The translations under genes were made by a program, and so were the position numbers. DNA of 60,796 nucleotides, the filler included, from Stramenopiles sp. TOSAG23-6 (taxonomy: Eukaryota): NCBI GenBank assembly GCA_900128565.1. It is 2 parts of 2 records of this genome, joined end to end, with 100 filler letters (N's around TTAATTAATTAA, not from the genome) between each part and the next. Parts side by side here need not be neighbours in the genome. Positions count along the whole stretch, not along the records: positions 30,671 to 60,796 come from LT635967.1; 1 more part is not named here. The stretch is one strand, 5' to 3'. The notes beneath the pieces were generated by a model. That model was not told the DNA's origin. It worked only from the letters and a program-made list of their open reading frames with translations, and did not search any database. Shown one piece after another: positions 1 through 60,796 of the stretch. Each line of letters begins with the position of its first letter. Within the stretch, counting starts at the first letter, position 1.

Positions 1-143
1 ATCCGGATATAACAATGAATGAGGTACTCAGTTTACAAGAACTGTATAGTGTCGATAGAGTGAATGTAATTAAGAAGCTACTAGAAAAGGATGAAGTATT
101 GGCTTTTATTTATAATTCTCTTTTCCCAGAGTATACAAAATAA
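1..143 (+). CDS. 3' end of an unknown protein (truncated by window start)
   Basis: Open frame from nt 3 (PDITMNEVLSLQELY...FPEYTK) to TAA at 141-143. Confidence 0.5.
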   Translation, partial: PDITMNEVLSLQELYSVDRVNVIKKLLEKDEVLAFIYNSLFPEYTK

Positions 144-265
144 TCATTTGTGCTAATAGTAGCAACATGAAGTTGTTGTACATGAATAAATTTGTAGTTC
201 ACACAATCTAGATATTATTACATTATTATTATACATGTGGATTCATTCATTTTCGTAATAAAACA

Positions 266-280
266 CTAACCCTAACCCTA
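266..280. repeat. Short interstitial telomere-type repeat (CCCTAA)n upstream of the H+-PPase
   Basis: ctaaccctaacccta in the promoter region. Confidence 0.6.
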
Positions 281-439
281 GCTCTGCTACGATATCGCAA
301 CTCAAATAAATCAAATCAATACTCCTATCGCGCCGCGATTCGCGCGTATCGACCAATGATACATTAGCTATACGATCAATACTGTTCTTTTTCTTTGTTC
401 TTCCTGAGGAAGAATTCATTTTCTTCTTGCTTCAAGACA

Positions 440-2827
440 ATGGAACCAGTATCAATTCCATCTGGAACCTCATTCATTGTTATATCCGGATTAGTTGGGC
501 TCGCTTTTGCGTTAGTACAGCTGTACTGTATTAACTCATATAATTCGATACAAACTTTTTCTTCCAGTGGAGATGTAAGGGTAGGTTCTCGTAATCCACT
601 TCCAAAGATGGTTGAAATTTATAAACTCATTCAGGATGGTGCAAAGGCTTTCTTGTATGCTGAATATAAGGTGTGTATATATTTTATTGGAGCTTTTTTT
701 GTTTTAGTGGTACTTCTTGTTTCTCAACGAGATGGCGAGTGGCACTGGGGCGACGGTTTCCTTAGTGGTTTGGCTTTCATCATTGGAGGTATTACATCAC
801 TTGTTTCTGGATACCTTGGCATGATGGTTGCTGTATATTCTAATGTGCGTACAACAAAGGCAGCGATGTCGGAAAATCCGTGGACTAATTCATTTAATAC
901 CGCTTTCCGTGCTGGTGGAGTTATGGGCTTTGCCTTGTGCGGAATTGCTCTTCTCGTTCTTTTTGCTCTTATCAAAGTATATGCAACTATGTATGATCTT
1001 GAGGCGTCAAAATTTGTCGAGACTGCAAAGAATTACAAAGTACTTTTTGAAGTTGTCGCAGGTTTTGGTCTCGGTGGCTCTTGTATTGCGTTGTTTGGGC
1101 GTGTTGGTGGTGGTATTTACACAAAAGCTGCCGATGTGGGTGCTGATCTTGCCGGTAAGGTTTGTCATGGTCTTATGGAGGACGACCCTCGCAATCCTGC
1201 TACAATTGCTGACAATGTCGGCGATAATGTTGGTGATGTTGCTGGTATGGGTTCTGATTTATTTGGTTCATTTGGAGAAGCAACATGTGCATGTTTGGTG
1301 GTTTCTACTGCATGCCCAGAAATTCTCTGTGGTGGTATAAATTCTGTTTTGTTACCTCTTTATATATCTGCTGGTGGCATTCTAGTATGTATTGCCACTT
1401 CATTCTTTGCAACTCATATTGATCCTGTGCGTAATGAATCATCAGTTGAATGGGCACTTAAAGTACAAATTGGCGTATCGACTATTTTCATGACTTTAGT
1501 GTTATGGCCAATTACACATCATTTTCTCCCAGAGACGGGTCATTTTGGATGTTCTTTTGATGATATATCTGGTACTTTAACAGATGTGTGTTCTGTTAAT
1601 GATTTCTCTGGCGCTTTGTGCAATAATAATCTTGGTACTAATGGACTTGTTGGGCATCTCCCACTCAAAGCATTTATTGCTGTGTGTTGTGGACTTTGGG
1701 GTGGATGCCTCATCGGATTTATTACTGAATATTATACTAGTGCATCCTACCAACCTGTTCAAGAATTAGCACAATCAACAGAAACAGGTGCAGCAACAAA
1801 TATCATTTATGGACTTGCACTGGGCTACAAATCTGTTATTGCCCCAGTGTTTATTATTGCTGCTACAATTTTTGTCACATTTCATATGCTAGGTATGTAT
1901 GGTATTTCTTTGGCTGCACTTGGTATGCTTTCTACACTTGCTACATGTCTTTCTATCGATGTATATGGTCCAGTCTGTGATAATGCTGGTGGTATTGCAG
2001 AAATGGCTGGATGTCCTGAATCTACGCGTGATTGCACAGATGCACTTGATGCAGCTGGTAACACTACTGCTGCTATTGGTAAAGGATTTGCTATAGGATC
2101 TGCTGCCTTAGTTTCACTTGCTCTCTTTGGTGCATTTGTAACGAGTTACTCTGGTAAAAACCAAAATGTTGTAAATATGCTAGATCCAATTGTTTTTGCG
2201 TTCTTAGTTGTTGGTGCAATGATGCCGTATTGGTTCACTGCAATGACGATGAAATCTGTTGGCGAAGCAGCGAAGGAGATGGTGTTAGAAGTCAAAAGAC
2301 AATTTGATGAACTTGATTTATTGAACACCGACAACTCAAATAGACCTGATTATGCTCGTTGTATTGCTATCTCAACTGAGGCTTCTCTACGCGAAATGGT
2401 TTCTCCTGGAATTCTCGTAATTTTTACGCCTATTATCGTTGGTTATTTATTTGGTGTTCAAGCTGTTTCAGGTTTACTTGCGGGTTCTTTAGTTTCCTCT
2501 CTTCAATTGGCAATTTCTGCTTCAAATACAGGTGGCGCATGGGATAATGCAAAGAAGTTTGTGGAAAAAGGAATGGTTGAGATTGATATCAGACAATCGG
2601 ATGGTTCAATGTGCAAAGAAGTTCAAGGCAAAGGATCTGATTGTCATAAAGCTGCTGTAGTGGGTGACACTGTTGGTGATCCTCTCAAGGATACATCAGG
2701 ACCTGCTCTCAATATTGTCATGAAGCTTCAAGCTATTATTTCTTTAGTGTTTTGTGGATTTTTCTTGTCTGTCAATTCTGGTGGGGGAAGACTTGCTCAT
2801 CTTATGGGAACTGAAATAAAAGGATGA
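440..2827 (+). CDS. AVP1: Membrane H+-translocating pyrophosphatase, K+-dependent (type I) family
   Basis: GGGIYTKAADVGADL, EDDPRNPATIADNVGDNVGD, GNTTAAIGKGFAIGSAAL and GDTVGDPLKDTSGPALN motifs; GNTTAA (Ala) marks K+-dependence; first ATG at 440. Confidence 0.96.
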   Translation: MEPVSIPSGTSFIVISGLVGLAFALVQLYCINSYNSIQTFSSSGDVRVGSRNPLPKMVEIYKLIQDGAKAFLYAEYKVCIYFIGAFFVLVVLLVSQRDGEWHWGDGFLSGLAFIIGGITSLVSGYLGMMVAVYSNVRTTKAAMSENPWTNSFNTAFRAGGVMGFALCGIALLVLFALIKVYATMYDLEASKFVETAKNYKVLFEVVAGFGLGGSCIALFGRVGGGIYTKAADVGADLAGKVCHGLMEDDPRNPATIADNVGDNVGDVAGMGSDLFGSFGEATCACLVVSTACPEILCGGINSVLLPLYISAGGILVCIATSFFATHIDPVRNESSVEWALKVQIGVSTIFMTLVLWPITHHFLPETGHFGCSFDDISGTLTDVCSVNDFSGALCNNNLGTNGLVGHLPLKAFIAVCCGLWGGCLIGFITEYYTSASYQPVQELAQSTETGAATNIIYGLALGYKSVIAPVFIIAATIFVTFHMLGMYGISLAALGMLSTLATCLSIDVYGPVCDNAGGIAEMAGCPESTRDCTDALDAAGNTTAAIGKGFAIGSAALVSLALFGAFVTSYSGKNQNVVNMLDPIVFAFLVVGAMMPYWFTAMTMKSVGEAAKEMVLEVKRQFDELDLLNTDNSNRPDYARCIAISTEASLREMVSPGILVIFTPIIVGYLFGVQAVSGLLAGSLVSSLQLAISASNTGGAWDNAKKFVEKGMVEIDIRQSDGSMCKEVQGKGSDCHKAAVVGDTVGDPLKDTSGPALNIVMKLQAIISLVFCGFFLSVNSGGGRLAHLMGTEIKG

Positions 2828-3081
2828 AATGTTACATATAAAAGTGTGATTTTTGTATTGTAGAAAATCATTAGGATATATGGTTTGATTTTTCCTTCAT
2901 TGTGCTTTTTCATGACCTGTTTTTGTAATCAATTATGAATAATAAAATAAATAGTTGAAGGGAATTTATTCTTGTATTCAATGTCATTTTTAACAATTAA
3001 TGAATCCTTCTNNNNNNNNNNNNNNNATTTTTCAAAGCCGTCGGTTTTTCGTATTTGATAACAAAAATCATTCAAGTATTT

Positions 3082-4637
3082 TTATGTTTCAGTATATTCA
3101 ACTAAATGAATAGTTAAAATTGTCAGTGGAACACAGATACATAGAACCTGAATGGCAAAATACAGTAAAGAAAAATAAAACATTGCCGAAATGAAAATAA
3201 TGAGAATACTTGCAAGAATGAAATATTGCATATTTTCATTTCCAACTTTCGGTTCTTTCGTCTCGTATTTCGTTCCATGTAGAGGGAATATTTCTGTGCT
3301 ATTTTGATTGCTTCTACTTTTAGACGTATTATCTCTGACTGTTACACTATTTCCTACTTTCTCGTTAGTAGTATTATTAATTGTGACTACATGACCCATA
3401 TTCATCCTTCGTTTCAACTGTTCCTTTGTCCATTTTCCTTTTTGTTTTGACGATTTAGTTGCAATGATTTCCCTAAGTCGTCCGACAGAGTCAGGCATTT
3501 CTTTGCAAATTATATTTCGTATAAAACTAGGAATAGAACCACACAAATCCACTGATGCGGCATACACTACTCGAGTTTGACATTTTGACAATGGTTCTAA
3601 ATACCATCCACCTAATTACAGATTAGAACGCACAATTCCATTTCTTTCAGAAATTATCTTTTGCTGCTCTGAATCAAAATTAATTGGAGTATTTAGAGAG
3701 AGACAACGCAGTTCCTATGATGTCACCTTTTGGAAGGACACTCCAGGATGATATACTTACCATATCACGAGCAGCACTGGGCCAGATACGAGCAAAACGT
3801 GCGTATTCTACAACAGCTTGAGCACTGAGTTGTCGACATGTAACTTTTTCTTTTAATCTATCATTTAATTCTTGGTTAATTGAAATATCCTTAGCATAAG
3901 TAATTTGGGCAATCGCTTCTATTGGAGCGTCAATAATAGACGTCCCCATGGCTGTGATGAAATGTGGATTCGTTTTAAGTCCACCACCTAAAATCTTACC
4001 CGTATAGATTTTAATACTATCGTCTCTTATGAGTGTCCATTCGCATTATGTTTGCAAATGGTTCGGGAATATGAGCCATTTCCCGATATATTTGCGACTT
4101 TGTATTTGAAGGTTTTGACTGAGAAATATGAGTATCATGAAAAGTAGTTTTAGTATCTATATTTTTTTCTTGAGTAGTTTTCAAATTCAATACACTGCTT
4201 TTCCCATTTACTCGTGAACATGATTGTTTGTCTATATTGGATGCTACGGAGTGTTTCGGAGACACTGCACTTGAGAGTATGGCTGGATTTGAAGCTTTTA
4301 GCAATGCAGAAATCCATTTAGTAATGGCTTTCGGGTTTTCGCTAGCGAGTACATATGACGTTTCCCAAAGTGGATTGCTCAGAATAAAAGCATTAGGGCT
4401 CGTTTTGGTACCCTTTGTTCGTCTCAACGAACACCCTCGTACAAACCGTACCCCTCGAGGTTTCTTATCGTATTTCTGTAAATAATAGCATAGTTTTGAA
4501 CTTTGGATATCAAGAGTAAAATAACGTTCACGCCAGCCGGAAAGAAAATCTCTTTGTTTCATAAGTACGCCAGTCATCATCTGAGGTGGTCTATGGTTTA
4601 GACTATTGTATGACGACGGAGTCGCAGGGGACCCCAT
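3082..4637 (-). pseudogene. PH + START lipid-transfer protein with C-terminal TM segment, disrupted in this sequence
   Basis: PH domain (GVLMKQ..GWRERYF..KWISAL) and START motifs (EWTLI, IWPSAARDMV, GGWYLEP, VDLCGSIP) are split by a frameshift near 4040, a frameshift in the (AG)n run near 3695 and an in-frame TAA at 3616-3618; these could be consensus errors. Confidence 0.65.
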
Positions 4638-5008
4638 GTTAATGCAACTATATTACAATAGATATGTTATCTCCTAGTCAATATAAGTGCTATAGGTACG
4701 GTGTGCCATTAGCTAGTCGACCTCGACTTTGTCAAAGTCCAACACAATGATTGTTATTTTATTTACTCAATAGCAAAACGGAAAACATTAGTACGTGTCT
4801 GTGCGTACGTTGAATTTTCAATTTTGACAGCAGGCAGGGTTGTGGATTATATCGTAAATTATTTTTTCTGAATTTTTCATTTTTATTAAACAAAACTCGA
4901 CAAAATTATTATTTTGACGCGCCAAAACAAAATTCCTCAATTACAAATACTAATATATGGTCAAATTTGATATCATTAATGATTTTCTAAATGATAAATA
5001 ATATATTT

Positions 5009-6095
5009 TCACTTTGTTCCAGTTGGAAGTGGCATAAGTAGATAATTCTTTGGTATTTTCTTTACCTTTGGCTTAAGACCATATGGACCATCTTGTGATT
5101 CGTCTAATCGAGTCATTGGGCTTACATTGAAATCTGCTGGGCACGTCGTACAGCATCCATTTTCTTGAATATAAGCTCTCAACTTTTCTTCTTCTGTTGG
5201 TTTTGATGAAAAACTCCATAAATGTTCTAAATGCAAACGTTTTTGATTATTCTTGACTTCAGAGGCAACTTCAATAAACTGAGACGGACACACTGTACAA
5301 CAGGAGAAATTATTATCATTTTTCTGAAAAGCATAACCAAGTAATTTTGAAGCTTGATTCATTATCGATGATGGAACACTTCTTTGTTGTTTTTCTTTTG
5401 TTTCAAGAAACATTGGTGTATATGCATTATCACCAAGAATGTAATTTTCACTTGTATGATTTCTTGTTTTATCTGTGATTTTATTTGAAATAGAGCTTGT
5501 ATGTTTGTTTTCAATTGAATGTAAAATGGATAGAAGTTCCTTTCCGCCCATGAATTTCTCCAATTGTAGTTGTTGTAACTTTGTATTTTGGTTATAATTT
5601 TCGTTTTGTGTATTTTGTTGTTTTTTATTTTTATGTATTCTCTCTTGCATCTCCATATAAATAGTATAATATGTGTCGCCATTTACATCTTCAGGTGGTT
5701 GAAATCCATGATGTTGGGGTATATTTCAATAATGTGAGAAATAAATAAAAATATTATGAGGAAACGAAAAACTATTGTTGTGTTGAAGAAGAAAAAACGT
5801 ATTGATCAGAACAAATAGGACAACAAGGAATGACGCTCTCTATTTGATCTACAGACAAGGAATTTGGATTTGCAGTCTCGGCTTCTTCAAGGAATGACCA
5901 CGCTCGAAGACCATTATTCATGAAGAAGGACTCTGAGCAAAACCTACAACACCCCTGAAGTGTTGTTGGTTCCTTTCGTGTCATTTCAACTAACGAACGG
6001 AATGCTTTGGGAATTTTGTTTTTCATAGATTGTGCTGGTACTATGAGAATTAATATTACGCATACTGAAAACACATGTTTAGTCGGATAAAACAT
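5009..6095 (-). CDS. Secreted Cys-rich protein with repeated CCxxC motifs (2 exons; probable non-AG intron about 5723-5798)
   Basis: Signal peptide; CCRFC, CCPIC, CCTVC and CCTTC motifs; C-terminal SPMTRLDESQDGPYG shared with the neighbouring paralog; ORFs 5772-6095 and 5009-5656 need to be joined. Confidence 0.7.
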
Positions 6096-6277
6096 TACTT
6101 AAGCTTATGACGTATACTGAGTTAGTACTAGCCTAGTACAGTAGTATAGAGTGTTATACGTACCGAGATTCTTTCACTTTTTTCGCGCTCCTATAATTTT
6201 CAAATTTCAAATTTTCTAAACGAGCAGTTTCGTCAAAAAACAGCTCTCAAAATCAGTTTTATTTAAAAAGAAAAAAA

Positions 6278-7206
6278 TTAGTCAAGAAAATCATTAGGCA
6301 TAGTAACTCGGGGACCAACACCAAATGGCCCTCCCTGTGGTTCTTCTAATCGAGTTAATGGTGATTCCATAAGTATTGCAGGACATTGGTTACAACATCC
6401 ATTTTTTAACGTCATTTTGAGTAAAACACCGTCACCTTCAAGGTTTTCGCCAGGAATATTTGAAATGGAATCTTCCGAATATGTTGATTCAAGAGCTTTG
6501 AAAGACATCCGTTTTTCTTTGTTCTTATTTTTAATAGTATTTTCAATTTCAAGGAAACTGCCAAACATATAATAGGAAAAATATTTAAAGAAAAAATCGT
6601 TAGGTACGAAATTTGGTACAAAAAAAAATACATTTTGGAATTCATGAAAAAAAAAAAAACGTACATGTGATCCACCGGACAAATTGTACAACACGTATAA
6701 ACATTCTTATTAATACTCAACTTTTTTGAAAATATGCCTGAAGTCTTTGATCCTATTGTATTACGTTGCATAGATTTTTGTTGGTTTTGTTGATTTCGTC
6801 TGTTCAAATGGTTCAAATGGTTCAAATGTCCTCGTCGAATATTTTCGTGTGTTTCAAGATATGATTCCATGCCACCTGCTTCAGGAGTCGAAAAGTTTTC
6901 AAAGCATACTGGACAACATGGTCGACTCCGTCTAAGCATCTCATGTGTTGGATTAGACCAGTCATATGGAGGAGAAGAATTCATTTCTAAAAATGAATAT
7001 GCGTTGTCATAGAACGTCTCTGGACAATATCGGCAACACGTCTGAAGAATTTCAAAGGCTTCTTTGCTTTGTGTTTTTTTTGAGTTGTCCCACCATTCAG
7101 ATTTTTTATTCAGCGTTATCATAGAATCTGATGGTATAATCAATAAAACAAATAACACATGTAATGTATAACATTCTAAACATGATGAGGATATTCTGAA
7201 ATGCAT
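6278..7206 (-). CDS. Paralogous secreted CCxxC-repeat protein (2 exons; GT-AT intron 6567-6664)
   Basis: Signal-like N-terminus; CCRYC, CCPVC, CCTIC and CCNQC motifs; SPLTRLEEPQGGPFG; removing 6567-6664 gives ...CPVDHM-FGSFLE in frame. Confidence 0.75.
6567..6664 (-). mobile_element. Introner-like GT-AT intron, copy 1 (98 nt)
   Basis: GTACGT...gtaccaaatttcgtacctaac...cctattatAT; removal restores frame. Confidence 0.8.
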
Positions 7207-7407
7207 TGAAACCAAATTTGATTTGATTTCAGATTTATTTCAGATTCAATTTGGATCATCCGGAAGATTCGAAAAATTCGAAATTTTTGAAATAATTATT
7301 GCGCATAAATTGAAATATCAGATTTTGAGATTCTCCAAAAAAAAACTTTAAGGTTGGTTGGTAGTGACGCGTGCAGAACGACAAGGCAGGTTTTACGTAT
7401 CCCTAAA

Positions 7408-7957
7408 ATGAGTCTATTAAAATGCGTTGTTCTATTTCTCTTTAGCATTATCTTGACTTCTGTTGAATGTACAGGGAAATTTTATTCTCCAGCAGATCAT
7501 AAATCTTCAGCCAAAGCTAAAAAGTATTCTCAGTGGAAACGAGCTAAAGCTAAAGGACAAATACCGTGTAAATTTGCGGCTTTTGGCCGTTGTAGGTTTG
7601 GAAGCAAGTGCCACTACAGCCACGATTAAATGCAAAAATAGAAAATGGAACAAGAATCGTTCACAGTTAGAAAAGACGATGAATAGGAAACAACAGTTTT
7701 ATAACGTTTTGTACGAAAAAGACGTAAAAGGGAGAATAGAAGAGCCAAACCTTGTTTTTGTCGAGGCTTTTGCGAATCGAAGAAGGTTCCAGTTTAAGAA
7801 ACGACTTTCTGAAGTAAATTACAGTGATAACTATGTCCCAATATTCCACAGATTTGATGGATTAAAGTTTACGCAATCTCTTGAAGATTATAGTCGAAAT
7901 TCTGCTTTATATGCGAAAAAACTTCGTCATAAAGATGCACCAAAGTTTGATTATTAA
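7408..7957 (+). CDS. Signal peptide + CCCH zinc-finger protein; probably continues by frameshift into the ORF ending at 7957
   Basis: Hydrophobic N-terminus MSLLKCVVLFLFSIILTSVEC; CKFAAFGRCRFGSKCHYSH (C-x7-C-x5-C-x3-H); stop at 7629 while another frame stays open to 7957. Confidence 0.5.
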
Positions 7958-8246
7958 TAATTAAATACCTATTGCACTTGTGTGATAAAAAATGATATAT
8001 TGTTTTTAAAGTAATATGATGGGAAAAATCTCGATTTAATTAATCTAGTTACTAGTATGCATTTTTTATAAATGAATTAAGCCTTATTTTTTTATGTGAG
8101 ACGATGCTTGCGTATACTCTACATTTTATGTTATATAAAATTTGTTTTTTTAAAAAAAACGAAGCTTGCGTATACTCTACATTTTATGTTATATAAAATT
8201 TGTTTTTTTAAGCCACTAGATTCTTACAAACTCCAGAAATCCAACA

Positions 8247-8849
8247 TTAGAATTGCAATGGCATTAGTTGAACATTCGCATCTCTACAGTATATGTTTGC
8301 ATTAACAGCGTTGTAGAGATGTTGAAGAAGAGCAATTACACCAGGCCTTGTAAACTCCCCATCAATGTCAAGCTCTTCATTAGAATGTGAAAGAACATGA
8401 ATCCAAGTCTTGAATAATAAATTCATTGCCGCATTGATGCGATTGCTGTCTACATGGTCATTTATCCAATGAGGGTATTGATCAATATTGAACGTGTATC
8501 CGAGAAGCTCGTTGAAATAACCAGGTGACACCTTTCGGATGCGGGAGAGCTTAGTATTGATAAGATTCACCACAAGGCTACTGAACTGAGTATCAAACAT
8601 AAGAAAACGGGAGCCCGCTTGATCTCCAAGAAGCATTTTCTCCGTGAAGTCAAGTGTACGCTCGCGTGCTGCATCCATGAGAATGAAACGCACGTTTTGA
8701 CAGTCTGCGACCGACATATTATCTTCGGACTTGGGAAAGACAATGCATTGCTTTACAGTGGCACCGTGTTTATCCATAATACTATCCATATATTGGTAGT
8801 AAGCTCGTGTAGCTTCGTTGCAGTCCAGGTAAAGACCACGTTGTTCCAT
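8247..8849 (-). CDS. Hypothetical protein (200 aa)
   Basis: ATG-initiated ORF with globular protein composition. Confidence 0.7.
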   Translation of the reverse strand: MEQRGLYLDCNEATRAYYQYMDSIMDKHGATVKQCIVFPKSEDNMSVADCQNVRFILMDAARERTLDFTEKMLLGDQAGSRFLMFDTQFSSLVVNLINTKLSRIRKVSPGYFNELLGYTFNIDQYPHWINDHVDSNRINAAMNLLFKTWIHVLSHSNEELDIDGEFTRPGVIALLQHLYNAVNANIYCRDANVQLMPLQF

Positions 8850-9073
8850 TCTTACTTTACTTTGTGGTATATATCAGTTTTCTCTACCGAGAAGCAAAAA
8901 GAACTCAAACTCTGAAACAACTCTATAAACTATAAAGTAAAAACAAAATTGACATCTTGAAAATAACAGTGTCACACCAAAATTTTGGCTTTTTGACCGC
9001 GTGTGGTGTTGTGACAACTACTAACTTCATTTCCCTTAGCTTCCTTGTGTTCCTACCCCTGACACAATTCATT

Positions 9074-9847
9074 ATGCTAAGTGATTTTTTCTCTCATGTT
9101 TGGAGTATGCTAAGCATACAGAAATCTTCAGACGCTTCTCCTGATACGTTAAAGTCGATTGATAAACCAGTGTCTTCTTTTTTAGTAGAGTTGGATAAAC
9201 TTCGTCCGAGTGCTGATATTTTTTTTGATCGATGGCGTAGAGACGAAGATGGTTGGAGGAAACTGCCACCTCGTGCGTGGCCTACGGTTCAACCAGATAC
9301 GGAGGAAATCCCTAAACTCACAAAAAATATAAAGAAACTTAATTGTCCTGAAGAACCTAGTACAAGTATGTCAGAAAAATGTTTTTCAACCATATTTGAT
9401 CTCGCCACAGCTCTAGTATTCAACAATGTAGATAATGAAGGTGGTATGAAGCGATATCGTGAGTTAGCAAAATGTGGAAATTTAGACGCTGTTGTTGCTG
9501 TAGGTGTATGCTTAATAGAAATTGATTTAGACGAAAAATCTGGAGTTAAATGGCTTAGGCAGGCAGCAGATGCTGGAAGTCCACAAGGTCAATACGAACT
9601 TGGTTGTTGTTTATATCGTGGTATTCCTGGAGTTTTAGAGGAGGACGAAAATGCTGCTTTTGAGCTATTTAGTGCTGCTGCTGAAACAAATCACACAGGC
9701 GCTCTCTACATGACTGGGGACTGTTTGCTTGAAGGGATTGGTTGCGAAAAAGATGGAGGCAGGGCAGTACCAATGTTATACACTGCAGCAGAAAACGGAC
9801 ACCGTTTTGCTAGACAGAGAATTCGAGAGTTATTGCGTGATAATTAG
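9074..9847 (+). CDS. Sel1-repeat protein
   Basis: GVKWLRQAADAGSPQGQYELGCC, AFELFSAAAE..ALYMTGDC..GIG, AAENGH. Confidence 0.85.
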   Translation: MLSDFFSHVWSMLSIQKSSDASPDTLKSIDKPVSSFLVELDKLRPSADIFFDRWRRDEDGWRKLPPRAWPTVQPDTEEIPKLTKNIKKLNCPEEPSTSMSEKCFSTIFDLATALVFNNVDNEGGMKRYRELAKCGNLDAVVAVGVCLIEIDLDEKSGVKWLRQAADAGSPQGQYELGCCLYRGIPGVLEEDENAAFELFSAAAETNHTGALYMTGDCLLEGIGCEKDGGRAVPMLYTAAENGHRFARQRIRELLRDN

Positions 9848-10004
9848 AATAAAAAATACATTTTAGAATTTGATCAAATGTAGTAGTTATCCTTTTTATT
9901 TTCAAGATATGTATTTGTATCTAACAATATAAAAGTACAATATAAAAGTATTTCATAGTAACATACAAAAGTATATTTAAAAAGGAATATTTTACTCCTC
10001 ACAT

Positions 10005-12980
10005 TTATGACAACAACACTCCTGCATTACGAATATAAATCTGAAGTAGATTTTGTTGGTCTACTGCGAGACTCTTTTGGATTAGATTACCAACTGTTCC
10101 AGGACAAGTTTTACTAAATTCAGCCATTTTTTGGGCTAAATAAGATTTCAAATCTTTTGGAATATCACTAAATGGAATACTTTTATCACTGCCTGCAAAT
10201 GACAGTTTTGAAAACCCAGCAGATGACATATATTCAATTTCTTCTGCTCCAACTACATCTTCCCCAATATCACCAGATCCTGTTTCTCCTTCCAATACCT
10301 GAATTAAAGCAGAAAGAATAGGACCCCATAAGGCGCTTTGTGGACCATTTGGAGAAATTTCGGGAGTTGAGCATAGAAGTGCCGTCATACCAATTGCACA
10401 ACAGCGTCTATGATTCGGATTTGTTAGCTTTACAACATTTGATACCCAAACTTGATTTACGAGCATTGTGAACATACCTGCTCGCAAACCTTCTATGATC
10501 CCAATAGTCTTTGACGCACCGTATTTGCCAAAAAAAGTTCCATAAAATGGAAGCAATACATAGGGGAATTTAATACTTTTCTTCTTTGCAGCAAGCTTCA
10601 TCATCAGTAATCGATTTATCTCTGGAAGAAAATTCGCAAACGATGCCGGATTCATTTCAGATACGAAAGAAGTAATCAATGAGAGAGCGTGAACTTCCGT
10701 CGCTTTAGAAGCTAATAATTTTTGAAATACTCCAAGAATACCAGAAACAATTGCTTGATCATTGCCAATACTACTTGAACCGCGTTTCATATATGCCTGT
10801 AATAATGCGACTAATGCCGGAACATTTCCACGTCGTTCCCATTGTGAGGGGTGGATTAATTTTGGTAGCAGAGCTGCAAATGGAGGAGTTATTCCAGCAG
10901 GGTTAGCACTGAGTAATTGTGCCATTATTTGAAATACGTAAGGTGTAAATTCTACAACATCTGTCTTCAAAATAAATTCAAATGGAGGGAAAAGTGCAGC
11001 TTGAAAAGCGTCTGCTGATTTTGGTTTGGCTTTACAAGTATTTTTAACGAGAACAGCTAATGTTTCAAACATGTAATGGTTGAATTTTGGATGTCCAGGA
11101 TTTGCACAAACCTTTTGTACAATTGCAGTAATTTTTGAAAGAACAGTTTCGATATAGGGTGCAACATCAGTACCACCTACACTAATTACTCGCATAATGC
11201 AACGCATCACATAATCATTCTCTAAAGGTTTACCAGATATCATAGATTGCTCTAATATTCCAAATAATGACACAAGAAGTTGTTGTAAGAAAGGTTGAAG
11301 TGCAACACGTCCAAATCGTAAAGTTGGTCTTTGTCCTTCCACTCGATCCTTTTGAACAAGAAATCGTTCAATACAGTTTGCTGCGTACGTGTGAACAACG
11401 TAATGGCGAGAACCTAAAAATTTAAGAATCATAGGAAATAATGATGAATAGTGAGCTTTTGTCATTTGCGTACGAAATGTTGTTGTGAATTTAAGAGCAT
11501 CTGCTTTCAGTACAGGCGAAGCATTAATATCTCCAGATTGAATCTCTGGAATTACATAAGAAGTAAAGAACGACATTACACCTTCATGTTTAATACCGTC
11601 ATTTAATCGGGTTACGCCATGTTGTCTTGTAAATGCTCTTATAGACAAAGCCATAAATAAGTTCATCGCAGAATCCTTTGCTTTCCAATTAGCAGTGTTT
11701 GAAGTATACTGTTGCAATAAATCACTTATTGAAGCCATACAAAGAGGTGTCACACTTGTTTCAAAAAGACGACATAATGCTCTTACTAAATCACATGCAG
11801 CTCGTCTTCGTGTATCTGTATCAGATCCTTCGATATCAGTGCGAATGTATGCAACAGGATTATCTTCTAATAGCTCTTCATCAACTTCACGAAGAGCAAC
11901 ATTAGGAACAATTATAGTTTTAATGATACTTTCTAATGCACCTGGACCAGAAAACACAGACGAATGAGCCTGTTTGACAACTACTGCAGATAAAAAGTTC
12001 ATTGAAGCAGTTACTAACTTATCGTACTTTGGTTGTGCCCCTGAGGCAGTCAGTAATTTCCATACACTCCCAGCAAACTTTTGGAAAAATGGTTGAAATT
12101 CCTCCTCATATTTTCCAGCATAAAGATTTACATTTTTTAATATTGCTTTTTTCAATTTAAGAGTTATATCTGCTTCATATTCTTCACCTGCATCTTCCAA
12201 TAAAGGATTTGAATACTCAAGAAAATGATGAAAACCTTCGAACCATTCTTTCGCATTATCTTCGAAATATTCAGGAAGATCAAGCCAACAAAGGCTATAG
12301 AAAATTCGTGTCACTGTTCGCAATGCTTGAAAGACACACTCCAAAGCCGCTTTATTCGCAGCATGTTGGGCTGCCATTTTACGTAACATTCTAAACATCT
12401 GTAACAAAGGCTCGGCAAATTGTTTTAAAGCAATACTCAAAGGGTATCGATTTTCATCTGTATTTGGAACATTGCGGAAACGTTTGCAAATAGCGTTTGC
12501 AGTTTCGAGAACTGCGTTGATGACGTTGAAATCTTGAGTATTAAACTTTGAAACTAACTCAGGCAATAGAGAATTCCATTTATCAGGGAAATCTGTCTTT
12601 GATATTATTGTGATAGATGCACTCAACTGTCGTTGAATAATTTGAGGAACATGGCACATAAGGTTCACTAAAATTGTCTTTATGACATTCCTGTCGGCAT
12701 CAACTATGGGACTATTCTCTTTCTCCGAGTCCTCATCAGGTGCCCATCGTTTTGAAATTGTATTTTTGAAAAGAACAGCAGCACTCTGGCGAAGAGATTT
12801 ACTTTTTACATCAGCTCCATTTGTCACTTCAACCATTTTCAATACAAGCACTGGGAAACCTGCGTGGTGTGACACGCTATTCAAGTAGCTCTCAGCAGCA
12901 TCACGTGTTGCTTTATCTGTGGATAAAGTATGAAGGAGCTTGTCCGATAAATGATCCATATGTTGTTTATTAATCTCCAT
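10005..12980 (-). CDS. CSE1: Exportin-2 (importin-alpha re-exporter)
   Basis: IBN_N domain (AESYL..RQSAAVLFKN), DLPEYFED, IRTDIEGSDTDTRRRAACDLV, ENDYVMRCIMRV, PKFNHYMFE; probable start MEINK at 12980. Confidence 0.95.
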   Translation of the reverse strand: MEINKQHMDHLSDKLLHTLSTDKATRDAAESYLNSVSHHAGFPVLVLKMVEVTNGADVKSKSLRQSAAVLFKNTISKRWAPDEDSEKENSPIVDADRNVIKTILVNLMCHVPQIIQRQLSASITIISKTDFPDKWNSLLPELVSKFNTQDFNVINAVLETANAICKRFRNVPNTDENRYPLSIALKQFAEPLLQMFRMLRKMAAQHAANKAALECVFQALRTVTRIFYSLCWLDLPEYFEDNAKEWFEGFHHFLEYSNPLLEDAGEEYEADITLKLKKAILKNVNLYAGKYEEEFQPFFQKFAGSVWKLLTASGAQPKYDKLVTASMNFLSAVVVKQAHSSVFSGPGALESIIKTIIVPNVALREVDEELLEDNPVAYIRTDIEGSDTDTRRRAACDLVRALCRLFETSVTPLCMASISDLLQQYTSNTANWKAKDSAMNLFMALSIRAFTRQHGVTRLNDGIKHEGVMSFFTSYVIPEIQSGDINASPVLKADALKFTTTFRTQMTKAHYSSLFPMILKFLGSRHYVVHTYAANCIERFLVQKDRVEGQRPTLRFGRVALQPFLQQLLVSLFGILEQSMISGKPLENDYVMRCIMRVISVGGTDVAPYIETVLSKITAIVQKVCANPGHPKFNHYMFETLAVLVKNTCKAKPKSADAFQAALFPPFEFILKTDVVEFTPYVFQIMAQLLSANPAGITPPFAALLPKLIHPSQWERRGNVPALVALLQAYMKRGSSSIGNDQAIVSGILGVFQKLLASKATEVHALSLITSFVSEMNPASFANFLPEINRLLMMKLAAKKKSIKFPYVLLPFYGTFFGKYGASKTIGIIEGLRAGMFTMLVNQVWVSNVVKLTNPNHRRCCAIGMTALLCSTPEISPNGPQSALWGPILSALIQVLEGETGSGDIGEDVVGAEEIEYMSSAGFSKLSFAGSDKSIPFSDIPKDLKSYLAQKMAEFSKTCPGTVGNLIQKSLAVDQQNLLQIYIRNAGVLLS

Positions 12981-13161
12981 TGCAACGACAAATAATGTGT
13001 GTAACACAACTGAATTACTTTTCACGCTCGATTCGTGCTGCTTTGATCACTGACACTTGGCTATTGAATATTTTGAAAAGGTAGGCGAGAGTGTCGTGTC
13101 GAGATGATGACCTTTGCTTTGGCTTTGACACGCGGAAGAATTTTGAGAGAATAAGCGATTC

Positions 13162-13190
13162 TTGACTAGGGTTAGGGTTAGGGTAGTCAA
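13162..13190. repeat. Three telomere-type (T)TAGGG units bracketed by the inverted arms ttgacta/tagtcaa in a divergent promoter
   Basis: ttgactagggttagggttagggtagtcaa. Confidence 0.6.
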
Positions 13191-13303
13191 ATTCGTCAAA
13201 TTCATTGCTCGCTCTCCTCCTTCACTTCCTTCACTTCGAACTCTTTAACAACATTGTTTTTTGGAAATCAAAAAGAACATCACAAAGGAATAAAATTTAA
13301 CAA

Positions 13304-14173
13304 ATGGTTGTAGAAAATGATATGTATAGTATCAGATGGGATATGCTTCAATCGTCACTTGATAAAAGAAATGATGTGTTGCTTGAGGAAAAAAAAAATA
13401 TAGAGAAAACAAAGGAATCCTTACTTATTTTAGGAAGGGAGCTAAAAAAGGCTCAACTCTCTTTAGAAAGAGAGAAATTTAAGGTTTCTGCGTCAGAAAC
13501 TACATTGAAATGGCGACAATCATATACAAATGGTCAATTTACTGATACTTGTGTTGCACTTAAAAATATGCGTGCGCGTAGAATACATATTTTGGAACGC
13601 AAAGTTATAGCTGCTACAATTAGAAAAGAAATTATGGAACGTCAGCATGCGTCTGCCTCAGTTAACTTTGCACGTCATTTTGAATTGCATGAATCGTCAA
13701 AAGTAAACTTTAATAGAATATTTGAGAAATGTAAAGGATCTGATGAAAATGATGACTTTATTCTCGAAAATAATGGATTATTTGAAATTCCCACACTTCC
13801 TACAGTAACGCTAATTATGACTACAGGTGATTTTTCGTCACACTCACAAGTCAAAATACACTGTGCAGAAGTCCACAGTTGGGTGAGTACATTGATTCTT
13901 GGTGCATCTGTGAGCAATGAAAGTGATCAGATGAATTCTAGTTTTGATGCGCTCTCAAGGTTAGAAGTTGTTGATGCACTGAACGCTCCGTTAAGAGTGA
14001 GTGAATTATCTCTTATGAGTGACGTCAGAAATACCGAAAATGAATATCCTCAGCTTTTCATTGACGTCATCCACGTAGGTGGTTATGATAAAGTCTATGA
14101 TCTGAATGAAGAAGGGAAATTAAAAAAGTTTTTGAACGAACCGGGAGCATTTCGTAGAGAAACATCTAACTAA
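13304..14173 (+). CDS. Hypothetical coiled-coil protein (289 aa)
   Basis: Long ORF with a heptad-rich N-terminal half. Confidence 0.7.
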   Translation: MVVENDMYSIRWDMLQSSLDKRNDVLLEEKKNIEKTKESLLILGRELKKAQLSLEREKFKVSASETTLKWRQSYTNGQFTDTCVALKNMRARRIHILERKVIAATIRKEIMERQHASASVNFARHFELHESSKVNFNRIFEKCKGSDENDDFILENNGLFEIPTLPTVTLIMTTGDFSSHSQVKIHCAEVHSWVSTLILGASVSNESDQMNSSFDALSRLEVVDALNAPLRVSELSLMSDVRNTENEYPQLFIDVIHVGGYDKVYDLNEEGKLKKFLNEPGAFRRETSN

Positions 14174-14199
14174 AATTTGTTTATTATAATATAGTACAT

Positions 14200-16068
14200 T
14201 TACAACTCAAATTGTTTCTGGAGTTTTGTTTGATTAATAGTGATTTTTACAAAAAGATATAAAAAAAAAATTAAAAATGCAAAGACACATAGCTTATAAA
14301 AACTTTGATCATTTTCCTTCTGAAGTTTTTCAGGATCTCCAGATGTTGCTGTGACTTTAATACATCCTGAAGCATTGACTGTGAATTCGACATTTACAGC
14401 TACAGCTCCTGCTTTTCCACGACTTGATTTTGAAATAGGAAAATCAAATTGTGTTATATAGTTACATTGAGAAAGAGGAACACCTTGACCATCTACTATA
14501 TGTTTTGAATGAATACATTCACCCTTTTCATATACATTTACCGACACACCTGCTTGATTATCTTCTGCAGTATAAAATATATGATGTGCAGTACATGGAA
14601 TATGTGAATTTTTTGGAATGATTGGAATAAAACTTCCACAATCTGATCCAACTCCTAATGCTTGTGGTATCACATCAAACATCAATACATCATTAAGTAC
14701 AGACTTGCTTTGACCAGAAAGAATTGCTGCCTTAATTGCAGCTCCTTCTGCGACAACTTCATCTACATTAATGGCTGTGCAAAGCTCTTTACTATTGAAT
14801 AACTTAGACAGTTCTGTGCGAACTTTCAGCATTTGTGTGGAACCACCGACAAGGACAACCTCTTGAACATCTGACGGTTTAAGTGATGCAGCATCAAGGC
14901 ATTTTTGTGTCTCCGATAAGCATCGTGAAATTAAGGGAGCACACACACGATCCATGTCTGACCGACTAAATCGCACACTATAAAAGTTTTTATTATTTGT
15001 TGTATTATTTGAATTTGGTACAGAATTATCGCATATATTGTTACCTTCTTCCCATTTTATGTCAACTTCATTGCAATTTATCTCTGATAATTTACACTTG
15101 GCTAATTCACAAGCACGTAAAAGAGAATGCAAGTCAGAATTTGAGTAATCACCCTTACGCTGTGTAGATTTTGAAAATTTACTTTTTTTCAATTTACTTT
15201 TTGAAGTTTTACTTTTAAAACTGCCTTTTGAATCATGAAGCATCCTAATAACTTCTTGTGCAATGAGTAAATCAAAATCAACTCCGCCTAAATGGGTATC
15301 ACCAGAAGTTGCAAGAACTGTGAATTTACCATTATCTATATGTAATGCTGCTACATCGAAGGTTCCACCCCCCAAGTCAAATACAACTATATTCTTCCTA
15401 CCAGCAACAAATAATCCATATGCGACAGCAGCTGCAGTGGGTTCACTAAATAATTCAATTTCAGTAAACCCAGCTCGCAATGCAGCACTACGTGTTGCTA
15501 AACGCTGTGAATAATTGAAATATGCTGGAACAGTGACGACGGCACTACGGACTTTTTGACCTAAAAAAGTCTCTGCTTTTTCTCTCAAATGAGCTAGTAT
15601 CTTTCCAGAAACTTCTTCTGGAAGAAATTCATGTTTTCTACCATTGTGATCAATTTCGATACATAGNTCACTCACTTGGTCAGTGTCACCATAACGCTTC
15701 GTACGGGGTTTGATAGAAAACGGCAGAGTTTCTAGTTGTAACTGAACCTCAGAGTCATCAAAGTGTCGACCGATAAAACGTTTAACATTATACATACCAC
15801 ACATAGGATTCTTTTCTATTAAAGCTTTTGCATCTAAACCAAATATTGGTGAAGAAATCTCGTGGTCTGGTGAGAATGCCAATATTGATGGCATTGTGCT
15901 TTTATCAGTTTCTATATCTCCAATAATCTTGACTTGTTTTTCATGAGCCAACCAAACTGCAACACAAGAGTTTGTCGTTCCCAAGTCAATTCCTACAGCA
16001 ATATTTACATTATCCGTAAATCGGCGCGCTGCCCAAATATCGCGATGTTCCGATGCCTTAGCTGCCAT
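14200..16068 (-). CDS. Atypical HSP70-family protein with no lid and a C-terminal TM segment
   Basis: GIDLGTTNS, TVPAYF, EPTAAA, VFDLGGGTFDV, DTHLGGVDFD, VLVGGST; ends with CVFAFLIFFLYLFV; no EEVD. Confidence 0.9.
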   Translation of the reverse strand: MAAKASEHRDIWAARRFTDNVNIAVGIDLGTTNSCVAVWLAHEKQVKIIGDIETDKSTMPSILAFSPDHEISSPIFGLDAKALIEKNPMCGMYNVKRFIGRHFDDSEVQLQLETLPFSIKPRTKRYGDTDQVSXLCIEIDHNGRKHEFLPEEVSGKILAHLREKAETFLGQKVRSAVVTVPAYFNYSQRLATRSAALRAGFTEIELFSEPTAAAVAYGLFVAGRKNIVVFDLGGGTFDVAALHIDNGKFTVLATSGDTHLGGVDFDLLIAQEVIRMLHDSKGSFKSKTSKSKLKKSKFSKSTQRKGDYSNSDLHSLLRACELAKCKLSEINCNEVDIKWEEGNNICDNSVPNSNNTTNNKNFYSVRFSRSDMDRVCAPLISRCLSETQKCLDAASLKPSDVQEVVLVGGSTQMLKVRTELSKLFNSKELCTAINVDEVVAEGAAIKAAILSGQSKSVLNDVLMFDVIPQALGVGSDCGSFIPIIPKNSHIPCTAHHIFYTAEDNQAGVSVNVYEKGECIHSKHIVDGQGVPLSQCNYITQFDFPISKSSRGKAGAVAVNVEFTVNASGCIKVTATSGDPEKLQKENDQSFYKLCVFAFLIFFLYLFVKITINQTKLQKQFEL

Positions 16069-16220
16069 TAGTTGATATAGCTGTAAGACAGAAATTCTAT
16101 ATTATCACTTGTTGAACACTTAAAAAATTAGGAATAGAAGTGGACGAAATTGCTGTGTTGACAACGCGTTGACAACTTCGCGAATCTCGACACGACACGA
16201 AATCTCATCAATTTGGTCGT

Positions 16221-16229
16221 TACCGGGTA
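16221..16229. promoter_or_regulatory. Recurrent upstream motif TACCGGGTA (also at 44446, 50733, 60329, 60351)
   Basis: Five copies seen, all intergenic and upstream of start codons. Confidence 0.5.
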
Positions 16230-16327
16230 TCGTGGGTGCGTTTTCTTTTCAGTTCAGATCACACACGTGACATGCGCAAAACATGTGTTTCGCTTACGAA
16301 GAAGATTTGTAGAAAATTAACTTCATC

Positions 16328-18517
16328 ATGTTTCTTAAAAGTACTCCCCAATCCATATGGAGCACGGCATTGCGTCGATGCATTAATCCGGTAGTAGCTG
16401 AATCTCATGTGCGTGCTTTGAGCACTGCTATGAACAATCTAGAAGCTTTTGAGGCTAGTTTATCACGTGATTTACTCAGCGAAGTTGACCATGGTAGAAC
16501 TAAAGAACCGAAGACAGTTTTATCTGATTGGCGTGAGCAAGCTGCAAAGGGCAATGCAATTCAGTTAGATGGGTTAACATCGTCACCTGTATCTAATTTT
16601 TCTCTTGCTGGTAATCTTTCAAAACAACTCAAAGCTGCTGGTATCGAAGAACTATTCCCTGTTCAAGCACAGTCGTTTGAAATGCTTACTGCTGGTCGTG
16701 ACGTTGTTGGTAAATCTCCTACAGGTTCGGGTAAAACACTTGCATTTGCACTACCTGCAGTTGACATGCTTTTACGGGATCCAGATAATACTCGTGGTCG
16801 TGCACCTCGTGTTCTTGTTGTTGCTCCTACCAGAGAGCTTGCACGCCAAGTCGAGAAAGAATTTGTCAGAATTGGCGGTCGTTTTGTATCGACTCTTTCT
16901 GTATATGGAGGTACATCATATGATACACAGATCAATGCATTTAGAAATGGTGTAGATGTTGTTGTAGCAACACCTGGGAGATTAATTGATCATATTAATC
17001 GTGGTACAGTAGACCTGAGTGATATTAATGTAGTAGTTTTAGACGAATCTGACGAAATGCTCAAAATGGGTTTCAAGGATGATGTTGAGAAAATTATGAA
17101 TGTACTTCCTCCTCCTCGTAAAATCGATGTTAATGGCAATGTTGATGTGAATGAGCATGGTAGACAAATGATGTTATGGTCTGCGACAGTTCCAAGTTGG
17201 GTGAAACATGTTGCTAAACGATATATGGAAACTCCTGTAACATTAGACCTTGTTGGTCAAGGTAGTAGTCATCGTATTCCTCAGACTGTGCAACATATGG
17301 CGTATACATCTACTAATGATAACAAGATTAATTTTCTTAACCGGATCATTAAAAATCATACTAGTCCACATGGAAGAGTTTTAGTTTTTTCAAACACAAA
17401 AATGGAATGTAATGAATTGGCTTTAAGTCCTGAAATGGCATCAAGAGTAAAGCCACTTCATGGAGATTTAAGTCAAAATATACGTGAACGTACATTAAAA
17501 GATTTTCGTGATGGACGGACTAAAGTTGTTGTTGCCACTGATGTAGCTGCAAGAGGTATTGATGTACCTGATGTTGAATTAGTTGTTCACTTTTCAATGC
17601 CAGGTCAAGGTGGGGATGAAACATTTGTTCATCGTACAGGTCGAACAGGGCGAATGGGGAAAGATGGTACCAATGTAATGCTTATCAATGCCAGCGAAAT
17701 CACAGAGGCTAACCGTATGGGTAAAGAGTTAGACATTGATATAAAATTCCCGCGTATTCCAAATGAAAATGAAGGGAATGAAGTAACTATGTTAAATCAT
17801 GGATTGCGAAAACTTATCAATAGTAAAGCTGCTAAAATGCCTTCATCTATATCTGACGATGTATACAATTCTGCTGATAAACTTATTGAAAATTGTGGAA
17901 ATGAACGTGAAGCGTTAGCTGTAGCACTTTCTGAAATTGCAGGTATCAACCAAGAATCATTTTCTATCTTAAATGGACGAAAAAACTTCAATACAATTCA
18001 ACTTTCTTCAAAGTCTCAATCTTTCGATAATCAAAGAAGAGTTCAACGATTTATGGATTCCTATATGCAACACCAGGAAAAAATTGGTAGTATAAAGTTA
18101 CTTCAGGACAAGTCAGGTGCTGTAATGGACGTGGATCCTATTGTAGCTGCTCGCCTCCTTAGTGAAGATTCTGAATTGTTTTCAGAAATCAATGAACTTC
18201 CAAAACTTTTGGAAGAACCAACATACAATAATAACCGTGGAGGCAATCGTGGCGGATATGGCCAAAATCGTGGTGGAAACCGTGGTGGTGGTTATGGTGG
18301 AAACCGTGGTGGTGGTTATGGTAGAAACCGTGGTGGTGGTTATGGTGGAAACCGTGGTGGTGGTTATGGTGGAAACCGTGGTGGTGGTAATGGTGGAAAC
18401 CGTGGTGGTGGTTATGGTGGAAACCGTGGTGGTGGTTATGGTGGACGTAATCGCGGTAATGGTGGACGTAATCGCGGTGGTCATCGGGGTAACCAAGGGA
18501 ATCTTTTCCGGTGGTAA
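16328..18517 (+). CDS. DEAD-box RNA helicase, DDX21/RH3-like, with a GUCT-like domain and RGG tail; likely organelle presequence
   Basis: Q motif LFPVQ, SPTGSGKT, PTRELA, TPGR, DESD, SAT, ARGID, HRTGRTGR; 21-nt GGYGGNR repeats at about 18235-18480. Confidence 0.92.
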   Translation: MFLKSTPQSIWSTALRRCINPVVAESHVRALSTAMNNLEAFEASLSRDLLSEVDHGRTKEPKTVLSDWREQAAKGNAIQLDGLTSSPVSNFSLAGNLSKQLKAAGIEELFPVQAQSFEMLTAGRDVVGKSPTGSGKTLAFALPAVDMLLRDPDNTRGRAPRVLVVAPTRELARQVEKEFVRIGGRFVSTLSVYGGTSYDTQINAFRNGVDVVVATPGRLIDHINRGTVDLSDINVVVLDESDEMLKMGFKDDVEKIMNVLPPPRKIDVNGNVDVNEHGRQMMLWSATVPSWVKHVAKRYMETPVTLDLVGQGSSHRIPQTVQHMAYTSTNDNKINFLNRIIKNHTSPHGRVLVFSNTKMECNELALSPEMASRVKPLHGDLSQNIRERTLKDFRDGRTKVVVATDVAARGIDVPDVELVVHFSMPGQGGDETFVHRTGRTGRMGKDGTNVMLINASEITEANRMGKELDIDIKFPRIPNENEGNEVTMLNHGLRKLINSKAAKMPSSISDDVYNSADKLIENCGNEREALAVALSEIAGINQESFSILNGRKNFNTIQLSSKSQSFDNQRRVQRFMDSYMQHQEKIGSIKLLQDKSGAVMDVDPIVAARLLSEDSELFSEINELPKLLEEPTYNNNRGGNRGGYGQNRGGNRGGGYGGNRGGGYGRNRGGGYGGNRGGGYGGNRGGGNGGNRGGGYGGNRGGGYGGRNRGNGGRNRGGHRGNQGNLFRW

Positions 18518-18822
18518 AAAAAACCAATGGAAGCTTTTCCGGTGGTAAAAAATATAAATCTAGTTCACTTGCAGAATATAGATTACTTACTGTAATAATT
18601 AAGTGACAGTTTGAGCATGAATACATTTTTTATTATTCATCATATATATATAACTATAAAGAATTCAGACAAAGTTAATTTATGTTTTTTTCTTTCATAG
18701 TTTTCGCTTTTACAAGTTCTTAGATTATGGTGTTGAAGTATAATATAGGAATTTGCTGTATTATTTTTCAATATATTGCAATTTGTTACAAAACTTTCTC
18801 TGAGTTTTATCTATGTTTATCA

Positions 18823-19815
18823 CTATGATAAATCCACGTTTTCATGCATTAGTCCTAATTTAGAAGAAATGTAGGCCCCTGCTGTCTGTACTTTTGTACC
18901 CACATTACTCTTGTCATCAAATCTAGTCAATTTAGCATTATAATCACAATTACAAAAGAAAGGAACACTATACCGTGGTTCGACACAGAATTGACGAGCA
19001 CGATGTCGTGTTGACTTATATTTACCATCACTCCAAAAACTCAGCATATCACCCAAATTTACAATGAAACATCCTTCTTTTGGAGGAGCATTCAACCACT
19101 CACCGTTGTTATGAAGAACTTCAAGACCAGGTGCTCCCTGAGCTAAAATTGTCAAAAAGCCACAATCTGTATGCGCCCCACAGCCTTCATCTATCATATT
19201 TTCTTTTGAACAACCCGGATAGCGCAAAAGTACCATTTGAGCACACGGTTGTTTGAGTCTACTGGTGAAAAAAGTAGAGTCTAAACCAAGACTTAATGCA
19301 AGTAGCTTTGCTATTCTTCGCGATAAATTAAGCATCGCCTCAAAGTAGTTGTTCATTGCTTCTTTGAAGTTTTTTACACGTCTCGTCAATGGAAATAAGG
19401 CTTCATTTGGCCAGTTATTATTCCCATGCATAGGGCTTATTCCTAAGCCCTCCGCGCCAATAACAAAAGACTCTTTTTTCTCCTTCTTCTTCTCCTTTAC
19501 TAAAAGTTTCTGTCTCTGTTTGTCACACTTTTCTGAATCTTCACTATCTCCACCACATGTATCAAAATGATTGTCTATTCCCAAATAACCACGCCACAGT
19601 GGATTTTTCTCCGCAGCTAGGATTTCTTTCCCCTCATTTGGGTAGTCCTCAAAAAAGTCTTTCATTGCAGCGAATAACTCAACAACAAGTTTATTTTTAA
19701 CTGAGTGATTACGCACATAAAAGAAACCAGCCTTTTCACAAGCAGCCTTCATCTTCGTTACAATAGCCTCGTCTGCATCAGACAGGTCAATTGTTGGGAT
19801 AATACTAACTTCCAT
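18823..19815 (-). CDS. 2-oxoglutarate/Fe(II) dioxygenase (IPNS-like)
   Basis: IPTIDLS, GFFY, HTDCGFLTIL, NLGDML, STRHR, RYS. Confidence 0.93.
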   Translation of the reverse strand: MEVSIIPTIDLSDADEAIVTKMKAACEKAGFFYVRNHSVKNKLVVELFAAMKDFFEDYPNEGKEILAAEKNPLWRGYLGIDNHFDTCGGDSEDSEKCDKQRQKLLVKEKKKEKKESFVIGAEGLGISPMHGNNNWPNEALFPLTRRVKNFKEAMNNYFEAMLNLSRRIAKLLALSLGLDSTFFTSRLKQPCAQMVLLRYPGCSKENMIDEGCGAHTDCGFLTILAQGAPGLEVLHNNGEWLNAPPKEGCFIVNLGDMLSFWSDGKYKSTRHRARQFCVEPRYSVPFFCNCDYNAKLTRFDDKSNVGTKVQTAGAYISSKLGLMHENVDLS

Positions 19816-19937
19816 TACAGACGACGATGCCGAGCAAAGTGCTATTCAGTACATGCACACTACGAAGATTACTTTACTTCTTTTGTTTTCGCAAGTATTC
19901 ACCAAGAATTTATGATATACTTCGTACGAATTTACAA

Positions 19938-20157
19938 TTACCCTTCACAATATATTGCAAAATTTTGATCCTGAAATCAAACAAAAAATTGCACACGAAA
20001 TCTCAAAAATATTATATATATTAATATAAAGATTGCAAAAAATATTGCAAAAATATTGCAAATATTGCAAAAATATTGCAAATATTGCAAAAAAATTGCA
20101 TTTTCCTAAAATCTGAAATCAAAAAAAAAATTGCATGCAATAAATTGTGAAGGGTAA
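19938..20157. mobile_element. MITE, 220 bp, about 22-bp TIRs, 8-bp TSD ATTTACAA
   Basis: ttacccttcacaatatattgca ... tgcaataaattgtgaagggtaa (one mismatch); ATTTACAA at 19930-19937 and 20158-20165; internal (aaatattgca)n. Confidence 0.8.
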
Positions 20158-20411
20158 ATTTACAAAACAAACAAAGATTTTTTGACAGCAGTCTAAAAAG
20201 CAGGTTTGTCCGTCGAAGAAGTTTCTAGCTTTCGTATCTGTTATGATGAGAAGAAGAATGTTCCACACACAGCTAACAGCCGAATCTACCTTGGAAGCTT
20301 GCTTGGACTTGAATAACTTTAGGAAACTATATATACAATTTATTCGAAGGAACGTGAATTGAATTCAATCTCACTAAATATTTACGATAAATTTCTATAT
20401 TTTAATTAAGG

Positions 20412-21470
20412 ATGAGCAATCCTAGACTCTTGCGCACTTTATATAAGTCTTTTCTTACCAAGGCGAAAAAACTTCCTCGTGAACGGCTTCATCTGAGATC
20501 AGCAGTTCAACCTCGTTTATGGGGCCATGCTGGATATATTCCTCGTGGAATGGAATCACGTGTACTATTATCAAACGTGTTGCCCCGGTATCTTCTAGTT
20601 CGTATTGGTGTTATTTCTGGTGACCGTCAGAAGAAGGATCGAAACCCAACTTTAGCGTCTCACTCAATTAAGAAAGATTATTTCAGTGAAGCCGCGTTTG
20701 AAACAAAACTTTCCCACGTGGATGAATCTTTGCAAAGTATGTTTGATGCAGATGGTATAAGTTTTTCATCAGATGAACTAATAGATTTTATTCGGTTTGC
20801 ATTCCGCCAAGATCCAAATAAGCTTGCTAATAAGAGTGAGCATACCGATGATATGTCAGTAGATGGTGCAGCAAAAAATAAGCTACCTATAGAATATGCT
20901 TTTGCTTCACTTAGACTTTTGAATACTCAAATAGCATTATCTAAGTTAACTTCAGTGGCTAATACTAATGGCATTTGTGTGGAAGCAACAACGGTGCAAA
21001 TAACACCTGAACTTGCTCGTGAAAATCAAATTAATATAAAAATGCCACCCGATTCTGGTTTTTGTTTTGCTTATAATATCCGTATAGAAAATACTAGTGA
21101 TCGACCAGTTCAGTTATTAGAACGTCAATGGATCATTAAAGATGGTCCAGCAGATGAAAAGAAACTACCCAAAAATTCAGGTGTAGTTGGACACACTCCT
21201 GTGTTACAGCCTGGTCAAGTATTTAAGTATGGAAGTGGGAGTTTTCTATCACATGAAAAAGGATCAATGTCAGGTTCGTTTACAATGAAGTATGTAGCGA
21301 ATATTGATGAAGTTAAAAAGGAAAAAGATAAAACTACAACTAAAGCTAAAGAAGATAAGAAAATTAAAGACTCTTCAAAACAGAAAAATGTTGGTCACCG
21401 AATAGAACAGTTTCAAGCCGCTGTTGCACCGTTTGCTTTTGCAGGGGAAAAATGTAGCTGGGAATTGTAA
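20412..21470 (+). CDS. ApaG/DUF525-domain protein
   Basis: FAYNIRIEN..VQLLERQWII..GVVGHTPVLQPGQVFKYGS..GSMSGSF. Confidence 0.88.
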   Translation: MSNPRLLRTLYKSFLTKAKKLPRERLHLRSAVQPRLWGHAGYIPRGMESRVLLSNVLPRYLLVRIGVISGDRQKKDRNPTLASHSIKKDYFSEAAFETKLSHVDESLQSMFDADGISFSSDELIDFIRFAFRQDPNKLANKSEHTDDMSVDGAAKNKLPIEYAFASLRLLNTQIALSKLTSVANTNGICVEATTVQITPELARENQINIKMPPDSGFCFAYNIRIENTSDRPVQLLERQWIIKDGPADEKKLPKNSGVVGHTPVLQPGQVFKYGSGSFLSHEKGSMSGSFTMKYVANIDEVKKEKDKTTTKAKEDKKIKDSSKQKNVGHRIEQFQAAVAPFAFAGEKCSWEL

Positions 21471-21668
21471 TATAAGATCTTCAGTCAAAGGCTACTAGGT
21501 ACCATATATCGCTCTTTGATGTATTTAAAAAAAAAAAGNATTGTAAATCCAAGTTTTAATTTTTAGTTTATTTTATTCTGATGATATTCTCATGGCATTA
21601 CTAGTATCGCCATGAAATTATATAATATATTAAAAGCTACATAAGTCTTTTGTTTTCTATCCGTATTT

Positions 21669-23657
21669 TCAATGAAGTCTACCTTCTTCAATACGTTGTC
21701 TCACTAATTCCCGAGCTGTATTCTTTACGTATTCTGTATCGACTTCGTTCTCTTTGACAATATCATTATCTGTTTTATTTCCAACAGTAGGAACAGTATT
21801 CAATTCACACGATATACTATGGTCTGCCAACTTGGAACGTAGTTGTTGCAATTCACCAAGAATTTTTACAGTTGTTCGAATCTTTTTCTCTGCTTCATCA
21901 AGCGAAGGACGCATTATGTGCATACCACGCATGGTAGAGACGGCCAGAGAGTCTACACCTTCACCAAATACATCTCCACTATTTAAAGCAACAACAGGTG
22001 CTGAAAATTGTTTTCTACATTGTAAGATCATACCATTCTGCATTATTTTATCTTTAGATGATTCACTATCATCAGATACGTCACTCAGTTGTTCATTTGG
22101 TAGAGTATTTAAATTTGTATTTGAAGTTGTGTTAGATGACCAATGGTGTTCACCATCACGTGGTGATGAATATACTAATAAAGTACTACCATAAGTACCT
22201 ACAGCAAGCTCTGGGCTTCCATCCCAATTTAAATCGATTTCTTTCACACATGTGACAGTATCATACTTTGTGGAATCTTTCAAAATAGATAAATTTGTAA
22301 AAGTATTTGATTTTTGAGCATTCATATTCTCACTAGCACCCAATTGAGAGTAAAAAGAGTTTTGTAACATTTCTTTAGAATTAATCATTGCACAAAAACT
22401 TTGTGCGCCAGCAACTGCAATATATGAATTATTACTCACTACATCTTCATGACCATTCATTACACCAAAATCATTCATCTTTTTTGCATAATGTCGTTTT
22501 TGAAGAAAAGTAACATTTGGTAAAGGTCCATCAAGACGAACACTTGTATGAAATACTTGTTTCCCACCAAAAGAAACATTTGAAGATTTCGTGTTTGTAT
22601 AGTATTTAGTACTTTTGCTTGGTGAGTGCACATCATAATCATGAAATATATCTTTTATTGAAGTCTGTGAATTTGTATACATCAATCCATGTTGTGAGAC
22701 ACTATTACTAGCATTACTTTTTTGTTTTGTACGAATATAAGCAGATTCGCCTATTTTACCAGCCAAAAATAAAGTACCATCTTGACAAGAAACTGCTACC
22801 TGAGATTGTACTTCATTACCATTCGTTTCTGAAGAAGTTTCATTGAAATTAAAGTCTGTTTGATTTGATCTACCGAATTCACTACTCACTGCAATGGCCA
22901 TTGGTGGTGTTGTAAGTATTTTCTGAATATGAGAAAGACATGGAGAAACAGAGTGTAAAGGAACTGTTGTAAATCGTTGATATTTCCTACGTGTTGGACA
23001 ATGTTGGTAGGCATGAATTTTATTATCATTTCCACAAATAAGAAAGTCATTTCCAATATGTGTAATTTGAAAAGGAATATATGATATATCTATCGCATGC
23101 TGCCTCTTATTACCCTTAACCCAACCACAATCTTGGATACTTTGTGGTTTAACATTGGAAAAATGCACGCTACTACTATCTTCATCAAGACTATCTACAA
23201 GAGAAATATTTGCAAAGAAAGTTACACGTGCAGAAGGACTCGGTGAACTATTTGTTTTTGGGGATAACTTACACGACTTTGCTTTGTTTGAACCAGTGAA
23301 TTTTTCATCTTTCATTGGTGTAGACACATCTGATGCACGAGGAGAAACAAAATTAGACGATCCTGATGAAGTAGAAGCACATAATGGTTGAACAGAGACT
23401 GAAGCAACTGCGAGGTTGCCATTCTTCGTAATATCCACGGCAATAAGTTCCTCATTGGCTCCCGCAGCACCAAAAGGAAGTTGACTAAAGTGTAAGAGAT
23501 TATTTTTCCCACTCACGCACATAAGCCTTTCTTTTGTTGCAACAACAAAACGAGTTCTATCCATTTCACGATACTCACAAACACTATACACAGTCGCTGG
23601 ACCACATGTTGTTCGAAATGATACAAAACCTGTGGTTGAAAGTTCCAAATCTTTCAT
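21669..23657 (-). CDS. KPTN: Kaptin-like protein (KICSTOR subunit)
   Basis: IPFQITH..FLICGNDNKIH, LDGPL, DLNWDGSPELAVGTYG, GDVFGEGVDSLAVSTMRGMHI match the kaptin FG-GAP-like pattern. Confidence 0.72.
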   Translation of the reverse strand: MKDLELSTTGFVSFRTTCGPATVYSVCEYREMDRTRFVVATKERLMCVSGKNNLLHFSQLPFGAAGANEELIAVDITKNGNLAVASVSVQPLCASTSSGSSNFVSPRASDVSTPMKDEKFTGSNKAKSCKLSPKTNSSPSPSARVTFFANISLVDSLDEDSSSVHFSNVKPQSIQDCGWVKGNKRQHAIDISYIPFQITHIGNDFLICGNDNKIHAYQHCPTRRKYQRFTTVPLHSVSPCLSHIQKILTTPPMAIAVSSEFGRSNQTDFNFNETSSETNGNEVQSQVAVSCQDGTLFLAGKIGESAYIRTKQKSNASNSVSQHGLMYTNSQTSIKDIFHDYDVHSPSKSTKYYTNTKSSNVSFGGKQVFHTSVRLDGPLPNVTFLQKRHYAKKMNDFGVMNGHEDVVSNNSYIAVAGAQSFCAMINSKEMLQNSFYSQLGASENMNAQKSNTFTNLSILKDSTKYDTVTCVKEIDLNWDGSPELAVGTYGSTLLVYSSPRDGEHHWSSNTTSNTNLNTLPNEQLSDVSDDSESSKDKIMQNGMILQCRKQFSAPVVALNSGDVFGEGVDSLAVSTMRGMHIMRPSLDEAEKKIRTTVKILGELQQLRSKLADHSISCELNTVPTVGNKTDNDIVKENEVDTEYVKNTARELVRQRIEEGRLH

Positions 23658-23969
23658 TTCCAGCTATCCTTAACAAATACTTCCTATATAAAACTTAAAA
23701 CTGGATCAAAAGACTCTGTAGAAGGCATTCAAATTTCATTTTCTATTTTCAATTGTCGCATAAAGGTCAGTCGACACAGTACATTCAGATTGTGCTTTTT
23801 GTTCCAAAGCTTCGTTATGAAATATTACAGAATGCCAATGGTCAAAAACTCAAATGTGATGTTTTCACCAATCAAATTCGTTTTTTTCGTCTTGCCTGCC
23901 TGCTTGCGATCTCAGATCGATATTTGAGAACGACGAGAGAACAATTATTTATAATTACTCTACATCCAA

Positions 23970-24455
23970 ATGGATTCGAAAGCTGTTGTGGAGGGTGTTG
24001 CATTCCTTGGAACAATGAATGACCCCTTTTATATTCGTAGTTTTAGAGATTCTATTCTTTTACTGGATTTCCATTATATGATACACTCTGCACTTGACCT
24101 AGTAGAAGAAAAGATGCAGAAAGAGAATCGTGGACCTGGCGGAATAACAGTATTGAACGAGAAGTTCTTAGGTCTTCTCTGTCCTGTTGAAGGGTATCAT
24201 ATATATGGTCACGTGACCAATTTGGGTGTTAAAATCTTGGTAGTGACAACAGGTGAAGTAAAAGATGATCAAATGTCAATGCTGTGTTCCAAACTTCACA
24301 CTGTATACTTGGATGCACTTTCTAATCCTTTTCTTTCACTACAGCAGCCTTCTTCATTTTCTCAGTCCAAACGGAGTACGGCAAATATATCAATATCAAA
24401 TTCTGAAACGTTTCATAAGAAGGTAGTTTCAGTAGCAAATTCGTGTATAAAGTAA
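23970..24455 (+). CDS. TRAPPC2L: TRAPP complex subunit 2-like (sedlin family)
   Basis: NDPFYI, HSALDLVEEK, FLGLLCP, IYGHVTN.GVK, LHTVYLDALSNPF. Confidence 0.85.
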   Translation: MDSKAVVEGVAFLGTMNDPFYIRSFRDSILLLDFHYMIHSALDLVEEKMQKENRGPGGITVLNEKFLGLLCPVEGYHIYGHVTNLGVKILVVTTGEVKDDQMSMLCSKLHTVYLDALSNPFLSLQQPSSFSQSKRSTANISISNSETFHKKVVSVANSCIK

Positions 24456-24573
24456 TATAATTAATTTGAAATATGGTAATATTTATATTTGTTTTGAATC
24501 ATAACCCCGAGATTTGGATTAGCCAAATATTTAATATATATTAGAGTACACACGATGAAACTAAGACCAAAGG

Positions 24574-27500
24574 CTATGCACATTTCATTTTTTTTGATAA
24601 ACCATCAGCTATAGTGTCTGCTTTTCGTTTACTAGTTTTAGAATCGTCTAACAAATGTTGATAACTTTCTCGAATGTACCAAACTAATCGACTGTCACCT
24701 TTACGCTTCGCCTTCTCTGCAATTTCAGCAATCTTCATAGCAACTTGACGTTTAGAAATACTAGGATACATTTCTACGAACTCGTTTACAACAGTAGACA
24801 CACCATTAGAACCTGAGTCAATTAATAGACGAGCAAGAATAGGAAGAACTTTCTCGGGAACAGGGCGAAATAGCTTTGTACTACCACGACGTTGATCTTT
24901 ATCATTTGAAATTTCACTCAATACATTTGATTGGAGTTTACCTGTGGTTGTCATATTACTATCAGTTTCTACACCATTCATCTGCTTTGTTGTCAATGCT
25001 TTTTGTCGACGTTCTGACTCAGTATATTCCTTCATACATATTTTCAACAACATAAAACATCGTCTTGCAAGTTCATCAGGATTTCTTGTATGAAATAAAT
25101 AATCAAAATTAAATACTTGTGCAGTACGAATAGATCGTTGTAAATCATCCCATCGATTGATTCCATGTTGAGCTACCCAACACACAATATAACGATCTTG
25201 TGCACTGGTCCAATCTTTCTTTTGTGATCCTATATATTTGAATCGCATTTGTTCCCATGGGACAGAGTATTGTGCTACAACGTTTCTTGCAGCTGCTACT
25301 AATTTATCCTGTTCTGTAAGTTTAGCCTCTCCTCTCTCAATTCTATTCAAAAATTTAGAAAAGTCAGGTAAACACTTTTCACCAACTTCCCAAAATCTTT
25401 TAGAGTATGCTTCCACTTCTTCTTGTTTTTTGTCACAATTTCTCCGAATCATTTCTTTATATATTCTAACAACAGAATCTCGACCAAATCTCTCACATGC
25501 TGAAACGAATTCCATCAAATCACGACGCTTCCATCCTTCAAAACCAGCAGCTAAAAGAGTATTTTTTTCAGATTGGAGCTCAGGAGATAAAAGCTTTGGA
25601 GGTGTTGGTGATCGAGGTGGTGTGTTTGATTTAGATGGTACAACAACAACAGGTGGATTTTCTTTNCATTCCAAATATTGTTTTTCCTCAATTTTTTGAA
25701 TCTCGTAAAGCCGTTTAGAATCGTATAATTGCCATGGTTGCATACGTGGCAGACGCATTACCTTGGGAAGCTTCACTTTTCTAACTCGAGGTTCACTATT
25801 TTCACCAAGAATATCTCTAAACGCTGCATCTGTATTATAGGCAACTTTTTTACGGTCTCTTTTACCTATTGCATCATGGATTTCAGCAGCAAACTCAAGA
25901 GCCATCATTTTTTCTAACTCTTCTTGTTCTTTCTTCTTCCTAGCCGCCAGTGAATAATCTTCACCATCAAATTCTTGCATAGAAGACGAACTAATACTGA
26001 AATTAAGTAAGTCGCCATTAGAATCACCTAAAGTCTTATTCATTCGTTTTTGCATTGCTTTTGTCCGTTCCTCACCTTTCGCAAGTATTTGATCAATATC
26101 TTGATCAGTTAACATCGATCCTTTCGCACGAAATACCTCATTTGCACCATACTTTACCATAGACTGCATCTCTGCCTTCGTAAGTTGTTTACTACTCGCT
26201 GGTAATCGTCCATTTTGAACAACAACAGCATCCAAACGAAGCTTCATTTCAGCTCGTTCAATAATCTTTTCTTCCACGGATTTTTCAGTGAGTAGCCGAT
26301 ATACACGAACTTGTTTCTTCTGGCCAATACGATGAGCTCGATCTTGTGCTTGTAAATCAACTTGCGGATTCCAATCACTATCAAATAATATCACAGTGTC
26401 TGCAGTTTGAAGATTAATACCAAGACCACCAGCACGAGTCGATAATAAAAAGAGAAACAACTCAGAATTGGGCGCATTGAACTCATCAATTTGTTCTTGT
26501 CTATCATCACCAGTAGTATTTCCATCGATACGACAATATGAATAATCACGAATTGAACAATAATCTTCAAGAATATCCAACAAACGTGTCATTTGAGAAA
26601 ATATAAGTACTCGATTTCCACGTGCCTTTAATTTACAAAGTAATTTGTCTAGTAAAACCATCTTTCCACAATTTTGAACCAAATGTTCCCCATTTGGGTC
26701 TAGAGAACGATCTTCAACACCATCAAATAAATATGGATGATTGCATACTTTACGAAGTTGCATTAGTATATTAGATAATTTCACACGATTACCACCACTA
26801 GCCCCAGAATGTGAAGTTAACGTGTCCATCTCTCGTAATAAAATTTTCTTATATAACTGTACTTGCATATCGGTCATACCAACAAAAAGATGAGTTTTAA
26901 TTTTAGGTAAAAGATCTGTCGCTACTTCAGATTTGAGACGACGTAACATGAAAGGTCTCATTATTTTATGTAATTGATGAATCATTTTTTCTTTTGCTTT
27001 GTCATCTTGAGTATCTAAATCAAACCATGAATCAAAATCTTCAGATGATGAAAATACCTCAGGTAACAAAAAATTCAGTAAAGCCCATAATTCATGTAAA
27101 TTATTTTGCAGTGGTGTTCCAGTAATTAGAAGCTTTTGAAAACAATGAAAACTTCTAAGTGCTGTTGCAAGTTTCGATTTTTCATTCTTAAGTCGATGGG
27201 CTTCATCTACTGCAATATATTCCCATGCGTGGCGTTTCAGTGCCGTTTTTGCAATGATAGCAATTTCATATGATGTAATACAGACATCAAAACGATTACC
27301 TTCTGCTAATCCAGCTTCAAGTTCATTTTCTATTAAACTTTCTCGAGTACTTTTATCACCATGGAACATTACTGTTCGAAAGGAAGGACACCATCGCTTA
27401 AACTCATTCATCCAATTTCCAAGAGTAGATTTTGGAACAACAATCAAATGTGGACCTTTGACATTTTTAAATTGAGCTAAAAATGCTAGAAGTGCAATGG

Positions 27501-28527
27501 TTTGCAAAGTCTTTCCCAAACCCATTTCATCCGCTAAAATACCATTTACCCCAGATTCATGTAACTGAATTAACCAATTTAAGCCTTCCATTTGATAGGG
27601 TCTTAATGTACCAAATTTAATAAGTGATGGCTGAACTTCTAATCGAGTAGATGGACCACTGTTTGTAGTGCCTAAGGTTTCGGCTAATAATTGTTTATCT
27701 TCAGCAGCTTCTTGCATTCTTTCATGGCGAGATGGTGTAGCTTGAAGATTTCTTGGACTTCTTGGACTTCTTCTTGGACTTCTTGGACTTCTTGGACTTG
27801 TTGTTTTCCCAAAATGTCTCGGACTTCTTCGTGGACTTCCACTACCATTACTGCGAGCACTACTTTGAGACATAAAATGGGAAAATAAAGTTGATTGGCC
27901 CATTAAATATTTCATTCGTTTCTCAGATGCGATTTTTCGTTTCTTTTCAAGAACAGTGTGAAGTCTATCTCGTTCCTTTGCTTTAGCATCACGAATATTT
28001 CGTATTGCTGAGCGATCTATCTCACGAACTCGACGACGCTTTTCCTTTTCTACACATTCTTCGAATATTCTAAGTTCTTTTGCACTTAGATTAGATATAT
28101 CCACACCATATTCAGAGTCAGAAGTAGCACTTTTCGTTGAAGAAGTGTTATCAACAGATTGACAAGCGAGAGCTTTGAGACGAACCCGGACAGGATCAAT
28201 GACTCGTGTTTTTTTAATCACAGCTTCACGTTTTCGCATATAGCTTGTGGGTTCACTGAGTTCCTTCTCTCGGCGATCTTGAAGCTCCTTCAGTTTTATC
28301 TCGTCCGCTTCAGTCATTTCTGCTTCGTAACGAATAGCATCTACTTCGGCTAATTTTAAATATTTAGATTTTTTACTGTCTGATAGACAACGCCACTTTT
28401 CTGAAATATCACGATTTAACTGTGCAAAATCAAAGGTATCACCTGATGTTTTGTTGATATCACCCATTTCCTTGCGGAAATAGTTGTATGCAGACTTTTT
28501 TGGCTGGATCTTTCGTGTTGAAGACAT
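24574..28527 (-). CDS. ISWI: ISWI chromatin remodeller with an N-terminal HMG box and an extra C-terminal winged-helix-like domain
   Basis: ILADEMGLGKT, DEAH, TGTPLQNN, STRAGGLGINL, QAQDRAHRIGQ, SANT/SLIDE (AGFEGW, DRYIVC, TRNPDELARRC); PKKSAYNYF..ISEKWR..Y HMG box. Confidence 0.95.
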   Translation of the reverse strand: MSSTRKIQPKKSAYNYFRKEMGDINKTSGDTFDFAQLNRDISEKWRCLSDSKKSKYLKLAEVDAIRYEAEMTEADEIKLKELQDRREKELSEPTSYMRKREAVIKKTRVIDPVRVRLKALACQSVDNTSSTKSATSDSEYGVDISNLSAKELRIFEECVEKEKRRRVREIDRSAIRNIRDAKAKERDRLHTVLEKKRKIASEKRMKYLMGQSTLFSHFMSQSSARSNGSGSPRRSPRHFGKTTSPRSPRSPRRSPRSPRNLQATPSRHERMQEAAEDKQLLAETLGTTNSGPSTRLEVQPSLIKFGTLRPYQMEGLNWLIQLHESGVNGILADEMGLGKTLQTIALLAFLAQFKNVKGPHLIVVPKSTLGNWMNEFKRWCPSFRTVMFHGDKSTRESLIENELEAGLAEGNRFDVCITSYEIAIIAKTALKRHAWEYIAVDEAHRLKNEKSKLATALRSFHCFQKLLITGTPLQNNLHELWALLNFLLPEVFSSSEDFDSWFDLDTQDDKAKEKMIHQLHKIMRPFMLRRLKSEVATDLLPKIKTHLFVGMTDMQVQLYKKILLREMDTLTSHSGASGGNRVKLSNILMQLRKVCNHPYLFDGVEDRSLDPNGEHLVQNCGKMVLLDKLLCKLKARGNRVLIFSQMTRLLDILEDYCSIRDYSYCRIDGNTTGDDRQEQIDEFNAPNSELFLFLLSTRAGGLGINLQTADTVILFDSDWNPQVDLQAQDRAHRIGQKKQVRVYRLLTEKSVEEKIIERAEMKLRLDAVVVQNGRLPASSKQLTKAEMQSMVKYGANEVFRAKGSMLTDQDIDQILAKGEERTKAMQKRMNKTLGDSNGDLLNFSISSSSMQEFDGEDYSLAARKKKEQEELEKMMALEFAAEIHDAIGKRDRKKVAYNTDAAFRDILGENSEPRVRKVKLPKVMRLPRMQPWQLYDSKRLYEIQKIEEKQYLEXKENPPVVVVPSKSNTPPRSPTPPKLLSPELQSEKNTLLAAGFEGWKRRDLMEFVSACERFGRDSVVRIYKEMIRRNCDKKQEEVEAYSKRFWEVGEKCLPDFSKFLNRIERGEAKLTEQDKLVAAARNVVAQYSVPWEQMRFKYIGSQKKDWTSAQDRYIVCWVAQHGINRWDDLQRSIRTAQVFNFDYLFHTRNPDELARRCFMLLKICMKEYTESERRQKALTTKQMNGVETDSNMTTTGKLQSNVLSEISNDKDQRRGSTKLFRPVPEKVLPILARLLIDSGSNGVSTVVNEFVEMYPSISKRQVAMKIAEIAEKAKRKGDSRLVWYIRESYQHLLDDSKTSKRKADTIADGLSKKMKCA

Positions 28528-28914
28528 ACTGAAGAATCAAAGAATTATCGAGCTGTATTTTTCAACGTTCCAATTATTGTGAATCCTTCGTAAAATAAGC
28601 GCAATCAGCTAAAGTATACACTGGTGTAATATATAATTTGTTTCAACCACGCGGGCAGACTTGGGAGTTAATTAATAAAGAAATTTGAAGAGACAGACAG
28701 GAGTACAGTACACTGTAGCGGTACACTATAAGTATCGGGGAGCCTCGAACTTCCGCGCGTGTTTTTTTGATTGACACTTTTGCCGGTTTGGTTTGCCCTT
28801 TGCGTTGATGTCTGTCGATTTCCATTAAATTTTTGCTCTTTTTTTTTTTCTACTTTTTTTTTTATTAGCTATTAATACTAGTAGTGGCTACGGAGCTCTT
28901 ATACGAAATCAAAG

Positions 28915-29358
28915 ATGACTACTTTAGTAACATTGAAAGATGGTCACCAAATCTATAAATATAAATTGAAGTTCATTTTTTGTACTACATATGTGATGGA
29001 AGATTCAAGACTGCAGATGAGGATGCTACTGTGCTGCTCTCGTGGGAAAAAAAATAATCAGGACATCTTTAAAAAACAAAAGGTGAGAGATGCTGAAGCC
29101 AGGAGAAAGATGTATTGGTTTGGAGGTGGTGATGTATGGCGTAATATCAAATCTTTTTTACCTGAAGTTGTTACTTTTATTGGAGATCGAGCCTTCAAAG
29201 GTACGAATCTAGGAACAATTATACTCCCAAATAGTGTAACTAGTATTGGTAATTGTGCTTTTTATGGATGTAAATCACTAATTATTGCAATACCAAATAG
29301 TGCAACTAGTATTGGTCGCGATGCATTTAGAATGTGTAAATCAGCTGTGTATTTGTAG
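28915..29358 (+). CDS. Short BspA-type (LRR_5) repeat protein or fragment
   Basis: [40 protein letters not shown]. Confidence 0.6.
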
Positions 29359-29900
29359 AGAAAATAAAACAATTGATGAGTTTTATATTTATATTTAAAT
29401 CTGTGTTATCAATATTAAATATTTCAATACTTATCACAGTAAAGCAAAAAAAATCTCAATTTGAAATTTATACATATTATAAATATTTCATAAGAAATCA
29501 CAGAGTCTCCATTTTGTTGTATCATCACTTAGCACTTGAATCATTCTTTTCTACTTGTTTTGATTCTGTAAATGAAAAAGATAAAAGTGTTCTTTGCATA
29601 TTCGATGTATTTAGCACCACCATAATGCCAAAGTTTTAAAGTTGTTTTAAGGAGACATATTGATCGGAAATTTACTCCTTGTTGCTATTGTTTGATGATT
29701 GTACAATGGTTGTTGTTAAAATTCATGTTCTTTTTTGTGTTGTTTGCTTTTATAACAAAGACAAATCATATGTATTTGTTGTCATTGTTACCCAATACAT
29801 TTTTTTTATTATATTCAGAGTTATTTTGTTTGAGCTTTTCATCTTTTATATATTTGTTATTAATTGTGAAGTTTTTTTTCATGTATTTGTCGTGTATTAT

Positions 29901-30215
29901 TGAGCTTGTGGTGCAACCTTAGCTTTGTGCCATTCTGCTCAGNTATATGACGCTTTTTTGTTATAGTTAAAGTAAGTGGAAGGTCTGGAGTGTCACTGTT
30001 GACATCAACCAACCCGGCAACGGAAGGTCTATTTTCGATAAGAGGATTGGCATTTTTACGACCTTGAAATTTCGCTGTTGCACCGATTTTATACTTAACT
30101 ATTTAATACATTCTTTATAGTTTAGTCAATTTTTTCAGTGTAATTTACCAAGTGTTTTTATATATGTACAACATATGATATTTGTTATTGTGTTGGACTC
30201 GATACTTAGACTGTG
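29901..30215 (+). ncRNA. Candidate structured RNA, family unassigned
   Basis: Hairpins tgagc..gctca (29901-29941), tgtca/tgaca, ccg-GCAA-cgg and aaggtc/gacctt; closing stem tagttaa/ttaacta; long-range ggtgcaac/gttgcacc. Confidence 0.3.
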
Positions 30216-30418
30216 GTGGAAGATATTTTGTACGTTACAAAAATTCTTCTTAAAATCTCCGCATTTTCGGTCGACGGAGGTTTAATTTTTTTTTGTTCTG
30301 AAATTTTTCTGACCACTCGCACTCACTGGCTATGGATAGCCAATGGCCGAGAGAGAGAGAGAGAGAGCGTGAGAGAGAGATAGTGTGTGTGTGATAGAAA
30401 GTATTCCGCAGCTTCAGC

Positions 30419-30570
30419 ATGGGCGCGAAAGAGAAAAAAGAAGCTTTCAAGCGTTTCAAGTTGTATACTAAATCTGCAAAGGCAGAGAATAGCAGTGCAC
30501 AATATAATCTTGGTAATTGCTATAAACATGGTCATGGTGTTGCTGAAGACAAAAAAGAAGCTTTCAAGTG
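30419..30570 (+). CDS. Sel1-repeat protein fragment cut by the contig end
   Basis: SAQYNLGNCYKHGHGVAEDKKEAFKW. Confidence 0.65.
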
Positions 30571-30670
30571 NNNNNNNNNNNNNNNNNNNNNNNNNNNNNN
30601 NNNNNNNNNNNNNNTTAATTAATTAANNNNNNNNNNNNNNNNNNNNNNNNNNNNNNNNNNNNNNNNNNNN
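30571..30670. other. Artificial contig-join spacer
   Basis: 44 N + TTAATTAATTAA (stops in all six frames) + 44 N, exactly 100 nt. Confidence 0.95.
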
Positions 30671-30712
30671 TTAGAAATTTCAAAATTTAAATGTGATTCC
30701 ACAGTTGAAAAA

Positions 30713-33700
30713 ATGAAAAAAGCTCCAAAAGAAAAATTAAATTGTCTTAATTTAATTAGTGAAATTCCAAGAAAAGATCCAGCAAATTGGACTAAACCGC
30801 TTGTTGGTAAAAATAAATTCAATACTAAAAAAAATAAAGAATTTCTCAGTAAACTAAAGGAGAAATTTCTGACGCTTAAAACAAGCTGTAAGGGTGCGGA
30901 AAAAGAGCGCGATGATGCGGAAAAAAATCGCGTTGTTGCGAAAAAAGAGCTGGTTGCATATTTTGTCCCTCATTCGTCTGAAGTTGGACTTTTAACAGTT
31001 GTTAATGATGATGGTGAAACAAAAGCAAGATCATATGAAAAATACGCTTACCTTGCATTGTACAAAAGTACAGTAGGAAAAGGTTGGCTTGCATTGTACA
31101 AAAGTACAGTAGGAAAAGGTTGGAACGAAGACGATTGGAAAGATACGGATATTTGTACATTGCCTGAAGTCACGTGTATTGAAGGAAGTGTTACTAAATT
31201 GGACTTCTCTAATAAAGAACTATCTGGTACAATTTCAAAAACAATTGGTCAACTAACAAATCTCGAAGAATTGATTTTGGGTGAAAACGAACTATCTGGT
31301 CCAATTCCAACGGAAATTGGTCAACTAACGAAGCTTGAAAGATTGTACTTGTATAACAACAAACTACTTGGTTCAATTCCAAAAGAAATTGGTCAACTAA
31401 TGAAGCTCGAAGAATTGGAATTGGACCACAACCAATTATCTGGTCCAATTCCAACGGAAATTGGTCAACTAACGAAGCTTGAAAGATTGTTCTTGTCAAA
31501 CAACAAACTATCTAGTCCAATTCCGAAAGAAATTGGTCAACTAACAAATCTCGAAGAATTGGACTTGGCCTCCAACAAACTATCGGGTACAATACCAAAG
31601 GAAATTGGTCGACTAACAAGTCTCGAAGGATTGTCCTTGGCGGGGAACAACAAACTATCTGGTTCAATACCAGAGAAAGTTGATAAACTAAAACTTGAAG
31701 ATTTGAACTTGAACAACACCAAAATAAAAATAAAACCTCATACCAAAAAATCGGCAGTGGACTATTTTTCAAAACGGAAAAATTCTTCGAAATGTCTTAC
31801 TCATGGGGACAAGGTATTCACTACCTATAATTACATTACTAATGAGACTACAGTTATCAAAAAAGAAACAGTTATCAAAAAAGAAACAGATGACAAAAAA
31901 GAAAAAAAAACAGATGACAAGTATTGTATAGTTGAATCTCAAGTTCCGCCGGAGGGTGGGCCTACTGAATTGACCAAAAGTTTCGCTAAGCTTACTGAAT
32001 TGACCAAAACTAAAAATTATTATGTTGTCTTGTGGGTAAGACAATGTGAAAGCTGTGCCAATGTAGCTCTTACATGGTCAGCGCGTTATAATGCTTACCA
32101 GAAAATGTTCCGTACTCCTCTGTGTACGAATACAGGAAAGGAACAGGGAAAGCTTTTGGGAAAAAAATTCCTTTTAAAAAAAAAAAAAAAAAAGCAGTCG
32201 GTAAAGCAGTCGGTAAAGCCAGGGAATTGGATAAGATGAAAATTTTCTCAAGTTACTTGCCTAGAACCTTCCATACAGCACAAGAGATTATAGCTGGTTA
32301 CAATGAGAGTGTCAGTGGTAATGAGAGTGCCAGTGATAATGAGAAAGGTAAGAGTGCCGGTATTGAGAGACATAAGGTTGACAGTAAAGAAAAGATAAAA
32401 CGGATTTGCTATGTTAGCGAAGAAGTAAAGTGGTACGATAAATATGGGGGCAGACTTGGTGGCATTCACGCAAGCCAGAGTACAATCCCCCCAATGGCGA
32501 GTGATTGTTATGCGAAATATTTAAATTTAAATTTAAAAGATCAAAAAACAATAGGGGTCGTTCATCAGCAAAATCCGGATATAGATGCATCAAATAACGA
32601 TTACTTAGAAAAACCTCCTCAGTGTGATGATTTTGAAGATAGAGCAATCGCTGGTCAGAAGAACTCAGAAATAGCTAAAGATTATATGAGATTCTATGAA
32701 AAGTACATTAATCATCCGGAGGATAACTCGAACTTAAGTAATTTAAGTGATAAAGATTTAAACGTGATTGTTTCGCATGGTGGTTACATCCGAATGAACG
32801 TCCTTCATAAACGTGATTGTTTCGCATGGTGGTTACATCCGAATGAACGTCCTTCAGTCAGACGAAAAACACCCAAATAATACAGAAGCATATTTAGTGT
32901 TGTATCACAAAACGAAAGCAGAGGCATATATTTTAGGTAAGGAAAGCAATTCTAACAGGTTAGCTGAAAAGATCCAAAAAAAAAACAAAAAGATGATTGA
33001 TCGGGGCTGTAATGTTAGCCTTAAAACAGTTTCTAGAGAGGTAGGTGAGGAATGCAGTAAGGCCGCTATTAAAAGGCTGCAATGCAAATATTACAAGACC
33101 TGTACAGAGTGCCAAACGGATCCTAAGTGTATGTATTGTCCATTAGAGTTTGTAAGCAAGCGAATGTTTAAAGATTCTTCTCATCTGCCTCGACATTGTC
33201 ACAATCGAAAAAAAGCAAAGCAATGCTTCGAATTATTCTCTGAAAATGAGGGAAAAGAGATTAAAGAAAATTCAAAGAAAGGAAACGAAGACGACGCCAT
33301 AAACTATTGCAGTTTTGTACTCACAAAAAAAATAGCGTATGATATACAACTGGAAAAATATTTTGAATATTTTAAGAAAAATAAAGAAACGTCGCTGGAG
33401 TCGGCTATCTACTATTTTGAACAAAAATCGGAGGATGAGTTGATAAAAAAAGGCCGAACAGTCGAAGGTTATAAGAAACAATATAGAAAAAGTTATGAAC
33501 GAGCGAAGAAATTGTGGGAAAAAAAAAAAAAATTAGAAAAAGCTTTAGAAAAAGCTTTACTTGTATTAAAAGTTAAAAACGATTCGAACGAAGATACGGG
33601 TATTTGTGGTTGGCATGGAGTTTGGTGTAATAAAGAAGGAAGTGTTACTAAAGTGGACTTGTCTGGAAATAGCTTATCTGGTAAAATTCCAAAGGAAATT

Positions 33701-34440
33701 GGTCAACTATCAAATCTCGAACAATTGGACTTGGCAGAAAACGAACTATCTGGTTCAATACCAACGGAAATTGGTGGACTAAAAAAGCTCATAAAATTGA
33801 ACTTGTCAAAGAACAAACTATCTGGTACAATACCAAATGAAATTGGTCAACTAACAAACCTCGAAGAATTGGAATTGGACAACAACCAATTATCTGGTAC
33901 AATTCCAGAGGGAATTGGTCAACTGAAAAAGCTCAAACAATTGTGGTTGAACTACAACAATTTATCTGGTCCAATTCTAACATTTCTAAAACAAATGGTT
34001 GAACTAGTAAAAACACTAAAAGATAGGTGGAGCTTGAGAAATAATGAAAAACTCGAACTAACTCCAGAAGAAATTAAATGGTTTGAAAAACTACGAAAAC
34101 TATCTGGAGATGAAGAAGAAGATGACGAAGATGAAGATGAAGATGAAGATGAAGATGATGAAGGAGATGAAGAAAGATAACGCTAAAAAGTTATGGAAAA
34201 CTTGGCGGAGATGGCGGCGGAAGTCGCCAAGATGAAAAAGCTTGGAACATAAAAAAATGGGACCTAGAAACAGATATTTCTACATGGTATAAAGTCAACC
34301 GTAATGAAGAAGGAAATGTTACTACATTGGACTTGTCTAAGAACCAATTATCTGGTAAAATTCCAAAAGAGATAGGGAATTTAATAAATCTTAAAAGTTT
34401 GGACTTGGAAGGCAACAACCTATATGATACAATTCCGTAA
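30713..34440 (+). CDS. Mosaic LRR / histidine-phosphatase-like / Cys-rich / LRR / LRR gene, frameshifted in this sequence and possibly 5'-truncated
   Basis: LxxNxLSGxIPxEIGQL repeats; WVRQCESCAN, PLCTNTGKEQG, SSYLPRTFHTA, VSHGGYI and PNNT phosphatase-fold motifs; shifts at A18 (32176-32193), a 49-nt duplication (32759-32856) and near 34180. Confidence 0.7.
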
Positions 34441-34656
34441 TTATTGTGTCTTTCTTTCTCAATCATTTTGAAGAAGAACTTGACAACTCGTGTGTGACAT
34501 GTTCCTATCGGATCTTTTCGAAGTTTTCTGGCAAATTTGTAAATTTTAAATTAATAAAAAATTTACAAAAACCAAAAATCATTTTTTATATAGTAAACGA
34601 AATTCCATATCGATTGATTTACGAATGTGCTATATTCATTCTATGTTGATCTTTCT

Positions 34657-36115
34657 TCATTTTATTTTTGCTGTTGAAATTTGGGAAACATTTTCAATCT
34701 TAGTGTTTAGCCACAATAGTCTCAGAGAGCATGCCGTTTCAATGACACCAAGTAAGTTAAGAACAAGTGGGAGTTGTTCATATGATAAAGATAAATTGTG
34801 ACCCCCTCCACCGGGTAGTACAAGCGTTCCTTGATCAATTGCTTGTCTTGAGTCTTCAGCAACAACACACCCACCAGAGATTTCTTCTTGAATATCATCT
34901 TGAACTGTATTACTTTCTACGTCTTGAACTGTATTACTTTCTACGTCAAGGTGATTATTACTTATTTTTGAGGCATTATTATTGCAAATAACACTATCAT
35001 CTTCCATACATTCGGTTGAAATGTCTTTAATATCTGATAAATTAAATTGAGTAAATTGAGTATCAGCGCTTGGAAATGAACTAGCAAAGGGAACATCAAT
35101 TGTTCCAACAGCATCAAACACTGTATCAAGCTCACGTGGGAGATGCACTTCTGAAGTTTCCTCGACAATCATTTGGGGTTTTGAAGTAGTTGTTTGTACT
35201 CGAATGTCAGGATTAGGGTTGGTGGTAGCATTTACTTCTTCAAAAAATCTCGTACTACTACCTTCAATATTGTTATTTTTATCAACCTCTGAAATGGTTT
35301 GATTATATTCTTGATTAGGGTTAGGGTTAGATATGGTTTGATTATATTCTTGATTATATTCTTGATTATATTCCACACCACACTTTAGTGGTTTGGTATT
35401 CATGTTGGCATTTGCTTGCATTCTATCTGCTAAGTCATTTATACATGTATTGTGAAAAATATTTCAAAAAAAATTAAATTAGGTACGAAATTTTCTATAA
35501 AAAAATAAATACATCTGCAATTCATCACGAAAACGAACACGTATGAAGACTACTTAAATGGCATACATTATCACCCAACCAACATAATAGATTTCGTGCA
35601 GACTCTTCACATAGATTTTGCTTTTCATCTATCTTTTTATATATAGCATTACCTGCAACATCAGATGTATGAGCAGAACCGTTGAAATTATAATAAGTAT
35701 CATTATTTTCGTACGTACCCCAATCTGAATAATTCCACAGAAGCTGATCTACTAGAGCGTTCGTTGGGCATAAACCATCATAATCTTTGGTAGTCGACTC
35801 AAATCTAACTTTTTTTTTCTTTTTTGATTTTTTGTGGAGTAATATCGATTTGACAATTTTGTTGTGGTATTCACCGGTGTGCGTTTTATTCGCTGTTTTA
35901 CGTTTCTTCTTTTGGGGTTGATCTTGAACGTTTTCGTCATTTTCATCAGTATTTTCAACGACTCGACATCTTTTGCGTGCTCGCACAGAGGAATCTGTTG
36001 TAGATTCATTTGATACATTTATCGAGGTATCAATAAATGAAGTATTTTCCACACTCTTTGAAGCCTTTGGATTCAGTTCACCTGGTGAAGTGTCAGTAAA
36101 CGATAAAGCACCCAT
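34657..36115 (-). CDS. Hypothetical low-complexity, probably nuclear protein (2 exons; GT-AT intron 35445-35538)
   Basis: Removing the intron gives ...HLSSLHTC-INDLADRMQANAN in frame; basic NLS-like stretches. Confidence 0.7.
35445..35538 (-). mobile_element. Introner-like GT-AT intron, copy 2 (94 nt)
   Basis: GTTCGT...aaatttcgtacctaat...ttcacaatacAT|GT. Confidence 0.8.
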
Positions 36116-36575
36116 TTCACAGACAATACCTGCACTATATTTAGTAGTAAAGAAGCACTGAGAATATTATATACTACTGTGCGCTATCCGCTAAAGGGTA
36201 CTCAGTTCTCACAATAACACATAAATTGAACTATAACATTGTCCAGAGCATGTATCAATGTTTGGTAAGGCGCACAAAAAAAGTCAGCTATAACTATTAT
36301 ATAGCAGAGGGAAGCTTACGATTAAATTTGTGTTAATGAAGACGCGACTATCAATTTAATTGACGCGTGTCTGAAATATAAAAATACAAGCTGTTATTTT
36401 TTAACTCGATTTCGTGTTTTTGTTGTAAGAGCTCGTGTTAGGAGTCAGCGAATAAAATTTTCATTTTCATGAATGCGCTCTCGCTAACCTCGAGAAAGAA
36501 AAGTTTCTTTGTTGAAACACTCACACGCCAAGGGTAAATTACAACGCATCCAATGGTTAGTTGAATGAATTGTTT

Positions 36576-36619
36576 AATATCACGGATGATTTAGCTATTT
36601 GCTAGTCATCCGTGATATT
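36576..36619. repeat. Hairpin with perfect 14-bp arms
   Basis: aatatcacggatga ... tcatccgtgatatt, extended by tagc/gcta. Confidence 0.8.
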
Positions 36620-37027
36620 GGCATTGTTCTTATTATTGTTCTTGGTTTGTGTTTATTTTTCTGGACTTATTGCGGAAGCTAATTTGGTGAATTTCGTCTT
36701 TTCATGCGTAAGAAACCAAGAAACTTTCTACATTTGTATATGGCTCTTCGAAGGGCGCGACGGATTACTTCGGTCCTATCTCGCTTCAAAACGATGCCTA
36801 TATTATGGCGATTGCTTACTATAACCAATTGTTTCCTCATATTGTTTGTAACTTGACACGATCTGTTGTGCGTGCCCCTGAAAAGGTTTCCGCGCATAAT
36901 TGTGTCTCGTGGCCCGAGTTTCTAACTAGTGACACATTGTTTTTCTAACAAATTAGAATTTCCCCCTATATCAACTGAGTTTTGTTTCCAATGCTTTTGA
37001 CATACTTTTGATTGTATTTGAAGTATT

Positions 37028-37192
37028 GCAAGCCACACTCTGTTCCGCGATCTGAAATGTTGCGGCTCAATTTTTTTTGCTTGCTATAGAGAGGTTTCCT
37101 AGACCATATTGTCTATCGTGAAACTTTTCATCAATGCTGATGAGGAGAGGATTTATCTTATGAACCCTTGTCTGTAATGATGAAGTACAATA
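37028..37192 (+). ncRNA. H/ACA-like snoRNA candidate (three hairpins)
   Basis: Stems gcaagc/gcttgc, gaggtttc/gaaacttt and ttcatca/tgatgaa, followed by ACA+3 nt; no perfect H box. Confidence 0.45.
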
Positions 37193-37250
37193 ACGTTTTA
37201 CTTCAATAATCATTTTTGTTTTCCCGTTTTTTTTGTTTTGTTGTGTGAGT

Positions 37251-37362
37251 GTGCAGTGATGTGAAAAAATATTTAATCTTTGAGAACTGAACCTAGAACA
37301 ATCCTGCGAGCTTCGCTGTTGTTTGATTATGGCATTGAGGTCAACCTACAATCACTGAGCAC
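37251..37362 (+). ncRNA. C/D box snoRNA, guide for the 5' end of 18S (Cm38-equivalent)
   Basis: Stem gtgc/gcac; C-like GTGATGT; TTAATCTTTGAGA antisense to the conserved 18S UCUCAAAGAUUAA before D' CTGA; D CTGA at 37355. Confidence 0.8.
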
Positions 37363-37376
37363 TTCTTAATGTTTTT

Positions 37377-37489
37377 TTCCTAAATGAAGACACAACCTCT
37401 GACAACTTGACGCGCTCTAGAAGTCAGCTTTGACTTTTAAACTGCACTGGCGACAATGTACTGAATTAATATATCAACTCTGATGGGAA
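37377..37489 (+). ncRNA. C/D box snoRNA candidate, target not recognised
   Basis: Stem ttcc/ggaa, C-like ATGAAGA, internal CTGA, terminal D CTGA at 37480. Confidence 0.5.
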
Positions 37490-37560
37490 AATCAATTTTA
37501 AAATCAATTACAACGACGTCTAACGAAATTCTTTCCATATTTTTCATTTTTTCTTTCTCT

Positions 37561-37694
37561 ACTGCTATGAGGACTTGAGGATAATATCCTCTGTGTCTCG
37601 TTCGCCTGAATATTCGCTTGAGTACTCGAGGTCGAGAACTCGCGACATTCTTTGATGTCAATATAGACTAACGGAATTTTATTTTCTGAGCAGT
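37561..37694 (+). ncRNA. C/D box snoRNA, guide for the 18S CGAACGAGAC region (Am)
   Basis: Stem actgc/gcagt; C-like ATGAGGA; GTCTCGTTCG before D' CTGA; second element TAACGGAATT antisense to the adjacent 18S AAUUCCGUUA. Confidence 0.8.
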
Positions 37695-37747
37695 TTTATA
37701 TATTTATCTGTGTTTTCTGTATTATTCATTGTAATATTTTTATTTTT

Positions 37748-37825
37748 TTCCGATGATTCAAAATTCTTGTCCTTATGGTGAAATATCCGATGATGGTTCA
37801 AAACGTTTTAATTAAACAATGAGGA
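37748..37825 (+). ncRNA. C/D box snoRNA, LSU guide
   Basis: CGATGA box; GTTTTAATTAAACA (14 nt) antisense to the conserved LSU UGUUUAAUUAAAAC, immediately before D-like ATGA. Confidence 0.65.
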
Positions 37826-37970
37826 GTTTTTAAATTTTCTTTTCATAGACAAAATTTCATACCTAACAAAAAGTGTACATTTTTTGATTCATTTTTTTGT
37901 ATTGGTTAACACTTTACTATTTTTTTTGATAAGTGTAAGGCACTATAATTTTCTTTTATTATAACAACAT

Positions 37971-38260
37971 CGAGATCTGGTATGCATGCTTTGGGATGTA
38001 GTAACCCTCAGCAGCTACCACTGCAATGATTTGCGCTGAGTTTTCTTTTCTAAGTTAACATTTCATGACGTCAATGCAAAGCTAAAGATCTTAAAGTAAC
38101 GAAGTTGTTGAGCTGCTATGTATTCTACATGTATAGTTCTATATGTACAAATATGTGTAGTATTGTAACGTGCTCCTTCTTTTCGGTCTCTATATTCCTA
38201 GTCTTGATATTAGCAACTATGTTGCCATTGATGTTGAGAAAAACCATAGATGAAACAATT
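37971..38260 (+). ncRNA. snR30: U17/snR30 H/ACA snoRNA (18S processing); 5' end approximate
   Basis: Diagnostic m1 ATATTCCTA (38192-38200) and m2 AAACCAT (38241-38247) in the 3' hairpin, ACA at 38255-38257; 5' hairpin agatct/agatct, H box AAAGTA near 38093, internal hairpin. Confidence 0.88.
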
Positions 38261-38328
38261 TTTTTTTTGTATTTTTTTGTATTGTTTTTGTATACTTTTG
38301 TGTTTCCTTATTATTTTATTTTATGAAA

Positions 38329-38502
38329 ACCCTGCGTTTGAACTGTTGGTTAGCTTTGCACTGATCCAATGCGTATAGAGCAGGGTAAGAAACGTTGTAA
38401 TAAAATGGTGGTATCTGCATCAATTGTTTGGTTTCTAACCGGGACCATATTAGTTGATGTACATATGGATGCTTACTGGGAAAGTTGCAGTATATTACAT
38501 TG
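38329..38502 (+). ncRNA. H/ACA snoRNA candidate
   Basis: Hairpin accctgc/gcagggt, second long hairpin, ACA at 38497-38499; imperfect H box. Confidence 0.55.
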
Positions 38503-38551
38503 TATTATCTACTCATATATATCCATATTTTTGTATTTCTCACCAATAATG

Positions 38552-38632
38552 TTCTTATGATGATAAAAACCGCGCGTGATGACTCACCGTCATTTTATTA
38601 TGAGCGTAGCATTGTTACACACTCTGAAGGAA
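38552..38632 (+). ncRNA. C/D box snoRNA, LSU guide
   Basis: Stem ttctt/aggaa; C ATGATGA (38557); TTGTTACACACT antisense to LSU AGUGUGUAACAA directly before D CTGA (38624). Confidence 0.8.
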
Positions 38633-38672
38633 TATTTTTATTTTTATAACCATTTTTATATATGTTATTTGT

Positions 38673-38760
38673 ATGGCACTGAAGATTCTCCTCCTTGGCT
38701 GTGTCTGATGGGCCTAGATACCCCAAACGAAGACTCCTTTTCAAGCCCGAACTGAGCCAT
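38673..38760 (+). ncRNA. C/D box snoRNA, LSU guide (CACAGCCAAGG region, Am)
   Basis: Stem atggc/gccat; C-like TGAAGA; CCTTGGCTGTG before D' CTGA; CAAGCCCG antisense to the nearby CGGGCUUG before D. Confidence 0.8.
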
Positions 38761-38799
38761 TGTTTGTTTTAGTTTTGATATTTTTACAATTTTATGTTT

Positions 38800-38954
38800 T
38801 CGCCGTTTTGCCACTGCTCATGCTTATTTAATGCATTAATTGCGGTCTTCCAAATTCGGCGTATATTAGTCTTCCCACTTCGGGTGCAGACTGTGTTATC
38901 TGGGCAACTACTACTGTGCACCAACTAGTATTAGGAATCAGGCGACCAACATCA
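38800..38954 (+). ncRNA. Canonical two-hairpin H/ACA snoRNA
   Basis: Hairpin cgccg/cggcg, H box ATATTA (38863-38868), second hairpin ggtgca/tgcacc, ACA at 38949-38951. Confidence 0.75.
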
Positions 38955-39538
38955 TACTATTATTTCTATCTTTTGTTTATTCTTTAAAAAAAATTATAAA
39001 AATGCTTATATAATATTATTATTGGTGGTTTATTCTTTAAAAAAAATTATAAAAATGCTTATATAATATTATTGATGTCCATTATTCTTTTAAAGAAAAA
39101 AATGTAAAATTATGTTTCATTTTTTAACAACCGAAATTCCAGTCGAGTTAGAATTTCCATATCGGTTTTGAAAAATATACAATCCATATGGACTCATCTC
39201 TTTACTCTCTATGTACTACTTATACGTAATAATGCACTTTGAACTGATAAATTATAAATTGATAAATTGGCGCTTCGTAACTGTTTTTTTTTTCGCGAGC
39301 CGCTGACTTCTTCTTTATTCATATATAGGTTAACGTAGGCTCCTTGTTCCATGCTATCGAAACACATACTGTAGTAGTATAACTAACTATAGCTACTACT
39401 GTACAACGACTATTCCTACGGTTACCGTGGTACTACGGTTTATGGAATACATTTCATCCTTTCTATTCTTGACTATCGCTCAACTCTTTTCTTGATTAGT
39501 GTAAACTAGTATTCAAGTAATATATTTAGTTGTTTGAA

Positions 39539-39739
39539 ATGCTATTGCCAATTTTAAAAAAAGTAGTACCAGCCTGTTTCTTTGCTGGTGCAGGAATTGA
39601 ATTGTTTCTATACAAAGGAGGTTTTTACGAACACTATACAATGAAACAAGCTCTATTGAATTTAGAAGCAAAAGAAAAAGAAGCCACTTACTGGGCAAAT
39701 CGCGAAAAACAAAACGACGGTGCAGCTGAAGAAGAGTAA
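39539..39739 (+). CDS. Small mitochondrial membrane protein, SMIM4/UQCC5 (UPF0640)-like
   Basis: PACFFAGAGIELFLYKGGFYE..KQA pattern, 66 aa. Confidence 0.65.
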   Translation: MLLPILKKVVPACFFAGAGIELFLYKGGFYEHYTMKQALLNLEAKEKEATYWANREKQNDGAAEEE

Positions 39740-39854
39740 AGAATACTGACAGTGTGAAATGTCTATGCTGAAATAGAGAGACTATACGCTAGTTAAATGA
39801 AACAAAGATACATAATTATGATGAAATTACAGTGAATTAAATTTTGAATTTCAT

Positions 39855-42800
39855 TTATTCTTTAAAACCATTCCTATGGACGTTTTCTATTTCTTCTAAA
39901 TAAAGATCATTCGTTTTAGAATCGACAGCTTGATTTTCAGTGGATAATTGTTCTTTTGTGGTTGCTTCTTGTGCAACAAGGTTACCGATAGGCACGATTT
40001 TGGTAGATTTTTTCTTATTTGCTTTCAGCACATGAATCGTTCGATTCGAAAATATATCTAAAGAATCAAGATTAGATCTCTCTAATTTTGGCCATTTTCC
40101 AATTTTTGAAACGTAGTGTATACATTGTGAAAAATATTTTTTGTTTGTTGGAAAAATCGTTAGGTACAAAATTTCGTACGAAACAAAAATAAATTCGAAT
40201 TTCAAAAATTAAAACGTACATTGCTGCATCACCTTTAGTCCCATCAGCCTTATTTGGAATACCAAACATTGAAGCTGCGGCATGCGCTACTATTGTACAC
40301 GTAACTAATCTACTAAAATAGTATGAAAAGGTAGTATCAATCATGATTAATGTATTTTGGAAAAATATTTCAAAAAAAATTTGTTAGGTACAAAATTTCG
40401 TACGAAAAAAACAATTGAAATTTGAAAAAAAATAAAACATATATATAACCTTTGAGATAGAACCAAAGATGTTTTCCGTATCCAAAAACACCCCCTTGAA
40501 AACTTCAGTTTCGTCAAATATTGCCCAAAGTATGAAGCCAATTATGACAAATCCGATAGATAAATACTTCAAAACTATGTTTAGTTTCTTACTCAAAAAA
40601 TTCTTTACTACTTTTTGGAAAGTAAAAATTTCAACCCCAATGACAACAAAAGCAAAATACCAATCCGCGTAAGCTTGATAAAAGAAAATAACTAATGCGA
40701 CGTTAGGTAAAGCTGATACGGCGCCAGCTACAGCCCTGAGGAGTGATGCAAATTGATTCAGTGAGTGCAAGTCTCTATGATGCTTAAGAGCTTTTGAAGT
40801 TTTCACAACTTTATCAAATTCACCGACTCCTTTGACGATTCCTTGAGAAATTCCTTGTGCAAATGGTAGTAATTTAGCAAACACGCGAAACCCAACAAAT
40901 GTACCAATTACAAATTTAACTTTTTTCAGTCCAGAAATCATACGTAAAACTGTAGCTTCAGCAGATATTTTTACAGCTTTAAAACTAGACAGTTCACTGA
41001 TGGCTATTAAATCACTTATTTGGCTAGCAAATAGTTTTTCTGCTTTTTCGATATTTTCATCAAGTTTTGAACGCGCAGATTTTGCATTAGCATTCAGACC
41101 ATTTTTAGTTCTAGAGGTACTATCTTCAATAAAATTATATATTTCATCACTTGTTTTAATTACGTCGTCTAAAATCTGACTTTCTAGAGAATCCAAACTT
41201 GTAGTAGTACTTCGTTCAACCCCAATTATTCCTTGATGACGGCCTTCAAATGCATCCGCTATGAATCCCATGACACTTTGTGAATACATACCACATCGAC
41301 CCTGTGTGCTTTCGCCAATGTTGGTTCGCTCCTTGTTGTGATCTGTATTAGGATCATTAAGCCATACACACTTGGCTCTACACACATGATCTACATTATC
41401 CACTTCTGTAGAATCAGAATAAAACTGATTTACACAAGTTGAACAATCTCCATCTGGAACACAATCTCCATAATGTACGAGGCATACATGATCACCAAGA
41501 GTCCAGTATAGCATCAATTCATTGCGACAGTAATCACAAACACACTGAACATAATTGTATGCCGCAGTATCTGTATCAAGTACATTCTTTACAAAATTAT
41601 AGTCGTTATCCCATTTAGGATCATTTAAAGCAAGCTTCCCGTTATCTGAATTTGGCCAAGATACAACACATTTCTTTTCAACAAAATCTGTGTGGCACTT
41701 ATCATACTTGGATTTGTTTTGAATCTTTTCGTCATCCGTAAAAAAAAATATATAACCGTGTTCCCTTGAACAATACTCTCTACCTGAAAAATTTTCGTGA
41801 CAATTTTTCCCCCATGCTTTAGGCGGAAATCCAGCAGGGTTTCCAAGCCCTGGATTTCCTAGGGCTAATCCATCTTGTGTAGCTACCTTATATACAGTGT
41901 TCTCACACTGAGCTTTTGTAAATTTGTTGACGGATAGTGTTGTTTCCTGACCATGGCAATCATCCACCCATCCACCCTGTTGCAATATGTCTGAATAAGG
42001 CTCTTTTAAATCTCCGTGTACTCCAAAATATAAATCAGTTGCAATGTTACGAAGTTTTGAATTAATTTGTTTATGAGCAGTATCTGTTGTATCATCTACA
42101 GCCTTTGTCAAAGTTGATACAAGGACGTTGTTTGCATCACCAACTACTTGCATCAAATAAGAGGCTTGCTTAGATACATATTCTTCTAATTGTGACGATT
42201 CTGTAGTAACTTCTATTGCAGTATTTCCACTATCTTTTTGCATTAAATATTCCAATTCTTGAATATTGGGGATAAGTGATTGTGACGCAGCATCCAACAA
42301 TTCAATGAGATCTGTTCGAGTGTATTGCAATATTTTAGCTGCATTAAATATAAAGGGGTTTATTGCATCAGAATCAAATATAGCTTTTTTCTTTGGGTAA
42401 GTATTTCTAAAACGACCGACTGCGTCTGCTGCCTTGTCTAAAACACTAGCCAACATTGTCCAATTACCAGGTATATTCTGAAAGCCATTGAGATTCGCTG
42501 TCGCTATAGGTATTGCCTTCAATACAAGAGGAATCTCATGTCTTAAGTCCAATTTGTTAGTATCACCACGTTTATTTGCTTCAACCCAGGCTGGTCCTGA
42601 AAGCGTGAACTTTGCAGGATAACCTGTTTTGGGGTCATGAAGTTGAGCAAAAAAGACACAAGCCGCCTCCTTTTGTTCATCAGTTGGTAGAGCTTTAATT
42701 GCAGCTGCCAAATCTTGATGATTTTTATTTACTTTCTTCGCTTCACTTGCTTGAACTACACACTCCGGATCGGAATATCCTAAAGAAATACATGTGCTAT

Positions 42801-44311
42801 CAGCCATTTCATACGCTTCTCTATATTCGGTTGCACAATTGTTACATGCACAATCCCACATATCTTTGATAACTTTAAATTTGCTTGCTTGTTCTGCTCG
42901 CCATTTTGGATTTGATATCCAGTTGTAATCATCTATCCAATTAAGATAATTAGCATGATTTGAGAAAGATTCCCAGTATGTACCACAAACTGTACGACCA
43001 CCGGTATCATAACCAGGAAGTGCACATGTTTCGAAAGTTGCAATTGACGCGTTTGGGTCACTACTAGGTTTCCAAACTTTTTTATTGCATTTAAATTCTT
43101 CAACAACCATATAAGGTTTATCTTTTTCGGGTACATCTTGCCAAGTATCTGAATTATAGAATGATTTACAAATATCGGTGAAGTTCCTCGTCAGATCTGG
43201 AGTAGGTAATGAATTACGGCGAGTTGGAGTGTACAGATCGTCTGATAGAGCATCAAATGATAGTGCAAGACCATTAAGTACATTACCAATATGATCACTA
43301 ATGATTTTCATCGTGAACTCAGCTGTTGCATCTGGTCCGATTCCCTTCGAAAGGGCTAATTTATTTCCTGCATCACAGAATTTTACTATAGCGTCGCTAG
43401 GCATAAAATATTTATTCAATGCTTCAAATTGGCCAGCATCAGACTCCACATTTTTACAACTTTCACTTTCATTTACAACTGAAGCGCGCAAAGTCGTACT
43501 AGTATCAGGATTAGGTAAATTGATANTTGATAAAGGCTTCTTCAAATCCTTTAACTTCAGGATACATTTGATTTGCTTCACCTTGAAAATAATGTATTGT
43601 ACAGTTCCGTAAAAAATTAAAACTAGAGTCGAGATTTGATCCTGGTTCGATAAAAGGAGGATCAAATATCAGCGATACAGCTACTCCGCACGCTTTATCA
43701 GATATTTTATCATATGGTACAAATGTTGGTAGTTTGAAGTTGACAACGGTATAAATAAGTATTGGCACTATAATTTTGGCAAAGTACAAAAATGTCAAAA
43801 CTCTAACTCTTATTGGTTCCCAATCTTCATCAGTAGCTTGTCTATTTGATTTTCTATTATGATAGAAAGTTAGGACGCAAATTCCAATTGCGGGAAGAAT
43901 AACAGAAAATGTAAGCAGTCGATCAGTCACCATATTTAAGTTTGCAAACGGTAAGAGTGGGTCTCTGAAAACACAAGGCACCTTATTTATCCAAGAGCCT
44001 TCATTTGACCAGTTCGTTGATAAGCTAGCAAGTCCAACTAGAGTACACACAATTCCAAAATATGCCGATTTAAGTAACATACTGTCGGAATAGTGACGGA
44101 AATGATTTAAGTATGCAGCCCGCGATGACTTTTGTAGTTTCTCTTCATCTGTTTGTTCCTTGGTCGTACCAAATTTACCTACTATTTTAGCTGCTTCACT
44201 GGTAGTATTTTTTTTCTGTGATATATGTTTTTCAAGTTTGTCTACTTTACCCCAAACGTTCTTTGTAGCATCTGAGAGAAATTTATTTCCAACTTGATCT
44301 AAAGGATCCAT
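39855..44311 (-). CDS. Large multi-pass membrane protein with a Cys-rich extracellular region (3 exons)
   Basis: N-terminal and C-terminal TM clusters; ignoring the N at 43526 joins the two long ORFs; introns at 40350-40442 and 40120-40219. Confidence 0.72.
40120..40219 (-). mobile_element. Introner-like GT-AT intron, copy 3 (100 nt)
   Basis: AT|GTACGT...ttcgtacgaaattttgtacctaac...ttcacaatgtAT; removal gives GDAAI-HYVSK in frame. Confidence 0.78.
40350..40442 (-). mobile_element. Introner-like intron, copy 4, AT-AT variant (93 nt)
   Basis: ATATGTTTT...ttcgtacgaaattttgtacctaac...caaaatacAT; removal gives SKVIL-IMIDT; contains an in-frame stop. Confidence 0.7.
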
Positions 44312-44539
44312 GGCTCAGAAAATTTGTTGTTACAATTTATGGAAAAATATCCATACAATAATATTTGATTCATCGTAAATCTGGTATAGTATAGTCATTC
44401 AAAATTGAAACGGCTCTCAGGAAAAACGACACAGATATCGCGGAGTACCGGGTACCCATCCAATTCAAAGGAAGACAGACTAAATTATATAGAGACTTTT
44501 TATACGTATTTTTTAAAAGGTAAAAGGAAGTTTTCATTC

Positions 44540-45918
44540 TTATAGCTTCGAATCAAAACATTGATGATTCAGACATTCTAATATCAGAGCATTCGCTGTT
44601 CCACCACCTTCACATATTGCCTGAAGACCAAAGCGTTTGTTTCTTCTTTCCAGTTCACATAGCAAAGTCGTACAAATTTTTGTACCTGTAGCACCAAGCC
44701 TATATTGAAGAATATTTGTTTCAATGCAGAAAAATTATTAGGTATGAAATTATTCACAAAAGAAAAAAAAAATGTAGTGAAAAAAATGTGGAGTAAAAAA
44801 AATATTCAAAAAAAAAAAACTTAAATTTGTTAGGTACAAAATTGCGTAGTAAAAAAAACATACGGATGACCTAAAGACATTGCTCCACCATTAACATTTA
44901 ATTTGCTCATTTTACCTCCACATTCTTTTAGAAAGCATAACGGCACAGATGCAAAGGCTTCATTGACTTCGTACAGGTCAATCTCATCGATTGTCAAATT
45001 CGCTTTCTGTAGAACTAATCGTGTGGCTGGTATAGGTCCATAGAGCATCATGATGGGACAACTACCAACAACAGCAATTGAAACTATACGAGCTCTTGGT
45101 GAAAGATTTAGCTTTTTTAATCCTCTTTCGTTACAGACTAACATAGCTGAAGCGCCATCGGTTATTTGCGAGGCTGTAGCAGCCGTCAATTTGCCTGTTT
45201 CTTGAAGTAACGGAAGTTTTCGTAACTTTTCTTTTGTATTGGGCCAACGAATGCCTTCATCTTTACTAACCATTATTTCATTACCGTCTTTGTCAACACC
45301 AGCAATAGGAATTATTTCACGAACAAATCGACCTTCTCTAGTTGCTCGATGAGCTCTTTTATGTGATAGTAGGGCAAATTCTTCCATATTTTCACGGCTT
45401 AATTGTGCTTTTTCTGCTACTAGTTCTGCACCAGCAAACTGTGAAAACATCACATCTGGGTACCTTTCTTCAATCCCATCACTATTAAATGGAAAACCAT
45501 GTCCTGCTTTCATCCCATCAGTAATATTTGCACCAATTGGCACAAGTGTCATACACTCTACTCCCCCTGCGATGATAACGTCTTGTGTGCCCGACATTAC
45601 AGCTTGTACTGCAAAATGCAAAGCCTGCTGTGAGGAGCCACACTGTCGGTCAACAGTTGTACCTGGCACTGACTCTGGAAGGTTTGAGGAAAGAATGATA
45701 TTACGGGCTAGATTACCAGCCTGGCTTCCGACTTGAGATACACAACCAAAAATACAATCGTCAATCATATCAGCACGTTCGTTTGTCAAATTATTACGAG
45801 CTAGTAGAGCATTGACCACAACGGCACCAAGATCAGCTGGATGCCACTCTCGAAGACTACCCTGGCGTTTTCCACCAGGTGTGCGACAGCAGTCCACAAT
45901 GTACGCTGTGAATGGCAT
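44540..45918 (-). CDS. Thiolase (acetyl-CoA acyltransferase), peroxisomal PTS1 -SKL, one GT-AG intron at 44700-44863
   Basis: DRQCGSSQQA, NEAFA, GHP|LGATG, CEGGG; ends DSKL*. Confidence 0.93.
44700..44863 (-). mobile_element. GT-AG intron (164 nt) containing two introner-family cores
   Basis: GTATGT...aattttgtacctaac...aatttcatacctaat...caatatAG. Confidence 0.75.
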
Positions 45919-46115
45919 TTTATGTAAATGTAGTCAATTTCAATAGTTAACAGAATATTCAATATAAATTTTCGGTATTAAATTTTCCGGAATATTTGAT
46001 TCATTTGTCGTTTCATTTGTTTTTTCCGATTTCGTGTAAAAATGCCCGGGGCACTCTCATCATCAACCTACAGACTACAGTATGTATTACTAGTGTTTAC
46101 ATAAGAAGTAGGAGG

Positions 46116-48105
46116 ATGTCATCGTCAGCCCGTCGATCAGATTTTAAGCGCAATTGCTTTAATCATACAGAAAAACGCCGATCGTATGCTACAAATCTCC
46201 GTAAGAATAAGCGTACACAAAAGATTTTAGCTAAACGGCGGAAACAAAACCCGAAGAATTCCGATGGATCTTTGCCTTTCGATACCCCCTCAGAGACTAA
46301 CGTTGTCGCTGCACTCTCACGTCTTCGGTACGCAATAAATACTTCAGATGTATCACCTACTGATGCCTTGAAATATTTACGTCGTTCATTATCACTAACA
46401 GATTTAAGTGATGATTTCATTTCTTTAGCTGTAGCCAACGATGCATGTCGTCTTTTTGGTGAAATAATAGGTGCTAATTTGAGTTCCTCAACAACACAAA
46501 CATCCAAACGAATATTCGAAGATAATGATATATACGAAGCTCTATGGTGTCTCGGCAATATTGCTTCTGGAACGAAAGAGCAAGCAAAACATGTTCTACC
46601 AGCTCTTCCTGTTGTTTGTCAGTTTCTTTTAAGTAATAATATTTTATTACAAGAGCAAGCTACCTGGGTAGTAGGTAACGTGAGTGCAGACGACAGTTGG
46701 CGTGCACAACTTCATGCTGCCGGTGTTATTGAATCTGTTTCTAATTTATTAAATGGTTTAACGAGTGAAATCATCAAAACTGCTGCGTGGAGTATATCCA
46801 ACTTAGCAAGAGGTCGCCACACACCCGTTGAACCATTTTTTAATTCTAAGTGTAGTACGAAACTCATTCAACTTTTAAAACGTAAAATTATAAACCCAAA
46901 TTCTACATTGAATGTATCTACAGCACGCACTGATAGTAACCACAATATGATGTTTGATACACCTGTCATTGAGGAAGCTCTTTGGGCGCTAAGTTATCTA
47001 TCTGCAAGAAATAATACGTTCACTCAAAAATTACTTGACGATGGTTTTCTATCGGGTTTATTCGGTATTCTTGTAGATATTGATATGACATCTACATTGA
47101 AGATCTGCACACCTCTTTTTCGATGTTTTGGTAATATTTTGGCGGGGCCAAATTCTTGGGTAGATGTTGTTCTCTTTGGTCATGAAAGTCGAAATACAAT
47201 AGTGAGAGGTAATTTATCTATATTCGTAAAAAACGTATTTCGTGTATTAAAAGTTCATATTGAAAATAGGTCTGTGACTAAGGAAATATGTTGGGTCTTG
47301 TCTAATATTAGTAGTGGCACTCCTCATCATTGCGAGGCTTTATTTTCAGAACCAGGTTTAGTTGAACAACTTATAGCTATTTTCTTAGATTCGGGATTTG
47401 ATGTTCGGAAAGAGGCCGGAACTGTAATTTTAGGTATTGCAGCTGCTTCTAACATTTCATTTCAAAAAATTTATTCAAAAGACATTTTAGTTTCATTTCT
47501 TAGATTTAGTGAGGCACCTGATTATGATGGGAAAAAGTTATGTCTAAATTATGTTGATCTTGTTTTGAGTCATGTACGTTTTCACATCATGAATTTATTC
47601 ATTTTTTTTGTATGAAAATTTCGTACCTAACGATTTTTTTCATGTTTTTTTTTTCACAATACATGGTGGTAACTATATTCGAGAGGTAGAAGAGGCGAAC
47701 GCGATTGAGTTACTAGAATTGATCCAATATGGGACTGATAGATGTTTATCTAAACATGCTCAATGGCTTGTTGATACTTATTTTGGTGAAGACTATGATG
47801 ATGGAGAAGAAGAATATTCTATGGACCATTCAATAGATGAAACTTTAAAAAAACCAAGTTTTCAAAATGCAGTGACACATGGTACCTTTCTTCCATTTGG
47901 AGATAATAAAAAACATTCGGATAATAAACCACGCCCTTCTGTTACACCTGCTTGGATGAATCATCAGGAAAATAATCCACCCATTAGCTTGGAGAAAAAC
48001 GTGTTGGATGAAAAATCACGAAATATACATGAAAATAATACATTAGAACCTTTACCCGGTCAACAATCACTGTTTGACTTTGGGTTTACATCAGATAAAA
48101 GATAG
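46116..48105 (+). CDS. Divergent importin-alpha-like ARM-repeat protein (2 exons; GT-AT intron 47574-47664)
   Basis: IBB-like RR...LRKNKR...AKRR; EALWCLGNIASG, EQATWVVGNV, TAAWSISNL, EALWALSYL, KEICWVLSNI, DVRKEA. Confidence 0.88.
47574..47664 (+). mobile_element. Introner-like GT-AT intron, copy 5 (91 nt)
   Basis: CAT|GTACGT...aaatttcgtacctaac...ttcacaatacAT|GGT; removal gives LVLSH-GGNYIREVEE. Confidence 0.82.
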
Positions 48106-48408
48106 CGCATCGCTTTATCATACAAAAAGATAGGGATGACATAAACAGTACAGCAAGGGATGACATAAAAAGTAGAGCAAGGGATGACATAAAAAGTAGG
48201 TACTACTTTGACAGTAAGTCACATTAATTTTTGACTCTTTATAAACACGAAATATGAGTTTAAAGTAGTATATATTAAATTTGGTTCATTCGTCTCTTTT
48301 AATTACAAAACAACATTGCAACGATACATCTAAAATCTTAAATAAAACGTGCCCATAGAATGAGAAATCATACTATCGACATCTACTGCCATAGATTTAG
48401 TTTCTCGT

Positions 48409-49158
48409 TTACCAAGCATCATCATCGTCACCGCCGAACATGTTTCCAACTTCGACTTCTTCTTCTTCCTCCTCTTCTTCTTCTTCGACTTCCTCTTCAG
48501 CTGCAGCGCCACCAGCGCCACCAGCGCCGCCGCCGCCACCGCCGCCACCGCCGGCAACTAAGCGTTCTTTTCCAGCTTCCAAAAGTTCTTCAATGCTTTT
48601 ACCTGCCATCTTTTCCATAAAAAATGAGAGAGCGTTAGCATCTACTTCAATGCCACTTTTGGTAAGAAGTTCAGAAACTTCTTCAGCAGTTGGCTGAGCC
48701 TTTCCGCCAAGAGCGAGGAGCATGTATGCAGATGTGTACTATAATGTGTAAATATAGAATACACGTGTCAATTTTAGTAATGATTTAACGAGTAATGTTG
48801 GGCACAAGTGAACAGTCATGGAAATAAAGGGAAACTCGCTTGTTGAAAAAGAAACGATAAACAAAAAGTGTTTTAAAACTATAAAAAACAATTGTTAACA
48901 ACACAAAAAGCATTTTAACATAAGGTATAACTATATGAAACACGTGATGAATACTTCATTGTCATAGCGATTCGTTAAAACAATATTTTGTCAAAATCAT
49001 ACAACGCGTGGTAGTTACCATAATGAAAGGATGCTCAAAATCTCTTAGACTTCTCTGCAGATACTTCCAAAAGAGCTATTCCAACATGTTTCAACATCAG
49101 TATTCATTTTAAGTTATGCAGTCTGTTTGTTATACTTGGAGTTTTAACTTACCTTCAT
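48409..49158 (-). CDS. RPLP2: 60S acidic ribosomal protein P2 (canonical GT-AG intron 48739-49152)
   Basis: MK|YTSAYMLLALGG...GKSIEELL..G..L, acidic tail; donor GTAAGT and acceptor TATAG. Confidence 0.92.
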
Positions 49159-49547
49159 TGTGATTAGTTTTACTGAGAAGAATGAATAAACGAACGCACG
49201 AGCGGAGGCGGACCAACTCAACAATTTTGTGTTGTAGTCAGCAAAATATGGCGATGGTTGACAGAAACATAACTTGGACAAACCTGCTTTTCTACATTTT
49301 TTTCCATTTCAATGATTTCATTCAAATTCAATGATCCAAGTTCCCTATTTGAATAAAAAATGGCATAACCAATTAATCAATTGGGGGATTCAAAGTGAAG
49401 AGCATTTTTTTATTAAATATTGAATATAAAATTAGAATATCTTTTATTTTCAGACCAAAAATCAAGGACATCTAAATTTAGGGTAATAGATCTATTATTT
49501 CCTCCCTCTCCTTTCAAATAAGACACAAATTTGGAGAAATATCTTAT

Positions 49548-50639
49548 TCATGAGTGTTTCTTACCGTCGCTATACTCTTCCAGAGTCCAGTTACATTTCT
49601 CCAGCGTCTGTTTGTGAACATTGTCTGATATATTGTGTTGAGTAGAAAACTCACGCAGTAATTTTTTTTCCGTGGGCTGCACCACACTATCTACAAGAGC
49701 ACTTTGCATCATCATGTAGTAGTTCATTATTGGTTCCGCCTTATCCTTTTTAAGCATTTCGTCTACAACACTGTTGAGACAGAGCTTCACTTCTTCGCCT
49801 TCCAATATATCCCCACCTTGTTTAATTGCCGACCGCATTTTCTCATGTGTGAAAGTTATGTATCGGACTTTGTCGTATTTCTCGCACACTTTGGCAGTCA
49901 TTTCATATTTATCTGTAGCTTTTGAAATTTCAGTGAAACCACAAGAACCAATTAAACTCCCAGGTCCAACAGAACATGCATATTCATCATCTAAAAAGAG
50001 ATCAACTTCCCCTGAGGTTATAAGTATCAATATTTTGGCATCTTCACCTTGTTTGGCAATAACTGCTCCAGTAGGTGCACTTGTCCATTCGTTGTAATTA
50101 TTCATAAGTATTTTGAATGATTGTAAACTCATCATACCAGATAGATGGTTATATAGGTCCAACTCATCTTTTGTAAATTTCACTTCACCTGACATGATGA
50201 TCTTGTAAATGGCGGTTGAATTTAGGCATATATAAATAGTACTCCAAAAGACAGCAACTTTCCAGGCAGGACTTGTGAAGAATTGGTAAACGATACTACA
50301 TGTACTTCCACAGATGGCCATAATCCGAAGTTGCAACACGTCTGAACATGAATATTGACAGAAGCCAATAAAAAACCCTAAATTACCGATGTAAAATGAA
50401 TTTCTCTTAATGAAAGCGGCAACGGGAGATTCCTTTTTTACAGCAGCTTCACTTGCTGTATTACTCATGAAACGTCTCCACGGCCGAAATGATGTTGGTG
50501 CTCTTTTAGAAAACGTGCTTATAACACGACGTTGCAAATAATTTTGTGTGTTTAATGCTGGGATACTTCTAGAGTAGTGAGTTACAGCAGGTTGGAAATT
50601 GTTATGGAACTTAAACCTATTTAAACATAATCGAAACAT
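49548..50639 (-). CDS. Popeye/cNMP-binding-domain membrane protein with a mitochondrial-type presequence
   Basis: DVLQLRIMAI, VFWSTIYICLN, FTKDELDLY, LILITSGEV, GSLIG. Confidence 0.72.
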   Translation of the reverse strand: MFRLCLNRFKFHNNFQPAVTHYSRSIPALNTQNYLQRRVISTFSKRAPTSFRPWRRFMSNTASEAAVKKESPVAAFIKRNSFYIGNLGFFIGFCQYSCSDVLQLRIMAICGSTCSIVYQFFTSPAWKVAVFWSTIYICLNSTAIYKIIMSGEVKFTKDELDLYNHLSGMMSLQSFKILMNNYNEWTSAPTGAVIAKQGEDAKILILITSGEVDLFLDDEYACSVGPGSLIGSCGFTEISKATDKYEMTAKVCEKYDKVRYITFTHEKMRSAIKQGGDILEGEEVKLCLNSVVDEMLKKDKAEPIMNYYMMMQSALVDSVVQPTEKKLLREFSTQHNISDNVHKQTLEKCNWTLEEYSDGKKHS

Positions 50640-51002
50640 CGTAAAGTATGGAAAAATAATTGGAAAGGGTACGTAGACAAGATATAGGAAATGCAACGGT
50701 ATCATCATGCAAAATATTTTAAAACCGCATGGTACCGGGTATCGTAAATTCGATCGCGCGGTCAGACGTCATCGGATCGGACTCGACGCGTCTTTTTGGT
50801 GGTACAACACAACCAAAATTAGTCAACCAAAATATAACAACAACGCCCACATTTTTACACTCATAGTTGTAAAGGGCTTCATTACAGGAAAAATTATATG
50901 CTAAAATTATACGACTTCACTTAAATCGTTATTTAGATTTTACTTGTATTCACCCTAGAATAAAGTGGGAAGAAAGCATTCACATAAAAGAACAAGTGCA
51001 AA

Positions 51003-52103
51003 ATGACTCCCAATCGTGAAAGCAAAACGTTTCTAGACATGGATAAAAATAAGGATGGTTTTGTGTCACTAGATGAATATTTACCGCACCGGAAATCTTT
51101 AGCGGAAGATATAAAAACATATCACAAACCTGATGTACAATTTTCCCGGACTTTTGCCGGTCAGGCCATCTGCGCGGGTGTAGCAGGTATATGCCAAATG
51201 TACAGTGGAGGAATAGTTTTAGATACAGTATCTACGCGCTTACAGGCTGGTTTTGGAATTGGCCAAGCACTTTGGGGTATCCGTGGATATAAAAGTACTA
51301 ATCCAACATCACTGATATCAAGAGCAGCTGCTGTACATGGTGTCTCGAAGACGCAACTATGTCTCTCTCTTCTAAAAAGGTCGAATTTATACGCAGGCAT
51401 TGGTGTAGTTGTTCGAGGTCGCTTCCCCTATTTAACGTTAAACTTAGGTACATATGCTCAAGCGGAACAATGGGTATTAGGGATTCGGGGTGGTGTCTAT
51501 CGTGAAAAGACACTAGGAGAAGATCTATTTTGTATTGTCAGTAGCACTTCGGTAGGCGCAGCTGCTATAACTGCCATTGAATGTCCAAAAATTTTAGATC
51601 AGTTGAGGGGCGGACAAGTTGATAAGGCAAATAGAAGCACTGTTTTGGGGGTAATTAAAAAATTCGGGATACGTCGTTTAATGCAAGGCTATGAGGCTAC
51701 ATTTCTTAGAGAGTTTTGTTTCAATTGTGCACTTTTGGGCTCTCCTGGAATTTCCAAAAGATTACGATCTAATTTTATCGAGCCTAATCTTGAAACTTCT
51801 GCAGTCGCACGTTTCTTTGATGGAAAAGAAATGTTTTTCACTAGCATGGCAATGGGATTTCCTATAGGTTTTATTACCAATGTTCCTGATCAAATGAAGA
51901 CAAATATACAAAAAGGACAATTTCGAAATATACTTGAAGCGATCAAGTGGCAATCAACTCAAGGTGGGGGTATCAGAGGATTGTTGGGTAAAGCTGCAGT
52001 GTATCGATCTCTGTATATTTGTCATGGTGTCGTTTTCCTCAATTTTGCAAGGACACGTGTTGAAACACTACTTAACAATAGTCGTTTAGACGAGTTATTT
52101 TAA
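51003..52103 (+). CDS. Mitochondrial carrier family protein with an N-terminal EF-hand
   Basis: DKNKDGFVSLDE EF-hand; LDTVSTRLQ, IECPKI and PDQMKTNIQ carrier signatures. Confidence 0.8.
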   Translation: MTPNRESKTFLDMDKNKDGFVSLDEYLPHRKSLAEDIKTYHKPDVQFSRTFAGQAICAGVAGICQMYSGGIVLDTVSTRLQAGFGIGQALWGIRGYKSTNPTSLISRAAAVHGVSKTQLCLSLLKRSNLYAGIGVVVRGRFPYLTLNLGTYAQAEQWVLGIRGGVYREKTLGEDLFCIVSSTSVGAAAITAIECPKILDQLRGGQVDKANRSTVLGVIKKFGIRRLMQGYEATFLREFCFNCALLGSPGISKRLRSNFIEPNLETSAVARFFDGKEMFFTSMAMGFPIGFITNVPDQMKTNIQKGQFRNILEAIKWQSTQGGGIRGLLGKAAVYRSLYICHGVVFLNFARTRVETLLNNSRLDELF

Positions 52104-52304
52104 TTTTTTTTTTTTAAATTGTTTGATAAAATGTATTCAAAAGTGAAAAGTCAATAAAAATAGGTTATTCGTCATATTTCGTGTTTTTGCGCTTGATCGT
52201 TTTTAGAATCTTCTGGGTTTCTTCTTTGGCCAAGTCAACTGGTAAAACTACAAAAATTGAAGTACAAAATATCTAATGTTTTTCAGTTTCTAGGGTAAAC
52301 TTCA

Positions 52305-53009
52305 ATGTGTATAGATTGTGCAAGGAAAGCTATACAACATCTAATAGCTTGCTTCCCACCAGGTCCAGGAGGTTGGCGCATTTGTCTACTTGACCACGAC
52401 GACCACGTACATATTAGAGTCCACGTTGCTGGTGCAGGTGGAACTGTTGAGTTTAGTGAATGGGTTGATTTGGTGGCACCTTGGGCTGATATATATCCAA
52501 TGCTTCCGGAAAATACCTTCGTTCATATCCATCATGATTTAAAGTCGAATGGTTTACATAGTAATGTAATTGATCAAATTGAAAAGTTAGTGTGGGATGG
52601 TAGGAAAGATGGAAATATCTTTTGTAGCATCTGCAGAGATACTTTTACACTGGGTGAAGATATCTTAGTACTACCATGTAAACATAGATATCATGTAGAA
52701 TGTATTAAAACGTGGTTGAAGCGGAAAGATACATGCCCTGTATGTCGATTATGTGTCACGAGCGTAGAAATAGAGAAAAATAAAGAACTCCAAAATGACC
52801 TCAGACAGTTGAGAAGACGTGATGAGAAAAGTCTCAATAATAATGGTCATATACAATCTTCAAATAGTTCTTTGTTAACAGTATCAGAAAGAACACAAAG
52901 AACACAACCAACATCAATCACAGGCGCATATTCTGTTATAAGTGAAATTCATGCTGAAAATAGTCTCTCCCCCAGTCAAAGGATTAATAAGAAGTGTGTA
53001 ATATCATAA
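52305..53009 (+). CDS. RING-H2 E3 ubiquitin ligase
   Basis: CSIC...LPCKHRYHVECIKTWL...CPVCR. Confidence 0.88.
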   Translation: MCIDCARKAIQHLIACFPPGPGGWRICLLDHDDHVHIRVHVAGAGGTVEFSEWVDLVAPWADIYPMLPENTFVHIHHDLKSNGLHSNVIDQIEKLVWDGRKDGNIFCSICRDTFTLGEDILVLPCKHRYHVECIKTWLKRKDTCPVCRLCVTSVEIEKNKELQNDLRQLRRRDEKSLNNNGHIQSSNSSLLTVSERTQRTQPTSITGAYSVISEIHAENSLSPSQRINKKCVIS

Positions 53010-53113
53010 TAATAATAATATCATAATAATAACTCAAAGATTTCAATAGTAGTAAATATGTATATATTATAGGTGTAAAATGCTCAATTACGATTTTTAT
53101 TTATATTCTAATT

Positions 53114-55972
53114 TCAGCCATCGTTAATGACATTATCATTATCAATAAAACATCCCTCAATATCCTGAATAATATTATTCTCCTTCAAGTGTCTAAAAAA
53201 TAACATTGCATTTTCACTCTCATTTCTATTTGTTTCATATCGATTATATTCCAAACGTACATATATTGTGAAAAAGTATATTATTTTAAATTGTTAGGTA
53301 CGAAATTTCGTACGAAAAAAAAATTTAGATTAAAAATTCAATTTTGAAAACGTACGCTTAATAGCCAATTATGAACTTCGTCGTAAATAATTTCAACTTT
53401 TGGGAGAATTCCTACCCAAAGAGACGAATCAATTTCTTGCCATTGAACCTTTTTGTGTTTTTTATTAATTTCATGATTGGTCTCAATACACTTCACTATT
53501 TTTTTATCAATCAATGTCTTTAATGCTGTTGTGTCAATCTTTTTATTTACAGTAACTCGTAAAATTGTATTTCCAGAAGATTTTGCAAAAAGTCGTTTCA
53601 TAATTCGTTGTACGATGACACAGACTATTAGTAACCAGACCATATTTAAAGCAAACATGTATTGTGAAAAAATATTTCAAAAAAAATCGTTAGGTACAAA
53701 ATTTCGTATGAAAAATAAATAAATTTGAAATTCACGATGAAAACAAACCATAGACCTGGAATTCGAATAATATCATTGACAAACATATCATCAACCCACT
53801 TTGGCACAGTAATATTCAGTGTTCCACCGGATAGTCTGTCGATTATATCAAATGCAAAAGACCCCGCTACAATCATTTGAAGTACTTGCAGTGAAATTGA
53901 AGTTTTTTCTTTTACGGTTGATGTTTCGACAAGAAATTTGGTATGTATTTTGGAAAAATATTTCAAAACAAAAAAACGTTTTTTTATTAGGTACAAAATT
54001 TCGTACCAAAAAAAAAAACGAATTTGAAAAAAAATAAAACATACATTATTCTCCACATCCGAAAAAATGGCTTCCAACTGTTTCGTATTGATTACATCAG
54101 TCATCTGCTGAAGTGTCAACAATTGATGTTGCTCCCCTTCAATTAATTTTAATAAATCAGTACATCGTAAACATGTATTGTAAAAAAAATTAAATTCGAA
54201 ATTTGTTAGGTACAAGATTTCGTACGAAAAAAAAATTGAAATTCATAATGAAAACGTACCTATATCGCGTTTCATTTCGGCAGGTTCCAATACTTTAAAT
54301 AATCTTTTACCATTTAAATCTTCTGGTATATCTGGAATAGTAAGATCTTGGAGAGAGTCCGACAAATATTCCAAAATTTCCCTTAATAGAATTACATCAC
54401 ATGAAGCAGAGTTTAATTTGTCTCTAATTATCCCGACATTATTTGGATCTCTTTGGTAATTGCCAATCAATTCGCGGATGTTCGACATTAAGTCATCAAG
54501 TACAAAAGTTCGGATGAAAAAATTGCGGATAAAGATTTCCCGTGTGAGAAGTGATAAATATAAAAACAATATATTTTCATGTTGCATACAGTGTGGACCA
54601 CACAATAACACTCCATCTTGTCCCATCATAATGACATCTTTGTCGCCAAGGTCATGACATGCGCGTAAATCACCGAGAATTTGCTTCAACTCATTTTCTA
54701 AATCACCTTTATCCATATAATCCTCTCCGTCAATTTTTGGTGAAATTTTTTCTGCAACAATGCAATTGAATTTATTACGAGTTTGAGACTCACCCAAGAA
54801 AAGCATATTTAAAAGTTCACTTTGATATTGTGATAACAAATCATTCATTATTCGACTTGAATCTTGATGCAAATCAACCAACAATCTTGATAATAAGTCC
54901 AACGAAATATCATCTTTTTTACGGTCTAAAATAGCTTCTACAAATATACCATACACGATAGTGCCATCTACATTTAAGTGCATACCAAAGTTTTCTACTT
55001 GGACAATATCATCATTTTCCGGGTAATTTATTTCTGCTTCAAAATTAATAAATTGAACAAAGTCGTAATCTAATATTTTAACATCAGTAAGACCTGTAGG
55101 AACTTCGAATTGTGTGTCTGTAGGATTTTCATCAATAAGTGACGTAAAAAGTCCACCCTTACAGCGATCCATGGCCCCTAGGCGTTCATTTAAAGCAACA
55201 ATTTGATTGGCTCCAAATGGTATCCACTCCCCTACCATTACCATAACTTGTCCTATGACAATAGCTTCATCTAGTTCGTCTCGTATGCCGCTTGAACCCA
55301 TTGCGGACTCTTCAGCTCTATGGGAGTTTGTTGTAAATGGCATCATAAAACGACTCTCCTTAAAGGTGAGGAAACATAGGAGACATCTTCAGTTTCGGTT
55401 ACATTACTTTCTTTTCTTTCGCCTGATTCAGTATGTAACACAAAAGAACGTTTACTGTTGTTGTATTCTATTTTAAATATAGTACCATCCGTAGAGTGAA
55501 GAAACTTATCAACTTCATTCTTTACTTGTGTGGGTAGAATTTTAATAAATGCTATTCCCTTTTCAGACGCTTGAAACGCCGTGACAGGCTGAAAGTCTTC
55601 TGTTGAGAGTTTTAAACCATTTACCATATTGCCTTCTCGTAAGTCATCAATGACAGATTTACCCTCCTGAGAGACGTTCATCCATAATCTTCGAGAAACA
55701 CCATGATGTGATACAAGACAAGAAACAGGTGCATAATCTAAGTCAATGACACCTGCAACTATTCCTTCATACAGAAGAACAGAGAGAGGAATTTGTCGAA
55801 TCCATGTTTCTTCATCTGTTGCCAACTGTGCTGCATTTGCATATTTTGAAATCAAATAGAGGATTCGACAGTGTTCCATACCCCACTCTTCGTCTGGGTC
55901 GTCGTCCTCAGAAAGAAATTGGTTTGGTGGTTTCCATTTAATTCCTGGATTTTGTTCCTTTGATTCTGGCAT
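53114..55972 (-). CDS. Conserved-looking hypothetical protein with two C-terminal TM helices; four GT-AT introns and one frameshift near 55360
   Basis: Removing 54173-54259, 53943-54044, 53657-53748 and 53261-53355 yields one frame to TGA at 53114-53116. Confidence 0.75.
53261..53355 (-). mobile_element. Introner-like GT-AT intron, copy 6 (95 nt)
   Basis: GTACGTTT...ttcgtacgaaatttcgtacctaac...ttcacaatatAT|GTACGTTT; removal gives NWLLS-VRLEY. Confidence 0.82.
53657..53748 (-). mobile_element. Introner-like GT-AT intron, copy 7 (92 nt)
   Basis: GTTTGT...tacgaaattttgtacctaac...ttcacaatacAT|GTTTG; removal gives IPGLW-FALNM. Confidence 0.82.
53943..54044 (-). mobile_element. Introner-like GT-AT intron, copy 8 (102 nt, in frame and stop-free)
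   Basis: AT|GTATGT...gtacgaaattttgtacctaat...caaaatacAT; removal gives DVENN-TKFLVE. Confidence 0.8.
54173..54259 (-). mobile_element. Introner-like GT-AT intron, copy 9 (87 nt)
   Basis: AG|GTACGT...ttcgtacgaaatcttgtacctaac...acaatacAT|GT; removal gives KRDIG-LRCTDL. Confidence 0.82.
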
Positions 55973-56326
55973 TATCCTCTTTTACTATATAAAACTATAT
56001 ACAGATTGTCTGTAAAATAAATATGCTTCGTGAGTCTTTGGAAGGTTGTGTAATGCTAACGAGTTGGAAGTCAAAGTGTCAAAAAGTACCTGTAACGGTG
56101 GAGAATAACGGTACAAAAAAAGTTATCAATGAGAAATGGCTGAGAAACACGAAATATTTAAAAAAAAAAAAATATGCTATATTTTATTTTTTTTTAAACA
56201 GCTGTTATTCTTGGTATGACATTATAAGATGCTAACTAAAAGGTATAATATAAGCAAGGGACTATTTTCGAAAAATACCAGTGGTGCAAACAGTACATAT
56301 TTGTATATTTTCATTTGAGAGAAGAA

Positions 56327-57181
56327 ATGTGTTTAAAGTCATTCGTACTAAATTATTTTACTCTATGTACACTAGCAGTACTTCTTTATTCGACTTCAGC
56401 AACAGCAAGTATACTGGACTGTTGTTCTTCAAACCCTAGGAGACGATCACGAATCCAGCTGGCTGTTCGTGATCGTTTCCAAAACAGACAAACACCTATT
56501 GCGGAAGAAGTTGTTGAAGTTGTTGTGCAAAGTATGCTCGCCACACCTTCTACGCCACCTGTATCGCTAGTACCACCACACTCACCAGTAGAAATAGTGG
56601 AAAATGAAGCTACAACTACAACTCCTCGTGAAGGTGAACCATCAGCTCCTGATAGAACGGAACCCGAACCAGAATTAGAATCACATCCTCAAGTCGAAGC
56701 TCAGTATCAAACTGAAGCGCAGCCTGAAGTGGGTGTTCCAGAAGATCGGGAAAGTAAAGAAACCGTTGACGTTTTGCCAAAGAGTAGCCCTCGCCGTAAC
56801 TGTAGAAGTTGTTGTAGTCGACAAATTGTGGGAACGGCGGATATGACTGTGGAATCTGTTGATCCTGCAATCCAACGTCTTCGCAAACAAGCGGCAGCAG
56901 AAAAACCTAATCCATGTATCGCTCGAAGAAGTGACATATTCTTAGAACCTAAGTGTGTGGGTCAAAAAGATCCAATAACGTTAGTTGACATTGAAATTGA
57001 CGATAAGCCGGTGTGCCTCGCGGGTACTTGTTTTGCGAAAGAGGGTCTCCTTGATTTTTTTTTTCACTATACAATTCTTAGACGCGATGGCAGTGATAAA
57101 AGCCTTCGACATCCTATTACCAGGGCAGTAATAACTGATGGAAATATAAATTACATTTGGTGTTTATTAAATAAAGAATGA
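56327..57181 (+). CDS. Hypothetical secreted protein with a Pro/Glu-rich linker and a degenerate U-box/RING-like C-terminus
   Basis: Signal peptide; DPITL..I...C....CF....L...HPITR. Confidence 0.6.
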   Translation: MCLKSFVLNYFTLCTLAVLLYSTSATASILDCCSSNPRRRSRIQLAVRDRFQNRQTPIAEEVVEVVVQSMLATPSTPPVSLVPPHSPVEIVENEATTTTPREGEPSAPDRTEPEPELESHPQVEAQYQTEAQPEVGVPEDRESKETVDVLPKSSPRRNCRSCCSRQIVGTADMTVESVDPAIQRLRKQAAAEKPNPCIARRSDIFLEPKCVGQKDPITLVDIEIDDKPVCLAGTCFAKEGLLDFFFHYTILRRDGSDKSLRHPITRAVITDGNINYIWCLLNKE

Positions 57182-57553
57182 TAAAAACTAGAAGTGGAAC
57201 GGTAAAAATGCTTGCTTATTGAAATAAAATTATTAGAACTGTTATGAAATTATTTTTCGGTTGCATTGAAGTCATAATTATAGTGACAGAGAGAGCCACA
57301 GAGAGAGTAATTAAATTCAACACAACTTGATTATTCTAGCTAGCGCTGGCGCTGGAAAGCATTACAATTACAATTCAATATAATTAATAATTATCGCGCA
57401 CGAACCTGTTTTTTTTTGCGCGAGCCAGCGCTCTTTTTGGCCACCCGCGGTCCGAATATTACCAGTAGTACTACTAGTGACTACAGTCCTCTCCAACTTG
57501 TCAAGGGAAATATTCTCAATTCGTCTAACTATATAACTATAGAAACAACAAAT

Positions 57554-58741
57554 ATGGGAAAGAAGAAAGCTCCTGCTGATTCTGCTGTAGTTCGTCTTGG
57601 TCGACCAGGAAATAATGTAAAAATGGGAGTCGTTGGTCTCCCAAACGTTGGTAAATCTTCTTTTTTCAATTTACTTTGTAAGATGGATGTCCCTGCGGAA
57701 AACTTTCCCTTTTGCACAATTGAACCTTCTCTTTCTCGCGTGGAGGTGCCAGATAAACGATTTAAGAAACTTGTCGCAGCGTTTAAGCCTAAATCAGTCA
57801 AACCGGCCGTATTAGGAGTAACCGATATTGCTGGCTTGGTAAAAGGTGCTTCGGAAGGCGCTGGTCTCGGCAACGCGTTCCTTTCAAATATCCAAGCTAC
57901 GGATGGTATTTTTCATATGGTACGTGAATTCAAAGATAAAAACGTAACACATGTTGAAACATCTATTGATCCTATTCGTGATATTGAAATCATTAATGAT
58001 GAGCTCCGTATGAAAGACATCCAAATTCTGGAAGTGATGACGCAAGCAAAAGGAAAGTTGGTCAACCGAGGAGTTGGCTCGAAGGAAGCTAAGGCAGAAT
58101 ATGAGACTCTGGTGAAAGCACTGGAGCTTTTACAATCTGGTACTGCCCTGAGATTTGGTAAGTGGACGCCCAAAGATTGTATTGTGTTGAATGAGTTACA
58201 GCTTTTGACAGCAAAACCTCAAATTTATTTGGTAAATATGTCACGAAAGGGGTACTTTGAGAAGAGATCCAACTGGTTACCTAAGATTGCTGAATATTTA
58301 GCTGCAAATGGGGGTGAACAAATGATACCCTTTAGTGTGGCGTATGAGTCTGAGTTATTTGACATGGGAGAAGAAGAAGCAACAAAAGTCCAAAAAGAAA
58401 CTAAAGTAAACAGTGCTTTACCATCAATTATCAAGAAAGGATACCACTGCTTAAACCTTATTCACTTTTTTACTGCTGGTCCTGATGAAGTACGAGGATG
58501 GAGTATCCAAAATGGTTGGTGTGCTCCTCAAGCTGCGGGTACAATCCATGGTGATTTTGAAAAAGGTTTTATCTGTGCAGATATCTATGCATTTAAAGAT
58601 TTCCGTGTTCACGGAAGTGAAAAGAAGATTAAAGAAAAAGGTCTCTGTCGTCAACAAGGTAAAGGTTACGTTATCAAAGATGGTGATGTTTGCCACTTTA
58701 AACATAATGCACCAAAACCTAAAAAAAAACAAAAGGAATAG
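57554..58741 (+). CDS. OLA1: Obg-like ATPase (YchF/OLA1)
   Basis: GLPNVGKS, NFPFCTIEP, DIAGLVKGAS.GAGLGNAFL, LLTAKP, FFTAGPDEVR, APQAAGTIH.DFEKGFI. Confidence 0.96.
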   Translation: MGKKKAPADSAVVRLGRPGNNVKMGVVGLPNVGKSSFFNLLCKMDVPAENFPFCTIEPSLSRVEVPDKRFKKLVAAFKPKSVKPAVLGVTDIAGLVKGASEGAGLGNAFLSNIQATDGIFHMVREFKDKNVTHVETSIDPIRDIEIINDELRMKDIQILEVMTQAKGKLVNRGVGSKEAKAEYETLVKALELLQSGTALRFGKWTPKDCIVLNELQLLTAKPQIYLVNMSRKGYFEKRSNWLPKIAEYLAANGGEQMIPFSVAYESELFDMGEEEATKVQKETKVNSALPSIIKKGYHCLNLIHFFTAGPDEVRGWSIQNGWCAPQAAGTIHGDFEKGFICADIYAFKDFRVHGSEKKIKEKGLCRQQGKGYVIKDGDVCHFKHNAPKPKKKQKE

Positions 58742-58877
58742 TTTGTCGTTTTATTATTTTTTTTAACACGAGTAGAAATGCATTTGCATTCAAAATAAAA
58801 TAGATTTAATCGAGGAATCTTTATTCAATTGATATTGGTTTTATTATAGCAGTAGCTAGTAGGGTTCAGTAAAGAAC

Positions 58878-60122
58878 TTACGCGGAGGATATTGGTCGAA
58901 ATAAGAATGTGTTCATTAATCTTGGAACAGCTGATTGTGACCGGCTAATAATTCCAACGTCTGGAGATTTGTTTCTTTTTTTAGCAGGAGGTGTCGATAA
59001 AGGGCGCTTTGAGTTGAGCTTTGGTTTTACAAATGACTGAAGTGCCAAACGAAATGCACTTCTACGTTCATCCGTGAGAGCATGATAATCCGAGGCCGGA
59101 CGCTTAAGAGTGACTTTTGGTTTAAGGATTTGAAGACGTTGTTCTCCATTGATTAAGTCATCGATATTAAGAATATTTTTGCGATGTTCTTTCGGACCTC
59201 CATGAATATATATATTTTTTACCATACGCTGAACCCCACCTTCATTTACGTTATGTGTACCCAAAATCCTTTGTAACAATAGTAGTTTCGTTTTTTTATA
59301 TTCCAGAAGACGAATTCGATATGGATTGAGTTGATATAAAATACAATAATTTTCCCAAAGCTTAGTCACAATATTTCGAGTCGCAATAAATTTTTCACCA
59401 AAATGCAGTTGTTGGCTTGAAATCCAATTTGATAGTTGGGTTAAATCAAGTTCTCCTGTCTCATCCTTGAAAGGCTCTTTGTTAATATCTTCGAGAAGTC
59501 TTGTAATTTCACGGCCAACAAAATTGTCAGGAGTTTTTAAATCTTTGATTTTAAACGTTTCCAATTTTATCTCTTCAATGTCAATTTTAGAAAATTGGCT
59601 TGCTCTGGGGTTTTGTAAAACTGCCTCAAGAACAACATCTACGTCCTCTTGGAAATTGTTTAAGTACTTTAGAGCCATTCCATTATTACGTACACCAAGA
59701 AGTGCTAGTTTTTTATGTTCTTCTTCAAGAATCACATACTCCAGTATAAGTCCATTGGCTTTTATGCATTCTTCGAGCAGGTGTTTTCGTCGCACAATAT
59801 ATACTTGAAGCCATTCATATGCCTCTTCATGCCTTGTGACTACTGCAATAGTGACTTTTCGCATAAATGCTTCATATTTTTCAAAGGCCTCCTTTCTAGG
59901 GTACACATTCATGGAAAATATAATGTCCAGAAGTGTATCTCCATAAGCTTCTCCGCGAATCATCATTTCCAATACTTCATCGAGCTTTGCCTCCAAACTT
60001 TCAGTTCTGAACTCGCTAGACGCAGTAGAACCGGAAGTAGAACCGGAAGTAGAACCGGAAGTAAGTGTAGCGATGGATGAAGTGACCAACAATAATAAAA
60101 GAAAAGGATTGAATATGCGCAT
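58878..60122 (-). CDS. Hypothetical secreted protein with DUF4116-like repeats
   Basis: Signal peptide, (TSGS)3, VRNNGMALKY..FQEDVDVVLEAVLQN. Confidence 0.65.
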   Translation of the reverse strand: MRIFNPFLLLLLVTSSIATLTSGSTSGSTSGSTASSEFRTESLEAKLDEVLEMMIRGEAYGDTLLDIIFSMNVYPRKEAFEKYEAFMRKVTIAVVTRHEEAYEWLQVYIVRRKHLLEECIKANGLILEYVILEEEHKKLALLGVRNNGMALKYLNNFQEDVDVVLEAVLQNPRASQFSKIDIEEIKLETFKIKDLKTPDNFVGREITRLLEDINKEPFKDETGELDLTQLSNWISSQQLHFGEKFIATRNIVTKLWENYCILYQLNPYRIRLLEYKKTKLLLLQRILGTHNVNEGGVQRMVKNIYIHGGPKEHRKNILNIDDLINGEQRLQILKPKVTLKRPASDYHALTDERRSAFRLALQSFVKPKLNSKRPLSTPPAKKRNKSPDVGIISRSQSAVPRLMNTFLFRPISSA

Positions 60123-60494
60123 GATTTCTATTTACACGTACGATATACCAATCGAATGTAATTCAGAAATGTTAACGTCACGCGTTTCAGCTCCAGAGTC
60201 CAGAGTATCAAAAGAAGAGTATACGACGTGTACCACTGGGTACTGTATATACTATAGGTAGTTCCTGGTTGTTGATTGACAGGATTTGAGATTGACTGAA
60301 CTCATCAGAGGAACTCAGATAACGTACGTACCGGGTAACTTTCAAAAAGGTACCGGGTAATGTTTAAGTCAGTTCAAGACGTTTTTTTTTTCGATCTGAT
60401 CCCACTTTTTTATATTATTTTTGTTTTTGTCGATCCATCCATAAAAGATTGGTAAACACAAAAGAAAAATATATAATATCTTTCATCAAAGAAA

Positions 60495-60796
60495 ATGAAG
60501 CGGTTCTACAAATTCACGTATGCCCTATTGTTTTTAACATTTCGAAGCGCAAATAGCGTGGACACTGAAAATACTCCGCCTAGAAGTTCACAGAGATTTA
60601 GGTTCGTCGACCCAAAAACCACTACCACGACCAAACCAAATACAGGACAAGGAGAGAAAGGTGCAGCTTCTATTGACAAACCGGTAGAAGAATCTGGCGA
60701 GGAAACTGACAAAGGGACAGGAAATGACCCAAATAATGATTCAAAGAAAGCTGCAAAAAACGCCGCGAATAAGGAAGCTGCTAAAGGGACAGGAAA
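60495..60796 (+). CDS. 5' part of a probable secreted protein (runs off window)
   Basis: MKRFYKFTYALLFLTFRSANS-VDTEN..., open to the window end. Confidence 0.6.
   Translation, partial: MKRFYKFTYALLFLTFRSANSVDTENTPPRSSQRFRFVDPKTTTTTKPNTGQGEKGAASIDKPVEESGEETDKGTGNDPNNDSKKAAKNAANKEAAKGTG

Follow-up and report, generated by a model that had tools for sequence, protein, structure and literature searches.

Can an insert that interrupts a coding sequence be a spliceosomal intron if it ends in AT? Few signals in eukaryotic gene expression are as constant as the terminal AG, and in this locus the question arises for a whole set of short, homologous inserts that share an AT end. We analyzed a window of 60,796 nucleotides from Stramenopiles sp. 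TOSAG23-6, i.e., the whole stretch of DNA under study, in which two contigs lie on either side of an N run (30571-30670), together with an independent 3.2-kb metagenome contig (L003), giving 64 kb of sequence examined from this organism. The host, a marine protist poor in introns, has its best protein matches among stramenopiles. The reading that we favor, and hold to be probable on sequence evidence, is that the inserts form a single introner-like family of U2-like spliceosomal introns that use YAU as their acceptor.

The inserts and their termini

Nine homologous inserts of 87-102 nt were confirmed in the window, on both contigs (i.e., on both sides of the N run) and at non-homologous positions in five genes. 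The copies, with their ends, and two of the host genes are as follows.

6567..6664, minus strand: c1, 98 nt, GTACGTTTT...CCTATTATAT, phase 2, in gene A (no known family)
35445..35538, minus strand: c2, 94 nt, GTTCGTTTT...CACAATACAT, phase 1, in gene B (low-complexity protein)
40120..40219, minus strand: c3, 100 nt, GTACGTTTT...CACAATGTAT, phase 2, close to the 3' end of gene C
40350..40442, minus strand: c4, 93 nt, ATATGTTTT...CAAAATACAT, in gene C; the sole copy with A at position 1
47574..47664, plus strand: c5, 91 nt, GTACGTTTT...CACAATACAT, phase 0, in gene D (divergent importin-alpha-like ARM protein)
53261..53355, minus strand: c6, 95 nt, GTACGTTTT...CACAATATAT, phase 0, in gene E
53657..53748, minus strand: c7, 92 nt, GTTTGTTTT...CACAATACAT, phase 2, in gene E
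53943..54044, minus strand: c8, 102 nt, GTATGTTTT...CAAAATACAT, phase 0, in gene E
54173..54259, minus strand: c9, 87 nt, GTACGTTTT...TACAATACAT, phase 1, in gene E
39700..43668, minus strand: gene C, encoding a large protein whose C-terminal transmembrane region is conserved, hosting c3 and c4
53000..55388, minus strand: gene E, an unnamed conserved membrane-associated protein family, hosting c6-c9

Other reading-frame problems were seen in the window at 55343-55388 and around an A18 run near 32180.

All nine inserts share the orientation of their host ORF, which puts c5 on the plus strand and the other eight on the minus strand, and a tenth copy with the same ends was found on L003. Because this copy sits on an independent contig, a local sequence error was ruled out. 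The 3' end was YAT in 10/10 copies (six CAT and three TAT among the window's nine), and the 5' ends of the window's nine were GT in eight and AT in c4. The 5' site read GTAYGTTTT or GTTYGTTTT in nine of the ten, the exception being c4, which begins ATATG; an A at intron position 1 blocks the splicing of ordinary U2-type introns. Every copy carried a branch-type CTAAC/T motif, followed by a tail of 32-43 nt containing 14-21 T, with the putative branch A 33-44 nt from the intron end. No AG occurred between this motif and the 3' end in any of the ten copies. Set against U2-type introns, the inserts had a GTRNGT-like 5' site, a CTRAY branch motif and a pyrimidine tract, but YAT in 10/10 copies in place of the terminal YAG.

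Sliding the boundaries yielded no register ending in AG in any copy. The preliminary description had called the AT-ending register the only one shared by all copies, on the grounds that four cannot slide left to AT-AC and five cannot slide two bases right, and here its counts need amending. Four copies indeed cannot slide two bases left and five can, but only c4, c5 and c8 then read AT-AC (c1 becomes AT-AT and c3 AT-GT), and the two-base right slide is impossible for four copies (c3, c4, c5 and c8), not five. Its other statements on the inserts were borne out in 9/9: homologous copies at these positions, all sense to their genes, with eight GT starts and one AT start, AT ends throughout, no AG between CTAAC/CTAAT and the resumption of coding, and a frame restored by excision through the terminal AT, with L003 agreeing on the last two points.

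The first AG downstream of the insert was in frame in only 3/10 copies, i.e., at the chance rate, lying at 9 nt in c1, 15 nt in c2 and 36 nt in c9. In c1 this AG may provide a GT-AG alternative at the cost of three codons; the one in c9 is not used, since homologues show no 12-residue gap there. An additional YAT was present 14-31 nt upstream of the used YAT in nine of the ten copies, so YAT alone cannot define the acceptor.

Normal GT-AG introns had also been noted in this genome, and two were confirmed in the window, one in RPLP2 and one in a thiolase gene:

44700..44863, minus strand: intron of the thiolase gene (164 nt), GTATGTTTT...TTCAATATAG, a composite related to the family, in which two units resemble the core and the end is AG

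The thiolase junction GHP|LGATG fits the thiolase C-terminal domain, and the end of this intron (...CAATATAG) aligns with the family end (...CAATACAT), its terminal G standing opposite the family's T. Both introns have 5' sites and branch distances similar to the family's, with tails after the branch motif of 37 nt (thiolase) and 35 nt (RPLP2) compared with 32-43 nt in the family, and both contain an unused TAT 2 nt before the AG. Because the family's YAU and the AG of these two introns lie equally far from the branch motif, we infer that the acceptor is chosen by position or context.

These signals also bear on the alternative that the inserts are removed from RNA at GT..AT by a divergent minor (U12-like) or other dedicated spliceosome rather than by the major one, which we regard as unlikely. 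The minor spliceosome tolerates varied 3' dinucleotides; moreover, GTATGTTTT, found in c8 and L003, matches 7/9 positions of the U12 5' consensus GTATCCTTT, and CCTAAC resembles CCTTAAC. However, positions +5/+6 are GT rather than the diagnostic CC in 10/10 copies, the branch motif is the textbook U2-type CTRAY without TCCTT, and the window's two GT-AG introns resemble the family in 5' site and branch distance. The branch A of U12 introns usually lies about 10-26 nt from the 3' end, nearer than the 33-44 nt of the family's putative branch A, and Rfam detected no snRNA genes in the window. In the passages of PMC8199999 that treat U12-type introns, GU-AU is among the rare termini; the family shares these dinucleotides, together with a 3' site that seems to be read by position, AG not being obligatory, but has neither the 5' site RTATCCTT nor the branch site TCCTTRAC. 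For Physarum, the available text of a preprint reports U12-type introns that expanded en masse, possibly via a transposon, and allows a branch distance of up to about 45 nt (bioRxiv 10.1101/2020.10.12.336362).

Homology and distribution of the copies

An nhmmer profile built from the nine inserts returned exactly nine full-length matches in the window (E 2e-18 to 1e-10), as well as partial matches within the thiolase intron and at 37835-37880. Pairwise identity averaged 73.8% (range 62-90%), compared with 35.9 ± 0.7% for composition-matched shuffles in the same alignment, and a pattern combining branch motif and 3' box matched 7/9 copies and 0/100 shuffles. The palindromic core (CGUACGAAAUUUYGUAC) leads directly into CUAAC/U, which is followed by a U-rich, AG-free tract and then by the closing 3' box, UUUUYMMAAUAYAU. 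Within the family, c4, c8 and the L003 copy form a subfamily of 82-90% identity (90% between c4 and c8, 82% between L003 and each of them).

It is conceivable, if quite improbable, that these are unrelated introns, made alike by a need of this genome for long, rigid splicing signals rather than by copying. Conservation is strongest in the 5' site, the branch region and the 3' box, the remainder being T-rich filler, and the branch-region motif recurs in the thiolase intron. Yet the RPLP2 intron lacks the extended motifs altogether, the shared core, a palindromic block of 24 nt, far exceeds the length of a branch consensus, subfamily variants recur in different genes, and homologues cross the c4 and c6-c8 positions without an insertion (uninterrupted ORFs being assumed for them). 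Given the identity of 74% versus 36% in shuffles, and the c4/c8/L003 subfamily, the copies have more in common than splicing signals.

All ten copies are sense and lie within coding sequence, and no intergenic or antisense copies were seen within the 64 kb; the introner families of Micromonas and fungi are, as far as is known, sense-only too. The copies are 3'-biased within genes (mean relative position 0.73) and sit at AT^GT sites, mimicking the intron's own ends. Direct repeats of 2-8 nt, without fixed length, overlap both boundaries in 10/10 copies (in c6, the 8-nt repeat GTACGTTT occurs at the intron start and the downstream exon start), and no terminal inverted repeats were found in the copies. 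RNAalifold applied to the ten copies gave no pairing of the 5' and 3' ends and only a 6-bp hairpin within the core (-3.1 kcal/mol), without compensatory changes.

Several broader proposals of the preliminary description have to be adjusted in this light. With only this weak hairpin and unpaired ends, a structure-assisted route finds no support, and a transposon origin is unproven, since terminal inverted repeats are absent and all copies are sense and coding. Its intron-family reading is supported in part, in that excision at YAT is backed by the protein alignments below, but "recently expanded" was too strong: at 62-90% identity, the copies are, judged by their sequences, a moderately old family rather than a recent one. 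A DNA-transposon introner of the Huff/Gozashti type would have terminal inverted repeats, a target-site duplication of fixed length and copies in either orientation and outside genes, a profile that the copies in these 64 kb do not match, given the unpaired ends, the varying repeats (2-8 nt) and the sense, coding placement of 10/10 copies. Nor do they fit the non-conventional introns of Amoebophrya and euglenids, since the ten-copy RNAalifold model has no stem of complementary ends to draw the exons together.

The need for exact excision in the host proteins

Removal of GT..AT (AT..AT in c4) restored an open frame across the junction in 10/10 copies, L003 included. Gene E, which packs four copies (c6-c9) into 1.1 kb, was compared with 37 homologues (33-53% identity; a Pfam domain in 0/37). 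The alignment was gapless at the c9 (DI-G-LRC), c8, c7 and c6 (WLLS|VRLE) junctions. The junction codon TG|G of c7 rebuilds the conserved W of ...LW|FALNM..., and c8, an intron that is itself in frame and without a stop codon, separates the N and T of NVExNT|KFLVDAS, a highly conserved block. Similarly, gene C was gapless at the c4 junction in all of its 14 homologue segments, its C-terminal region being about 23-40% identical to them. At c3, the homologues' conserved (I/L/V)-x-Y motif begins at the junction, which supports the 3' boundary, and the 5' side lies within a variable-length loop. In gene D, the exon that follows c5 matches the last ARM repeat when read in the predicted frame, which supports the frame; the c5 junction lies within a variable loop. 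The c1 and c2 junctions had no homologues to align, and no same-species fragments were found in the protein collection at any length class searched.

Judging from these alignments, the conserved proteins must require base-exact excision at c4 and c6-c9. At the c4, c6, c7 and c8 positions the homologues, most of which come from metagenomic contigs, show no insertion, and these positions would be intron-free in them if those proteins are uninterrupted ORFs, as we assumed. One relative has an intron of its own about 1 nt from the c9 position.

We also weighed whether the inserts are not removed at all, or only imprecisely, being sense-biased mobile elements in dying or redundant genes whose frame reflects recent insertion; this strikes us as very unlikely. 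The case for splicing rests on protein conservation, gene E holds four copies in a short interval, c4 starts with A, and there are the further frame problems at 55343-55388 and near 32180 (A18 run). However, once the inserts are removed, genes C and E are open for 1206 and 632 codons, respectively, with exons that retain the identities to homologues given above, conserved residues are rebuilt at the junctions, and 10/10 copies are sense with 5' site and branch motifs intact. Moreover, the ORFs are still open while the copies have diverged by 10-38%, a span over which neutral decay would have broken the frames; this pattern points to selection on the host genes since insertion. Removal at the DNA level in the manner of ciliate internal eliminated sequences, with an expressed genome free of inserts, is scarcely credible: the inserts are short, interrupt coding sequence, need precise removal and have direct repeats at both boundaries in 10/10 copies, but a ciliate-type element was rejected on the AT^GT-like boundaries in place of TA-TA and on the 10/10 sense orientation, there are no terminal inverted repeats, strict orientation and conserved GTAYGT/CTAAC signals would be pointless, the best protein matches are stramenopiles rather than ciliates, and the window's assembly and the independent metagenome contig each contain copies.

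Proposed splicing route and known systems

Under the favored reading, i.e., U2-like splicing at a YAU acceptor, each copy would present a strong yeast-like 5' splice site, GUAYGUUUU (with A first in c4), a U2-type spliceosome would branch at the CUAAC adenosine, and the exons would be ligated after the terminal YAU. Such an acceptor would retain Y(-3) and A(-2) of the normal YAG, with U for G at the last base only. Because YAU always closes the 3' box, the 3' site would be set by position or context and its last base read loosely. As for the spread of the copies, an RNA-mediated route would fit better than a cut-and-paste transposon, because the distribution is sense-only, coding-only and 3'-biased.

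A more detailed version, which we put forward tentatively and consider rather doubtful as a whole, joins four elements. The major spliceosome would accept the terminal U; the first and last intron bases would pair, as G·U in nine copies and as A-U in c4, the copy that has A at position 1 and would still need exact excision; the 3' site would be fixed by its position in the conserved 3' box, not by AG; and the copies would have spread by reverse splicing or as cDNA copies. Spread through RNA would account for the sense-only and coding-only distribution, the 3' bias (0.73) and the AT^GT sites. If U2-like splicing at YAU is true, a family that changes only the last G to U is a natural experiment on how the 3' splice site is read in the second catalytic step, one that bears on pairing between the first and the last base of the intron and on the roles of U2AF1, Prp8, Slu7 and Prp18, and new introns can spread without a canonical acceptor.

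The preliminary description knew of no GT-AT introner family, and none was found described in the literature searched; to our knowledge, described introner families use canonical termini. Introners/ILEs of Micromonas, Aureococcus and fungi (PMC9860276, PMC12130899) are likewise lineage-specific families of short, nearly identical introns that bring their own splice signals and occupy unrelated sites in unrelated genes, whereas the family described here ends in AT in 10/10 copies. The 2025 introner survey, in the available text of these two surveys (PMC9860276, PMC12130899), accepted 5' GT/GC/GA/AT and 3' AG/AC and dropped families with unfamiliar sites unless they were RNA-supported. Introns of this type would escape gene finders and introner surveys that require AG or AC, their host genes would be called broken, and the predicted proteomes of uncultured marine protists may be systematically truncated.

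In the tunicate Fritillaria borealis, the 5' ends of introns are reportedly mostly non-GT, and an AU-ending probe is said to be purine-rich upstream. For this species, the accessible part of PMC13326754 describes a GT/AG rule broken by 95% of introns, non-AG ends linked to duplicated, divergent U2AF subunits, the use of an intron-derived probe whose 3' site is AU, and U2-type removal despite an AU or AC 3' end, as proposed here. The present family differs in that it belongs to a protist and departs from the rule only in the last base, with a textbook 5' site, branch motif and U-rich tract. Introner elements of Amoebophrya, also a marine protist, form repeated intron families with non-GT-AG ends as well, and their direct repeats overlap the boundaries over 3-5 nt, compared with 2-8 nt in 10/10 copies here; within the portion of PMC7789003 that covers them, inverted repeats of 8-20 nt pair the ends and no terminal dinucleotides are preferred, whereas the present family has unpaired ends, fixed GT and AT termini and standard internal signals. 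Functional non-AG acceptors are likewise known from human U2-dependent TG 3' splice sites, which the excerpted text of PMC2374985 presents as alternative sites in 36 genes, not as the sole acceptor of a family, and with the last G kept.

The insert family and its host genes

The window (60,796 bases, 35.7% G+C) is eukaryotic and gene-dense, and most of its genes are a single long open reading frame (ORF). Those that could be named include an H+-pyrophosphatase, a Cse1/CAS exportin, an ISWI-like SNF2 ATPase, an Hsp70, a thiolase and a DDX21-like helicase with a GUCT domain, among others. Runs of N lie at 3012-3026 and 30571-30670, with a few single Ns besides. One host protein had its best named matches in stramenopiles (Aphanomyces, diatoms), at only ~25-30% identity, and the public sequencing runs sharing window sequence were of marine origin. 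Seven RNA runs had between 6% and 18% of the words sampled from 45900-55899 in common with the window, shares that are no evidence of expression.

The preliminary description had placed nine homologous inserts in five genes (A to E), and its coordinates proved exact for all nine. When a profile built from these inserts was run over the window, the nine copies were the only full-length matches. A 19-nt core pattern was also searched against metagenome contigs and returned four loci; one of these (L003) carries a true copy, while L001, L002 and L004 match the short core only.

Copies of the insert family
6567-6664, minus strand: c1, in gene A
35445-35538, minus strand: c2, in gene B
40120-40219, minus strand: c3, in gene C (39700..43668)
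40350-40442, minus strand: c4, in gene C
47574-47664, plus strand: c5, in gene D (importin-alpha-like)
53261-53355, minus strand: c6, in gene E (53000..55388)
53657-53748, minus strand: c7, in gene E
53943-54044, minus strand: c8, in gene E
54173-54259, minus strand: c9, in gene E
2475-2578 of L003, a 3.2-kb contig, minus strand: tenth copy; starts GTATGTTTT, ends CACAATACAT

In every copy the parts of the insert follow the same order, given here 5' to 3' on the sense strand of the host gene.

Parts of a copy, in order
Part 1: start GTAYGTTTT (ATATGTTTT in c4)
Part 2: short (T)GAATT/CAAATT block
Part 3: T run
Part 4: palindromic core CGTACGAAATTTYGTAC, continuing directly into the branch motif, CTAAC or CTAAT
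Part 5: T-rich tail
Part 6: 3' box TTTTYMMAATAYAT

Pairwise identity between copies averaged 73.8%, compared with 35.9% in composition-matched shuffles, and individual copies differed from one another by 10-38%. Copies c4 (gene C) and c8 (gene E) were 90% identical, and the L003 copy was 82% identical to each of them. Since a copy with the same end occurs on an independent contig, the terminal T is not a local assembly error. A pattern combining the branch motif and the 3' box had no match in prokaryote genome contigs or in viral contigs. Rfam returned no family across the window, and the idea of a snoRNA within the introns was rejected, a C-box-like TGATGA being present in c2 only and a D box in no copy.

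Partial profile matches in the window fell inside the thiolase intron and at 37835-37880. The latter is an isolated family-like core, AAAATTTCATACCTAAC, on the plus strand in a region with few ORFs (36.2-39.7 kb); it could represent a degraded copy, or else the intron of an unrecognised gene.

Some interruptions of reading frames in the window lie outside the family. The LRR gene at 30623-34180 (plus strand) is spread over three overlapping frames, and we rejected these overlaps as introns: the frames break at an A18 run (32177-32194) and at a 48-nt perfect tandem duplication (32760-32860), both likely assembly or amplification errors. The main ORFs of genes E and C are each overlapped by an upstream ORF in a different frame (at 55343-55388 and 43511-43668, respectively, both minus; the gene C overlap includes a lone N at 43526), and a recognisable intron is absent; these overlaps may be assembly frameshifts or unrecognised short introns.

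Proposed excision at the AT end and comparison with homologues

The earlier proposal was that these inserts are introns cut out exactly after a terminal YAT, and that AG acceptors occur in the same genome as well. Removal at the proposed ends left a single open frame in all nine window copies, as had been claimed, and likewise joined an open frame around the L003 copy; phases 0, 1 and 2 are all represented. The strongest evidence that removal would be exact comes from comparison with homologous proteins. Gene E is a member of a conserved protein family that has no name. We aligned its product, spliced at GT..AT, with 37 homologues (33-53% identity), and no gap was found at any of the four junctions (c6-c9). 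The c8 junction separates N from T in NVExNT|KFLVDAS, the most conserved block in the alignment, and the codon split by c7 (TG|G) restores the conserved W of LW|FALNM, while the spacing at c9 and c6 is exact too.

For the C-terminal region of gene C, 27 representatives were matched, 21 were compared by BLASTP and 14 segments were aligned. The c4 junction was crossed without a gap in all 14 segments, and the c3 junction marks the start of a conserved (I/L/V)-x-Y motif, with a loop of variable length immediately upstream. For gene D, an alignment of 40 of 108 importin-alpha homologues placed the exon downstream of c5 in the predicted frame on the last ARM repeat, the junction itself lying within a variable loop. 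Genes A and B have no known relatives, so for the c1 and c2 junctions the support is the open frame. No same-species peptide spanning a spliced junction was found among the near-length protein matches of gene D (best 30% identity) or among the near-length (best 53%) and shorter (best 44%) matches of gene E.

Together, these comparisons confirm the observation of what, from genomic sequence, appears to be a family of introner-like, U2-like introns whose acceptor is not AG. That its members are spliced is what we infer; the homologue alignments support exact excision at the YAT end.

The predicted 3' splice site

An AG between the branch motif and the 3' end had been reported missing, and none was present in any of the ten copies. 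We enumerated for each copy every register that would yield the same mRNA. The boundaries can slide from 0 to +8 in c6, from 0 to +5 in c7 and up to +2 in c9 and c2, and leftward by 2 to 4 in c1, c3, c4, c5, c8 and the L003 copy; an AG end occurred in none of these registers. The sole register common to all copies was GT..AT (AT..AT in c4), again as first described. An AT-AC reading is open to four copies only (c4, c5, c8 and L003).

Acceptors that would change the mRNA were considered as well. For c1 and c2, use of an in-frame AG 9 nt and 15 nt downstream, respectively, is possible. Across the family, the first downstream AG was rejected as acceptor, since it keeps the frame in just 3 of 10 copies, as often as chance predicts; in c9 the downstream AG would remove 12 residues that homologues keep. 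An upstream YAT in c7 was rejected too, its use adding 15 in-frame nt, with loss of the conserved W and insertion of five residues. Structure-assisted splicing, or pairing of the intron ends, was dismissed as unsupported: RNAalifold on the ten copies gave only a weak 6-bp hairpin within the core (-3.1 kcal/mol), with no compensatory changes.

We then compared the family with the ordinary introns of the window.

Ordinary GT-AG introns
49152..48739, minus strand: RPLP2 intron, 414 nt, GTAAGT...TTATAG, family motifs absent
44863..44700, minus strand: thiolase intron, 164 nt; its junction GHP|LGATG fits the thiolase C-terminal domain

The thiolase intron, which is related to the family, opens with GTATGTTTT and contains two core-like units, ...AATTTTGTACCTAAC and ...AATTTCATACCTAAT; the first would end ...TTTTACTCCACAT and is followed by a second 3'-box-like sequence, TTTTTTCACTACAT, the second core and the AG end. 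Judged by this arrangement it looks like a composite of family material. An AAG lying 9 nt past its first branch motif is evidently unused. Its end (...TTCAATATAG) aligns with that of the family (...CACAATACAT) such that the family's last T stands opposite the ordinary acceptor G. The tail past the branch motif measures 37 nt in the thiolase intron, 35 nt in the RPLP2 intron and 32-43 nt in the family. In the RPLP2 gene, the start context gacaATGAAG occurs twice (48951-48960 and 49153-49163, minus), once in exon 1, ahead of GTAAGT, and a second time within the intron, ~200 nt from its start, which points to a small internal duplication. Scanning for more introns with a broad regular expression gave output too noisy for use.

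A further YAT lies 14-31 nt upstream of the used one in 9 of 10 copies, and in both the thiolase and RPLP2 introns a TAT that precedes the AG by 2 nt is unused; YAT alone, therefore, does not define the site. The 3' box is constant across copies, as is the spacing of 33-44 nt between the branch A and the intron end. We propose that the 3' site would be chosen by position and context, with Y(-3) and A(-2) recognised as usual and the last base read loosely. In c4 the first position is A, and the gapless alignment still requires exact excision. The first and last bases of an intron are known to interact. Building on this, it is our speculation that a last U could allow pairing with either G or A at the first position.

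Relation to known introns, possible mode of spread and age

An introner survey admitted 3' ends in AG or AC and dropped families with unfamiliar sites unless they were supported by RNA (PMC12130899); a GT-AT family would be missed by design. The non-canonical introner elements described in Amoebophrya have end-pairing inverted repeats and termini without preference (PMC7789003), unlike the window family. In Fritillaria borealis, where 95% of introns are reported to be non-canonical, AU and AC acceptors are linked to divergent U2AF paralogues (PMC13326754). The rare termini of U12-type introns include GU-AU (PMC8199999), and a mass gain of U12-type introns is described in Physarum (bioRxiv 10.1101/2020.10.12.336362); the window family differs in having neither the U12 5' consensus nor the U12 branch consensus. 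We found no description of a GT-AT introner family in the literature on GT-AT/GU-AU introns, introners with non-canonical termini, marine stramenopile introners or non-AG acceptors in protists. In two single-cell genome papers on uncultured stramenopiles we found no mention of non-canonical introns, though their supplements might hold intron tables.

All ten copies lie in sense orientation inside coding sequence. They sit toward the 3' part of host ORFs (relative position 0.42-0.92, mean 0.73), a bias that is not a clean test because the copies are clustered, four within 1.1 kb of gene E and two within 330 nt of gene C. Terminal inverted repeats were found in none of the ten, and direct repeats of 2-8 nt overlap both boundaries in all; none of 20,000 random placements matched in all copies by at least 2 nt, or reached the observed sum of 37. 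In c6 the 8 nt that open the intron (GTACGTTT) recur at the very start of the downstream exon, and in c7 the boundary repeat is 5 nt (GTTTG), the 5' site departing from the family consensus precisely at the bases it shares with the exon. We rejected a simple target duplication of 2 or 4 bp, no single element boundary fitting all copies, nor did any such boundary give a duplication of fixed length. The empty-site consensus, AT^GT (A 7/10, T 7/10, G 7/10, T 5/10), mimics the intron's own ends. As ten copies from 64 kb are what bears on the mode of spread, we go no further than to infer that the sense-only and coding-only placement and the boundary features agree better with an RNA-mediated route, or with selection for spliceable sites, than with a cut-and-paste transposon.

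Host ORFs of 632 and 1206 codons remain open once the inserts are removed, which, with the 10-38% divergence among copies, points to selection on the host genes ever since the insertions. Homologous proteins cross the positions of c4 and c6-c8 without insertion; the relatives would be intron-free there if, as we assume, their proteins are uninterrupted ORFs. A relative of gene E on metagenome contigs (P0118/P0119, ~47% identity) reads through an insertion of its own of 21 codons (63 nt), which starts V-R-V, ends P-Q (GT...CAG-like) and lies ~1 nt from the c9 position (window ~54173-54260). This may be an old shared intron position that has slid by 1 nt, a site favoured for insertion, or a coincidence. 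In P0138/P0141, a read-through insertion occurs elsewhere, at a different site.

Follow-up and report, generated by a model that had tools for sequence, protein, structure and literature searches.

Algal introners, such as IE1 of Micromonas pusilla, are sets of many similar short introns found at unrelated sites (PMC11282704; PMC12130899). According to the accessible parts of these sources, the element brings one splice site, the target duplication provides the other, and the elements are mostly non-autonomous. The intron family described here, from the marine protist Stramenopiles sp. TOSAG23-6, resembles them in these respects but differs in that the duplication is of 2 nt rather than 3, the acceptor is AT (or NT) rather than AG, the donor is apparently the co-opted site in a second register, and the inverted ends are only 4 bp in length.

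MITE-derived introns are also found in the tunicates Fritillaria borealis and F. pellucida, in which AT 3' ends amount to 34% and 44%, respectively, a YAY triplet precedes the donor and also occurs at the end of the intron, and splicing relies on the major spliceosome, the minor one having been lost (PMC13326754). The same source, in its accessible part, reports that most donors are AG, that donor diversity is high, that U2AF genes are duplicated, and that the U1 ends are unchanged. Apparent MITE derivation, frequent 3' AT, YAY triplets, and presumed use of the major spliceosome are common to both systems, whereas a single family, GT donors, a changed U1 arm, and an unrelated lineage distinguish the present one. 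In Entamoeba and Mastigamoeba, changes in the U1 arm that allow it to pair with an atypical donor have been described; ACGUAC is found in Mastigamoeba, and pairing is extended in Entamoeba (bioRxiv 10.1101/2022.06.08.495308). In the accessible text, those changes face the intron. Here, a change is also present at nucleotide 9, which pairs with the final base of the exon; moreover, the donor is that of a mobile family, with an acceptor other than AG. A literature search, in which most subscription papers were out of reach, returned no paper describing GT-AT introners or U1 changes for MAST stramenopiles. Twelve of the 14 supplement files of PMC12130899 contained no entry for Stramenopiles, Bigyra, or Opalozoa; two of the four places with 'mast' in that supplement were displayed, both referring to a lichen.

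Size of the family and copies in the window

The window, i.e. the whole stretch of DNA analyzed (60,796 nt), contains 10 matches to the family core, versus 0.31 expected. Across the assembly (21 Mb, partly redundant), the core was found 10,213 times (5,227 + 4,986), versus 1 + 1 for the control, and the viral contigs contained no match to a 25-nt core pattern. A working sample of 169 distinct copies with both ends was obtained from approximately 0.95 Mb of window and loci. As with introners, many similar introns, about 95 nt in length, thus occupy unrelated sites. The terminal dinucleotides were AT (128), TT (20), GT (9), AC (4), CT (2), AG (2), and other (4), the acceptor of U2-type introns, AG, being found in only 2 of the 169 copies. 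When 0.86 Mb was roughly parsed, 229 family-like introns were detected versus 4 ordinary GTAAGT..YAG introns, a share that is approximate since the de novo parse is noisy and most of its 803 'other' introns are false. The majority of the introns of the genome appear to come from a single element family. Among 26 full-length copies, nearest neighbors were approximately 81% identical and no pair was identical; because the copies have diverged, the activity of the family may be old. Exon gaps shorter than 100 nt were depleted relative to an exponential distribution (27 versus 47) and gaps of 100–200 nt were in excess (64 versus 39); a test for nucleosome spacing revealed no period in the 53 longer gaps.

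Copies of the window are numbered by position, and their ends were set by the reading frame. All nine copies that the preliminary description had placed at 35445–54259 were recovered (core matches, HMM, and frame), together with a tenth.

6567..6664, minus strand: tenth copy, outside the original finding, 98 nt, GT..AT, repeats on both sides
35445..35538, minus strand: copy 1, 94 nt, GT..AT, donor GTTCGT, GT after; HMM match
40120..40219, minus strand: copy 2, 100 nt, GT..AT, AT before; unites two long frames
40350..40442, minus strand: copy 3, 93 nt, AT..AT, AT before; ends set by the frame
44700..44863, minus strand: copy 4, compound intron of 164 nt, GT..AG, in a thiolase gene, two branch motifs
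47574..47664, plus strand: copy 5, 91 nt, GT..AT, CAT/G repeat, in a divergent importin-alpha gene
53117..55388, minus strand: conserved gene, function unassigned, holding copies 6 to 9; lower end approximate
53261..53355, minus strand: copy 6, 95 nt, GT..AT, 8-nt repeat of its start after it; supported by frame and homologues
53298..53313, no strand: sole exact copy of the 16-bp palindrome within the window; the branch motif GTACCTAAC begins with its right half
53657..53748, minus strand: copy 7, 92 nt, GT..AT, donor GTTTGT, 5-nt repeat after
53943..54044, minus strand: copy 8, 102 nt, GT..AT, AT before
54173..54259, minus strand: copy 9, 87 nt, GT..AT, GT after

Every copy had been credited with a 2-nt direct repeat at its boundary. 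With frame-checked ends, this was true of eight of the nine, the exception being copy 4, the removal of which restores GHPLGATG, as in 8/8 homologues among the matches listed. A preceding AT, proposed for copies 1, 3, 4, 5, and 8, was found at copies 2, 3, 5, and 8. For copy 1, position 35538 is the sole start with an open junction, and the preceding letters are GT; a start at 35512, which would provide the AT, left no open frame. A following GT had been assigned to copies 1, 2, 6, 7, and 9, correctly except for copy 2, which ends at 40120 and is followed by AC; an end followed by GT would be 4 nt shorter and depart from the long downstream frame. The first letters of copies 1, 6, 7, and 9 are repeated directly downstream (2, 8, 5, and 2 nt, respectively), and the longer repeats were found as described (GTACGTTT in copy 6, GTTTG in copy 7, and CATG in copy 5). 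An importin search returned no close homologue. Retention of copy 8 would be in frame and stop-free, yet would add 34 residues that are absent from homologues.

A U1 arm complementary to the family donor

A single U1 snRNA was found, inside a U5-U2-U1-U4 cluster, with a score of 54 bits, below the 69.5 cut-off. Its 5' arm, AAACGUACAUGG, differs from the Rfam consensus, AUACUUACCUGG, by three changes, at nucleotides 2, 5, and 9, each of which pairs with the family donor, CAT|GTAYGTTT. Changed nucleotide 2 pairs with donor position +7 in 168/169 copies, nucleotide 5 with position +4 (63 G-C and 106 G-U pairs), and nucleotide 9 with position –1 in 138/169 copies. The mean donor-U1 pairing is 9.4 of 11 with the changed arm versus 7.0 with the usual arm. 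The assembly is incomplete and could lack a second U1, of the usual type; the 4 ordinary introns mentioned above are also in the sample.

As in U2-type introns, the donor is predicted to pair with U1 and the branch site with U2. U12-type introns have the donor RTATCCTT and the branch site CCTTAAC, whereas the family has AYGTTTT at donor positions +3 to +9 and the branch motif GTACCTAAC. U12 and U6atac gave no match in a search whose weight is small, as it had no positive control. U2AF35 was not found among 8 zinc-finger loci read, of 23 matches, and the one U2AF65-like gene scored below the cut-off. The PRP8 region read (941 aa) is close to its human counterpart, and its 3'-site region shows no clear change. 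The U1 match suggests, at the level of sequence, that the splicing machine has adapted to the mobile element.

Boundary repeats and the origin of the copies

A repeat on either side was present in 129 of the 169 copies, exceeding all 20,000 permutations that kept the flank bias (101.1 ± 3.9). The repeat was on the left only in 96 copies, on the right only in 18, and on neither side in 40 (12/87 in the strict set). The two nucleotides upstream were identical to the last two of the copy in 111/169 copies, versus 86.0 ± 3.3 in the permutations (0/20,000 reached this value), and in 64/87 copies of the strict set, versus 47.9. The HMM catalogue, which is small since only 26 copies retain both model ends, agreed (20/26 versus 15.4). 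Left covariation was confined to positions –2 and –1 and stopped sharply after 2 nt. Matches were also found for ends other than AT (TT/TT, GT/GT, AA/AA, CT/CT, and AG/AG), both in the strict set (10/14 versus 0.9 expected) and in all 169 copies (14 versus 1.9). Intron phases (30/19/21) fitted the supply of AT (0.45/0.25/0.30).

On the right side, GT followed 21/58 copies lacking the upstream AT versus 13/111 copies having it (p = 4e-4). In view of the right-side and either-side counts, the attribution of the downstream GT to bias only was dropped. The copies with a right repeat only ended in AT in 17 of 18 cases. Identity between the first two and the following two nucleotides, over all copies, was at the permutation level (33 versus 30.9). 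Duplication of donors other than GT was weak (6/27 versus 2.4, p = 0.025; strict set, 3/16 versus 1.6, p = 0.20), and right repeats of at least 4 nt were present in 7/169 copies versus 0.6 for the flank background (3.6 by permutation, p = 0.03). The preliminary description had proposed a comparison with shuffled exon sequence, and the excess of boundary repeats in the genome sample is far beyond chance. Its proposal that a 2-nt duplication provides one of the two splice sites, as in algal introners, is supported: target-site duplication supplies mostly the AT acceptor and, in a minority of copies, the GT donor.

The upstream AT had been ascribed to target-site duplication only. This account missed the pairing of the AT with nucleotides 9–10 of the changed U1, which implies that splicing, rather than insertion, can account for some of the AT bias. 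The same pairing favors the view that no duplication occurred, that the repeats are a proto-splice-site pattern, and that the copies spread through reverse splicing or some other RNA pathway. CAT|GT..CAT|GT would then be the usual AG|GT..AG|GT with AT for AG, in which U1 would favor (C)AT exon ends, the acceptor would be YAT, and exon starts would favor G/GT. C or T at position –3 in 74/111 AT-preceded copies, which suits U1 G11, the asymmetric flanking context, unlike a palindromic target, and the orientation of the copies (92 sense, 0 antisense, and 36 unclear in 128 testable copies) are in line with this view, as is the lack of a transposase partner in the PF13359 and PF09588 searches. However, flank bias alone cannot yield the non-AT pairs, and the either-side repeats exceed every bias-keeping permutation, making this explanation unlikely.

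The inverted ends reported previously are present but limited to 4 bp (identity of 68, 84, 85, and 62%, then 0% at position 5). They do not covary, and the terminal stem has a pairing probability of 0.004. As in MITEs, the arms are symmetric, with medians of 47 and 47 around the central palindrome (rho 0.27, n = 154). The 16-bp palindrome was exact in only 1/10 window matches and 11/169 copies, and imperfect in most; the commonest form (42/169) has one mismatch. Its right half is the branch motif, and its left half is less conserved. A role as transposase site or RNA hairpin was not borne out, since the left half decays and no compensatory pairs were found: of 8 pairs tested for covariation, one (4/13) displayed a both-sided change, in 1 copy. 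For pair 5/12, the frequency of the A-T form matched the permutations (p = 0.70), and a conserved hairpin was rejected. The median pairing probability was 0.15 in sense and 0.11 in antisense orientation.

The search for a transposase-encoding element with the same ends was unsuccessful. PF13359 (DDE_Tnp_4) identified 2 distinct loci, neither with the family ends: a PIF/Harbinger element on contig C2432, which shares neither ends nor duplication with the copies (28-bp inverted ends beginning with GGCCG, TAA on both sides), and a DDE gene on contig C4153. YqaJ (PF09588) had no match in the incomplete assembly, and 23 of 166 orphan donors read by eye, 4% of the assembly being sampled, revealed no autonomous partner. 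In the strict sense, the element is therefore a putative transposon. ISL2EU transposons (PHIS superfamily; PMC4482050) also duplicate AT. They differ, judging from the accessible part of that source, by their A|AT|T target (here, A before in 19/111 and T after in 36/111 copies, with C/T before and G/T after), by the other dinucleotides duplicated here, and by YqaJ, which was not found in our search.

Insertion that needs no transposase, through repair or microhomology at staggered breaks or short end matches, is likewise unlikely. If element DNA, or a circle joined as ..ACAT GTAY.., were captured, left or right repeats of varied length would result, which fits the repeats found on either side, the longer right repeats, the minimal inverted ends, and the unsuccessful PF13359 and PF09588 searches. 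The sharp end of left covariation after 2 nt, the 4-bp inverted ends in both registers, and the equal, MITE-like arms argue against it.

Exact removal and proposed mechanism

Of the 169 copies, 128 were testable for frame and 81 were confidently coding on both sides. GT..AT removal kept the frame in 70 of these 81 copies; among the 11 failures, 8 looked mis-anchored by eye and 3 were unexplained. Stop codons were present in the first 30 nt of 1 in 70 in-frame windows versus 100 in 140 out-of-frame windows. Homologues were gap-free at all four junctions of copies 6 to 9, that of copy 9 being spanned by 31/33 non-self homologues (the other 2 stop before it). Removal restored SNF2, PRMT5, M16 peptidase, and HIRA motifs, with Pfam positions continuous over the junction (155|156 for HIRA). 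As in introners, exact removal is thus predicted, from DNA and protein comparisons, to restore the protein.

Splicing of the copies as AT..AC introns or others of the minor (U12) type, or at ordinary AGs further downstream, is highly improbable. With a left repeat, GT..AT and AT..AC removal yield the same mRNA; at copy 7, however, the junction encodes a conserved Trp (20 W, 6 F, 2 other, and 0 M in 28 homologues) that AT..AC removal would replace by Met, and the latter register creates a stop codon at L108. The first downstream AG, of the kind used by public gene model P0123, kept the frame in 24/81 copies, a chance third, and the in-frame AG located 36 nt downstream of copy 9 would delete 12 residues that homologues keep. 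U1 pairing sets the cut before GT, and U12 and U6atac were not found in the weak search mentioned above. Gene models forced to AG, such as P0123, are wrong for this organism.

Removal from DNA or no removal at all (somatic excision, dead genes, or assembly artefact) is barely credible since, although the assembly contains chimeric inverted duplications (L034-L036), the copies have a spliceosomal donor, a branch site, a matching U1, strict sense orientation, and intact conserved frames on both sides, and 57–75% of the words of 44500–54400 are present in three seawater DNA runs. RNA runs contained a small share (5–19% of words). A metagenome scan with a PRMT5 exon returned 8 loci, all distant.

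Copy number, exact removal (frame and homology), 2-nt covariation, and U1 complementarity are established by computation. We favor, with a probability of about 0.72, a non-autonomous introner inserting with a 2-nt duplication in two registers and removed from GT to AT by a major spliceosome with a matching U1. A DNA element of approximately 91–93 bp would carry the donor GTAYGTTTT, the branch site TACCTAAC, and a U-rich tail, and its insertion would duplicate 2 nt of target. In the main register, the element would be GTAY..RTAC and the duplicated letters would become the acceptor; in the minor register, it would be AYGT..ACAT and they would become the donor. GT-to-AT removal would give back the target exactly in both cases. 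Selection would act as a filter, the survivors in exons being sense insertions whose duplication yields a usable site (acceptor AT, less often TT, GT, CT, or AG; donor GT). The major spliceosome would cut the copies, the U1 arm presumably pairing in the cell with CAU|GUAYGUUU, and 3' site choice would no longer need AG.

Few features of splicing are as constant as the AG acceptor and the U1 arm. One family appears to break the AG rule and to face a U1 whose three changes all fit. What seems new here, judged from sequence, is a changed U1 arm complementary to the donor of a mobile intron; the tunicate Fritillaria, in the accessible account, solved the same problem without changing U1. A broader proposal, to which we give somewhat less than even odds, is that, in this MAST-3-type protist, the major spliceosome has become tuned to a mobile element: the sole U1 would pair with the donor and the insertion-left AT, choice of the 3' site would not depend on AG, and there would be two insertion registers, a clean intron resulting from either AT or GT in the target. 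If true, a transposon family would have driven a change in the U1 sequence that pairs with the exon. The organism would thereby offer a natural setting in which to test if transposons reshape the spliceosome and how the 3' site is chosen without AG.

Probable excision of the family copies from GT to AT

Exact GT..AT removal kept the reading frame in 70 of the 81 copies with clear coding flanks, versus 24 of 81 for a cut at the first downstream AG. Retention of the copy broke the frame in 76 of 81. The 11 failures of the GT..AT test comprised 8 copies that appear mis-anchored and 3 without explanation. The orientation of 128 copies was sense in 92, antisense in none, and unclear in 36. For the gene harboring copies 6 to 9, 33 non-self homologues, drawn from the 150 listed, were gap-free at all four junctions where the alignment reaches. 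The public model of this gene (P0123), which is AG-forced, lacks at copy 9 12 residues that are present in 31 homologues. Copy removal also regained conserved motifs in the SNF2, PRMT5, M16, and HIRA genes. From these sequence comparisons, we infer that the family copies are introns removed from GT to AT. Where the two ends differ, the predicted register is GT..AT, since the copy 7 junction yields Trp (20 W, 6 F, and 0 M among 28 homologues) and AT..AC removal at locus L108 would create a stop codon; the AT..AC register was rejected on these two grounds.

Copy number and boundary repeats

The core AAATTTCGTACCTAA had 5,227 forward and 4,986 reverse matches with at most one mismatch in the whole assembly (21.1 Mb), and a control pattern had 1 forward and 1 reverse match. 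Identical contigs and inverted duplications make the assembly partly redundant, and contigs frequently break inside the core, so the true size of the family is several thousand copies. Long inverted duplications within contigs, seen at L034–L036 and L040–L042 and resembling amplification chimeras, raise the counts. The host, whose assembly contains 18S rRNA and spliceosomal RNAs, is a marine eukaryote. The closest match of the thiolase gene harboring copy 4 (P0272, 90% identity) has a source label that points to a MAST-3-type stramenopile.

The DNA sampled for the catalogue comprised the window together with 80 10-kb stretches and 30 3-kb loci; de-duplication there reduced the raw cores from 386 to 323. 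Both ends scored above threshold in 170 of the 323 cores (169 once one duplicate was removed). Anchoring used interior letters alone, leaving the terminal dinucleotides free, and a strict motif set (n = 87) was made to limit mis-anchoring. The 169 copies have a median length of 95 nt, the donor GTAYGTTTT, a branch motif GTACCTAAC about 37 nt upstream of their end, and the 3' end TTTTYCAMAATAY+NN. The first two letters were GT in 142 copies and AT in 11; the last two were AT in 128, TT in 20, GT in 9, AC in 4, AG in 2, CT in 2, and other in 4. Side observations of the survey were as follows.

Window 37790-37960 (+): degenerate core motif with indistinct ends in a long non-coding stretch; the family HMM gave no match
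L032 (+), about 7480-7680: two family copies head to tail, with one AT in common and zero exon between them
Window 31109-34006 and 18223-18510: arrays of coding repeats, 72-nt and 24-nt

The two nucleotides upstream equaled the last two of the intron in 111 of the 169 copies. Random insertion would give 15.6 such copies, and a permutation keeping the AT bias gave 86.0 ± 3.3. Excess identity over permutation was confined to positions -2 and -1, plus a weak signal at +4 (p = 0.03). The most informative ends are those other than AT, which were matched upstream in 10 of 14 copies of the strict set (GT 4, TT 4, AA 1, CT 1; 0.9 expected) and in 14 of 41 copies of the larger set (1.9 expected); the latter holds two AG/AG copies, which are therefore ordinary GT..AG introns. 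Insertion phases (30/19/21) track the AT supply of coding frames. Downstream, the repeat could be taken for mere bias over all copies (33 versus 30.9 by permutation), but this reading was dropped since GT was concentrated in copies without upstream AT (21/58 versus 13/111 with it, p = 4 × 10–4; strict set, 15/31 versus 9/56, p = 0.002). The repeat was left only in 96 copies, on both sides in 15, right only in 18, and absent in 40; a repeat on either side (129/169) exceeded the permutation value of 101.1 ± 3.9 (maximum of 118 in 20,000). Seventeen of the 18 right-only copies end in AT, and this class differs from the others in two interior letters.

This class pattern fits two insertion registers. 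In the main one, an element GTAY..RTAC would use the duplicated letters as acceptor; in the minor one, an element AYGT..ACAT would use them as donor. The two inverted pairs of the preliminary description (AYGT..ACAT and GTAY..ATAC) imply such a pair of registers. Non-GT donors matched downstream (6/27, p = 0.025; strict set, 3/16, p = 0.20) are weak as direct proof of the minor register.

Symmetry of the copies and candidate mobile partners

The central palindrome, previously proposed to be a transposase site or an RNA hairpin, lies between arms of median length 47 and 47, and its exact 16-mer occurs in 11 of the 169 copies. Its right half is nearly invariant because it is the branch motif, and its left half decays. 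Compensatory change between the halves was looked for in the family copies and no signal was seen. Neither proposal is supported. The terminal inverted repeats are 4 bp, and we read the symmetry as the relic of a MITE-like ancestor.

PF13359 and YqaJ searches of the assembly found neither a transposase element with the family ends nor a YqaJ gene. The PF13359 search returned two candidates.

C2432:502-3610 (L119, L122-L129): complete PIF/Harbinger element; its two genes are convergent, its inverted ends are 28 bp long, and its duplication is TAA
L118:392-1648: DDE_Tnp_4 transposase gene standing alone (419 aa)

The former was rejected as a partner because neither its ends nor its TAA duplication are those of the family, and the latter because family ends were not found in its contig. 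The interval separating the two PIF/Harbinger genes contains a short, degenerate copy of the family. ISL2EU transposons produce AT duplications (PMC4482050), but their target A|AT|T was not seen at family copies and, as above, the search for their YqaJ gene found none. Nearest-neighbor identity among copies is about 81% (small set), and the burst therefore need not be current.

A changed U1 and the proposed choice of the AT acceptor

The U2 branch-pairing sequence and the U6 ACAGAGA are both usual. The U1 search, which scored 41 of 253 candidates, turned up one sequence twice, on contigs that duplicate each other, in a cluster of four snRNA genes arranged head to tail within 640 bases.

L117:9-645 (C1146, duplicate C6122): U5-U2-U1-U4 cluster

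The U1 gene retains the U1 fold and Sm site and starts with AAACGUACAUGG (Rfam consensus, AUACUUACCUGG). Three changes oppose donor positions +7 and +4 and exon position -1, with pairing gained at each (168/169, 169/169 including G-U, and 138/169 copies, respectively). Mean pairing is 9.4 of 11 for the changed arm versus 7.0 for the usual arm. Exon AT thus appears to be doubly favored, through the duplication and through U1. C or T at -3, in 74 of the 111 AT-preceded copies, agrees with the preference that U1 G11 would favor. A few ordinary GTAAGT..YAG introns persist (4 in the gene parse, and the P2-like one listed below), and a usual U1 may be present in the organism though absent from the assembly. 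Searches for U12 and U6atac found neither. One divergent U2AF65-like gene, below the family cut-off, was found; zinc-finger matches numbered 23, and U2AF35 was not among the 8 loci read.

Window 48739-49152 (-): ribosomal P2-like gene whose second codon is followed by an ordinary GTAAGT..TAG intron
L146:1108-3069 (-): U2AF65-like gene; its two middle RNA-binding domains both match the model's first such domain
L130: PRP8 frame of 2,021 codons without family copies; two short stretches (query residues about 307-316 and 498-510) unlike human

Our guess is that distance from the strong branch site and from the U-rich tail sets the choice of the AT end, a final U being preferred.

The family resembles algal introners in its working (PMC11282704, PMC12130899) and converges with Fritillaria introns, which show YAY on both sides and unchanged U1 ends (PMC13326754). 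U1 arm changes are known in Entamoeba, Mastigamoeba, and Physarum (bioRxiv 10.1101/2022.06.08.495308). Our literature search found no report of this GT-AT family or its changed U1. An introner with two registers of 2-nt duplication, an acceptor other than AG, and a U1 to match would be new.
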